Origin: Ruditapes philippinarum
Taxonomy: Eukaryota
Length of the DNA: 64,000 bases
Direction of reading: 5' to 3'
NCBI RefSeq assembly: GCF_026571515.1
Contig: NW_026854044.1
Span: forward strand, 186,001 to 250,000
Below the pieces are notes generated by a model, which did no database searches, was not told the origin of the DNA, and worked only from the letters and a program-made list of their open reading frames with translations. Position 1 is the first letter of the stretch; each line of letters starts with the position of its first letter. Of the stretch, positions 1 to 64,000 are shown one piece after another. Made by a program: the position numbers and the translations under genes.

Positions 1-779
1 AAGTTCCATAATTTATACAAAAGTACTAAATTTATATAGTATAACGTAAAGTGCCTTAAAGTCGTCATTATCCCATTGTCGTCAGTTTTTTGTATTCTCG
101 TTTTTTCTCGCTCGCGTTATCTGGAAGTACCAATGGCGGCTTATTTTGAAAGGTGAATATATTTTCTATTTAATTGATCTGTTCTACGTTGTATATGCAA
201 ATAACCACTCCTAAAATACGACGAGAAAAACCATATTTGTGTTTGATAGAGAAAGTAAGAGCTGTCGACGATCCAATGTCTTCAGCAGCCACAATGGGCG
301 AATTAAAATTGTAAACAAGTGGCCATTTGTAAACAGTGGGAAGTAACTCTGTCCAATAGATCATATTTTTTGGTTTTGTATTTGTAGCTTCACTTCTAAG
401 CAAAAACTACCTAGTCTATTAAAAGTAACCTTTAAATTTAATGACGACTTTAAGTACCAGTTGACGAGATTTGGGCATACCTTTTGAAAACTGTCCTCTT
501 AACTTAAAGTTATTAATAATTGTTGATAAAGCATATAAAGGATGTTGAAATAACATGTGAATTAGGTTCTGTTTATGTAAAGCGTAAATATATATGTTTA
601 AGATCATATGATATTTTGTATAATTTGTAACGTATAAAAATATAAATGTGAATTAATAAAAATCAAACTAAAACTTTAAATATATTATGCTAACCATTGC
701 TAATCATGGAGCGATATGACTGAATTACAATTGTAATCACATGATTGTTAATAAGGCGCGAGCTAGTTTGAAGTCATAA

Positions 780-1030
780 GGCATAGCTCAATCGGTTAGA
801 GCGCGAGACTTGTAATCTCGACATAGTGGGTTCGATTCCCGGACTTAAAATCGAGGTCCCGTTTATGAGTTTTTAACTTGGCACATTAAAGAACCAGGAG
901 AAGCTTCTGGAATAGGGGCATCTTTCTGTATCTGACTCTTGCACTATGCTCCAAAATATAAAATGACTAATACTCTTCTGGAGGACTCGCCCATATGGGC
1001 AACCGGTGGCGAGTATAAATAAACTTAAAT
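780..1030 (+). mobile_element. tRNA(Thr)-derived SINE, probably with a Deu/Nin-type central domain
   Basis: A box TAGCTCAATCGG, anticodon-like arm GAGACTTGTAATCTC, B box GGTTCGATTCC, then GAGGTCCCG...GGCACATTAAAGAACC and an A-rich tail. No 3' acceptor stem. Confidence 0.7.
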
Positions 1031-1225
1031 ACACCCAGAAGTCAGTCAGCTGTCGTCATTTATTCAAGACAGATTGCATGGTACTGAATGGTGATTGGCC
1101 CCGACAAAATTAAACTTAACTAGTAAAAGCAGGACTTTTCCCAAATAATTTTGTGTAAATTTGTTAATGTCCTGGTTGCGCCACCACCAAAAAATTACAC
1201 TGATTTTCTTTTCTCTTCAGGTATA

Positions 1226-1639
1226 ATGAAGAAATTTGTCCTAACAAACATTCAAGTAGTTGGAATGCACCATTACGGTCGCCGGGAGTTATATCGACTG
1301 GGGTCATACATAGTTGATATCGAGGCTTACAACTCATATGATCCAACCGCCGTGGCAGTATATGATGGCCAACGTAAAGTCGGCAGTCGGAAGCGAGACG
1401 GCGGGAAGGCAATTCACGAGGTTATAACCGCCAATAAGTCTAAATCAAAATACTTCCTTAGACTTATTGAAGAACCTACATGACCTAAGGTGCTGTCAAG
1501 ACGTGTTGTACCTCAACAAACATGTGCTATTGTTTTTAAAATACTTAAAACAGATATTGAGTGTATAACACAAATGGTAAATAAGCACAGCATAATATAC
1601 GCAAAAGTAATGGAATTGCCTTCAAAACGTTCAACTTAA
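1226..1639 (+). pseudogene. HIRAN-domain protein with one in-frame stop (TGA 1481-1483)
   Basis: MKKFVLTNIQVVGMHHYG...EAYNSYDPTAVAVYDGQRKVG fits the HIRAN pattern VVG..HY...E..N.YD..AVAV...KVG. The same frame continues after the TGA (PKVLSRRVVPQQTCAIVFK...) to TAA at 1637-1639. Splice acceptor TTCTCTTCAG at 1220. Confidence 0.7.
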
Positions 1640-2410
1640 AATGTCAAGGTCATGGCTCTTCGTGTTCATGCTAGTTTTTCGTTACATGTAAATTTGTTCT
1701 TTAAAAGCATTTTATATTATTTGTGTTCACTATATTTTGCTGGCTGTATAACATTTAAATATATATATATAACAACATTTTAATAGTATTTGTTTTATAT
1801 CAAACTACGTACATATCATTGTTAAGCTTTAAAATTTCTTTCATATTGTCAGAGTAATTTGCAATAAATGGCATTTTTTCTGGTTTTAGATTCAATAAAT
1901 TTTTTAAGATTTAATCAGTTCTACAAGATTGTTTTTAAAACACCAGAAAATTTGACGACTTTAGGTTCCCATTGACGACATTTAGCTTCATGTGTTGACG
2001 ACTTAAGGGTGCATTTGTCCTATGGTCGTCAGTGAGACACCTGTCTGGTTTCCCGTCTTGTATCATAAATGTTATTTATACAGCATGCGTTAATTTTATA
2101 TTAAAATGGCCAGAAAAGATTCAAGTTTGATTTGATAACAACAGGGAACCAATGCATTAATATATTTCGTTGTGGCGGCGCGTAAAGTATTCAAAAGTGA
2201 CGAGAATAGGGCACTTTACGTCATTTTTAAATTCATCGAAGAAAGCAACAGTTGTAAAATCTTTTTTATGAAATCTATTTCTTGACAACTACATTTCATT
2301 TTCTGAATAAAACGAAAAGGTATAAAATAAAAGGAAAATTATGTTGTAGTAGCTTTCTGAGGCTATGTAATTTTCTACTCGCAACGTTGGAAAATTGATA
2401 TGTCGCTTGA

Positions 2411-3101
2411 CCATCGTAGGCCTGAGTGGTTAATTTTCTCGCATCAAAACGACAAAACCGGTGTTAAATAGCCGATATACACCTCTCAGGCCGATGTTAT
2501 TTTGATTCTAACACGATAAAATAAGGAAGATCACTAATGTTATTTTTTTCAAGCGGAAATAACTTCCGGTGCCGATTTTCGTATAACGCTGTTCGATTTT
2601 CGCACCCTACTGTTGCGAAGATATAGAAATTATTAAACAAAAGAAATAATAAGAAAAAACGTTATTTTATCAAGTTTTCAACAACAAAAAACTTACGTCG
2701 TATTGTGTTTACATCAGTGCCCCATTTATCATTCTTGTATGTATGAAATAACGTCAGCTTGTTTATGAATGAGTTGTTTACTTAAGATGACGTCATTACG
2801 CTGCTTACGGATTGGCGCCGTTTTGTCAAAATATTTATTAACTGATATGAATCAAATATGTGGCGTTAGTGTATGTGAGATATTATTTCGGTATTGTATG
2901 AAAAGAAAACATTATAAGAACTGAAAATATAAATAAAAATGCTTTTTATTGTTGCTTTAAAAGGCCTTGTAAACTATATAATCGAAGGTGAAAATATAAC
3001 AGCCGCATATACAAGTAGTTCCTAACCAGTGTTTATTGGCAGTTTAACACCGTTTTTTTCCTTCTTTGTCCATAGTGACAAATCACGTGGAGTGTTAGAA
3101 A
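2411..3101 (+). mobile_element. 5'-truncated non-autonomous one-ended hairpin element (family A; Crypton-like by inference)
   Basis: Closely similar to 36520-36630 joined to 39222-39759. This copy is the uninterrupted version. Confidence 0.8.
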
Positions 3102-3268
3102 CATCAAATCAACAGAACGTCGTTTGTCGTTATTTATAGATTTATTATGACGTCACGTTATTATTTCTGACGTTGTCGCTATGAACGTCGAATTTTAACC
3201 ACGTCGCCATTGCAACGAGTCTTAGATACTCTTGATAGACGTGTTTTCCTCAGAACAATCTGAAATGC

Positions 3269-6200
3269 ATGTCGATAGTTATTCCAAGAAACGAGGTAAT
3301 CTAAAACTTATTTATAGCACTTTTACTTAAAACAATAAAGAGTGAATTTATTTTTGTTTTAATGTTTATTACGTAGATTTATGTTAATAAGTGAGCTCTT
3401 TGCTACTCCCTCTTGGATGCTATTTTTTTTCTTTTCTATAACCGTATTTAAGTTATTACAATTAGTCTAGTGAAGTTTTGATTACCTTTTCGAGTTAACT
3501 TAGTAATGATCATGATAATCCATGACGTAAATAGTTACAGAAACTAGATCTAAATTTAACATAATTATTTTACCATTTATGTATAATTTAACATGATAAC
3601 CCTATAAATGAAAATGATTAACAGTGGATGATAAAAAAATAATAAAAATGATACCGCGGAAACTTAATATTACAATTTTTACCTTCAAGAAAAAACTTGT
3701 TCACCAATACACCAATTTGAAAACTTGAAGCTAAATGCATTTATAATAAAGCGGTTCGAATTCAACACACACAGTTTAGTTAATTTATTATTATTATTAT
3801 TTTGCAGAATAGACCAATGACATCTGTTGAGACACAAGTCAGCGTGACGGACCCCGAGGGTATCGTGGGCGTCATTCGGTCCTTATACAGCCAGCTCCAG
3901 GAGCTGCAAGAATTCAACAAGTCGTTAATACAAGACCGACAAGATTTGGTACAGACGAGCGAAGATATTGGTACCAGGCTATCGGAACGGGTTACAGATT
4001 TGATGAACACGGCAGAGTCGATGGAGAGAGTGATAAGTGAAGATAGCGCTGCTATTACGTCTACGGATACCGAATTACAAGACCTTCTTAATGAGAAAGG
4101 TGATACCTTTACTTTATGGCATATCAACTGAAATCGACCTTGTTTTTATATGAATTGAAATCAATAATTGATCTTTTTATGGATGAGGTTACAATTTGTA
4201 GTTGTAACACATTTTTTTCTGAGTCATTTAATAGTCAGGGGTTTAAAAGCATAGTTTTTAAAATATTTTAGAGCTTTAAATTACATACGCATAAGAAGAC
4301 TATGTTGTCAAAATTCTTACAGCATATCAACGATCTATAATCAAATGCAAAAATATCTTTAAAATCAAACTGCTATTGTTGTACATTGGTATTCATAATT
4401 AAAGTTGAGCGAACATGAGGTTTTCACTAGGAGTGTCACGTTTATCCGTTTAAACGGGTACCGATACGATCGGTTTTTTTTTAGCTGAAAACTGGTTAGG
4501 AAACTCAATAACCCCATTAACCCGTAACCTAGATTAGTATTAGACAAAGAGCCGCTTAAAAACATATATTTTAAAACATACCCTGAGTTTTTAATAACAA
4601 GATATTACATTTCAGTTGTTTTCTCCGATTGTACACTATCTGATCGTGTACGGTACTGTACTAACAGAAAATAGTTACTTTATAACCGAGCGTCTATTGT
4701 AATCATCGTTGAGTACAACAAAATACAAACAAAATGCCATATCTTATCTTAAAGAAAATCAGTTAATTAATGTTGAAAATCTAAGAACCTTATTACTACG
4801 GACGCGGTTATTAGGTCGCCGTTAAAGCAGCATGCCTCTAGTTCCATGCTTATTTTCATGAAGGTTTTTAAGAATGTATTTAAAGTAAAATATTATGCAG
4901 TGAACAAAGAAAATAATTTAGACATTGCAAACAGCACTTACGAGTACAATCCACCAAGGAGGTGAAAATAATAAAAGAAATTGCCCTTACTGCGTTAGTA
5001 ACGCAGTAGAAATATGGTGATAAATACTGCAAAATCAGCCTCTTTAAATCGGACATAACATGTGAAGCATTACTTGAATCTCAAATCGTTTAACTTTTTC
5101 TAAAAACTTAATACATTTTCCCAAAGTTTAACTTTCTTGAAATTTTTGACTTATCCGGAGGCATGCAGCTTTAAACGTTGACAGTGACACGCCTAGTTTA
5201 CCGACATCCCTAGTTTACCGACACCCCTTGTTTTCACAATCAGAAGTGATTATGTGTTTGTTTCCAGAGAGACTTGAAGCGAAGACTGGAGGTCAATTAC
5301 ATAAACTGACAGATAAAGACATCGCTAATGAAGAACGTATAACTGGTAAAATTTATTCTTTTGATTCTGATAGACAGCAAAGAAAAAAAAACAACAACAA
5401 CCACCAGAATAACAATAAGTTATAAAAGTTGCTCGTATAATATTTTATATAGGTAAAGGGTCCGATTAGGCATTGCTTCAAAAATGTTAAAGCGGATAAA
5501 AACCGATCAAAGTGTGATCCTCGGAAGCATTAATCACAACAAAATTACATGAAAATTGCAGGCTCGCTCTGATTAAGTTAATAAGGGTCTGAGGGTTAAT
5601 GAAAACTGCAACATCCCTTACGCCCCCCCCCCCAGCACCGGCTTAGGCGGTACTCAATTTTCAACACTTAAAAGTGTTGGAATCTATGATCCCGAAGGAC
5701 CAGAAATATATAACAACACTCAAGTCTATTAATGGACCATTCATCATTCATAAGCTATGAACAGTTTACACAGAAAACGAATATTCTTTTTCCCGTCAAA
5801 GACATATCAAAATTTACGCACGGCCGCGTGGCGTCGGGAAAAACAACACGATTTTGCAATACATATACATAACTCAAATCATTTTCACATTTAAGGTAAC
5901 ATTTAAATGAAATGCTTTGAGTGTTTATTATTCTTTTTTTATTTATTTTTTTATTTATAATTATTTTGTCATTGAACATATCAGTGAATATTCATAGTTA
6001 TTCTTGCCCTAAGTTTTCTTCTATTTTTATAGGATTTGTCGAAGAAGAGTTATCCCGAAAAATAGAAGAGTTATCTTTCCTACAAGACAGACTTGAAAAT
6101 GCGCAAAAGGAGTACAAGTGTGAATGGGTAAAGAATTTTAACATCAGTTCAGAATTATCCAGCTATGGCTTCGTGATTTTCATTTGTGCCTAAATATTCT

Positions 6201-9200
6201 ACATCTTTGCTCATACTTTCTTTTGAAGGGCGTAAAAAGACTTAGAGATGGAATATCATAACTTACATAACTATGGTGGCTGATTTGGTACACTTTGCGT
6301 GTGGTGTGTCGATAGCGACAACATAACCTATATCGTTCAAGCCTTTTCGTCTTGTGACTAGCGAAACGGCGCGTTGTCACACTGTCGTCTTGTCGTGCTG
6401 TCTCTAGCAAAGATCGCCAAGCGGCGCGTTGTCGCCCTATCGCTTTGCTTATAAGCCAATCCTTCGACGCACAAAAGCGTTCCAAATCAGCCACAATACA
6501 TAACTGTGTTCGTTGATTATTTATATTAATGTCAGTGGACCTTAAACAAATATAATAGTCACAGTGACGTCAGCGTTCCGACAAAAAATGTATAGTGACC
6601 GTCTGAGCGGAAACTGTTACTTTTCTGTCATACCGCTTAAATTTACCGGCGTGTAACCGCAAGGAATATTTTCACGCAAACTGACTAACGACAGTTTGTT
6701 TTTATTATAAATGTTTTTGATTTTATTTTTTTTTTGTAATTTCAACAATATGATTTACACAATCGTTGAACTTTTACTATCATATTATAGTAAAGTGCGG
6801 TATGATACATGTATAAGGAATAGCACATAGTACTTCGAACCTCAGAGCATTAATCTTTCAATTCTTAAATTTCTAGGATGGATTGCAATCCGACATTTTG
6901 CAATATGAGGCAGAAAAATCCAAATATGAGGAAACAGTCAATCATCTGGAAGAACTACAACTGGCAAAGTTAGTAGGCGCACATTCAGGTACGGAAATTA
7001 TTTAAAAACAACGGAAAAGATATTTGTTTTAATGTTCGGAGACTTATATTTTGAAAATGTGTCAGAGTTAAATCTTATACCCTCTGATGCACATTGCGTT
7101 GACAGCATTGCAGGCATTATAGATACATGTTCTCCAGTTACCGCCATGTCTGTAGGGAATATAGAAAAGCATGCTCGTTGATTGGTTCATGTTTTTCGGG
7201 GTTTACTTATTCATAATTGTAATGACAGTAAAGGGGATAACGATATTAAAGTAATATTAAGTTTTTTGTACATTGGTTACTTTTTTTCTGGGGTTTCATA
7301 TTGTGACGACATGGAACGTGTTTTATTTTTTGCCTATAGATGCTTTTTGCTCATATACTGAGGTTTAATATTGTCGACAGGGAAGTTGTTGTTTCTTGCT
7401 GCCTATGATAGAAAAGAGATAACATTTAAAAGCACTTAGCAGTTTGATTAATACTCGCCGGCTACGTCCGCTCGCACAAATCAGATAATGTTTCGATGCT
7501 CTGTCGTTTATATAAATCCTAGGCTCTAGATATATATTCTTGCACGTTACGATCTTGTTTAACAAGTAAGATTTTGTTTGTTTGCTTGTTTTTGGTTTTT
7601 TCGTCATTTTATTGTAACATATTACGAATTTATAACATTGACCCCGTTAACTGCTGAAGTTTGTTAGCCATTAGTCTAGAGACTGGGTCAATCTGCCCGT
7701 ATACTGGGGGGCAAAGGTCAATCACAATCTGTTCCAGCAGGTAAATCTATAATCTATAACACAAATATGAAACGAATTTTATTAACTGAAACAAAATGAA
7801 TGAACCATCTTTAACACTGTAATAAAAATAATAATAATAAAAATAAAAAAAAATAAACTAAAAGTAATGGCGCTGGTTGAGTCTGGTATAAAAACCGTCC
7901 GGTTAGCTCAATAGTTAGAACGTTTGGTTGTTAATCTGGCGACCCGGTATCGATTACCGGACGGTGCAGGCCACTTTCGTTCTGATTGATCATAAAATCC
8001 GTGTTATGGTCATTCACACTGTACCTATACTCTGGCATGTACAAAATGTATGAGTTCCTTGCGAAAAAAGTGAATGTACTGGTAAACTGCTAGACAGTCT
8101 GCTCAGGAAAGATACGGTGGCTTCTGCTCAGAAAAGATACGGTGGCTAAACTATGCTCTGACTTTCCTGCCGTGATCCGAAGGGTTAACTACTACTTTCA
8201 TTACTGCCAGTGAGTTTGGTATTCACATCACATCATCATTCGCGAATGGTTTAACTGTGGTGGGAGCAGTGGCCTAGTGGTACAGGTATCTGCCTCTCAA
8301 CCCAGGGAGTATGGGTTTGAGCCCTAATCGAGTCGCAACTATGTTTCTTTGTAAGACACCAGTACTTGTTGGTTCCATAAAGCGGGTTCGAAAGTGATTA
8401 ATATGAGTTGCAAAAACTTGTTTCTTAATCGAGCTAAAATAATATGTTTAAACCGATTGTAGTGGATCTGTAACAGAATGTCAATGTCAAACACATACTA
8501 CAGGTGTTGTAGTGACATTAGTGCTTAGATTAATTATCAAAGAATCTTAATAGCCTTCAAACACAAAATAAATACTCACAAATACTAGTAGCAAACCAAA
8601 TATTTCCGTTTTACAAATGACTAAACCTTATAATGAATCTATATTGAGTAAAGTCTTTATCTTGTTTCTTCTTCATTATCTACTTGAAGCGGCCCCAAAG
8701 GGTCTGCAAACCTATATATTCCTGCAGACAAGATGTTATAGTAGATTTAAATTAATTGACATATTTTGTCGCGATGAAATTCCAGATAACTTCAAACTCC
8801 TCACAGTGATAACCTCCCTTGGCAGATTTTACTGATCAAGGGGGCCACTGCCTAGGAGATTGTAGTGAATGACAATACAGAATACAAGAAAGCATTTCCA
8901 AAAATGCTTGGAATCGCCGTTCAGCCATGAATATAGAAATAATATTTCATTTTTAGCCAAATAACTTTTGCGTGTGGTCAACATATACAGCCAACCAAAA
9001 TACTTGATTGCTCAGTTAATTTCTGAGATATTTTTTTTGTTCTGGGTCAGAATGAAAGAGATATCGCCCATTAGAAAAGATATCACAGTAACTAAATGCG
9101 TAGTACGATTATAGTTAGACTACATGCGATACTTTCTTGCGTAATTTACAATAGTTACTTGCTACACATTAAAAATGTCTATGAAAATTCTATATTCTTT

Positions 9201-12200
9201 ACTCCGTCGACTGCTTTGTGATATTTTTTTTCTGAAACGGACTATAACTGACCTGCTATATTATAGGAATGGTGCATTAAAAACACTCATAGTATTAAAC
9301 TCGTCCGGAAAAAAAGCATTTATGGAGTTTTTTTTCTAAAGAAAAAACAAAATATACTCTTATTAAGACTACATTATCTTATCACATGTATCAGAAATGG
9401 CATGTAGCAAAAATATTGCAATTTGCTGTGTCTATCCTGCACGAGACTAAAGACTGGTACTGAGTTGGTACATTGATAATGGTATTTTTCAGTTGTACGA
9501 ATAAGTAACCCGACTAAACATGGCGGTTGGGCTTGTCCATTTATGCATCCCTCATTGAAGTTTTCTGACGTCCATTTTGTTATCATGTGATATTGAATTA
9601 TTCGCTTTGATTGGCTAAAGGCAGGCGATGTACAGGTAGAAGTGTTCAAATCTTGCTTATCATATACATTGCCGTCCAGGAACGGCCATAATAAATAAAG
9701 CTCTGTCATAAACTCTTTTCTTATTTAGTTCAAACTTTCTTTATTTAACAATGCTTACAATTTGCATACTAGGTAATGAAACAACATTACCATAAGTTTA
9801 AGATTTCTACTGGAAGCTATCATCTTACACTGTCAGCGTCTGTCAGTTGAGGATATTTATTTATTTATTAATAATATGAGATAATTGCACATTTTAAATG
9901 TGACCTCAATGGGAAACTTATCAATCGCTGATTTGCTGATCTGTAAGACTCCTATCAGCTTGACCGGCAGGCGGCATAATGTCAATTTAGGTTTAAAGGC
10001 CTAGATCTCTGTCGTTGGACTAGATCTAGATAGTCTTGTATCACTTCACCAGGATATCTACAGCTATTTTCTGAATATAAAAAAATTAAAATTTAAAAAA
10101 AAGAAAGGAAAAAAAGAAAGAAAAATGAAGTCTCTACGTATGCATTGTAGGTGTTTTGCGTTAGATTAAGGTAAGAAGGGTAGATGTAGCTGAAAAAAAG
10201 GTATCTCTATTGAAAGGGAATTTTCTTGATAAGATCGTTAAATGACGTCACACGGATGAAGGTCTGCGTGACTGCATGGTCGCAACTTTTCGGCCTACTT
10301 CATACTTTTATAACGATCAAATTCAGCAGGTATGATAAGACTTGCAAATACATGTATGTAGTCTTACCAGTGTCATATTTGCGTACTGCTCAAGTTTAAT
10401 CTTTTTTTTTCTTGCAGCCCATCACATTACCTTTTCTTTTTCAAGTAAAATAAGTCGAATATAGAAATAAAATGTGTATTGTCCATATTGTATGGAAGCA
10501 TAAACCTGCCCTTTTAACCTGTGTCTTATGACTTTTGACTTGTGACTTAAGACTTTTGACTTGTGACTTAAGACTTTTGACTTGTGACTTTTGACTTGTC
10601 TGTTGAACATGATAATTTGGCGCGTTTTTGAATGAAATATGGCGGACAACGAGTTTTTACATAGAATATTTTTGTTCATTGAATTGTATCAGTTAATTTT
10701 AATAAAATCTACGTTTTAAGTACTTTTCTCGATTTGTTATAGATTGCGTTTTTTAATTTAAATGTTGTGACAGCGCGTCTGATCATCTTTCCTATAAAGT
10801 ACCTATGAGAGTGTAACCTTTAGTTAACTATTGCTTAACAGATTCAGATTTATGTAAACTACTTAATTTCTTCACAATGTGCATTCCAAGCTTTAGATAT
10901 TCATGTAATTAAGCTTTGGGTGTGTAATTTTTTCTTCAAACGTACACACTGCATACAACTTAATATTTGAAACAAAATTTATTTTACATGTAGTAACATA
11001 AGCTTATGCTATGCACCGTAATTCAATTTGTTATCGTTATTGTTTGTCATTGTTTGATCATCGTATTTAGTTTAATAATAATTGAACAACTTTTTGGATT
11101 TTATGTTGATAGTGAAATAGAGTAAATATCAGCAAAATCTTAGTAAAGAGGAGATAAAATGGTATATGTCCTTATTTTGGAAAGAAGGGAGGTGTAATTG
11201 TATGGGTCGTTGTAAGTCCAATAAAACGAGGGTAGTTCAAAAAGTGTATTAACTCGACTTTTTTCTGAAAAACTATTAGAGAATGAGATGTTATAAAAAG
11301 TTTTATTGCATTTGCTAGTCATTTATCTTCGTGCTTTACAACCATATAATGTTGCGAAAATCAATGCACGATGCATATCAGCAATTCATATCAGTAGTGG
11401 GTATGGTTTATATACTGGGCAAAAAATCGAATGGTTATTTGCAAGATTTAAGAAAGAAAAAATACGTATAGTCTTCAACAGAAAGATCATTCTTTAATGT
11501 TCAAAACAAATCTTTATTATATCTTTATTGGTTTTCCAGAAAATGGTCATGTGGCAATAGTTTTCGAACATCTCTTGCTTTGTTTATGTGTTCCTTCTAT
11601 AGTTTAAAAAAAATGAAACAATTAGTTTCTGAAATAAAAGTGAAATCTTTGAGGTCTTTTTCTTTGAAACCAAAAACACCTTTGCATGTACCTCATTGAG
11701 GAAGTTGCATGCCAATGTGAGACATAATACTGCCAATGATGCCTTGCCAACGTGCCAACATGACACAAAAATGCACCACAATTTGACAACTCATGAATTG
11801 GCCTCTGAGACCTTTGCCATAGAAAGATGGACCTGGGCGTGCAGCACAATTTATATTGTAAATTTGGCTAAGCTATTTGAATATCCAATCATCATTTACT
11901 CCTTAAACAAAATGTTTTACAAAAATGTGACCTTTGACCTCTAAGTGTGACATTGACCTTGAAGCGAGGAAAATGTGTGATGTCAAAACATCTGGTAGAA
12001 GTGAACATTTTTGCCAGGTTATATGAAAATCCAATCATCAGTGATTGACTTATATTCGAGACAAGAAACGTTACACCACAATGTGACCTTTGACCTCTAA
12101 GTGTGACCTCTAAGTGTGACATTGACCCATTGACCTTGGATCTTCAAACTTTATATGTAAATGCACATTCATGAGTTATACATATCACATCCATTATTCT

Positions 12201-15200
12201 GTTAATGGTCAAAAGGTCACATTGTGGAAAAGATGACCAACAAGTGCAAAGACTTGAAATGGTCATATAATCTAAGTGCTTTGATCTTAAGCATTCAAAC
12301 TTTCTAATATATATATACACACTTTGGTTCGGTACTGTGACACTCACCATTGACTTTGTTACTTTAAAATATGTGCGGCAGGCATTTCTTACGATGTCGC
12401 ATCATCATCTGCTGTTTGAATATTGTTGATGTTATCTGTTTGAAAACAATTTAAAGAGCCTCGGATAATTTGTACTTTTGTTAATGAAACAGGAGCAGGC
12501 ACGGGCGAACTTTGTTCTTGACATACATTTATAATTAAACTTGTCAGTTGACCTAAAGTCATCGTCATGTTGGAAGATAAAATACAAATGATACATGTTG
12601 TTTAGATTGGGACTTGTCTGTCAAATTTGGTCGGACACATGGATTGATGAATTTCCAATTACATGTATATATTTTTTAATATATTACATCAACAATATTA
12701 CAACAGCATACGTGGGCACGCCATGGTAATAAAAATATCGAAACAAAGTGATCCCTCGGAATAAGCCATATCTGCAATTCTCGTATTTTTATATGCAAAA
12801 CACAAAACACCAAGCTCATTATTGTCATGATTGAAATATTTATTGGGAATACATGTACAAGTGTATATATAAGTACGCCACTACTATGACATTTAGCCAT
12901 TTTATTGAATTTGAGGTGCGGCCATTAACAAAAGTTGTATATATCAACATAAGAATGATATCATAATTGATCAAAAAAGAAAAGAAATCACTGTCGATTA
13001 TCAATGAGGATAGTCTATTAATGTTCAACAGAAAAGGGCTGTCTCTGTTTATCTTCCTAGCCTTGTTGGAGTACCGGTTTCTCCACTGGATGGCAGACCG
13101 TTCGGTGCAGATATCTGCGGCACCACTGAGTGCGATATAGCGGTAGTTACCGGAAAAGTTTCATTAGTATTATCTATGTACATTAGATGGAGGGATTTTG
13201 AAATAATTTGGCACAAACGTTCACCATCGTAAGAAAATGTACCCGTTATGCAGACTTAATGATAAAGGTCAATGTCAAGTATGGGTCAACACCAAATGTT
13301 GACATTTCAGACGAAGGCTGATTTTGTCCAAATGAAATTTTGTTAAAACATCAAGGCTTTGGCTTAAATAAAAAAGAATATATAGCATATTAGTTATAAT
13401 TTGTCCAAGTGACCTTGACCTTCAACTCAGGGTTGCGGCTGTATATAGCGACACCTCGTCTCGTGATGGTGGACATTTGTGCCAAGTTATTTCAAAACCC
13501 ATTCATTCATATAGAAGTTGACGTTAACCTCTAAGTGTGACTTTGACCTTCAGTGCGGAAATGTGTCTTATACTGGGCAACATATAATGATGGTGAACAT
13601 GTGTGCTAAATTATTTCAAAATCCTCCATCCATGTAGAAAGAACAAAGCGGTGACGAACTATTTCAACCCAGTTTGACAGTGTTGTGGAGACATAATTAC
13701 ATATATTTGTAGTAGCTATTTATATATTAACAGCTGTGTAGTCGTGTTGCATTGACGTTTTAGTCGCAGGTTGTCTGCTAACCACACCAATTTATTGAGC
13801 TCGAAAAACAATTGCAATGCCGTTTCAGCGTCATGTGCCATTTGTAAATCCGGTTTCATATGTTTAGCCAATTTTTTAAAGTCTTTATTTCTGTTCTTCG
13901 GAATTGAATACATCCTTTGACAACAAATTACGTCTTGTATATCAACATTAGTACAGAAATCTTGACTATCAAAAAGTTCGGGTTAATTGAACATTACGTC
14001 AGGTTTTCCATATTGAGCTCGTTATTCTTTTGGTGTCTAATAGCGTGAGTATTCCAGTGTTGAGCAATTCGATCAAGGTGTGTTTGAATTAGATCCATGA
14101 AGCAAAATTTCAGATTTACAGAGTGGACTGGGTCGAATTTATCATATCGTCAAGAATCACGCAAGTCTTTTAAAAAGCTGAGCCACCACTGTAAATCTTC
14201 TTGTCGTAAAGAGCCTAACCAACGTTCAACTCGCTGATTGGAAGTACTTTTACCAATTATAACACTTCTGTGTTTTATAAAAGCGTCAATTGCATAATAC
14301 CGATAGAACTGTTGTAAAAGGTATACATCAGAGTTTCTGTTCTAGCATCACAACGTATGATACGAAGTGCCTTTTCAATTGACTTCAGGGAATTTAAAAA
14401 AATACTTTGGAATGAGGTATGGATTATTGTTTGTATCCGATACCTCTAGCCAGATTAGTTTTCTATTTAATCTATCAATAATACCATGGATACAAAAGCC
14501 AAAGGGTTTTAACCTGCAATAACCATCTAAATGCCAAATACAGTTGTGACCTTTCGCACAATAAACATGCCTTTTGAGACGATAGGTTCTTCTCAGATCA
14601 GATGAGTGCCCTCAGGGTCTAAAATCTAAAATCTTCATTACCTCCATAACTTCCTGATGAGTTGTCTTCACATTATGGTTAATTTGAAACCGTTGCCACA
14701 AAAACCTATAACCCATAGTTTGTCCACAAGTATTCAGCTCTTTGTGAATGGTATTAATAACTGTGGGGTTGTGATCCCCGACGTTTTATGTTAAACTTCT
14801 TAAGGAATCTATATAATTGCCGCATTGACAACAAAATTTTATGTCTATTAAATAAAAATCCTAGAATCTCGGTGTATTTGAAACCAAGTTTGAATTATTC
14901 AATAATAAGTTCGGACCTCTGTTTGGCAAATAGGTTGGTACACATCACCACATAAAAAGTGCAAAAATCATTAATATTATGAGCCCAATCTTCATTTTTA
15001 TTTCTGTTCATCTATATCAGTATCTGTCAGTATCTGTAAAGTATATAAAAATAGTGTTAAGAGTCAGGATAATAAGTGAAAATATCTGGTACTATATGTT
15101 CTAGCATAGTATACAGAAAAATCTAACTGAATTGTTCATGTTTTTTATTTTTTTTTTCAATCTTTAACTCGCATGTCAAGGGTTTGCTTTGAATAATACA

Positions 15201-18200
15201 TGACATAATTTATTTAAGTATGATAGTGCAGAAAGGTTGGAGCTTACAGACACTCTCTAGAATCTCTGATAGGAACGTCAGCAATGGTTGTTTAGATTTT
15301 TTGCCCAGTGAAGCACCAGCTAGCACAAACCTAGCAGGATTTAAACCTAGACTGCCAGCAAATCCTCCTATCATAAGTCAACTGTGTGAACCACTCAGTC
15401 AGCCTGCTACCCTGAGCGACACTATGCTCTAACTAGCAAATTGATTAATGTGAATATATATTTTAAAATTAAAAAATCCATCAACCCTCGAATGTATCAG
15501 ATACTATCTTAATTTACAGGATATGAACAGCTTTTACAACCGTCATTAAAACAATAAATTTTAAGAGAATCTACACGTGAGAGAGGTTTGTATAACACTC
15601 ACATTTTTTGAATAAGTCAGGACAACTGTCGACAATACGAGATGCTCAGCAGCCTTTAAATTGCAGCTAATCCAGATGATAAAATACTATTTTAGAAGAG
15701 ACTGTGTTATAAAACGCCTCAATTAAATGGGAAAATTGTTCTAGAATACAAAACGTTTTTGTCTGCCATATTTCATTCGAAAACGCGCCGATTTATGTCA
15801 AACAGGTAAGTCACAAATCAGAAGTCAAAAGTCACAAGTCATAAGTCGCAAGTCATAAGACACAAGTTAAAAGGGCAGGTTTATGCTTCCATAATATTGT
15901 CCTGTGATGATAATTTGGTCTAAACGGTACATAGGAAAGTCCAATAAAGGATAAGCCTGCATATTATTTGAGATTGAAAGTGTGAACAACTTCTAAAAAA
16001 ATGTGTACCATCTTATAGAACCTCACTTGGTAAATCAGCGTCACAGTAACTTTTAATGATTTGCACTTATATGTTTGAACACTTCGCTCTCTCATGTTAA
16101 TATGATGGTGTTGTTTTTTCTCTCCCTTTTCCACTTTGTCTGTCTTTTGTATGATCATTTGAATATACATGTATTTGTTTCTTATAAATTTCTATTTTAT
16201 TTCATTTTTGTTCCACTCTTTAGAAACTAACTACATTTCAAGTGATTTTTAAAAAAAAATTATTAAACATTTTATAAATCAAACAATTCTAAACACACTA
16301 CGATTACAATATATTAATAATTTGAATCAATATATAACACTCTTCATTTCATTATATTTCTTACATTTCTGATAATGCATTTTCCTGATGTTTGACGTAT
16401 TCCCCAAACTTAACACAACTGCATATCAACTGTGTACAAACAAATTCTATCTCATGCATTTGTAACTATTTGAAACAAAACTGGTCAAATAAGAAAAAGA
16501 TACATAAAACACTCAAATGTAATGGTACCTAACTATGATACGAACATCTAAATGCACGAAACAACACTGACACGAACGCTCTGCCTACTGCGCTGTAAGG
16601 CACATGAAAATTTGATGTTATACTTTGTTTTTTATTTACTAAGCTTCAGTCTGCTTTACTTATTTTCTTTTTCGCATTGTTATTAATTTTTAAACATAGG
16701 CTCAAGTTATCGTCTCTGGACAGTACTTCGGCAAAAATGCCCCCAGGTTAATATTTGAAAACAACGTGTGAAATATATCTCCAATATTTAGCGTACACAA
16801 AACGTTTTTGAAACGTTCATGTTTTGCAAAATTAAAATAATTCTGTTATATACATAAAATGAGAAGTAGAAAAAACTTTAAACTCAAAATTTTCCAAGAA
16901 GTTATATATGATCTTTTTAAAATTTCATAGCGGACTTAAAAAGAGGTAAACTTATAACCCGCTTGGTTTGCGTTACTTATGTTGTATATAAACCAATTTA
17001 AGACATCTTTGTGAACATTAGCCTCCTTATAAATAACATAAGGCAAAGGCATTTTTAAAGTCTGCCCTTCCATAAAAGGGCGGACATCTCTTTGTCCCTT
17101 TCTCGTAAGAGAAGGGGAATCCTGTGATGCGTGTATGTGGTCGCACGGTCACTTTACTTCAAACATGTCCTCGATGCATGTATGTGGTAGCATGGTTGAA
17201 AATCTCTAATAAGAACGTTAACAAAGGCGTTTTGGTCCAGATTTTAAAGTCATAATTAGGGGAAATAAAATATTATTAGTTGATAAATAAAATCTTATTT
17301 CGAAGGAACTTTAAAACAGAATAAGATTTTTTTTAAACTTGCTACATGCAATCATGTAAAGTTCTATTGAACCCTTACGCCATTTGCAATGTTATCAGGA
17401 GAGGTTGTTCTAACCGACTCTTTTCTGAATGCAACAGTGACCTCCCTTTGGTACCCTTACACCATTTGCAATGTTTTCGTGGTAGGTCACTCTAATCAAC
17501 TCTTTTTTTTAAGGCAACAGTTACCTTCCTTTGGACCCTTACGCCATTTTCAATGGTTTCAGGGGAGGTCACTCTAGCTAACTATTTTTAAGCGCAACAG
17601 TAATATCCCTTTAGAAGCTTAACGCCATTTGCAATATTATCAGGGCAGGTCACTTTAATCAACACTGTTTTTGAGCGCAACAGTTACCTCCCTTTGAATT
17701 CTGACGCCATTTGCAATGTTTTCAGGGGAGGTCAATCTAACTGACTCTTTTTTGAGCGCAACTATTACCTCCCTTGAGAACTCTTACGCCATTTGCAATG
17801 TTTCCAGGGGAGGTCATTCTAACTGACTCTTTTTTGAACGCAACAGTTACCTTTCTTTGAAACTTTACGCCATTTGCAATTTTATCAGGGGAAGATCACT
17901 CTTATAAACTCTTTTTTGGAGCGCAACAGTTACCTCCCTTTGAACTCTTACGCCATTTGTAATGTGTTCAGGGGTGGTCACTCTAATCAGCACTTTTGAT
18001 CGCAACAGTTACCCTCTTTGAATTCTGACGCCATTTGCAATGTGTTCAGTGGAGGTCATTCTAACTGACTCTTTTTTAGAGCGCAACTGTCACCTCCTTT
18101 GAGAACTCTTACGCCATTTGCAATGTTTTCATGGAAGGTCACTCTTATCAACTCTTTTTTTGAACGCAACAGTTACCTCCCTTTGAACCCTTACGCCATT

Positions 18201-21200
18201 TGCAACTTTTACATTAGGAGGTCATTCTAACTGACTCTTTTTTAACAAACACAACAATTACCTTCCTTTGAACCCTTACGCCATTTGCAATGTTAAGAGG
18301 AGAGGTCACTCTTACTGACACAATTTGTAGTGCAACAGTCACCTCCCTGTGGAACTCTGCAATGTAATCAGGTGAATTCGTTCTAACCGACTTGATTTGT
18401 AGTGAAACAGTCACTTTCATGTGGAACCCTGACCCATTGGCAATAATAAGTGGTGGAAATATTCGCAAATATTTGATCACGCAAAAATTATTTCTTTTTA
18501 TGCAAAATTTCTCCTTTCATTTGAAAACACGTTTTCATACAACATCATATATGAATAAGTTTGACTGTTCAGGTACTTAGATTAATCATTCCTCATTGCT
18601 TGTTTGTTTGTTTGTTTGAGTTTGGACTTCACAAATCAAAAATGTTTTAATAAATCATTATATGTGTTAATAACATAATAGGTTATTTATATAACAAAGG
18701 AATGCTTCAAAATATGACAAACAAATGTGCGATCATGTCCTTTTTTCAAACTAACAATGTATATTTCAAACATTGTGTAAATAAAACAGGTGTTAAACAA
18801 CTTAATAGAACTTAATGTCATATTATTTACATGTAACTGCATAGTTAATTTATATCACAAAATCAGTATTAAATTCAAGAAAGCATATTTTCGCAAATAT
18901 TTCTCCAAGCAAAAAGTCCACTTTTGGACATTCGCAAATTTTTTCTAACACATAAATATCCACTTATACAATATCATGGGAAGTCGCTGTAACTGACTTT
19001 CTTTTGAGCGCAACAGTAATTTCCCTTTTAAATCCTTACGCAACAGTCACCTTCCTTTTGACCCCTTACGCCATTTGCAGTGTTATCAGGAGAGGTCACT
19101 CTAACCAACTCGTTTTGTAACATAAAGATGCACGCGTCTAATTTTTGATTGATCTTAATGAGTCTGGAAACGAAATATCTACATTCATAAGTTCTTTTAC
19201 TATCAATTTAAACATATACTATGCTCAAATTCTATAATTATTTTTTTTAAAATTGCTACAAAATCTCTTTGTATATATATATAATAAACACGTTTTGACT
19301 TGATACAGAGTAGATATGTCATGTTTATAGTTCTATACACTATAGGTGGTCACAATATTAATATATAGTGTCATCAAAAAAATGGCAGTTTTTTTTAAAG
19401 AAAGGACCAACTTTACTTGTCACGAAATAGGGAACGCAGCTTCTCATACATAGTTTCTTTATTCTTTTATTCAAATAAGACATATTCAATAAAAATTTCA
19501 TTGGTGTCAATACATTTCTAGGATTAAAATATTTTACTCAAGGATGGCCTTAGTACAACTTTAATTTCAGATACTTAAGTTCTGTTTAACCATGCCTTCT
19601 CCTACACATTATAAGTTCTATATTTTCAAGTATCCTACAGATTATTTTACGTTGTTTTCACGATCGAGTTATACATTTTGTCACACATTAGTGAAAACCA
19701 CCACTTTTAACGTCCACTTTTCCGTTTACTCGTGCGCATGAAAATAGCGAAAATCACACAAGAAAACGAATTCATCTGGTATAAATTAATATCAGTTATA
19801 TACAAAGTTTATAATTTTCATGTATTTTATAAACATATTTATTAAGTATTAATTTAACCGCTAACGATTGTTTGTTTATAATAAATGTTTGCTAAAGAAT
19901 TTTAGATAAGAAGGCTCTCTTTTGGTTCTTTTTTTTTTTTCGGATTTTAGCTTTCTTTCGTTATTTCCAAAGGTGTTGCAAATATGTTGATTTGGGTATT
20001 TCGTATCAACAAAACGTGGTCATTTATAAACTTTTAATTAAAATTTCGATTGGAATAAATTTCAATAACTTGAATGTTTTTTTTAGCTGAAACGACATTC
20101 ACAATAATAGAAATTAAAAAATCACATGACGGTAAAAGTGAACTTAGACGAAAAAACTGAGTACGAAATAAATTATTTTGTTTGAAGTTCTTATTTACTT
20201 TTTCTTTACTTTTAAAGGATTAACTTCAGACTAAAGATTTTGTTTCTATTAAAAAAACTTTGTATTTGCCAACATATATATGCATATCCTTTTAATATTT
20301 CAAAATTTAAAACGTAAAATTCAATACTAGGCTCAACATCCTAATTCTTATGATTCTTTTTCCATGTTTCCTAAGATACGAAATGAAATTTAACCAGTTT
20401 TAGTTCGGCCGAGTATCTTTTTTAAAGATACTTCTTGTTTATCTTTAGGACCAGAGAGTTCCGGTGGTTACAACCTCATAAAGAGAATAGTTTCTCATCA
20501 TTTAAATCAGGTGACCTACAGAGAGCTTCAGCGTCAGGTAAATAGTTTTAATATCTCAACCCTCTAAATACCGGTATATTAAATGGACTAATCCTTTTTT
20601 TTATAAATTTGGACACAACTATTTATCATTGTAGGGGGGAATTAAATCTATAGACTGACTAAATAGCGAACAGTGCAGACAATGATCAGGAAGCACGAAT
20701 TAACCAATCAGTAATCAATGGTAGTCAGTCTGAGAATTTATAATGTGTAATATATTGTATTCAAAACTGTAGGCACTCTAAAGGTTACCACTCTGAATGT
20801 GTGCCCTATGCAATGCAATGTCCACGCATTATAAAATTGTAAAACTCATGATCTTCTTTTTTTAAACCTGGTATCTAAACTGGTTTTTAAAATTTGTAAA
20901 AAAAATATATTTCTGTTTGGGCATCGTCAAACGTATCTTTCATTTTTTTAAATGGTTAGTGTGCATGCACTTTTAAAGTTTAACTCAATTAAACTTTCTT
21001 AAATGAATTGGTATCATAGGATAACCAAGGGTCTTTCAAATAGAAACCTTAACCACAAAGTATTCTGTTGTATTTTTTGTCGTAACTAAGGTAACAGGAT
21101 TGCGTTTGAAAGAGACCAACCTTGAGCATGAAATTGGTGACCTTATTAAAGAGAAGCAGCAACTATGGAAACGTTGCCTTGACCTTGAAAGCTGCCTAGA

Positions 21201-24200
21201 GGAAATTCAAGGTGAGCACTGTTTTACCTAACAACGTGTTAGCAGTAAAAATAAAATATTTATTTAAAATGACTTTTTCATACTTTAGATCAATATCTCA
21301 ACATTAAAATAGAGGAAATTTTGAATTACCTATTTGAAAGAATTCCAAGAGATTTAAATATGTTTACAAAGTTGTTCATTATCAATGTTTCGCTAAAATA
21401 TAATTGAAAATAAAATGTTTTAAAATGAATAGTTTTCACAGTAGAGAAATCTGCCATTTTTTAATCTTAATATGCATGTACCGAAAAATGCAATTTTATG
21501 TACCGTATTTTCAGACAGGTAAAAGTAATAAGCATTATTAAAAAGAATAATGAAAATTATTTATGATAACATAACTCAACAAGGAACGATTTTCATAGAA
21601 CATCGCACCCATCCCCTCCAAACCCCCGACATTATCAAACCACACCGACAAGAAACAATGCAGAGTACCGAACCGAAATTAGGAGAGGGTACGTGAAAAG
21701 ATGGTCCTTGCTTTGTAAACGCACATTTTATCTCTTCAAAGATTCTTACAATTATGAAATTGTAGCTTACCACATATATTTTTAGTTATAAAGATTGTTG
21801 ACAGGTTATGAAGCCCTATATAAACTGCTATTTGTAAATATAACCTGAGCCGCTAGGCGAGGGTTATATTGCAAAGAGCCGTTTATATACGACCATATAT
21901 CCTGTCAACGATCTTTATAACGAATTTATAATACAGCAACCATCATTTTTTAGAAAAAAAGGTAACATTTCTTCATGAATCGATAGCAGCCGTGTATATA
22001 AAACTATATAAACGTCACGATTATCCAATGAAAAGCGACGTTACAAACGTGCAGTATTATAATGTAATCTGTATTTGAGCCGTGTCACGACAAAACCTAC
22101 ATAATTCGCTATCAGTTTCTCTACTTGTAATAGGGTTGGTAAGCGAACAGCATGGATCCTGATCAGACTGCGCGGACTGGTCTGGATCCATGCTGGTCGC
22201 AAACCCACTATGTTGGTTTTGTCGTGACACGGCTCATATGTATTATACATGTACGTATTTTAGATACAGCAGACGACACAAACATGCTCCGACCAGCACC
22301 AGCGTTCTCGAATCTTCCAGACGTATCGGAAAATAAATTTCCAACTTCCGAAACAAGTGACATTGACCTTACTGAAGAAGTAACACATGGCCGGATGTTG
22401 CATAAGTAATATTTTTATTTTCTAACTTCATATAATCAACATTTGTTCTAAGTTGAAATACGAAAAGATGGCGCGAAAATCATCTGATAGTGGCTTACCT
22501 TTGTACTGCTAAAACAGAAGATGATTAAGCTTTGCCACCAAAATAAAAATGTCAACCGGACAGTTTGTCAAGGCTCAAAACTGTTGGTTATTCATTTCTT
22601 TTTTAATTTTGATATTGAAATTTCTTCATATTAAAATGGACTGTTCCAAATGCAAAGCAGGGCCAATCCATTACAGAAAGTCAGCGGGTTAAGGGTTAAA
22701 CTGATATTAATTTTTGTTGAATCGTTTGATATAACTTTTCTCTTGATCTGACATGGTGTCGTTCACAAGAATAAAATGATAAATACGAAGAATTCTACCC
22801 AAAATTCACACCTGACTTTTGGTTTAGAGAACAATTTATTTGTAAACAACGCAGTTACTAATAATTAAAAGTAATTAAATATTAGTTGCTTTTTGATATA
22901 AGGTTGTATTAAATAAAAAATAACATTTTGTAATAGAATGGTTGAAGATCTATTTTGTTGTACGCAAAAACATATGATCTATGCGTAATTGTTAATACCT
23001 ATTTATGAAATTAAAATAAACTATAAAACAAACTTACTCAAATATTCAAGATTGCCATTAGTTAAACATTTTATGTCTTTAATATTATTACTTTTTGTTT
23101 TCTTTGCTTTTGTCATGTGACCACAGACTTAATGTATTTGTAATCATTGTTTGTAATCGAGATATTTGTAAATGTATAAATTACCAAAATAAACTATTTC
23201 TTCTTTTTCTTCTACTACTACTACTTTTACGTCTTCTTCTTCTTCTTCTACCTCTTCTTCTTCTAAGTAAAGAGAGTTGTTCGATTTCAAATATATTCAC
23301 AGATGCCATAAGAATACTCACCTTGTCGTAGACTTATCAGCAGAAGATCGCACAGAGATAGAAGCAACTGTTGATGCAGACGTTGGTCCAACAGGCACCG
23401 ATCACGTGACACATTTCCAGGAAACAGAGGAACCAACCACATCTGCAGCAGACGACAATGAATCGGAACCGGAAGAAGAGAACAAAGATGATGACTCAGC
23501 AAATCAGCAAGAACAGGTCCAAGAAAACACAGTTGAGGCACCAAAGGTATATTGTTATTTTTTACATTTCAGGCGTCAAAATTAACGTTCCTCAGATTGT
23601 TCCTCAATTGAGATGAGATTGGGAAACTGAAATTATTATTCTACTTATCGGTACATCATATCTTCTGATTCTGAATGCAATACGTCATAATTTTTTCTGG
23701 TTTGCTATACGGAACTTCAAATGATATTGAATGGTTTCTCGAGTAGATCTAGCTAATGTTGAAGAGTGCTATTTATAGATTTATCTCCCCTGGATCTTGC
23801 CTTTGTTTACACCTGGTATTGCTCGAGAGTTAACGTCATAAATGTGCATTGACGTTGCATTTTATGCAAATGACCTTTATTTCTTTAACGTTAAACTGGA
23901 TTTTCCACAACTGATCAAATATTTAATAAATGATAAATATCTAGAGTAAAAACAATTTTAAATCCTGTTTTAAATTAACTCCAAATATATTATTTTCAGA
24001 CACAGAATATTGTTACCACAACAACCACTGTGACTCCATTAGCCGATTTAACTCATGCCATGGGTAAGTATTGAATTTTTTTTTCTGGATCTGGGAAGTC
24101 AACATGCCGGCCAAGTGCCTTTATTCTCTAGTTTAATAGCGAGCTCGACGAGCTGGCCCGAAGGGCCTGCTCGCAAAGCGAGCTTTACGGTAACGCGAGT

Positions 24201-26324
24201 ATACCTGCTAAGTGATGGTTTTGAAAACTTTCGTCCAAAGTACCGAATTGGACACATCGCAACATTTCGTATTTAAAGAAAACGATAAAAACTGAGGAAT
24301 TCTGACTGAAAACGGATGTGTAGACTGGTCACCCGCACACGTCTATGGGAACCATAATTGGACAGGGAACCAGAATAACGGAAGCTGTGTATAAAAAATG
24401 AAAATCGAAGACGCCATTTTGTTTGAAAAATCTGATAAATAAAAACAATTTTTTGTCAAATTTTGTTGTGAAAACTATCTAGAATGAAAGAAAATGGTCT
24501 AACTAAGAAAATGGATCCGAACACCAATATCTTTTATTCAGTCGTTAACGCTGTACAGACGTTTAAAGTATTGTTTACGTGACGTCACAATGTAGCGCCA
24601 AACAGCACGTGCAAAACAAACAAATCAAGTACACTATTTTAATGTCGCAAACGTGTTAAGGTTTACATTTATTTCACTTAAAATAATCTTTATTTCGCTT
24701 GAAAAATTATAGAGTGAAATAAAATAAACAAAGTTTTATCAACGTTTTCAAAACTCGTTATTCATTTCACGACAGGGGCGGAGCCGTATTTAACACAGTA
24801 CGTGTGACGTCACACGCACTCCTTACTGCATTTGAAATAAAAATGAGCGATTATTTCATACTATTTCACGTAAAAAGTACATCGAGCTCGCTTTGAGGCT
24901 TTGCCTTTTTCATATTATTATGGTTTTTGTTATTGTTTTCATTTGGGTTTTACGACGCACCAACGCCTAAAGTTCATATGGCGACTTTCAATCTTTACTG
25001 ATGGAGGGGGGGGGGGTATCAGGTGCACCTAACATGGACGATTTGCATGTATTTTGGATGGTTTTATGTTATACGCGGAAAGTCCGAGCGGGGCCGAAGG
25101 CCCCGCGAGGGCTGTAGCGCTCTTAGATAACATGTATGACGCGTATCAGTTCAAAGGAAATCAAATTCAAACTAAATGAAAATTTCAAAAAAATATATAT
25201 CCTATACCTAATGAGCTGTGAAAAAAACCTTAGTTAACTGGGCGCCGCCATTTTGAAATCCTTTTGAGCGCTTTTAATGAGCGTCTACATAATTCAGACT
25301 ATTGCAGACGCATGCTAAGTAACACTTCCGGTGAAAGAATGATGAACAAAATCAGAAAATAAACCTACATTTCATTGATAAGAATTATAGTAACGATTAT
25401 AAATATAAAAAGTTATTCAAACATCCTTTTTGATAAATTAGCACATTAAAAATAACGTAAAAACAACAACTGTGATTAGAGATTAACAAAAATGGCGGAC
25501 GGGATTTTCCAAACGCCGACGCATGCGCAGAGGTCCGGAGTTTTTCGGTTCCGATGATAGGTTGAACACCACCAATTTATTCGTTTTGTTTATTCAAAAA
25601 AGATCTGGTTTACATGTACACTAAATATGTTATGCTAAAATCATAATTCATAAGAGCTTTCCGCGCCATAGGTAGCACCTAATTTCATATTAATTATATA
25701 GACTATTGGGTATACTTACAGGGGAAAGAATGATCAGTTATGTCATGCTGCTATGAAAGTAGCACATTTAGTCGCACTATTACATTATAGACAACATACT
25801 GACCAGTCTTAGAAAATTGTTATTGGTAATAAAACCGGAGACGGCTTGTACCGGTTGGTCTTGTAGTGGGTCTCGAACCAGAAAGTACATGTATTATAAT
25901 ATGTATGTTCAACGTCATGACGTACATGTATAACACGTCATAACAAAAGACTCTTTGTCAGTGTATGTTTTATTTGTTCTTGTCACTCTTAACTCCTTGC
26001 TGTTACATATACTACACTTCAAACCCCAAGTTACGAATTTGTACGTATACAACATGGCACGATTCTTATGAAATGAAAACACTGTACTGCCACTTCAGTT
26101 CAAACCTTAACAAGGCCATAATCTTATCTTTAACTGATTATAATTATTTTCTTCCAGGTCATGCTGACGAAAACACGACATTCATTAACAAGCTCCGGAA
26201 GCGGGTAGGCCTTGGCGGAAGAAGCTCTTCATCACAGAGGCTGAAAAATGCAGCACCAAAAATTGAGGCTTCCGGTTCAATGAAACATTTCTCTCCAGCC
26301 AATTTCCTCAAGAGAAAGCGATAA
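3269..26324 (+). CDS. Uncharacterised multi-exon protein (~476 aa): coiled-coil N-terminal half, acidic/low-complexity C-terminal half, basic tail
   Basis: Phase-consistent GT-AG exons: 3269-3295, 3808-4099, 5268-5345, 6033-6127, 6877-6988, 20449-20537, 21091-21211, 22264-22405, 23303-23546, 24000-24063, 26158-26324 (1431 nt, no internal stop). AATAAA at 26344. Possible optional exon 21533-21688. Heptad-like segments include LYSQLQELQEFNKSLIQDRQDL, LSRKIEELSFLQDRLENAQKE and LKETNLEHEIGDLIKEKQQLWKRCLDLESCLEEIQ. Confidence 0.8.
4826..5170. mobile_element. Kolobok-like MITE
   Basis: TTAA|AGCAGCATGCCTC...GAGGCATGCAGCT|TTAA: TIRs with RR..YY ends and a TTAA TSD. Confidence 0.75.
7896..8100 (+). 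mobile_element. Degraded tRNA-derived SINE
   Basis: GTTAGCTCAATAGTTAGAAC (A box), GTATCGATTACC (B-box-like), CCGTCCGG...CCGGACGG acceptor-like stem, followed by a SINE body. Confidence 0.55.
8262..8450 (+). mobile_element. Degraded tRNA-derived SINE
   Basis: GGGAGCAGTGGCCTAGTGG (A box) ... GGGTTTGAGCC (B box), followed by a GACACCAGTAC body. Confidence 0.6.
11690..12300. repeat. TGACCTTTGACC-rich interspersed repeat (Helentron/HINE- or pearl-like by inference) nested in the IS3EU element
   Basis: Repeated GTGACCTTTGACCTCTAAGTGTGACATTGACC and ATGAAAATCCAATCATCA units. Related copies at 13130-13700 and 41570-41790. Confidence 0.6.
13130..13700. repeat. Second TGACCTTGACC-type interspersed repeat nested in the IS3EU element
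   Basis: GTGACCTTGACCTT...GGTGGACATTTGTGCCAAGTTATTTCAAAA units, with inverted partial units at 13180-13270. Confidence 0.55.
13780..14920 (-). pseudogene. IS3EU-type DDE transposase (integrase-core) remnant with stops and frameshifts
   Basis: Minus-strand translation gives FKLGFKYTEILGFLFNRHKILLSMRQLYRFL, CIWHLDGY.RLKPFGFCIHGIID..RKLIWLEVSDTNNNP, GKSTSNQRVERWLGSLRQ...WWLSFLKDLRDS and CFMDLIQTHLDRIAQHWNTHAIR...GKPDVMF. Confidence 0.85.
17370..19115. repeat. ~82-bp minisatellite (~13 copies to 18440, resuming at 18970-19115)
   Basis: Unit approx. CCCTTACGCCATTTGCAATGTTTTCAGGGGAGGTCACTCTAACTGACTCTTTTTTGAGCGCAACAGTTACCTCCCTTTGAA; starts at 17372, 17454, 17536... Confidence 0.9.
18445..18968. 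mobile_element. MITE inserted into the 82-bp minisatellite
   Basis: ATAAGTGG...CCACTTAT inverted ends and TTCGCAAA subterminal motifs; the satellite resumes after it. Confidence 0.55.
21780..22063 (+). mobile_element. Short one-ended hairpin element
   Basis: Inverted arms GTTATAAAGATTGTTGACAGG...CCTGTCAACGATCTTTATAAC around the apex TGAGCCGCTAGGCGAG. TTATAATA after the hairpin is inverted at the far end (TATTATAA). Confidence 0.7.
22077..22235. mobile_element. Sola-like MITE (internally deleted copy)
   Basis: GAGCCGTGTCACGACAAAACC...GGTTTTGTCGTGACACGGCTC TIRs with AWWT flanks; same family as 33295-33529. Confidence 0.75.
23198..23263. repeat. (CTT/CTA)n microsatellite
   Basis: Direct reading; source of the spurious poly-Leu ORF. 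Confidence 0.8.
24133..24915. mobile_element. Non-autonomous element with subterminal IRs and a terminal hairpin (HINE-like architecture)
   Basis: AGCGAGCTCGA (24138) / TCGAGCTCGCT (24882) inverted repeats and an adjacent GGCCCGAAGGGCC hairpin. The internal ~140 bp (24471-24612) is shared with 38681-38822. Confidence 0.55.
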
Positions 26325-27589
26325 TCTGTTTATGTCATGTTACAATAAAATTAATCAAAATGTGAACTATTCTTGTTTGTTTCTTAAAATTAAAATGTAT
26401 TTTGGACGATTGCTGTAAATATGATAAATGTAGTTCATTCTAAAGTTTCATATTCTAACAGTAATGTCTCGTATAAACTAACACAACCTTTGACCTCGTA
26501 TTGTCTATATATGGATCGCTAGAAATAGATTAGATTAGATTTGAATGGCCTACTATTTGAACTGTTATAAACATATGGAACTGAAATGATATTCACAATT
26601 ATGATGCGTGTTCACGTTTAAGCAGGTCATGGAACAAAACTGAAAGTGGAAAAGATGATGGAAGGCTCTTCAAAATATTATTAGGTCTCTAAATTTTCAG
26701 AAAAAAAACCAATTACTTTTTTTTACATATGTAGGTAATAAGTGTTTCGTCACATCTGAATAACTGAAATAACTTTACTAACTTTTTTTTTTCATTTATA
26801 ACTGGCTATGCAGTTACAAGTTTAACAATACATATAAAAGCGTTGTTGTTCGCGTAGTAAAACATAGAAATAAATTTAAAGAATTATGCTGTGCAATCAG
26901 TGGGGATGATATAATACGAGTATATTGTAAATATTCTCAGATTATTTAACAAAAAAGTATTTTATTACCTTTTGCTTACTTGGTTGTGTGTGTAAAACTC
27001 GTATTTCGAAGGCATTTAAAATTGATTTGATTGTCAAGCATTTTTATTTATTATCTGTTCAACAAAAAAAAAGACAAATTTTACATTTTAACATTTGATA
27101 AAAACTTAAAGTTTATATTATCGTGCTATTATCTCGTGCATTTGTTTGATAGATAAAACGTTCATGCATGCCGACCTTTTTGAGCTAATAACAGATCTTT
27201 TAAAAAAACCGTTGAATTTATTTTGAAAACATTATGATCTAGATTGTAACCGCCATTTTCATTTGATGTTATCATAATGGTAATGAGAAACTCAGGTGAA
27301 CGTTAAAAGTTTAATTTAAAATTCACAACTGTGTCAGTCGTTGCAGTTAAGCATATCGAAGTCTGTCAAGGGTAATCACATAGAATAGTTATCAATTTTA
27401 TCACTACATGGATACACTTCAGTTTGATTATTGGACTTGCAGTTATAGAAATACATTCTTTAAAAAACTAACATTGACTTATATTACAACAAACAAACAT
27501 TAGATCACTCAGGCCTCACAAGTTCACATATACAGTGAAATATTAGTACAGATACACTGGACTATCTTAAACAAAACAAGGTTTGAACC

Positions 27590-30513
27590 ATGTCAGGAGG
27601 TATGTATATATATTCTACCATAATAATGATGATGATGATAATAATAATCTGTGAAAAAGAGAGAAAAGTTTGATTTTTAAAAAGCTAAGTTTTTTTAAGA
27701 TTATAAAATCCTTGACCCGACATTTGTGCAATTTGATTTTATCTCTTTTAACTTATTACTGAAACAAGTTATTATTCCTTACATGATCATATTTTGTCTT
27801 TCAGTTTTAACAGAACGGCTTAAAGATGGTGGAACTATTTTATGTGCTGAGGGTTATATGTGGGAAGTCGAACGACGCGGATTTTTGGCCCTCGGAAACT
27901 TTTTACCGGAAGTAGTACTTGAGCGTCCGTCGGTAATCCGATCGGTGCATGAAGAATTTGTGTTTTCCGGAAGTGACGTTGTAGAAGCATTTACAGTATG
28001 TATCTTTTCTGTGTCTCTATTTTCTTTCATAATCATGATTGATTCTGATTTTCATGAATTAATTATAAAGATAAATATTAAATTAATTTTGCAAGCATAT
28101 GCAATTTCGATTCAAAACACAATAAAATAAAAATAACAAACTACCATTGCATATAGTACTACGCTCACAGAGGCCAAATGGCGCGTCTAGGCAGAAACGA
28201 TGTGGTCGAAAAGCTCAATAGAGACGCACTGCGCATAGCACGTGAAGTAGCAGACGAATATGGCAAACTTATGGCGGGAAATATTTCAAACACGCCCCTG
28301 TACGTACCAAACGACCCGGTGGTTTCACAGACAATCTATGACATGTACAAGGTAAAGCTAATCATAACTTGGCGATTAAATGAAGGGACACCTTTCAGAG
28401 TGATCCTTCAATATCTACACATATTGAACAAATGATAGAGATGAACATATACTTCAATTGTTAAAAAAAGAAAGAACAACAAAAAAAACTAGCTGGCAAT
28501 ATGTTGTCATTATTTATCGAAGTTGCATCACCATCTACGACTAATCTAGCACAGCTGTCTCCTTACTGCCTTGCTGTCCAAATAATACAGTGGTTAAGTA
28601 CTTTCCCACCAAAAATTGGAGACGATATAGCAACATTGGAATTTGCGGGGATTGCGATTTTAGCAGGGCTTTGCTGACCGCAATTCCCCAGAAATGAGAG
28701 CCAAAGTTAAACTAATTCATCACCTATTTATGTAAATGAAACAAACGCTCATTAAAATGATATAATACAGTTGAGAAGCCATGTTTGTATTAGTTTTTCC
28801 CCAGGCTACATTTCCATGTACATTTTTTGTTTGTAATGCATCACGCGTATTACCCATATTCGTCATAGATCATTTTTAAACACAGGAACAAATCGTGTGG
28901 GCGGTACAAGGCGGGGCTGATTATATCATTGGTGAAACCCACAGCTCATTTGGCGAGGCAGAGATTGCTCTAAAGGCTATCAAGGAGCACGGGCAAGGTA
29001 AGAGCACGGGCAGGATAGGCAGAAAATGTATTGAGATAGGCGTGTTCAATTGTTGATGGGAGATTCTGATTATTGTATCGTCTGCTAACTCAGATGAATA
29101 TACTTATATTCAGTTAATAATTCGAAAATGAAGTATCACTGCCAATCTCTGTTTTCTTTAAAATATAAAATGTCGTCTGTATAAAAGGGGCCGTCTTCCT
29201 CATTCAGTTATTATTGGTACAAAAACTGAATTATAGATAATTGTTCAACTAACAACGTTGTTTTTATGAACTTTATTTTAGGATTGCAAGCGGCCATTAC
29301 TATGACGGCCTATTTTCCGGACAAGCTAACAGACGAAATTCCTGTAACCGAGGCATGCCGCCGTTTAGAAGCTCAGGGCGCGGCAGTTGTTGGAATAAAT
29401 TGTGCACGAGGGCCCGACACCATGCTGCCTTTGGCCAAGGAAATCCAAAAAGTGTGCAAGGTCAGCAAATAAACATGACTTATTTTGTTATGTTATGTTA
29501 TTTTTTTTTGGCTCTTTTTACCATTAAAATCAAATACAAGAATTAAATATTCTTTCAAAATGAAGTCAGCTGTCTGACACCTGAAACAAATCGAACTTCA
29601 AAGTAAAAAAATGTTTATTAGTTTTTATCTTCAGATAAGACATGAAAAAAACCCAGATAAATAAACAATAATAAATAAAAGATGAATGTTTAGCACAAAA
29701 TAGCATAATTATGTATTTTCTTTCGTCATCTTAGTGCCCAGTGGCCGCCCTCCCCGTGCCTTACAGGTGTACGGAAAAGATGAAAACATTCTATTCATTG
29801 ACAGACCCAAATACAGGTGATCAATTATTTTTTTTATCGAAATTAAGAAAACAAAACAGCTCACGTTCATCGTATTTTTGAAAAAACAGAAGATTTTTCA
29901 CTTTATTGCCATCCTTAAGCTAAGACAATCGTCTTCAAGTGCCTTTCTTCCAGTGTGGACTTAAGCTTTATGGTAAGAATAAGCTTTTGTATTTTTTTTA
30001 AAGTAGAGCTTAAAAACATTAAGAATGAAAATAGGTTTTAAGTATGGTAATGTTATTTTACATAAGAATTGAAATTAACTGAATATTAAACAGTCAAGTT
30101 AAAGTTAAAAAGAAATATGACTTTGATTAGCAGTACTTTCGAATGAGAATGTACAGCTTTATCGTTCTTTGAATCAAACTTGCATTTGTCAGTGATGAGA
30201 TGTTTTAATTATTTCTTTAGGGAAGAATGTGTATCCGGCAGACCTAGACTGTGTCCAGTGTAGCAGAAATGACATTCGAAGGTTTGCAGAGCAGGCAAAA
30301 GAGGCCGGGATACAGTACATTGGACTGTGCTGCGGGAACTCGCCACATCTAACGCGAGAAGTAGCGGAAGTGTACGGAAAGAATCCACCATCTTCAAAAT
30401 ACAGAGTTGATTTTTCGCAAAGTGCGCTTAATGACCCTGATCCAAAATATGCGGAGACATCGAGGAAAAAACGTTTATACATGCTTGGACCAGATGCTAA
30501 GTTTGAATCATAA
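27590..30513 (+). CDS. BHMT: Betaine-homocysteine S-methyltransferase-like (homocysteine S-methyltransferase family), 353 aa
   Basis: Exons 27590-27599, 27805-27995, 28157-28351, 28886-28997, 29282-29460, 29735-29816, 30221-30513 splice in frame (1062 nt). Motifs CAEGYMWEVERRG, HEEFVFSGSDVVEAFTYY, GADYIIGET; Zn-ligand motifs GINC and GLCCG. AATAAA at ~30621 and ~30637. Confidence 0.92.
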
Positions 30514-30741
30514 AACATTTCATAGGGTACTTTAAAAAAATAACTTGGCTAAATATGAGATACTATACATGTAAAATTTTGGCGACATGCGTAATAACTA
30601 CCCTTTTTGTGCCTCATTTTAATAAAAAAAAGGAAAAATAAAGTATTAAAGATGTATATTTTAATTAACGACTATGGGACAAGTTGCTTGCCCAAGTCAT
30701 TTGCATATGAAATCGATAGTACTATTTTAGAGTGACAGGGT

Positions 30742-32787
30742 CACCGTAGGGAACGTGTTACAGTATCGCGTTTTTTTTTTGGTTACAGTATAGAATTTTA
30801 AAGATGGAGGGTTATTTGTTGGGAGGACAGGTAGGTGATTTTTATTCCGGTCCACACTACAAGTAGTTTAGTTTCTAAAAGATGTTGTTGTGCTTTGCTT
30901 GTAAGAAACAGAATCCGGTATCTAGTCATATATTTCTTCAGACTCTGCACCGCAGATTTATCTCTATATTGTCTCATAAATGTGCAGATTTGACAGTTTG
31001 AAAATTTGAATCGAGAGACCAATGCATTTTTCTCCAATTTTGACATTATTTATGCATGCCTAGAAAAAGTAAATCTACAAAACGTTAGTCCTTTATGTTA
31101 GGAAACGTTTATAAAAGTAAATGACCAGTTGAACCTATTTTCCTGTTCGTTAAATGCGTTTGAAAAAATAAACAATGTTACAGTATAGAGCGAGATGATT
31201 TGTGCACGGGTACAGCATAGACCTAGCGATTTTTATCCGATTTTGTTACAGTTTATACCCAGATTTCGGTTACAGTTTAGACTAGATATTTTCTATATAT
31301 ACCAGGTAAAATGTATAAATGTTACATAGACATTTAAATCTCTGTGAGCTTATTGGCCCGATGGCTATTCGTCCGTCTGTCGTACACATGTGTGTGCAAT
31401 CTCATCCGCTCAGTAACTGGTTTCGGTTGCAATCGGGGATACCAAAACATTCAAATCAAATCATGATCATGGCGTTATTTCGAATGCTTCTTTGTTGAAG
31501 TTACGATTATTTTGTTATTATTAATTAAAAGTCGTTTTTTTCTTATTTCATACATCTTGTATAGAAGTTTTCATGTTTCTGAAAAAGAAAATAATGTTGA
31601 AAGCTATAGAGTATAAATTAAGGTCAGACAATTACAATATCTTCTCTAGTGAGCCTGATGGAGGTACATAATAGTGGCAGAGTCGGGATAAGGCTGTCGA
31701 CTTCAAATCATCTTTCACTTACTGCTGTAGTTGAAATCCCATCATGACTTTGGATTCTTTGTATGTGAGGAATCAATCAAGGTAATTTACGGAAGGTCGG
31801 TGGTTCTAGTCAGGTGCCCGCTCGTGTCTGAAATGTTTCACAAAGGGTATCTGGGTATTTCTTTACACTAAAGCAGGAATGTTTTCACATGACCTCAGTG
31901 AAGTTGAAACTTAAAATCCAAGAAAGCCAAACGTAACAAACCCTTTTTAAATACTTATAAAATACATTATTGTAGATGGAAACTCCAACATAAAATAAAA
32001 TTTAAGGTTGCAATTATTGCTCACTTAAATACTGTTTAATCACCCTTATGGTATTGCCTGCTTGTTAATAGTGTCTTTTAAGAGCTTATCTGTGGTATGC
32101 AGGCTTCATAACCTTACTTAATTATTCTGCAAAAAGTCTCAATCTGAAACTTAAAGTAAGGAAAATAGCAAACTATAATTTTTCTGCTGAAGAAAAAAGT
32201 AATACAACCTTTCAAGAATATAATTTATTAAATAGAAAGGTATGGGTTATTTCATAAAAATAATGGATACACGAACTTTGTTTGAAATATGGCAAGTATC
32301 TAAACTGAAACCGAAATCTGGGTATAAACTGTAACAAAATTAGATCAAAGTCGCTAGGTCTATGCTGTAACCCTTCAAAATTAACATCGCTCTATACTGT
32401 AACATTGTTTATTTTTTCAACAGGAAAACAGGTTCAACTGGTCGTTTACTTTTATAAACGTTTCTAAACACAAAGGACTAACGTTTTGTAGATTTACTTT
32501 TTCTAGGCATACTTAAATGATGTCAAATGCATTGGTCTCTCGATTCGAATTTTTGAACCGTCAAATCTGCACATTTATGAGACAATATAGAGATAAATCT
32601 GCGGTGCAGGGTCTGAAGAAATATATGACTAGATACCGGATTCTGAAAAAATCTTTTGGAAACTAAACTATTTGTTCTATGGATCTGAATAAAAAACACC
32701 TACCTCTCTTCCCATAAATAATCCTCCATCTTGAAAATTCTAAACTGTAACCAAAAAACGCGATATTGTAACACGTTCCCTACGGTG
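30742..32787. mobile_element. Transib-like non-autonomous DNA transposon with ~550-bp TIRs
   Basis: CACCGTAGGGAACGTGTTAC...GTAACACGTTCCCTACGGTG termini. 30742-31290 is the reverse complement of ~32290-32787. Perfect 5-bp TSD AGGGT on both sides; CAC ends with a 5-bp TSD match Transib. Confidence 0.8.
31667..31930 (+). mobile_element. tRNA-derived SINE (Meta-type by recall), nested in the Transib-like element
   Basis: GGATTCTTT..TGTGAGGAA...ACGGAAGGTCGGTGGTTCTA..CAGGTGCCCGCTCGTG body; same family as 33064-33560. Confidence 0.7.
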
Positions 32788-33063
32788 AGGGTATTGTTTT
32801 ACTTTTGAGTTAGGAATTGAAACATAAATTGTTGTTACACATGATTTTATTACACATGGTTTTCTTATATAGCGCCTTTGTCTGATAACATAAAACGCAA
32901 TGCAGTGCGTTTTCAATGTAAGGTTAGATTTAAGAAAAGTCGGTAACGGGACTCGTATGCCAGGAAATCTGTATTTCACGGAAATATATTTCGAATTTGG
33001 GCTATAACTGATTTACATTTATTGCAACATGATCACACGTATATTTATATATACATGTAAATC

Positions 33064-33560
33064 GGGGCAACCGTGGTCAAGTGGTTAAGGTCGTTGACTT
33101 CAAACCATTTGCCCCTGACCGAAGTGCGTTCGATTTCCGCTAGGGTCTTTGGATTCTTTCATGTGATGAAGCTATCCCGCTTTCGGAACGTCGGTGGTTC
33201 TACTCATTTACCCGTTCGTGCCTGAAATAATTTAAGAAGAGACATCTGATGTTGTCCTTCACCAATAAAGCTGGAAAAAAGTCATATGACATATGAGTCG
33301 CGTCATGACAAAACCAACATAATGGGTTTGCGACCAGCATGGATCCAGACCAGCCTGCGCATCCGCGCAGTCTGATAAGGATCCATGCTGTTCGCATACC
33401 AACTCTTTTACAAGTAGGGAAACTGATAGCGAACAGCATGGATCCTGATCAGACTGCGCGGATGCACAGGCTGGTCTGGATCCATGCTGGTCGCAAAGCC
33501 ATTACGTTGGTTTTGTCGTGACGCGGCTCATATATTGCGTTGGCGCGACGTAAAATCCAA
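33064..33560 (+). mobile_element. tRNA-derived SINE interrupted by a MITE
   Basis: GTGGTCAAGTGG A box, GTTCGATTTCC B box, Meta-type body; the tail resumes at 33530 after the MITE. Confidence 0.75.
33295..33529. mobile_element. Sola-like MITE (full length)
   Basis: GAGTCGCGTCATGACAAAACCAAC...GTTGGTTTTGTCGTGACGCGGCTC, almost fully palindromic, with a 4-bp TSD ATAT. Confidence 0.85.
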
Positions 33561-33944
33561 TCAAAAATGTAATTCAACCGTTTCACAATTATGATGGTGA
33601 TAACGCATTTGAATTTGATGATGTCAGGATTTTATTACGAAACTACAGCTGCCATGACAACAAATGGTATTATGGTGAAAATCACAATTATTGTGAAAAC
33701 GGAACTTATGGTGACGTCAACGAATAACGCGAGGATAATACTCGTGATGACAAAAGAAGAGTTAGGTATAGTCACACTGTAAAAACTGTTCATTGGCCAT
33801 AGGAATTTCTGAAAAATAAATGCATATTTTCAATATTAAGGTTTATTAAGCATAGATACTTAACAGTTTAATATTAAATACGTTTCATTTAGGAAATACT
33901 GTTTTAAAAACTTTATGAACGTCACTGACAATTAAACTAGAGAG

Positions 33945-34900
33945 TATATAAATAACACATGGGTTTGTGGGTAACAGTAAAAATATCATCCCAAGGAAAA
34001 TACTGTTACCCGAGGCGAAGCCGAGGGTAACAGTTTTTTCCTCGGGATGATATTTTTACTGTTACTCACAAACCCATGTTTTATTTATTTTATTACCCCG
34101 AACAAAAATACTGCAATGATCTAAAATTGTCAACTAAATCTTGAACTGTAACAAAAATAAACCAAGAGTAACAATAACTTAACTGTCCTTACCTTTTAAG
34201 TTTTAAGTGTACTTTAGGCCTACTTGAGAAGTTTTCTTTTTCTTTTATTTTTTATGCAAGTGATGATATCTACAAATCATAAACATACAATAAGCTAGGT
34301 TTTATTCAGAAAACAAAACACTAACCAATTTACACGGTTATGATCTGTGAAATCTGATCCTTCTGTTTCCAGAATATTCTTAGCATGGTTTTTGACAAAA
34401 TAACGATGATATCCTATGTCTATCCACCATATCTGTAACGTTTCACTGATTAAAATTGTTAGATAATCCTTTGTTGCATGCTTAAATCGTCTGCATGTTC
34501 CAGTTTGACACATAATTATTTACATTGCAAGTACTTCCGTTGAAAACGGATGTTCACTTTTTGACTATTCAACAAAAAGATATTTTATACACGAAAAGCA
34601 CACCAGGGTGCAAACAACTAAATGTTATGGGTGTCAAAGTTACTCCAGAGAAAAAATTGATGTCAAATCGGGGTTTAACGTCGAAAATAAGAATGAATCG
34701 AGAAAAAAATGGCGGCCATTTTATTTTATTTTATTTAGAAAATAGACCACGTGACCAGATTTTATACTGTTAAAAAATACTGTTACCTATGTAACAGTAC
34801 AAAATTCTTAGTCACGTGGTACACTTGCATTAACAGTAAAAATAACTCCCAGAGGCCTATGGGAAATTAGCATTACGAAAAAAGTGAGGGGTAATAATTT
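33945..34900 (+). mobile_element. One-ended hairpin element
   Basis: ~60-bp arms around CGAGGCGAAGCCGAG (34010-34025). TATTACCCC after the hairpin is inverted at the far end (GGGGTAATA, ~34888). Confidence 0.75.
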
Positions 34901-35199
34901 AAGATAATATAAGTACAAACGCCACAATAATGTATCTTTAATAATGCGTAATTGTAAACTTAAACGCCGTGTAAGTTTAAATTGCCTTAAGGTTAATAAG
35001 AATGTTTTCATGAAAATTGTATCTATTGAGATAAAATCTAGTTGATAACATTTTTTACGTTACCAATAATTAAAACCATTGAAAAATTGTTCAAACCAAC
35101 ATGCATGCAAATATTTCAACATAAACATACAAGTCACTGATTTATTTCTGATGTGTTCAAATCAAATTATTGTGATTCATACTATGAACAATTTTTATT

Positions 35200-36246
35200 A
35201 TGAGATTCTGTGCTTTTGTTTTAAGGATTCAAAAATGTTTAAGAATATCAAACACATTCAACTTAGTGACTACGACTGTGACCATTACATTACTGTGGAC
35301 AGTTTTATTTTATCATATTTTTCGTGGTCCAGTCTATGTGTCAGTGTCAAAGATCATGTCGTCTGCTATTGAAAATAATTACACCATTTACCGGACATTT
35401 GATAAAGTAAACATTATTGAAATGCCAGTTATTTTAGGCCGGAAGGATATTAGAGGATATGGGAACTGTATTCAAAGGAAACCGGAAGTTGTGATGATCG
35501 GAGTGCCAAAATGCGGAACTGGTTCTGTGCGAACTTTTCTAAACGAGCACCCTTATGTTGCCATGGAGATGAACTCGGAGGGAGTTCAGTATTTTAATTT
35601 AAGATATATGCGTGGACCGGAATGGTATCGGCATCAGATGCCATGCAGTACACATGACCAGCTTACAATTGAAAATTCTCCGCAATATTTTATCAGCGAA
35701 GAAGCCCCTGAGCGTATGTTTAAATATAATCCAAAAATGAAACTGATTCTTACAGTTCGAAACCCAATTTCAAGATTAGAATCCGAGTTTGTTCAAATGG
35801 CAGTCGGACGTCCTCAATTCTTAACAGGAACTACAATAGACGAAAACGTGATTGATCCGGAAACTGGTAAAGTAAATCGCAGAAAAACATTAGTGTCAAA
35901 ATCTATTTATATCAGATATCTTAAGAAATGGTTGGAATATTTTCCCGTAGAGCAAATACATATTGTTGATGGTGACGAATTTGCTAGAAATCCATCAGAA
36001 GAACTAAACAAAATAGAACGCTTTCTAAATGTTGAGAAGTTTTTCAAAAAAGAACATTTTGCGTATGTGGAAAACAGGGGTTTCTTTTGTTTACAAAGAA
36101 AGCAAAGTGTCGAGTGTTTAGAAAAAGGAAAAGGAAGGCTTCATCCATATATAAATCCTAATTTAATGCGAAAATTACAAAACTTTTACGCACTATTCAA
36201 CGAGGAACTATTCACAACATTTGGTAGACGTTTTAATTGGGCATAA
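35200..36246 (+). CDS. Heparan sulfate glucosamine 3-O-sulfotransferase-like (HS3ST1/5-like), intronless, 348 aa
   Basis: N-terminal hydrophobic anchor (VTITLLWTVLFYHIF); PAPS 5'-PSB loop IGVPKCGT; WYRHQMP; 3'-PB motif VRNPISRLES; WLEYFP..QIHIVDG; FFC...CLEKGKGRLHP. Confidence 0.9.
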   Translation: MRFCAFVLRIQKCLRISNTFNLVTTTVTITLLWTVLFYHIFRGPVYVSVSKIMSSAIENNYTIYRTFDKVNIIEMPVILGRKDIRGYGNCIQRKPEVVMIGVPKCGTGSVRTFLNEHPYVAMEMNSEGVQYFNLRYMRGPEWYRHQMPCSTHDQLTIENSPQYFISEEAPERMFKYNPKMKLILTVRNPISRLESEFVQMAVGRPQFLTGTTIDENVIDPETGKVNRRKTLVSKSIYIRYLKKWLEYFPVEQIHIVDGDEFARNPSEELNKIERFLNVEKFFKKEHFAYVENRGFFCLQRKQSVECLEKGKGRLHPYINPNLMRKLQNFYALFNEELFTTFGRRFNWA

Positions 36247-36630
36247 TTTTAAGTTCATTAAAAGTGTCGCTATCTCATTGCTCAAAACTGCCTAAACGTG
36301 ATCAGGTCTGCAGTTAAAAACTATTTTCTTTCCTTTTTTTTGTTAATGTAATGAATTATTTCTTTCCACTGCTGGAGCATATATTATATCGAATTATATC
36401 AATATTCGAAATTCTAAAGAAGAATATATTTAAGAAATAACATCGGCCTGAGAGGTGTATATCGGCTATTTAACACCGGTTTGGAGTTTTGATGCGCAGG
36501 AATTGACCACGAAGGCCGTAGCCGATATACACCTCTCAGGCCGATGTTATTTCGATTCTAACACGATAAATTAAGGAAAATCACTTATGTTATTTTTCAA
36601 GCGGAAATAACTTCCGGTGCCGATTTTCGT

Positions 36631-39221
36631 TTATCACATAATACGCGGCGCAGGAGTGTAACAAGTAGAGATTTTGATGCTAAAGCATCAAGTCGATCGC
36701 CGGATAGAAAATGATTGTATCAACATAAATATAAAAGAATATCAGTTTAATGAATGGTTCAGGTATAAAGAAAAGAGGAACAATATGTTGAGTAACTGTT
36801 TATTCACAATGAAACATCACATATGAAGCAAATTTGCTTATCAATATTGACAAGGAACTGCTACGATTATTAAATAAGCAAGTATTTCGTTAGTTTACGT
36901 AACTTATTATGATTTATGCTAAAGATTTTATTGATAGTATAGATTTCGATATTAAATCAATTAATATTGCTCGATGGCCTACAGGCGGTAAGTAGGACGA
37001 AGTTGTGACCTAGTGGGCCAAGTTCGAATCTTTGAAAACACCTTTTGCAGTTTTCATAAAACTATTTTTTTTATTATTTCTTTTAACTATATGAAACATA
37101 AGTTGATAAATTGTGTTTCATTTATAGCATTTTTTTTATTTTATAATTTTGATTAATTTTGTAAGGCGAGTGATATTCTTGTAATTCTACTTGTAATTCT
37201 ACCTTATACACAGACATCGAAATCCGTTTTGTATACTTCAGAATCGAATATTTGAAAATATATATGTTTTAATTATTGCATGAAACAATGCAATTCTACC
37301 GTAAAAGTGGTATCTGCATAAAAAACATTATTTTTTTGCACTATCGAAAAAATAAACTATTTAGTTGAAATCAATATTCCTGTCGTTACCTACGATATAG
37401 TAAACGTTTAATTGCCTTTCAGTTCGATAGAATATTAACAAAAAGATATTTTATTAGTTTTCTTTATTATGTATCTAATACGACCCGTCATACCGTTTTG
37501 GCAACCTGCGCGACGGAAATCGACGGAATATAACGAAGACGACGATTACCACTATTTATTTCAATAAAGGTGCCTCTTTAACATAAATCTATTTTGTGAT
37601 GTTCAACCTAAACTAAACTATTGAACGTTGACAGAAAGGGCCACGTTTAACCCTTTACCAAGGAAAAATGAAAAGGTTTTGAAAATTTATTTAATTCTTT
37701 AATGTGCAAATTATGAGTATAAAGACCTTTCTAATGATATAAAATATGAAACTGATTAATGAAAGATAACTTTGTAATTATTTATACATTTGCATCTAAT
37801 TAGCCGCCATACTGTTTTCCAACTATTCACAAGTCTTATCAGCAATCTGTTACTATTAATAGATTGTTTAACACTAACATTACAACGTGTAGTCATGTGA
37901 TTCTTACAATAGAACAGGGAGAATCTGTTTGTAATAAGATGAAATAATGAAATATAATAGGTCTCATAAGATATAACAAACAAATAATTTAAATGTGTCA
38001 TTTCAATTATCATTCATGATTTATCAATCATAAAATAGCAACGCTTGACACCTAGAAAAAAAGAAAAGTATCCCTATATTTAATGACTGGTCCATAGGGA
38101 TACGTTATTAATTCATTTTATGAAAATTGTAATCTTGCTTTTTAAGATGTCAATATTTGTATATTTCATTTCATTTAGCAATGTTACTTTATTTTTGAAT
38201 TTTTAAGATTATGAAAAATAATTGTGGTCCTTAATTGTTCAGTAATTGATTTGTTTTTATATTCAGATTTTAAGGCCTTCTCCTACCATAGCTATAATAT
38301 TAAACTGTTACAAATATAGTCTACCGGCGACTAATAAAAACGATATTACACTAGTGTCATTTGCGCTATATTTATACATAGCGTTAAAGCGCGCTAATGT
38401 TAGCGTTGTACACTATAGGCGCGTCATTGAAAAATTACTCATATTAACAGTTTACTGTTCTTATTTTATATATGTGATAAATAGAATATTTAATTTAATT
38501 TTACCCATGAAATATGGTGCTATATCAGTCAAATATATTTCATATTTTTTAAAAATAAATATGAAATATAAAATGAAAGTGGGCGGAGTCAAAACTCATA
38601 TTTATTTTAAGGGACTTCTTTCGCCGTTTTGTTTGAAAAATCTGATGAATACAAAACAACTTTTCTTGAATATTGTTTTGAAAACTATCTAGCATGATAG
38701 AAAGTTGTCTAACTAAGAAAATTAATCCGAACACCAATATCTTTAATTCAGTAATTAACGCTGTACAGACGTTTAAAGAGTTGTTTACATGACGTCACAA
38801 TGTAGCGCCAAACAGCGCGTGCTTACGCATAAATTACTGCGCGCTGTACAATTGCAGTTGGTAGCAAACAAGGGGATTTGTTACCATTTTCTTTGATAAT
38901 GAAATTAAATAAAAAGGTTATTTTTTCGTTTTTCGTGAAATATGATATATATTTTCACTCAACATGATAAAATGCCACATATTTTCACTCGCCGTGCCGG
39001 CTCGTGAAAATATGTGGCATTTTATCATGTTTCGTGAAAATATATTCCATATTTCACGAAACGAAAAAATATCCTCTTAATATTCGTGTAGATTCAATAC
39101 TAAATTTATTAAACTCGTTGAATAAAACAATATTATGCTCGCCAGAGGCTCGCATAATATGATTTTATTCAACTCGTTTAATAAATTTAGTATTAAACTA
39201 CACTCATTCAATATCCTCTAT
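36631..39221 (-). mobile_element. Hairpin element B inserted in A
   Basis: Ends TTATCACATA (36631) and hairpin 39085-39205 followed by AATATCCTCTA. Apex CTCGCCAGAGGCTCG. TATGTGATAA at 38471 is the inner inverted copy of the far end. Confidence 0.7.
38491..39079 (-). mobile_element. Hairpin element C inserted in B
   Basis: Hairpin 38920-39070 with apex CTCGCCGTGCCGGCTCG, ending AATATCCTCTTA. Removing C rejoins B as GATAAATAGAATATT|ATATTCGTGTAG. Confidence 0.7.
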
Positions 39222-41569
39222 ATAATGCTGTTCGATTTTCGCACCCTACTATTGCGAAGATATAGAAATTATTAAACAAAAGAAATAATAAGAAAAAAAA
39301 AACGTTATTTTATCAAGTTTTCAACAATCAAAACTTACGTCGTAAATATTAAATGTGTTAACATCAGAGCCCCATTTATCATTCTTTTATGTATGAAATA
39401 ACGTCAGCTTGTTTATGAATGAGTTGTTTACTAAGGATGACGTCATTACGCTGCTTACGGTTTGGCGCCGTTTTTTCAAAATATTTATTAACTGATATAA
39501 TATGGATCTAATATGTGGCGTTAGTGTATGTGAGTTATTATTTCGGTATTGTATGAAAAGAAAACATTATGCGAATAGAAAATGTAAATAAAAATGCTTT
39601 TTATTATTGCTTTAAAATGCTTTGTAAACTATACAATCGAGTGTGAAAACATAATGTTCAGCGCATATACAAGTAGTCCCTAACCGGTGTTTATTGGCAG
39701 TTTAACACCAGTTTTTTCCTTCTTTGTCTAAAGTGGCAAAATCACGTGAGTGTAAGAATCAACTTTTTTCCCCTTCAATTACGTAACAATTAGGTATTCA
39801 ATTAATCACCAATAGAATTACTTCTGGTTTGCGGTGTAGGTGAAAGTGTGACAATGTTCCGATTCTTTCTTAACTTTAACAATTATTAATGAAATACTAC
39901 CTGAGGCAAACAGGTCGTTCTTGTATTAAGATAGTACGACATCATTTCACATCGTTAATTAATTAATGTGTCTCACCAGAGGCTATGGATAAGAAAAATA
40001 TACATGGTTAAATGTCATGTCAATGTTAGAAATCATGTTCGGATTAATGACAAAAGTTACCAGCATTTAGCTGGCTAAGATATCGACACGTGCAAATGTG
40101 TGTAATGAGGAAAGAGGTCGTTCCTTATTTGTGAAAAAAAAATCCAAGTAATGGCATTTGAAGTATTTAATTAATCAGATTATAAAGATAAACATATAAA
40201 CTAGCAACGCACCCGAAATATCATTCTTCTTTAAAACAACAACTACCCCCAAAACAATTACAACAACATTGACAGTAAACTAATGTTGGCTCGCTGTTTT
40301 TTTCTTGTCTTTTAGTAAGCAATAATTTGTTTAATCATTATTTTAAAAGGCTTTCTATAAGAATGACTTTCCACATGTCCTAAATTAAGGGACACAAACG
40401 CAAACACTATAATACACCACGATCCTGTTTATGTCTCCGACACAGGGTCATTTAAATTATAGACAGATTCGTGGAAATGCAGCAAATTCTGCAACCATCA
40501 GTGCTATTAAAAGCAAATGAGCCATTAATGTATATGATCTTGTCAACTAAACGCTTTAAAAGTAATTTCTGTGGAATAAATGTTGAGAATATTTTTTTAC
40601 GTCTTTTTGTTTATTGATTAATTTGAAATTTGCAAAAAAGCGTCTTGAAGAGATGATTTATTTCCTTGAACAAAAACAAGGAACATTTTCTTTATTTTCA
40701 AAATCTTGCAGACATAGCGGACAAACTGCTTTCGAAAACTGCTGCACGAACATCCACTGTACCAGCGATATGAACTAAAACTAACCTACATTTTGGATGT
40801 CGCATCTTGGATTATAGAACTTTGGTGTAAGTAAAGAACATGAATAACAGAATAAAAGAACATAATAAGCCTTTCATGGTAAGTTCATGGTCCTACAGCT
40901 GACGGACATGGTGCTTATCCGAAAACTAATACATTGTCAATTCACACGCGCGACTTTATAGGGAAATTTTGTACTATATTTCCACAAAAGAATGTGTACC
41001 ATTCCCTTCAGCAGAATGACATTTGCTAACTTTGTCTATAAATGTCTATTAATGACATTGTTTAACAATGTACAAGAAAACATGAAGTCTTATTAAAGCT
41101 AGACTTCACATAAATCACGGATTTCGCAAGAAGAAAAAGTACAATTAAACAGAATATAATCATGTTAAGCTTTGATATTTCTGTAAAGGTAGCCTTGTGA
41201 AAATCCATTTTTAAAGTGGCATTTGGAACATCTAAGTGCTTATGATAAGTGTACTGGTAAAAGTCAAAATAACTTTACATTTTGCCATATATACCAAAAA
41301 CAAATATGGAAAAAAGAAAATCTTCAATACTAGTAATCGATGTGACCTACGGAAATTTCTATTTATATCGTTCAGAATATATCGCTATTTTTGAAAAATA
41401 AATAAATATAAAAAAAATTTGGCAGTCATTTTATAGTTTAAGTAGATTTAAATTTTATCAAAAACAATTATTACTATTTTAATATCGATTATGTATCAAT
41501 CACCATTGTTACAGTCAATCTTTTGAATTATATTATTCTATATCAAATGTCAATATTAGTCTGAACTGA

Positions 41570-41790
41570 AAGGGCATTCAACTTAGTTATTGATTGGAAA
41601 CCGTTTTTACATACAAGGTCAATGTGACCTTGACCTTTCGACCACAAAATCAATAGGGGTCATCTGCTGGTCAAGAACAATCATCATACCAAGTTTGAAG
41701 TTCCTAGGCCTAAGCATTATTTAGTTATTGATCGGAAACCGTTTTAACCTACAAGGTCAATGTGACCTTGACCTTTGATCTCAAAAACTG
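41570..41790. repeat. TGACCTTGACCTTTGA-type interspersed repeat (two ~139-bp units)
   Basis: TTAGTTATTGAT.GGAAACCGTTTT...TACAAGGTCAATGTGACCTTGACCTTT repeated at 41583 and 41722. Confidence 0.65.
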
Positions 41791-42777
41791 AAATAGTTTA
41801 AACAATTTTCATTTCAAATAAGTGACACACGCATGCACGTTCATGGACACGCACCTCGCCTTGCATTTACGTACACAGGCCATATTTATAGAAACGTCAA
41901 GGTAATATGCTTCATCACGTGACTAATAATTTTGCATTTCATTTTTTATATAACATTTGCTCACGTGTATAACATTTTAAAATTAAAAGTTCCCTTTCAT
42001 CTATGATTTCATTTTAAATCATGTACATGCAACTGTACGTGTATATCTCTGACAACTGTTTGTAAAACACAAATATAAAAAATAAATAAAAATGCATCAA
42101 AATAAAAACAATTCTAATTAATCACTATGTATTTTGTTTTAGCTATCTATAAATAATGAAGATGATCATTTCCAATAACGCACGCATTAGATATTCATTG
42201 TATCACACATCCTAGGCTACCGCTCGTAAAAGACAAATTGTTACAAATATATTTGTTTGTTTTTACGCCTGTTTCTTTCTTTGATGAATTTGAAAATAAC
42301 AAGATTTGTCAGGCGTCCCTATAAATTCTATAAATATTAATTTAGTACTTTAATGTATTGGAAGTTGTATTTTTGGAACTTGAAATTTTTTAGACAAAAT
42401 GCTTCTGTCTTAATTTAAGGTCCCCCAACATTAATGTTAAAGCATTTATAAAATGTAGTTTTTTTACGTTTAATTATTACTGGTAATTATGTATAAATAA
42501 AGGAAAAAATAAATTAGATAAAAAATCTTTCTTTTAACTATAAATTTAAAATGAATGTTTTTTATTTCTATTTTTTACTCTATTTAAGAAAATACTCCGT
42601 AAATATATCACATCAAATTTCCAAAAATAGATGAGGGTAACAATGTAAATAAAATAATCTTAATCTTCCTTTACTTTAATCCAAAATCATAACAAAAAGA
42701 AAACATAAATTTTCTCGTTTTTACTCTATTATTCAAAATACAACTTTATAATATGACATAAAATGTATTCAAATGTA

Positions 42778-42789
42778 TCAATCAATCAG

Positions 42790-42834
<45 letters not shown>

Positions 42835-42850
42835 TAAATAAATAAATAAA
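42778..42850. repeat. (TCAA)n(TAAA)n microsatellite
   Basis: Direct reading. Confidence 0.95.
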
Positions 42851-43384
42851 CCACCAAACTGAGTGTTATGAAAATAGAAATTTAATATGTGATATATAAA
42901 AAAACCGGTTTCACTAGTCGAACCGTCTTAGACAGACTGATGTGCAAGAGATAGTTATTTATTTGTTTCCATAGCGATTAATAAAATACATCTTGAGAAC
43001 TCAAAACATCATAAATTTTCCAAGAAAAAAGTTAATGCTAAGAAAAGAAAACATAGTCTGCTAGACTAAGATGAATTTAAGTGTCAGATGAACGTTTTCT
43101 GGTAATTTAGATCGTGTCAAATCATTGACGCACTGTCTGGCATCAAGCTATATACTTCCTTTGTAAAACACATTCGTGTAAAAAGGCATTATTTTATAGG
43201 AATTATCACTCCTTTTATTTCCAAGTTCCTGAGAGACTTCGTTCGCATGTTTAAAGTAGATTAACTGACAAGAACAGAGATATAAATAATGTGTCCGGCA
43301 AGCAAATGCATTCATTTAGGCTACTGATCGTTATTTTGTATGATTTAAAATAGTGAAAGGTTTTGTAAAACAGATTTTTCTTGT

Positions 43385-43660
43385 GACACACACATAACTC
43401 GAAACCAAAACACAAAATAACGATAACCAAAATTCAAAATAACGAAACCACTATGGTGATAATCGAAAGAACGATGGTAAAGAGACGAACGTTCGATGGT
43501 AAAAAGTCGAAATAACGAAACCAATACGGCGAAAAATTGATATGATTTCGTGTTTTCACCATGTTTTGTACTTTCAATCAATCACCATCATGGTGTCGTT
43601 TGTTCGATTTTGTACACTTTTCATCATCGTATTTTCCACAGTTCGCCATCATAGTTCCGT
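43385..43660. repeat. Degenerate inverted array of CGAAA/ACGATGGT motifs (probable MITE remnant)
   Basis: Left half repeats AACGAAACC/ACGATGGT; right half repeats ACCATCAT/CATCGT/TTTCG. Confidence 0.4.
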
Positions 43661-44509
43661 GAGTCCCAACATTACTTAACATCAACAAGCTCTAATCAAA
43701 GTTTTCTAATAAGCTTTAAATGTTTGTAGCAACCGAACTTGAATGCATATTAATTTATTTTTTATAAACTTTTATTTTCCATTTGTATACTTAAACGATT
43801 ACTTGTTGAGTAAATAATAATATTTAGGATAGTTAATTGTCTTCATAAAATTATACTTCATGTAACATTTAATGACTTAACTAAAAACGAATTCTATATT
43901 CCGTGTATTCACAAAACTAAACAGGCAGTGAATAATTTAGCTAAGAGAATACATTAGTTAATTATTTTCTTCTTTATCAATTAAATTGCTCACAAACAAA
44001 GTTCATTCACTGTTGATTGTTAGAGTTCCTCAACAAAACAGAGTAGATATCGTAGTAAGTCTATGTAATTGATTCCATGAGACAATATATCACCCCTAAT
44101 GTTCATCATTTTATCTGCTGTATTATTGAAACCTAAAGGTTAAATTTACAGCAATGGAAAGAAAGAAAGAATAAACCAAAACAACAACAATAATAATAAC
44201 AACAACAACAGCAGCAAAAGCCCTAGAATCCCTAAAGAAAGCTAAGCTCAGAACGAAAAAAAAAAATGAATAAATAATGCAGGCTCAATTTTGAGTGAGC
44301 CTGCGAATCAAGGATAGTAGTGGCTAATGCACCCCCCCCCCCCCCGACCCCAGCACCGGCTTAAGAAGAATTCAGCAGTGGAATATGAAAAAGTGAACTT
44401 TTGATTTTTTTTTTTTGCATTTGTAGATGGCGGTTTTCGTAAAATTGTTTAAATAGTACGTCCATTTAATGAAACAGTCAACAAATTGATTCAGTTTCAG
44501 CAAACTACT

Positions 44510-45497
44510 GATCACTACTAAATGTTCATATTGAGCACGGGTGTGGACGGTAGAATCCACTTACCACGGCTAAATATTCATATTGAGTACAGAGGTGAAC
44601 GGTAGATTTCACTTACCTTTGCCAAATGTTCATATCGTGTACATATCAATGCTCATATTAAGTAGGGGCATGTACGGTAGATTCCACTTATCACTGCTAA
44701 CTGCCCATATTAAGTAGGAACGTGTACGGTAGATTCCAATTAAGTAGGGGCGTGTACGGCAGATTCCACTTATCACTGCTAACTGCCCATATTAAGTAGG
44801 AACGTGTACGGTAGATTCCAAATAAGTAGGGGCGTGTACGGCAGATTCCACTTACCACTGCTAAATGTTTATGTTGAGCACGGGTGTGGACGGTAGAATC
44901 CACTTACCACGGCTAAATATTCATATTGAGTACAGAGGTGAACGGTAGATTTCACTTACCTTTGCCAAATGTTCATATCGTGTACATATCAATGCTCATA
45001 TTAAGTAGGGGCATGTACGGTAGATTCCAATTAAGTAGGGGCGTGTACGGCAGATTCCACTTATCACTGCTAACTGCCCATATTAAGTAGGAACGTGTAC
45101 GGTAGATTCCAATTAAGTAGGGGCATGTACGGTAGATTCCACTTATCACTGCTAACTGCCCATATTAAGTAGAAACGTGTACGGTAGATTCCACTTACCA
45201 CTGCTAAATGTTTATGTTGAGTACGGGTGTGGAAGGTAGATTCATGTTTATATTGAGTACGAGTGTTGACAGTAGATTCCACTTACCACTGCTAAATGTT
45301 TATATTGAGTACAGGTGTAGAAGGTAGATTCAACTTATCATTGCTAAATATTTATATCGAGTACGGGTGTATACGGTAGATTCCACCTACCACTGCTAAA
45401 TGTTTATATTGAGTACGGGTGTGGAAGGTAGATTCCACTTATCACTGCTAAATGTTTATATTGAGTACGGGCGTGGACGTTAGATTCCACTTACCAA
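44510..45497. repeat. 52-bp minisatellite with 30-bp variants and a higher-order duplication
   Basis: Unit GGTAGATTCCACTTACCACTGCTAAATGTTTATATTGAGTACGGGTGTGGAA; the block at 44521 is repeated at 44864 (offset 343). Confidence 0.9.
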
Positions 45498-47714
45498 GTA
45501 AAAAATTAATGCTAAAATCGCGCCTATTCACCCGCCAAAATGCACTCAAAGACGCCTAATTCATCTGTTTACGCCGATTTATATACGATATTGAATGAAA
45601 AATGTAATAATCGGCATAAAAAGCGATAGTTTTCTTCTTTGTGATTATGATTTCTGCAAGCGTTTATAGGTACTGCTCACACATTATAGCGAGTCAAAAC
45701 TACTACATGTACTTTCCTGGCCCATAAACAGGCTTCTTTAAACCGAGTTTTCAACATATTTACTGTAATCATTCTGGGCGTTCTTTGATTTAAAAGTGTT
45801 TTTTTTTCTCCCCATTTTCGGACTATCATCATCCTAATATTAATGTATAAATATCCTAATATTAATGTATAAATGATTTCAATATACTGTTCATAGTCGA
45901 AATCTTATATCTATTCCACACTCAGGTTGCCACAACAGGAATGTTACAATACCTTGCTGTCAATGTTTAACATACTCACATGGTGGCAGACAAATAATGT
46001 GACAGAAGTTCTACATTGACAGCAATAAATCTTCCGAAAGATAATAAAGAAGTACATTCACTTGAAGGCAAATGTCGCATAAGATATTATGATAAATGGA
46101 ATAAAAATGCCTGTAGGAAATCGAGCGTCTGGAACGTTCACGCAAAGAAACATTTCAGTTCTTAAAACTATATTGTATACTGCCTCGAGATAAAAGCTTC
46201 AAATGGAATATATTCAGAATTTGAGTTTCCTATAAAATTGTTCATTCATGCAATACAATTTTCCTGGTCATTTAACAATTGGTTGAAACAATTCATGTAT
46301 AGTATAATTTTCTCACAATATTACCAGTATTACAAAGTGTTAATGTTGTAAGTTTCCTTGAATTTGACTAAATTGTGTGTATGTTGTTTATCAAGATTAT
46401 AATCCACTTTGGAGAATAAATATAACGGGAACAATGTCCTTGCCAGACTGTATTTCCTTGGTTGATATGGAGTGACGTAAATATATAAGCTGAGCAATGA
46501 GAAAATAATATGAGAAGAAAAACTTAAATGTCCCTTAAACGATATTACCGCCCCTCACATACAACATCATTTGAAGAAAGAAATCCCTAAACTGTTCATA
46601 TACCAATTGAAAATTACTGTTATTTTTTCATATATTATAGTTATAATATATTTTAATCCTTAAGGTTGTTACTTAAGTTAGCGGAATCAGCTAGGGATTT
46701 GCTTCAGCATAAATTACTTTTTGCAATTAATAAGAAGTAAGGTCTTTTATTAAGGTCTGTATTAATCACAAAAGCACAAACATTTATTTACAAAAAGCGC
46801 ATTCTGCTGGGGTTGAAAGACGCAAAATGTTATTTAAAACATTTATTATCTTATATGTACCATCCCGGTACATTTTTGTAGTTTGCTTCCAAATGACTGT
46901 CATTATACTAGTCTCATTTTCGTTCTGAATTGTCTTTCTGGTGAAAACTCCGGCAAACGTAAGAAATCAATTTACTTTATTTTCCTTTCTGTCATTTAAA
47001 TTGCTCATTATCTATAATAAACGAGGCTACTCACTCTGGAATGTTTCATTTTCTTTCTATAAAAAAAGGCAGATAAGCTTTTGTAGCAAATCTACGTAAT
47101 TGGATTTTGTGCCAATACATCACTCTTGATCTATAATTATCATTTCCTTTAGTATAACTGTATGAACTGTTGAACTGTATCATCAAGTTCCAGATGATAA
47201 GATGTTGCAAAGCTACAAAAACTTACTTCAGTATAAAAATGTTTTACTTCTTAAAAAGGAGTTATTTCTGGTCCAAAATACATGGATTTTATTGGGATTT
47301 ACAGAGAACCATGCATGCAAAAGCACATCTATAAGGAGCCAGTTATAATTAGAAGAATCACATCGACAGCAGCAACCGATGTCCCACCCAACCTGTCTAG
47401 TACAGGGAGAAAATTATCCCTTGGTAAAACATATCTGTGTGAATACTGAATCGTTTGATGGATCACCGCGTATTTTATCTTGTTTTATTCAGGTCCTTGT
47501 AGACTTATTTCGCATGATAGACTTGAATAAATTAACCAGTATAAGAACAGAGAGGTATAATACTATTTGCTATTTGCTGACATGACAGATTAGTTTATCA
47601 TATTATGATGAGCCAAATAAGCTCACTGAATTTACTCACTTTCGTTTGCGAGGATTCTGAGTATTGTAGAATAGTATATTTAAACACAGGTGTGAGTTCG
47701 AAATACAAATTAAC

Positions 47715-49591
47715 AATTTTTGCGTTACGTACTTTGGGGTCCAACCAAAAGTGTGTGACGCACTTTGATGTCAAAATTTGATCAAAATGTGCGTTACACA
47801 AATACATGCTTTGACATCAGACAAACGACTGCACTTTGGGATCAATAAGAATGAAATTTGAGCCGCGTCACGACAAAACAAACATAGTGGGTTTGCGACC
47901 AACATGGATCCAGACCAGCCTGCGCATCCCCTCAGTCTGGTCAGGATGCATGCTGTTCGCTATCAGTTTCACTACTTGTAATAGGGTTTGTAAGCGAACA
48001 GAATTGATCCTGATCAGACTACGCGGGTGCGTAGGCTGGCCTGGATCCATGCTGGTCGCAAACACACTAAGTTGATTTTGTTGTCACTCATTTATTAATA
48101 TTTTATAATAATAGAAATTGTAACCGAATACATGTAAGACGAAATGTATTAAGTTGGTTAACAATAGTAGACGATCGATGATTTTAATTTGTTATATATA
48201 ATGGTTTCAATTTATTATAATTATGTTTATATTCAATTATTCGTCTCATATTGGCCACAAAGTAGTAAGATGCATAAACATGTATGATGTGTATTGTGTG
48301 TAATAATAAATTAAATATATATCCATGAAGCCGATAAATGTGGAGATTGCATGTCAGACATATTTCCATCTAATTAAAATCCTGTTCATTTTACGATATG
48401 ATATGTTAAGGACCCATTAAAAACCTGGATTTACCCTATTTCTAGTTATATTAAACAGAGGTAACCTTTCTGAATGGATTTAATTATATTTTTTTCTATG
48501 TTGAATGTTGTAGAAAAGACTTGCATTGAAAGGATTTCAGGCTGTGTCAATCTGCCACCAGAGGAAAAATGAATTATTTAAATGAAATTCACGTCCAATA
48601 ATGGCAGGAATTAATTTCAATCACATAATTTTGCGGAAAAAGACATCTCGTCTCATTTCAAAATGGCAGCGAATTTGGTGGTACATCAAACAGATACGTT
48701 TTCCAAAACCTGAAGTATCACCCAAAATAACATGTAAGTTTATTTAGATTCAAAATATAAACTGTCCCGTGCTGAAAATTAAAGTTTACATCAAATTTTA
48801 GTCCTTTCAGTTTATTTTTAGTCTCAGGACGGCGCCCAAAATGGCCGCAGATTAAAAATAAGTCGTTGCGGAAATATTAAAGCACATTTAAGAAAAGTTT
48901 AAATTTATACTTATAGGCATAAGTTCCTTTCATAAAATTACATGACGGGTACCTGACAAATGTAGAAGTCATGAGGATTTACTAAATTTAATGTAAGGCA
49001 TATTATTAATGTGAAAAGGCTTTGTGTAACTTTTTCAGTATATGTTAAATTTATATCTAACTTACTTATTACAAGTCATTTACATAGGAATTGAAATGCA
49101 CTGAGATGACATTATTTGCATTTTATTACACCCCATCATACTTAATATGCTGTTAAATATGGCACCAAAAGTTATGTAATACATGGCTGACAGAACAGGA
49201 TATTTTTTGAATTTGTAGGAATACATTCGCAATTTAAGTACTATAGTATAATTGCAGTTTGTTATTTCGCAGCAATTTTTAGATATTTCAAGTGATAAAA
49301 TTAATAAAACACTTACCAGTTAAGCATCAAATACATATTTTTATAGCTGCTATGAACATCAGAATTTAAATGACTATTATTATTGATGTATATAAGTATC
49401 GACTCCATCTCAAATATTTCAGTGTTGCAGATCTAAAATAAGTCAGCACTCAGTATTTATGCAGAACTCAGTTGGTACCTTAAAAGTGCTGGATTCGAAA
49501 GTGCGTTGATATGTAGCATATTTCTTACTTATTTCTTTCAGTTTCTTTATTTTGACCCCAGAGTGCGTTTGACCCCAAAGTACGGTGTTAC
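47715..49591. mobile_element. Non-autonomous element with a TGTAACA/TGTTACA terminus (Ginger-like by inference), copy 1
   Basis: CGTACTTTGGGGTC (47728) and GACCCCAAAGTACGGTGTTACA (49591) are inverted. 48690-49590 matches 62730-63700 in reverse complement. Confidence 0.55.
47860..48089. mobile_element. Sola-like MITE
   Basis: GAGCCGCGTCACGACAAAAC... family; ATTT on both flanks. Confidence 0.75.
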
Positions 49592-52239
49592 AAGGCTCAA
49601 AGTGCGTAATGTCTCTATCACCTGTAACAAAGAATGGCATAATTATGAGAGACATGTTTCATGACAAGAGAACTGGCAAACTTAAGTTTCTTTTACATTA
49701 TTAATAATTAAAAAGGAAAGCACACATGGATTTATTTTCTTATTGCAAATTTAAGGACAAATCTTTGATAGGTTATGCACGTAATAATATTTTACGTAAT
49801 GTTAAAGAATTAAGTGATTTACGACGTAAGAAAGCTGTGGATATTAGAAAGCATTTTAAATATAAATCGTATCTTCTTACTCTACCTTTTATATAGGTAA
49901 CAATAGATTTACCTACAAATATCGTCAAGTGTTTGTTTACAAATATGCTGTGATGAAATTCAAATTTTAATCCACTAATCTGATAATTCGAATTAGGCAG
50001 GCTATTGTCATAAAGATATCCATGCATAGAGTGGATAATGCAATATTTCACCAGCAGAAATTTACATATCACATAACAGCAAGTAATAAACATAGTTTTT
50101 TTTTTCCGTCGTAAATGAGCGATTTATTATGGGTTTTCTTTTTCTTGTTGATAGCAGGAAAATTAATATATCATATTTATATACTATTATGGCGAGAATA
50201 ATAGCTAATAATACAACATTTCTTTTATACTTTTCTTTTAATTATTATTCGGTAAAACCGGCATGTAAATCTCAAGTAGTAATAATATTAGACAAATAAT
50301 GAATGCAATCAAATATAACTTGACTATTATCAAAACTCAGTCAAATTAGGATGAACATGTTTATAAAAAATAATATCAAATCTACAGTTTGCTCTATAAT
50401 TGAACATTATTTAATGTAGAGGTTCTGATACATACCGTTTTTGTAATAAACTGCTTATTTATATAAGAAGCTAACTAATATTTGTACTTTGCTTCAATGC
50501 AATACTTTTATACATACTTAAGTTTACTAAATAAAATCTTAAACATATCAAGGCTACGAATTCTTGTATAACATGGGCATTAACGTTAAATGAAATTCAT
50601 CTTCTCTGTCTCTTACTGAACAGCATCGACAATAGCATCTATTTGCATTCCATTTGAAGCTATTTCTATCATAGCTTTCAGAGTGTACAGATGTTCTTCA
50701 TCTGGTTATTTGATTTTCATGGTGTTTAGGCAACGTGCCCAGATAATCTTAATAACAAAACAATTATTTGACACATGTTATACAATACTTACGCAGAACT
50801 TGTAATTTAAGATACAAACTATTTAACTTTTTGTGTTTTTTAACAAATATTTTGTGATAATATTCTTACTGTAATCCACTAATCTGATAATTCGAATTAG
50901 GCAGATAAGGATCATGAAGGAATCTATGCATTCAAAATATATTTCAAAATTAGAAATACACTCATTTCTAGAGGTAAAAAAATGAATAAACCATAAGTAT
51001 CACATAAATGAGTGATGTTCTACAATTACCCGAAATTAGCCTGGGTTCCATCGATTTTTTTGTATGTGCTTTGTTCTATCCTGCATATGTTAGGAATAAG
51101 CATAAAGTATGTTATAAGTAACCAAAAACTATTAAACCTGCATGAATCCGAGGCTAATCCACAATTGGTTTAATAAGTCTGAAAATTTTCACGTTGCTAT
51201 CATTAAATACATAATACTGAGTTTTAACTTTAAAATCTATATAATAGCTTCTCCGGTCTGTTTTAGTTTTAATTTTCATTAAAAAAATTCTTCTTTTGAA
51301 ATTAGTAAAATATATGTCTTGGGAAACATTTACTTTTAAATCTATGAAATTATTAGGTACGTGAACGAAGACTGTTACTTTGTAAGATTTACCTAACATC
51401 TAATTTTATCACTCATATTTTTAATTTTAATAGATAATAATATAATAAAATTGAAAATATTTTATGCCTTGAACTTTGAAATACGTATGAATTTTTGATT
51501 TTCGATAGTTCAAGATGAGTTTGAGTTGCTAGCCGACACAGAGAAAGTTTCATCCCGAACTTTTCCAACAAAAAGACTCTACAAGGTATGTCGGACTTTG
51601 GTTTTTGATATCAACGCTAGCGTACACGCTGCACCGTATGCGCATTACTATGAATTGTTTAGAAAATGTAAACAACAACAACAACAAAAAAAAAAACAAA
51701 AAAAAAAAAACAAAAAAAACGCAATAACATCTATATGGTGTAAGTTGTAAGAACATAGGTATTATTTCCAAACTGGTTCAATGGCATGGTAAAATTTTGA
51801 ATTGATTTCAAAATTTTTATTATTTATTTGCACTTATTTTTACATTTGTTAAAAAAATTCTAAATATTATATATATCTTGCATTTTCTTTATATACAATT
51901 GATGGGCAAATCAAGTGGATCATATAGAGTATATCATAATTATCTATTACTAGATCATGACTATCTTGTAAAAACTTGTTTTCCAAATTAAGTTGAATAT
52001 TGTACTTTGTTACATGATATTGTCAAATCAATGGTAATAATTCACGGTTCAAAAAGCACCGAACCATTTTTTTATACATAATTTTTTTTTATAAGTTTAC
52101 AGGTGTCAGTTACTATCACTATTGTGAGATCGGCTGCATACTGTGGAGGTCGTATAAACTGACCTTATAAAACACCGACGATTTAAGGACATATATGATT
52201 TATGCCGTACAGCTTCATCTGTAAAAGTAAAGGTTAGTA

Positions 52240-52415
52240 NNNNNNNNNNNNNNNNNNNNNNNNNNNNNNNNNNNNNNNNNNNNNNNNNNNNNNNNNNNNN
52301 NNNNNNNNNNNNNNNNNNNNNNNNNNNNNNNNNNNNNNNNNNNNNNNNNNNNNNNNNNNNNNNNNNNNNNNNNNNNNNNNNNNNNNNNNNNNNNNNNNNN
52401 NNNNNNNNNNNNNNN
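52240..52415. other. Assembly gap
   Basis: Run of N. Confidence 1.
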
Positions 52416-52790
52416 AGAAATATTAATGAAAAAAATTGTGTGTTTTCATTTTGTATTTTCACTGTAAAGAATTTATTTTTCACAGAAGTGAAACATATTT
52501 TCCGTATTTTCACTGGTGTCATGCCGGACAACATTCTTTTAAAATCTGCCATTACCAAAATTTAAGGGAAAATCTTTCGAATTGTAATGTCAAAAAGAGA
52601 AAAATGTATATAATAAACAGAGCATTCGAGTTTTTCTATAAATGCAAGATTTATTTTCATCTTGTGGTATGAAAATTATAATATTTCACTCGTGGCTACC
52701 GCCACTTATGAAAAACATTTGTATTTATTTTCATACCACTCGATGAAAATAAATTCTGTATTTATAGAAAAAATGGAATATCCTCTATTT
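52416..52790 (-). mobile_element. One-ended hairpin element (partial, abuts the gap)
   Basis: Inverted arms 52630-52775 around CTCGTGGCTACCGCCACTTA; terminus AATATCCTCTA as in elements B and C. Confidence 0.7.
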
Positions 52791-53592
52791 GTTTTAGTTA
52801 TTTCTTATTTATTTATTTATTTTCTTTTTGTTAATATTCTTCCTTTTTTATTACAATATTTTCAACTTATTTATTTATATTTGTATACATATATATCTTT
52901 TTAATCATTATTTATTTTAAATTAAAAAAAAAGAAAATGTTGTAGATCATGAAATTTAATCAGTATCGTGTTAAAGTGATATACTCACATTAATAATTAT
53001 TGAGGCAATTAATTGTCTATGTCTATAACGATGACGCATAGAAAGATTTTGAAAAACGGTGCACGGGCAATCGGATAGCACGAATTGGCTTAAATAACAC
53101 GACCTGTGGTAGCTTGAGTGCCATTGGTTGAATAGTTAGTACATTCCGCTATTAGTTTTAAGTTAAAATAAAAAGTCAAAATGAATGAATAATTATAATT
53201 TAAAAGATTTTGTCTTTTTATTTGCTTGAAAAACTCCAATAATTCACATAAACAGCTCATCCTGTAAAGAATTGTTCATTATCATGATTTTTACGGAATG
53301 AACGCACAAAACTCGTACTGGACTTGCCCACAGCACTTTCAAATATTAAAAAAATATTTAATAATCGATAATCAATAATCATAGAGTTTAAAATTCGTCT
53401 AAACGCTAGACCTTTATTAAGAAGCCGAAATCAAAAGTGCGACATGCCTTACAGCGATAGTGACACTTGACCATATTTTCCCTCTAAGTCTCTTCTATGC
53501 CAAGATTATTTTGCTTAAAAACTCTTGCTTGCACTGAATAATAACCCTTTCTGAATCGTCAGTTTCAGCACGTAAGTCACGGTATTCAAGTG

Positions 53593-56500
53593 ATGGAAGG
53601 AAAACACGTTGTTGTTATTGGTGGTGGATCGTACAGAATGAGACCCCTATGGCCGGACGCTGAAAAATACGGTATAAAGGTACGTGTACCTGTGTATAGG
53701 ATCTGTTTGTAAAACAACAGCGACAACAACAACAACAACAAAATACAAACTTGAATTTCTGGTTGCATGATACCATAAAATTGTAGATACCATAACATTG
53801 TAGTAAATGTAAGAGGTTAATAAATTACGGTTGGTTTACATATTCCAGCTCAGATGATGAAATAAAAAAGATAAAAGATAAACGCTAGAAACATACATGT
53901 ATGTGGTAAGAACTTTGATACACAAACATTTTTAGAACTACTTTTATTTATTTTAGGTTATACTTGATTGAATTTTTGTCGCGCTATTAATTTTGGACGA
54001 AAATATTTATCAAATACATTTACCGTTACTGATTCCAGGTCATACTTGTGGAATCTGATCCAAATCATATTGCACGAGATCTTGTGCATTGTTTTATAGA
54101 GTATGATTTCTCTGATCATACGAGGGACCAAATGCATGCCGAAAATATAATAAATACGATACATGGTATGGGGATGAAGATTGATGGTTGTCTATCATTT
54201 CTAGACAAGTTAACTCCCTTGGTTGCACTCATTTGTGAATCATTAGAATTAAGAGGTATGGTATTCATTTTTAGTTTTTAGCTTTTTGAGATAAATCATT
54301 ATTTAAAGTGTATCTATGGTTATTTACTGTAATAATTTAAACAAAGTATAGATATTTAACCATTGTAAAATATAATAAAATCAGAATAATGAATAGGGCT
54401 TAAGCCACTACATAAGACCCTGTCATACACTTCCCCTCTCTGTTAAATGACGTCTCGTCATTTTTAAATGTCAAAGCCTTAACATTGTATTAAATAAATA
54501 TATAGTATGGTTACAAACATCTACACTACAAGGCCATTTATATAACCATTTCAATACTGTCAGTCCTTTCATTTACTTTATAAAAATAAAAAATCATCCG
54601 TGAAATTTTGCAAAAGGATTTTTTTTAATGACCAATTATTCGACATGCTTGCCTGTTTGCTGAACAATACATATTGTAGATAACTTTCTTAAGGTAGTCT
54701 TACTGTAATGATATCCCGCCAAACAATTCTAACATCGGCCAATATCGTAATATATCGGCCATTTACGGAACGTTTTTATTTCACAATCTTCGGTATTCAA
54801 TACGTTTTAACCGTTTATAACCGGAATTTAGTACATAGCGATAAAGGATGAGTGATTGTTAATGATTTTATGCCCACGATTTTGAAAAACAAAACAAAAC
54901 AAAAATAGAATGTTTTGGCGGGAAAGCATTAAGAGACTACCTTAAGAGTATAATATGTTAAGCAGAGGGTTTGTCTAATTTAGTTATAAATCTCTTTATA
55001 TTGCTTAATTACTGCTTGTTTGAAAGTCTTTATAAAAATATTGGTCTTCTAAGCATTGATTCTTATCTGTATTATGCAATGACTTATTAATAAACAGTTA
55101 TATTATTTTTAATAACATTCAGGTCTGAGTTACAAATCAGCGATTATAGCGAACTCGAAATCACAAACACAGAATGTGCTGAGCATGAACATAAATGAAA
55201 CTGAAGCGTCAAATGCTGGTGTATTTTCTTCAAAGGCAGTCCATCTAAGAAGTGATTCGGACTGTGATGATTTACCGGAAAGGTTACGCGTTATATCTTA
55301 TTTCCTAATTTAATTTTTATATATAAATTTATTTTTATATATTCAGGGTTGCTTTTTATTTGAGGCTAAATCGTCTGGTTTGTTCAATTGATCCATTTTT
55401 ATCATCTTCAGTTTTAGAGCGGCTTTTAGTTTTATTTTCTGTTGGAAAAAAACAACAATTCCGTATTTAATGATTTTATCTTCGAATTTTATTTATGATT
55501 TTTATCTACATCATATCACCGTTAAGACTTTTTTCTAAACAGCGACCGAGAGCTGTTTATGACGTGTCAGTGACATCTTAAACCTTTAGAAAAACTGAAA
55601 GCTGCTTTAAGTTTCCTGCTGCGAATCAAAAACTAGAAAATGTTTAGGTCTTCATAACATAATTCTGCATGTGAATAAATCTAGGACTTTTTAAAACTGT
55701 GTTTTTTTTTTTAATTATTACTTTCAGTTTTAAGTTTCCTGCTATACTCAAACTAGACAATTGCGCATTTGGAATCGGAGCTTGCAAAGTAAAAAGCAAA
55801 GAAGAAATGAAGGAGCAATATCAACAAATAACAAGTTCTCTATGCACAGATTCGGCCTTTCCCGGGATTGGACTCAGTCGCGGCAATTCAATGACAACAT
55901 TTGAATTTCACTCTGGTACAGAACATAATGTTGATGTCATTTTGTATGACAAAACTCTTGTATGGGCATCTATAACTGATAGCGGGGTAGTGAGACAGCC
56001 ATATTATATAGGTAATTTCTCTAATTACTACTATTTACAGTCTTAAGGTATGGCTTACAACATTTTAAACCTACGTCAGGTTTAAAATGTTATTAAATAT
56101 AATACGAATAATTTCGCGCGTTATGGAGTATGTTGGTTCATCTTTACGAGTAATAGAAGGAGCATCGAAACAGGAGGCTATCTGATTTGTAAATATATAA
56201 ATATATAAATCAGATTGCCGAGTGTCTTGATGACCTTTCTTTTATGTATCATATACACAAATATACACAAATAAAAACGCATTTCCTCTCGTCCCAGAAA
56301 ATAATTACCAATGCACGAGCATTTGAATATGTTTTTTCTATCGTTATTTCTTTCCCTATTGTCCCCAGCTCTGAAGTGAGGGTAGCTAATACCTGCACCC
56401 CAGGTAACTCACTGTAAATGTATATGAATACGATATATAACTGCGACACATTCTTAACAAAAAGGTTCCAAAACTATGATGCAACAAGAATTAATGCTCG

Positions 56501-57702
56501 GATTGAAACTAATTTTATATACTACAAACCTAATTATTTCATAGTTGGTACAGCCAAAACACCTCTTAACACCATTTTAATATGAATAATTTAATAAATG
56601 AAATGCATGAATTAACTTTAAACAAAGATGGAATTAAAGAAATTTATACTGCAAAATCTTTGACTACATTTAAAAAACACACAACATTTTGCCTTCATTT
56701 TTCACTCATTAGGTACTGCTAAACGTCTACCTTCATTTCTACCAGACGACAGCCGTAAAAAGCTAATAGACGCTGCCTTCAAATGTTGCTTAGGGATAGG
56801 TAAATATCAAATTTATTCAAAATCTATCTATATTAAAATATAAGATAAAATAACAATATTTAGACTCAACTCCTACGATCAAAATTCCAAACCTGATTGT
56901 ACATAGATATTGTAAACTATTTTTATTGGTCTTGACAGTTTTCTTTTCTCCATATTTATACATCCCCTACAGTGATGACTTTCTATTATCTAAAATAATG
57001 AACAGAAAATGATAACACCTTATCCGAGTGATTATGAATATACACGACTATTCAAGTTTTTTACAATACCATGAGAGTGAGTGAGTGAGTGAGTGAGTGA
57101 GTGAGTGAGTGAGTGAGTGTCAAATATATGTACAAATAATCTGTACGTGATAAAATAACAACCGTATATATATATAAGTGATCTTATCATGTATGTATGT
57201 AACTATAAATTATATTTTTAAAGGTCTAACGGATGGAACGTTCAATGTTGAGTTAATAATGACAGCCAACGGACCAAAACTTGTAGAAATCAATCCAAGA
57301 ATGTGTGGCTACGTCTTCAGGGATTGGATAATGAAATTGTACGGAATTGATATCATGTTATATACAATGATGATCTCTTGTGGAATAAAACCTGAAATAC
57401 CAAAAATTTCAACAGACACAATACAGATGGGCGTAATGGTTATACCATCTTTACATGGAAAACTTCTTACAGATGATCATTACAAAAATAAATTGAATGA
57501 AATGATTGAATGTGGTGACGTCACATTTCTACAATTCCTTGATAGTTTTGAGCATCTGTCCACTTACGACCAGCCGTTTGGAAATGTTTCTGTGTCTGGT
57601 ACAAATCCGATAGAAGTAAAGAGAAAATTGATGAATATATGTAAAGCACTCGACATTGACCAAAACGATTACCAAGTTGACAACTTTATAAGAAACTTTT
57701 GA
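53593..57702 (+). CDS. CARNS1: Carnosine synthase 1-like ATP-grasp ligase (C-terminal ~437 aa; 5' end uncertain)
   Basis: Phase-consistent exons 53593-53679, 54039-54255, 55123-55282, 55728-56011, 56713-56799, 57224-57702. Motifs MEGKHVVVIGGG, LVESDPNH.A..LV..FI.YD...H.RD, IDGCLSF, FPAILKL, FPGIGL..GN, GTEHNVD, AAFKCCLGIGLTDGTFNVE, GPKLVEINPRM.G. Candidate upstream exons 51509-51585 and 52103-52232. Confidence 0.85.
54693..54941. mobile_element. Kolobok-like MITE in a CARNS1-like intron
   Basis: TTAA|GGTAGTCT...CCCGCCAAA ... TTTGGCGGG...AGACTACC|TTAA. Confidence 0.75.
57074..57118. repeat. (GAGT)n microsatellite
   Basis: Direct reading. Confidence 0.95.
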
Positions 57703-58328
57703 GTATCACACTTGATTATGTACATGGTTGGCTTGATTTTTGCAATTGAGGGATAGAACAAGCATGAATATAATCAAATACATGTATGTTAACAATTACT
57801 ATATATTTACGACTATTGAAGACATTTGAATTCTGATTACAATACATAAAATAAAATGTAGTCCAATGTATTCTAACTTTGTGTTTATTTCTCTCTGCTT
57901 TACGCTGACTTCGCCACCTTTTTTGGCTATATCATGGCGTTATATTGATTTAATTAACTTGCCTTCCTGTATAAAGAAACAAGTACTCAAGTGACTGGCT
58001 ACCTGAGTTATGCGGACGACAATGAACTTGGAAAGCGGTCTGTGAACTATACATTATATTTTGGGGATTTCTCAAAACACGTTAAGCTGTATGCAAGTCT
58101 AATACAAATAATTTCTGATTTTTAGATACATTTTATTAATATGGTATTTGAAAGAAAAACCAATCTAATAAGATATAATAGAGGAATCACAACCAATGTC
58201 TCTCAAAAGTCTTGGCATTTTCCATTTCATAAATTAATTATAAAGTTCGTGATTTTCACGGACTAGTTCATCGAGCGGGTAGCGTAGTCTGCGCCTGTTG
58301 TTTTCTTGGGGTTTCCTCACTATCGTTC

Positions 58329-59404
58329 TCAGAAGAGGAAAGCCCAGCAGCTCATATTGTCGCAAATGTCTCGGGTGGGAGCGATGCTGTATGCAGTCGC
58401 TAGATCCTGATCGACTGATTGTGATTGTTGTCCATCTACAAGCTGTGTCTTCGGCTGTTCTGCTTGTCCAGGTGCTGATCTGTCAACAAGGCTGCGTTCT
58501 GCGTCTTCAATGGCCGCAAAAAGCTCTCTGAAACAATATGCATATGCATATACATGTAACAGTGTTTATAATATACTAAGATTTTGTTACTGATTGCTTT
58601 TTGGAAAATATTGTTGTACTTTACGAAACCAGTATTACATTGATCGTAATGGTTTAAAATCTAGTCTAATCATGTGTAAAAATGCCTTTAAATCGTCGTG
58701 TACCCAAATATGACTTGTTTTGGTAACATGTATTTCGTTTTGTAAAACAAAATTCTTGCGAAGTAGAACACAACGATTTTTACAATTAATGTAATTACAT
58801 TAATATTATTGCCTTATGTCAATGTTCCAGATCTGTTTCTGTTGTTTGGCCATCAACTTGTTTAGTTTTGTTAACAGACGGTCCGGTATCATACCTGTTT
58901 CCCAGTTGCAATTTTTATGTTTGTTTTATAAGCTACATGTAAATAGGATTTTACATCAATTTTACTTCATCGTCTGTTGTATTCACAGGTTTATTTTCTT
59001 GCGCTGTAATATCGTTACTGAAATAATAATAATAAATATCATAACATAACATAACAGACTATAGTTTTTTAATTGTAAAATATGTAAAATACATTGTACA
59101 TTCAGTCTCTTGTAATTCTACTCAAAGAATGGCTATATACATGTATACAATGTAATGTTTATCTTTTATGTTGAAATGTTTGTAATTGTGAACAGATGAG
59201 ACGATAATATATAAAATTAATAACAATTCAACTTGTCAATTTAGTTCCCTTTTCCGAGAATAACAATACACTTTCGTTTGCTGCTCGTTATGATTCTGGC
59301 TGCTAACATACCCGACATACAGAACACTATCTGGCTTCTCTAACGTGAGTGTCTCGGCCGTTAAGGATACAGTCCGAGGCCTCTTTCCAAAAATCAATGG
59401 GTAC
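58329..59404 (-). CDS. 3' exons of an unidentified gene (possibly a pseudogene)
   Basis: Phase-2 exons 59404-59270 (YPLIFGKRPRTVSLTAETLTLEKPDSVLYVGYVSSQNHNEQQTK), 59017-58955 and 58527-58329 (ELFAAIEDAERSLVDR...DICDNMSCWAFLF*) splice in frame. The upstream exon-like block 59926-59697 has stops in all frames. Confidence 0.45.
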
Positions 59405-59429
59405 CTAAGACAATTTATTGAATGACGAT

Positions 59430-59572
59430 TACAAACGCTTACGCACCCTATAACAAGTAGAGAAACTGATAGCGAACAACATGGATCCAGACCAGCCTGC
59501 GCGGATGCGCAGACTGGTCTGGATACATGCTGGTTGCAAACAAATAATGTTGGTTTTGTCGTGGCGCGGCTC
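59430..59572. mobile_element. Partial Sola-like MITE
   Basis: GCGAACAACATGGATCCAGAC...GGTTTTGTCGTGGCGCGGCTC right half. Confidence 0.7.
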
Positions 59573-62082
59573 AATTCTTTGTTTGTAAAAAAATAAAAAC
59601 TGACATATAGTTACATTTACCGTAGTTGTATGATTATCAATAAAACATGAAGCAAACTTTTTTTATTTTGATACAACCCCAGGGGTTAGTTCGTACTTTA
59701 CAGCTAAATTTCACAGTCCGTTTTCGTCTTCACAACTTTACTAGTCCCAAACCGATTTCCCATCATTAGACTCATTGCTCGAGACCAGCTATCATGGAGA
59801 TATTTTGTCTTATACGAGAATCGAACCAGAGGCCTCAGGATAACTAATCCGATTTTCTTTCCATGCGTACAGTGGTTCAGATACATAAAACCTCGCCTTT
59901 GTAAGCACTTATCATGTTATGCGAACTATTAATTTATCACGTACCAGTGACGTTTTGCGACTTCTTAAAACATGATATTGCACGGCCGAACCAATATTTT
60001 TGACGCGAAACCTTTTGCGTTATACTAAAGCGCTAAATGTAAGCGTTACACTACAGGCAATCCAATGAAAAATAATTCTTTTGAACTTTATACAGTCTTT
60101 ATTTGGGGGATGTGATAGATAGAATATTATGCTCATTCATGTTTATTTATTGAGCATTGAACGTACACTCATTCAAGATCCTCTCTATAAGTTGTATTCG
60201 ATTATACATGTAGTCGTTTCATATACTATTTACTTCAGTACAATGTATGTTCTTACTGAACTGAACCATATACATGATGATAGGGTGTCTAGCACAACAT
60301 TTGCGAAACGCCAAAATGTCTTACTTCAGACCGAGGTATCGTATTGTTCTTCATACAAAATATATGTCAAGTCTATATACGAGAAGAAACAGATAATAAC
60401 TTTCCAAAGACAAGGTGAAATCAAAGATTTTTCTTTCATCGAAAATGTCATCAAATTTGAGTTTATTACTCTTTACTACATGCAAAATGATACACTAACT
60501 CAGTCAATATAGTTGAAACAGTTGGGGCATACCGTGAAAATATATTGCTTTGATTACGAAATACAACGCCTTTTTAGTACGTTTAGTTAAAATACAATAT
60601 AAATATATACATTATTGTCGATTGGACAAGTTATACGACATGAATAACCTACATTTATATATTTGGTATGATCTTTACGCTTTTAGGCATTGTACAACTT
60701 TGTCACTTAGTCACAAACAAGCATTATTCGTCCCTAACATCACCTCATTTTTGTGTGTTTTTTTTTTCTGTTTGTGTGTGTGCGAATATGATTGAAAGAG
60801 ACAATCCACACAACACAATCTTGGTAACGTCGGTCGAAGAAAGATCTTCCCGTGTGTGGGGTTTATGCGTTTGGAGAAATTCGAAAACATAGAATTACTT
60901 ACATTGTCTAACTAGTATTTTGACAAACATTTGTCCTTCATGTCTTTCAAACATTACAGTATTAATAAACCTGCAACTGATCAGCCTTCTATCAAACAAA
61001 ACACATTTGTAAGTAGGTCTTTAATTCTACAGTAAGTATGGGCAAAAGAAAAGGTAGCCAACTATTATCAGTCTAACGGAATAAGAAATGCGACTATTTA
61101 GTTCAATGAAGTGCAGTGCCCCAATATTTGCGCCAGTAGGCCATTTTTATCCGAACGTTTTCTAAAACTTACCGTAGTAACATACCCGTCTTTGTGGATC
61201 TTGAAATCATGCTTAACATTTATATATAATTGAGTTCGCCAGGTCAAAGAAAAAAACACATTGTTGTTATATGACATATGTTTGTGACAAGAACGCGTCA
61301 CGTTGAGGTCGACTAGACCTTTTGTAAACACTATTTCTTCGAGATACATGTATCTAATGTTTTTCGAATTGCGTTATGCTGGATTAACGATTAATTGTTT
61401 GAAAAATTCGATGGAATACTTGAAAAAATGGAATATTTTTACAATTTAAGATATTTTATAAGCTATTACCTGCAATTAAATGTAGCCTGCGGTAACTTTT
61501 TTTGCCCAGAAAGGTACGGTGTTTCGACCAGAAGAATGACACTTTCATATTGCGTGGAAAAGTTATGGAAACGCTCTATCATCGTGATACATATGTACGT
61601 TAGCTTTAAGCCAATTTCCATGATAAACGTAAACATGTTGATTTTTAAATCATTATTTTTAAATTTATTTTAGTCAATATAGGAATGTAATGTAACAAAT
61701 TGATCGCCTCGAGTATTACAAATAATACTCATGCCGTTTTAAACAATTATCATTGTCGAAGCTGTATCTGTTTAGTTGAAGTAAAATAAAAATGGAGAAA
61801 TAGAAAGTAAGTTGAAATAAAAAGAAATTATACAGATATTTATTGTTTGTATATTTTATTATTTAGATTTATTATCTGCTATACATTTTATTATTTTGAC
61901 AATTAGCCATAGTTACCTTTAAACAATTATTCAATTATCTGTGGAATAGACACTATTATAAGTTTACACATTATTATATATGGTATAATTATATAACACC
62001 GTATAATGCAATTTGACATTTCCCCTAACTCAAGATGGAATTGTACCGAAGCCGGAAATATGTAAACAATTTAAATTAATAA

Positions 62083-62554
62083 TATACAGTTATTTCATAT
62101 GTGATTTGGAAACAGTCAATCTGTTGGCTCGAGATGGATGGGATAGTATTTTGAACTGTTGCCCAAGGCCGTAAGCCGAGGCCAACAGTTCAAAACACTA
62201 TCCCCGACGCCGAGAGACAACAGTTTGACTGTTCCCGAATCACATATGAAATAACTGTTTTATTTCCTGATCAGTAAATGTTTTAACAATACTTGCAGTA
62301 GGATAACGGAACAAGAAAATAGTTATGCGAATTTGTTAATAACTAAACTTTCTCAATTTAACAACATTTTAGCTATGTAACGTCACGTCTGGTTGATGAT
62401 CAAGATCGTTGGACGTTTCAAGGGGGAATCCTCTATGACGTCAGAGCACGCGAGGGAAACAGTCGAAACTATTGACCGTCAACTTCGCGAACGTGGACGT
62501 GTTTTAGAATTTAAGAAAACAGTAAAAACTTTTATATAGGGTATCAGGTAATAA
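62083..62554 (+). mobile_element. One-ended hairpin element
   Basis: Arms ACAGTTATTTCATATGTGATT...AATCACATATGAAATAACTGT around CAAGGCCGTAAGCCGAG. TTCCTGAT after the hairpin is inverted at the far end (ATCAGGTA). Confidence 0.75.
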
Positions 62555-62653
62555 CAAACATTGTTTAGATATTAGATACATTGTGCACTTTGTATTCATA
62601 ATTATAATATTATTAATTTCACCCAAAGATATAAAGTATTTTAATGAATGGAT

Positions 62654-63700
62654 TGTAACAACGCCTTGTCGGGTCAAACGCATTTTGTGGTCCGACCCAA
62701 AAGCGGGTTAAATTTCTCAGCCGACTTCAGGGTCAAACGCACTCTGGGATCAAAATAGAGAAATTGACACCAACATGCGTTTATATGCTCTATATTAAGA
62801 GTTGTGTAGGTGTCAATTGAGTTCGGCTCTAAATACTCTCTTATTTTTTATATGGTATTGAAATATTTGAGGTGGAATTTGAAATGACGGTCGATACTTA
62901 TATACATCACTGTTCAATTTTACAAAGTGTCTATTTAATCTGACATAGCAGTAATAAAACACGTGTTTGATGTTTAAGTGGTAAATGTCTTATTTATTTT
63001 TTTAACTTCAAATATATGACAAATTGTGATCATATAACAACCACTACAAGTACTGAAATTACTTTTTGGTGCCATATCAAAACCCATTTTAAATAGGATG
63101 GTGATGTAATGAAATGCGGTTAAAATCATCTCAATGCATTTTATTGTCTGTTTAAATGACTTTTTAACAGGTAAGTAAGACAAAATATATTGACGTTTAT
63201 GGAGAAAATTTAGTGACGGCAAAAGCTACATTTCATTACAATATTATTTTACAATTCTCGATATTCCAACAATGTCGAAAAATCATTAAAGTTTGAGAAC
63301 AAACAAATATGTTTTTAATTTCAGTCTTCTTCATGATCATGACCGTGTTTCTCTATCAGTTTATGTCTTACTGTAAATGTATTTTTGGTTTTCATCTCGT
63401 AGAAAGCTGCCGTTTTGACATTTTTATGATTTTGTTTTGTACGTCGGGAACCAATTACCTTATTTTTTAAAATTTATTGCTGCTAAGAAAATTTAAACTT
63501 TTCTTATATGTTTGCAACCACTTATTCTTAATTTGTGGCCATTTTGGACGTCTTCTTTGGGCTAAGAAATAAACCAAAAAAAGGGAGTAAAATGTAATGT
63601 TAACGTTAATTTTCAGTTTATATTCTGAATCAATAAAAACCAGGTTATTTTGGGTAATATTATAGGTTTTGCAAATCATATCTGTTTTATGTACCTCCAA
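62654..63700. mobile_element. TGTAACA-terminus element, copy 2 (inverted relative to copy 1)
   Basis: TGTAACA start; GGGTCAAACGCACTCTGGGATCAAAATAGAGAAATTGA matches the reverse complement of 49540-49577; 63510-63560 matches 48830-48880. Confidence 0.6.
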
Positions 63701-64000
63701 AAACTTTTGCCATCTTGAAATGGTACGAGATGACAAGTGTTTTCCGAAAATTACTAAATACGTGTTTGAAAATAAACCCTGCCACAATTGAACGTGAATT
63801 TTATCTTAATATATATGTTCGATCGATCTTGTTTAATGTGATTAATTCTTTAAAAGATGGCATCCTTCTTGGGGGCCACATTAGATATTTTTTTCCAGTG
63901 GTAAAACACTTATATATCCTGAAAATTTTCAACGTAAGTGTCTTTAGAACATTAATTATAAAAGAACTAGAATACATTTAAAATTGCAACATCCCTATAA

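Follow-up and report, generated by a model that had tools for sequence, protein, structure and literature searches.

The hairpin repeats found in a stretch of the Ruditapes philippinarum genome are best explained as non-autonomous derivatives of CryptonA-type DNA transposons, elements moved by a tyrosine recombinase, in which one end is formed by a DNA hairpin carrying conserved G·A mismatches that can pair on one strand only. The stretch analysed, hereafter the window, is 64,000 nucleotides long (assembly GCF_026571515.1, contig NW_026854044.1, positions 186,001 to 250,000). Six repeat families in it, plus a seventh with a short hairpin, carry an apex of the form arm-YGAR-(mini-hairpin)-YGAR-arm', and most have one or two more YGAR/YGAR internal loops further out. 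The features are the following, window element B being named by its letter and the other families by number.

21775..22062 (+): family 5 non-autonomous element (about 288 bp, about 2571 BLAST candidates, 93% identity). Hairpin 21782-21924; apex TGAG 21846-21849, CCGCTAGG, CGAG 21858-21861; inner inverted repeat 21926-21938, whose inverse is the far terminus, 22050-22062.
33945..34897 (+): family 1 non-autonomous element (953 bp, about 2957 candidates, 95% identity), a polymorphic insertion. Hairpin 33947-34088; apex CGAG 34011-34014, GCGAAGC, CGAG 34022-34025; outer pair 33992-33995 (CAAG here, CGAG in the consensus) and 34041-34044 (CTCG here, a "corrected" copy); inner repeat TTATTACCCC 34090-34099; far terminus GGGGTAATAA 34888-34897.
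38490..39084 (-): family 3 non-autonomous element (about 595 bp, about 7684 candidates, 97-98% identity), inserted into element B. Hairpin 38908-39084; apex, written on the + strand, CTCG 38988-38991, CCGTGCCGG, CTCG 39001-39004 (on the minus strand, CGAG CCGGCACGG CGAG); second level 38958-38961 / 39031-39034, which reads CGAA/TGAG on the G·A strand.
38357..39224 (-): element B, in two pieces (38357-38489 and 39085-39224) split by family 3. Hairpin 39086-39203; apex CTCG 39138-39141, CCAGAGG, CTCG 39149-39152 (on the minus strand, CGAG CCTCTGG CGAG); second level 39114-39117 / 39173-39176.
52416..52796 (-): family 4 element (about 2670 candidates, 88% identity), cut on its left by an assembly gap. 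Hairpin 52609-52796; apex CTCG 52689-52692, TGGCTACCGCCA, CTTA 52705-52708 (on the minus strand, TAAG TGGCGGTAGCCA CGAG); second level 52661-52664 (CTTG) / 52739-52742 (CTCG).
62084..62554 (+): family 2 element (about 471 bp, about 803 candidates, 82% identity). Hairpin 62086-62258; apex CAAG 62164-62167, GCCGTAAGC, CGAG 62177-62180; second level CGAG 62130-62133 / 62211-62214; inner repeat about 62262-62276; far terminus 62540-62554.
25071..25350 (+): left end of a seventh high-copy family (about 2199 candidates), with its right boundary undefined. Short hairpin CGAG 25085-25088, CGGGGCC GAA GGCCCCG, CGAG 25106-25109; the polarity is the same, with the hairpin at the left and G·A on the + strand.
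2326..2416 (strand not assigned): one decayed arm of a hairpin of the type found at the Crypton locus L056 (88% identity).
7454..7474 (-): degenerate CTCG ... CTCG site with weakly complementary flanks, not assignable to a family.

The first-pass annotation had described CGAG direct repeats around short GC stems at the axes of long hairpins, and this observation is confirmed, every main site being present in the sequence as described and the second-level loops in the arms also being real. Of the weaker sites that it listed, that at 25085 is real, but it is a short hairpin at the end of a separate family and not the axis of a long inverted repeat; the site at 7455 folds at only -3 kcal/mol; that at 2417 is the decayed end of the L056-type arm; and 36509 carries no CGAG pair. 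The assembly gap (52240-52415) does not affect the family 4 hairpin, which lies wholly to the right of it. The family 4 copy itself is cut by the gap, since all genomic matches start at the first base after it, and the left side of the gap shows no homology to that family, so that continuity across the gap is not established.

The enrichment and orientation of the motif, which had been set beforehand as a test, are far from those expected by chance. In a 149-kb sample (the window plus locus flanks, with family 1 masked), 5 of 16 CGAG or CTCG direct pairs spaced 3-16 nt apart have complementary 10-nt arms, against 141 of 18090 (0.8%) for all non-palindromic tetramers (Fisher p = 1.1e-7). In 11 folded hairpins, 15 of 19 2x2 loops are GA/GA, 3 are CpG-decayed versions of it, and none is TC/TC, while five other palindromes in the window have no GA/GA loop. 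Genome-wide, the pattern CGAG-GC-NNN-GC-CGAG occurs 1572 times, the reversed control 3 times and the fully paired form 19 times.

The families share one plan. One end of each element is formed by a hairpin of 50-180 nt, a 9-14 nt inverted repeat lies just inside it, and the inverse of that repeat is the far terminus. The stem is interrupted by one to three symmetric 2x2 loops, 5'-Y-GA-R-3' opposite 5'-Y-GA-R-3', the innermost of which flank a mini-hairpin of 2-5 bp. Architecture and polarity are the same in 6 of 6 long-hairpin families in the window, and in the 25085 family. When the two ends of an element are joined in silico, the stem extends in all six families tested, with the junction in a 2-7 nt bulge.

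The link to a recombinase came from a search of the genome with the PF12012 (DUF3504) profile, which gave 149 matches. Two families of autonomous elements, X (6 copies) and Y (2 copies), are 2.2-kb units holding one long ORF and bounded by the hairpin and by the inverse of the inner repeat. Other DUF3504 loci (designated L, with a number), L055/L056 and L059, also have the hairpin downstream of the ORF, with the G·A strand antisense to the gene. The ORFs match DUF3504, QRICH1 and Phage_integrase; those of L043, L046, L056, L059 and L041 match PF12012 and PF00589 and align with the catalytic R / H-x-x-R / H / Y motifs (GLR, NHSAR, GHR and a final Y). A sequence search of the PDB found only QRICH1. 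These recombinases are only 23-57% identical to each other, yet all keep the hairpin motif. However, about 8 of 22 DUF3504 loci had no such hairpin within ±1.5 kb, and L057 has a G·A hairpin on the other side of its ORF. A search of metagenome contigs with a single recombinase protein returned three environmental contigs, L063, L072 and L077 (recombinase 43-56% identical), that carry the same hairpin downstream of the gene and on the same strand; L063 also has the terminal repeat.

Within the window the connection by sequence rests on element B alone, whose hairpin is 82% identical to that of Crypton Y and whose inner repeat is the same. BLAST of the window families against the Rep loci and the Crypton loci of the genome found a link for no other element. 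For families 1-5 no autonomous partner was found, and only architecture and polarity are shared with the recombinase-bearing units. Nor does the window contain a recombinase gene or remnant; the catalytic motifs belong to the autonomous relatives and not to the window copies.

The apexes appear to be maintained rather than decaying. Among the X, Y and B hairpins, 28 of 64 stem pairs show double compensatory change while all three YGAR/YGAR loops are invariant, and TGAG/CGAA variants keep the flanking pairs. Compensatory change could nevertheless arise from arm-to-arm templated conversion rather than from selection on pairing.

The family 1 insertion is polymorphic: contigs from four sequencing runs join 33944 directly to 34898, without target-site duplication, and three nested family 1 insertions show the same G|T junction (...GAGAG|TTTAAG... 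and ...AACAG|TAAAAATATC...). Published Cryptons are said to have 4-6 bp terminal direct repeats. Here the letters shared at the junctions number only 0-2 for family 1, and perhaps 5 (TTAAT) for family 3 in element B, where the empty site used for comparison is a diverged paralogue. The absence of a duplication, together with an inverted repeat that is terminal at one end only, is not what is expected of a MITE of a DDE (cut-and-paste) transposon. Breakpoints of Logan contigs cluster at the hairpin apex, but these are likely assembly artefacts at palindromes.

Several origins for the apex itself were considered and rejected. The idea that CGAG...CGAG is a target-site duplication of a nested insertion was rejected, since the innermost "insert" would be only 7-12 nt and the tetramers recur at up to three levels. 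Fold-back priming as the origin of the palindrome was rejected because it would give CTCG opposite CGAG. A parvovirus-like flip/flop was rejected, as only 1 of 26 scorable family 1 copies has an inverted apex, which fits sporadic template switching, as do the "corrected" copies.

How, then, could these elements move? The shared plan, its polarity and the precise insertion of family 1 are shown by the analysis; the strand asymmetry is taken from published chemistry; and excision, recognition of a folded strand and recombination are inferred, no circle, single strand or protein-DNA contact having been observed. Only assembled contigs of DNA runs were available for this, and tandem genomic copies would mimic circle junctions. 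On one strand, always the one antisense to the recombinase gene, the loops can form tandem sheared G·A pairs between Watson-Crick pairs, the NMR-defined "CGAG block", which forms stable hairpins (PMC10085684), whereas on the other strand the same positions are T·C/C·T mismatches. In the model that we favour, with moderate confidence, the element would leave as a circle or another joined form. Joining of the ends would let the terminal repeats pair, lengthening the hairpin and placing the junction in a small one-sided bulge. The recombinase would recognise this folded site on the G·A strand, much as integron integrase recognises a folded attC bottom strand through its unpaired features, and would recombine it with an A/T-rich target, precisely and without duplicating the target. 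The G·A blocks would act as marks for strand choice and positioning, and only masters that keep them would propagate, which would explain why the blocks persist even though templated "correction" removes them in about 1% of dead copies. It should be noted that nearest-neighbour DNA folding favours the G·A strand by only 0 to -4 kcal/mol, and in two copies not at all, so that strand choice by stability is not shown in silico.

The interpretation given in the first-pass annotation is thus partly supported. It held that the motif is strand-polarised and maintained and belongs to mobile elements, which is the case; the partner enzyme that it could not confirm is probably a Crypton-type tyrosine recombinase, to which element B is tied by sequence and families 1-5 by architecture and polarity only; and of the parallels it drew, with REP/IS200-IS605 hairpins and with integron attC sites, the latter is the best fit. 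On the other hand, the elements are not unrelated, as it had stated, but share one architecture, similar termini and one polarity, and so form one superfamily whose arms diverged through compensatory change. Its view that structure rather than sequence is conserved is not supported, since the Y-GA-R tetramer is itself conserved, and the GNA loops that it stressed are common but not universal, those of X, Y and B being TCT. Its proposal that a single-stranded or extruded form is what the enzyme recognises remains an inference.

A more far-reaching reading, which is possible but tentative, is that animal CryptonA transposons recombine through a folded single strand: the excised element would rebuild a long hairpin across its joined ends, tandem sheared G·A blocks would mark which strand folds and where the recombinase sits, and integration would proceed by an attC-like single-strand exchange resolved by replication. 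This would be the first eukaryotic tyrosine-recombinase element shown to use structured single-stranded DNA, and it would also explain why its ends converge on the Helitron2 plan.

One alternative, which we consider unlikely, is that the tetramers are read in ordinary duplex DNA, CGAG direct repeats at fixed spacing being half-sites for the recombinase or its DNA-binding domain that give direction to an otherwise symmetric palindromic site, with no need for a single-stranded or extruded form. Indeed, the tetramer sequence itself is conserved and not only the pairing geometry, the computed stability difference between the strands is small, and classical tyrosine recombinases act on duplex sites made of inverted binding arms (PMC3212892). 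However, the TGAG/CGAA and CGAA/TGAG variants change positions 1 and 4' together, which keeps the flanking pairs of the folded form and is not predicted by a duplex half-site model; the stems co-vary strongly; and the two terminal repeats lie 140-180 bp apart in the duplex and come together only when the hairpin folds.

The main rival reading, and the one first adopted, is that the elements are non-autonomous Helentron/Helitron2 elements (HINEs), moved by a Rep/helicase HUH enzyme, the hairpin being the 3' terminator of rolling-circle transposition and the recombinase-bearing units captured cargo or coincidence. The plan does match published Helitron2/HINE features, namely a terminal repeat at the 5' end and its inverse just upstream of a 3'-terminal hairpin (PMC3627910, PMC4067079), in all families. 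There is no target duplication, tandem head-to-tail copies exist, HINEs are abundant in bivalves (PMC7492417), and the genome holds at least 94 Helitron-like Rep matches, including an intact Rep-PIF1-endonuclease ORF of 2158 aa. This reading was abandoned as the best one, and is now thought improbable, because complete 2.2-kb units with these ends encode only a tyrosine recombinase, in at least four diverged families and in environmental contigs, and because the verified insertion sites are G|T (A|C in the other orientation) and not T|T. In addition, the only Helentron read end to end shows no such hairpin in 18 kb, the hairpins are 5-10 times longer than HINE palindromes, and the Rep loci show no similarity to the window families.

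Finally, it is very unlikely that the mismatches have no function and are a by-product of how long palindromes arise or survive (long perfect palindromes are unstable, so some asymmetry is expected), or that the hairpin, which lies in the 3' region of the recombinase transcript unit, acts as a 3' UTR structure or small-RNA precursor, since any asymmetry would protect a palindrome from deletion, yet the same Y-GA-R tetramer recurs in the same polarity and at several levels across recombinases only 23% identical and in other organisms, other palindrome families in the window lack it, and on the sense RNA the loops would be C·U/U·C, which is not a stabilising motif.

Cryptons were defined by their enzyme, and their ends and mechanism in animals have stayed open. 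Defined ends would allow Cryptons and their very abundant derivatives to be annotated (the families described here together have tens of thousands of BLAST candidates), and some bivalve repeats filed as HINE/Helentron-like may need re-checking. The design is concrete enough to be tested at the bench, as to which strand, which mismatches and where the junction lies. If the folded-strand reading holds, the integron/CTX style of recombination extends to eukaryotic mobile DNA, and it would offer a compact, sequence-programmable recombination site.

Among the closest known systems are the Crypton transposons of the CryptonA/DUF3504 group (Goodwin 2003; Kojima & Jurka 2011, PMC3212892), in which a single ORF encodes a tyrosine recombinase with R-H-R-Y motifs and a DUF3504/QRICH1-type N-terminal region, without a reverse transcriptase, insertion makes no target duplication, and non-autonomous derivatives far outnumber autonomous copies. 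The published description, however, is that animal Cryptons have "no terminal repeats" and that Cryptons in general have only 4-6 bp direct repeats, while here the ends are defined by a long hairpin with conserved G·A blocks plus an asymmetric inverted repeat, with little or no junction microhomology.

Integron attC sites, and CTX-phage attP, are recombined as folded single strands by tyrosine recombinases. They too are imperfect palindromes in which conserved unpaired features, rather than the arm sequence, are maintained, one strand only is marked, and the arms diverge through compensatory change. Here the recombinase family is different, the host is eukaryotic, the marks are symmetric tandem G·A blocks rather than extrahelical bases, the site is 2-3 times longer, and single-strand recombination is only inferred by analogy. 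Helitron2/Helentron elements and their HINE derivatives (PMC3627910, PMC4067079, PMC7492417) share the asymmetric terminal inverted repeats, one at the terminus and the other just inside a terminal hairpin, the lack of target duplication, the tandem copies and the great abundance in bivalves; they differ in their Rep/helicase partner, in hairpins of roughly 10-40 nt and in TT targets, and G·A blocks are not described for HINEs. Lastly, the CGAG block, or pyrimidine-GA-purine tandem sheared G·A motif, of DNA hairpins (PMC10085684) has the identical tetramer arrangement, a C:G pair, G:A, A:G, then a G:C pair, shown by NMR to be stable and to stack across strands; there the blocks are consecutive repeats in a human promoter oligonucleotide, whereas here single blocks are spaced 15-30 bp apart within the long Watson-Crick stems of a mobile element.

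The window is an AT-rich stretch (about 32% G+C) of a 1.41-Gb, 15,874-contig eukaryotic assembly. The only ORF of more than 180 aa that it contains (35200-36246, plus strand; 348 aa) encodes a sulfotransferase-domain protein (PF00685, E = 7e-17). The first-pass annotation described hairpin elements carrying a direct CGAG repeat around a short stem at the axis of a long inverted repeat, and this observation held: all six main apexes are present in the sequence, as follows.

34011, plus strand: CGAG GCGAAGC CGAG
21846, plus strand: TGAG CCGCTAGG CGAG
62164, plus strand: CAAG GCCGTAAGC CGAG
39004, minus strand: CGAG CCGGCACGG CGAG
39152, minus strand: CGAG CCTCTGG CGAG
52708, minus strand: TAAG TGGCGGTAGCCA CGAG

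Each apex sits at the axis of an inverted repeat with arms of 50-90 nt, and a second YGAR/YGAR pair lies 15-30 nt further out in the arms. Folding of 11 such hairpins with DNA parameters gave 19 2x2 internal loops, of which fifteen are GA/GA, three are CpG-decayed versions and none is TC/TC. In contrast, five unrelated palindromes in the same window have no GA/GA loop. A different palindromic repeat family, built on GCGAACAGCATGGATCC... and used as an internal control (window 33291-33533, 47867-48087, 22135-22208 and 59467-59542, and positions 25-90 of L054, a sequence outside the window), has no G·A loops. In a 149-kb sample, 5 of 16 close CGAG or CTCG direct pairs have complementary arms, against a background of 141 of 18,090 (p = 1.1e-7). 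Genome-wide, CGAGGCNNNGCCGAG occurs 1572 times, whereas the same pattern read backwards occurs 3 times and the fully paired form, CGAGGCNNNGCCTCG, 19 times. The first-pass annotation had named mismatches that are no more frequent than others, or randomly oriented, as what would refute it; the mismatch is instead hugely enriched and not random.

The annotation had regarded the elements as unrelated. BLAST against the whole genome, used to delimit the repeated units, showed that they are one kind of thing, with the following window coordinates.

Family 1: 33945-34897, hairpin at the left end
Family 2: 62084-62554, hairpin at the left end
Family 5: 21775-22062, hairpin at the left end
Family 3: 38490-39084, hairpin at the right end
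Element B: 38357-38489 plus 39085-39224, hairpin at the right end
Family 4: from at least 52416 to 52796, hairpin at the right end

Whenever the hairpin is on the left, the plus strand reads CGAG, and whenever it is on the right, the plus strand reads CTCG. Polarity relative to the element is thus the same in 6 of 6 families. In each family in which both ends could be read (1, 2, 3, 5 and B), a 9-14 nt sequence just inside the hairpin is the inverse of the far terminus. The far end of family 4 is lost in the assembly gap, a run of 176 N at 52240-52415 that cuts this copy; one BLAST row for this family (assembly contig C2531, 238337-238397) points into the stretch that reads N. The site at 25085 is the left end of a seventh family of about 2199 candidates, with a short hairpin and the same polarity.

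A search of the genome with the PF12012 profile, made to test whether Cryptons are the source of these repeats, gave 149 matches. Among 22 loci read, family X (6 copies) and family Y (2 copies) are 2.2-kb units, each bounded on one side by a 160-175 nt hairpin with three G·A levels and on the other by the inverse of the inner repeat. Two further sets of recombinase loci, L055/L056 and L059, have the hairpin in the same place. In every one of these cases the hairpin lies downstream of the ORF and the G·A strand is antisense to it. The opposite geometry was found at L057 (2843-2951), where a G·A hairpin (TGAG ... CGAA) lies upstream of a DUF3504 ORF, on the sense strand; it may belong to a neighbouring element. 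In both L055/L056 Crypton copies, a family 4-type hairpin element lies in the same position, beyond the hairpin-distal end of the recombinase ORF and in the opposite orientation (L056:2791-3151 and L055:354-671), which could reflect either a composite that moves as a unit or a duplicated locus. The ORFs match DUF3504, QRICH1 and Phage_integrase and keep the catalytic motifs, although they are only 23-57% identical to one another. Window element B is 82% identical to the Y hairpin and shares its inner repeat. The window itself holds no recombinase remnant, and no partner was identified for families 1-5.

The apexes are maintained rather than decaying. In an alignment of the X, Y and B hairpins, 28 of 64 stem pairs show changes on both sides that keep the pair, while all three YGAR/YGAR loops are invariant. 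The variants TGAG/CGAA and CGAA/TGAG change positions 1 and 4' together, so that the flanking pairs of the folded form are kept. In dead copies the tetramers decay by CpG transitions, and occasionally they are "corrected" to the complement of the other arm, as in copies L001, L010 and L019 of family 1 and copies L043 and L049 of family X. One copy, L010, has the whole apex inverted. These are the marks of template switching within a hairpin. Such switching would erase the mismatch, yet every family consensus keeps it. The motif is also found in other organisms: a search of metagenome contigs with the Y recombinase gave 44 loci, many of them too short to judge, among which L063 (56% identity), L072 and L077 (about 44%) carry a hairpin downstream of the gene with CTCG...CTCG on the sense strand. 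L063 also has the terminal repeat.

Joining the far end to the hairpin end lets the terminal repeats pair in all six families tested, and the junction then falls in a 2-7 nt one-sided bulge. Contigs from four public DNA runs, from four studies, join 33944 directly to 34898, one run (X1) showing a slightly different empty-site allele. The family 1 copy is therefore a presence/absence polymorphism, inserted between G and T with no duplication. In the same contig comparison, many joints in other copies start at the hairpin apex (window 34014-34022); these are probably assembly artefacts at a palindrome, but apex-centred deletions are not excluded. Three of 30 family 1 copies (L007, L010 and L012) are inserted at one and the same G|T site (AACAG|TAAAAATATC) inside the hairpin arm of another family 1 copy, and seven of 30 left flanks end in ACAG, suggesting a preferred target that resembles the element's own arm. 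Family 3 sits in B at an A/T-rich site, possibly sharing TTAAT. Head-to-tail tandem dimers of families 2, 3 and 5 occur in the assembly (contigs C1085:290238-291164, C6820:54098-55259, C1511:5758-6955 and C8240:161654-162225). They fit integration of a joined form into a resident copy, but also rolling-circle models.

We consider the architecture, the polarity, the conservation and precise insertion to be established by these data, as is the link to a tyrosine recombinase, which in the window rests by sequence on element B. That the enzyme recognizes a folded G·A strand is inferred. Computed energies favour the G·A strand by only 0-4 kcal/mol, and a model in which the tetramers are read in duplex DNA remains as a rival. 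The first-pass interpretation is partly supported; its proposal that an extruded or single-stranded intermediate is recognized by a mobilizing protein is still only inferred.

The reference survey of Cryptons found no terminal repeats in animal Cryptons, and a 2026 paper still describes Cryptons as lacking inverted repeats; we found no paper describing the ends reported here. The repeat-plus-terminal-hairpin plan is, on the other hand, the published plan of Helitron2/Helentron elements, and a Helentron origin remains a second rival. The genome has at least 94 Helitron-like Rep matches, many with open frames of more than 1500 aa. They include an intact 2158-aa Helentron ORF with DUF6570, Helitron_like_N, PIF1 helicase and C-terminal Exo_endo_phos endonuclease domains (L039:5546 to L040:2019, two extracted stretches of contig C14149), but this element shows no such hairpin in 18 kb. 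As for the mismatches themselves, CGAG opposite CGAG has been shown to form a stable block of two sheared G:A pairs between G:C pairs (PMC10085684). In the mechanism that we infer, the recombinase would recognize the folded G·A strand of the joined ends, as integron integrase recognizes attC.
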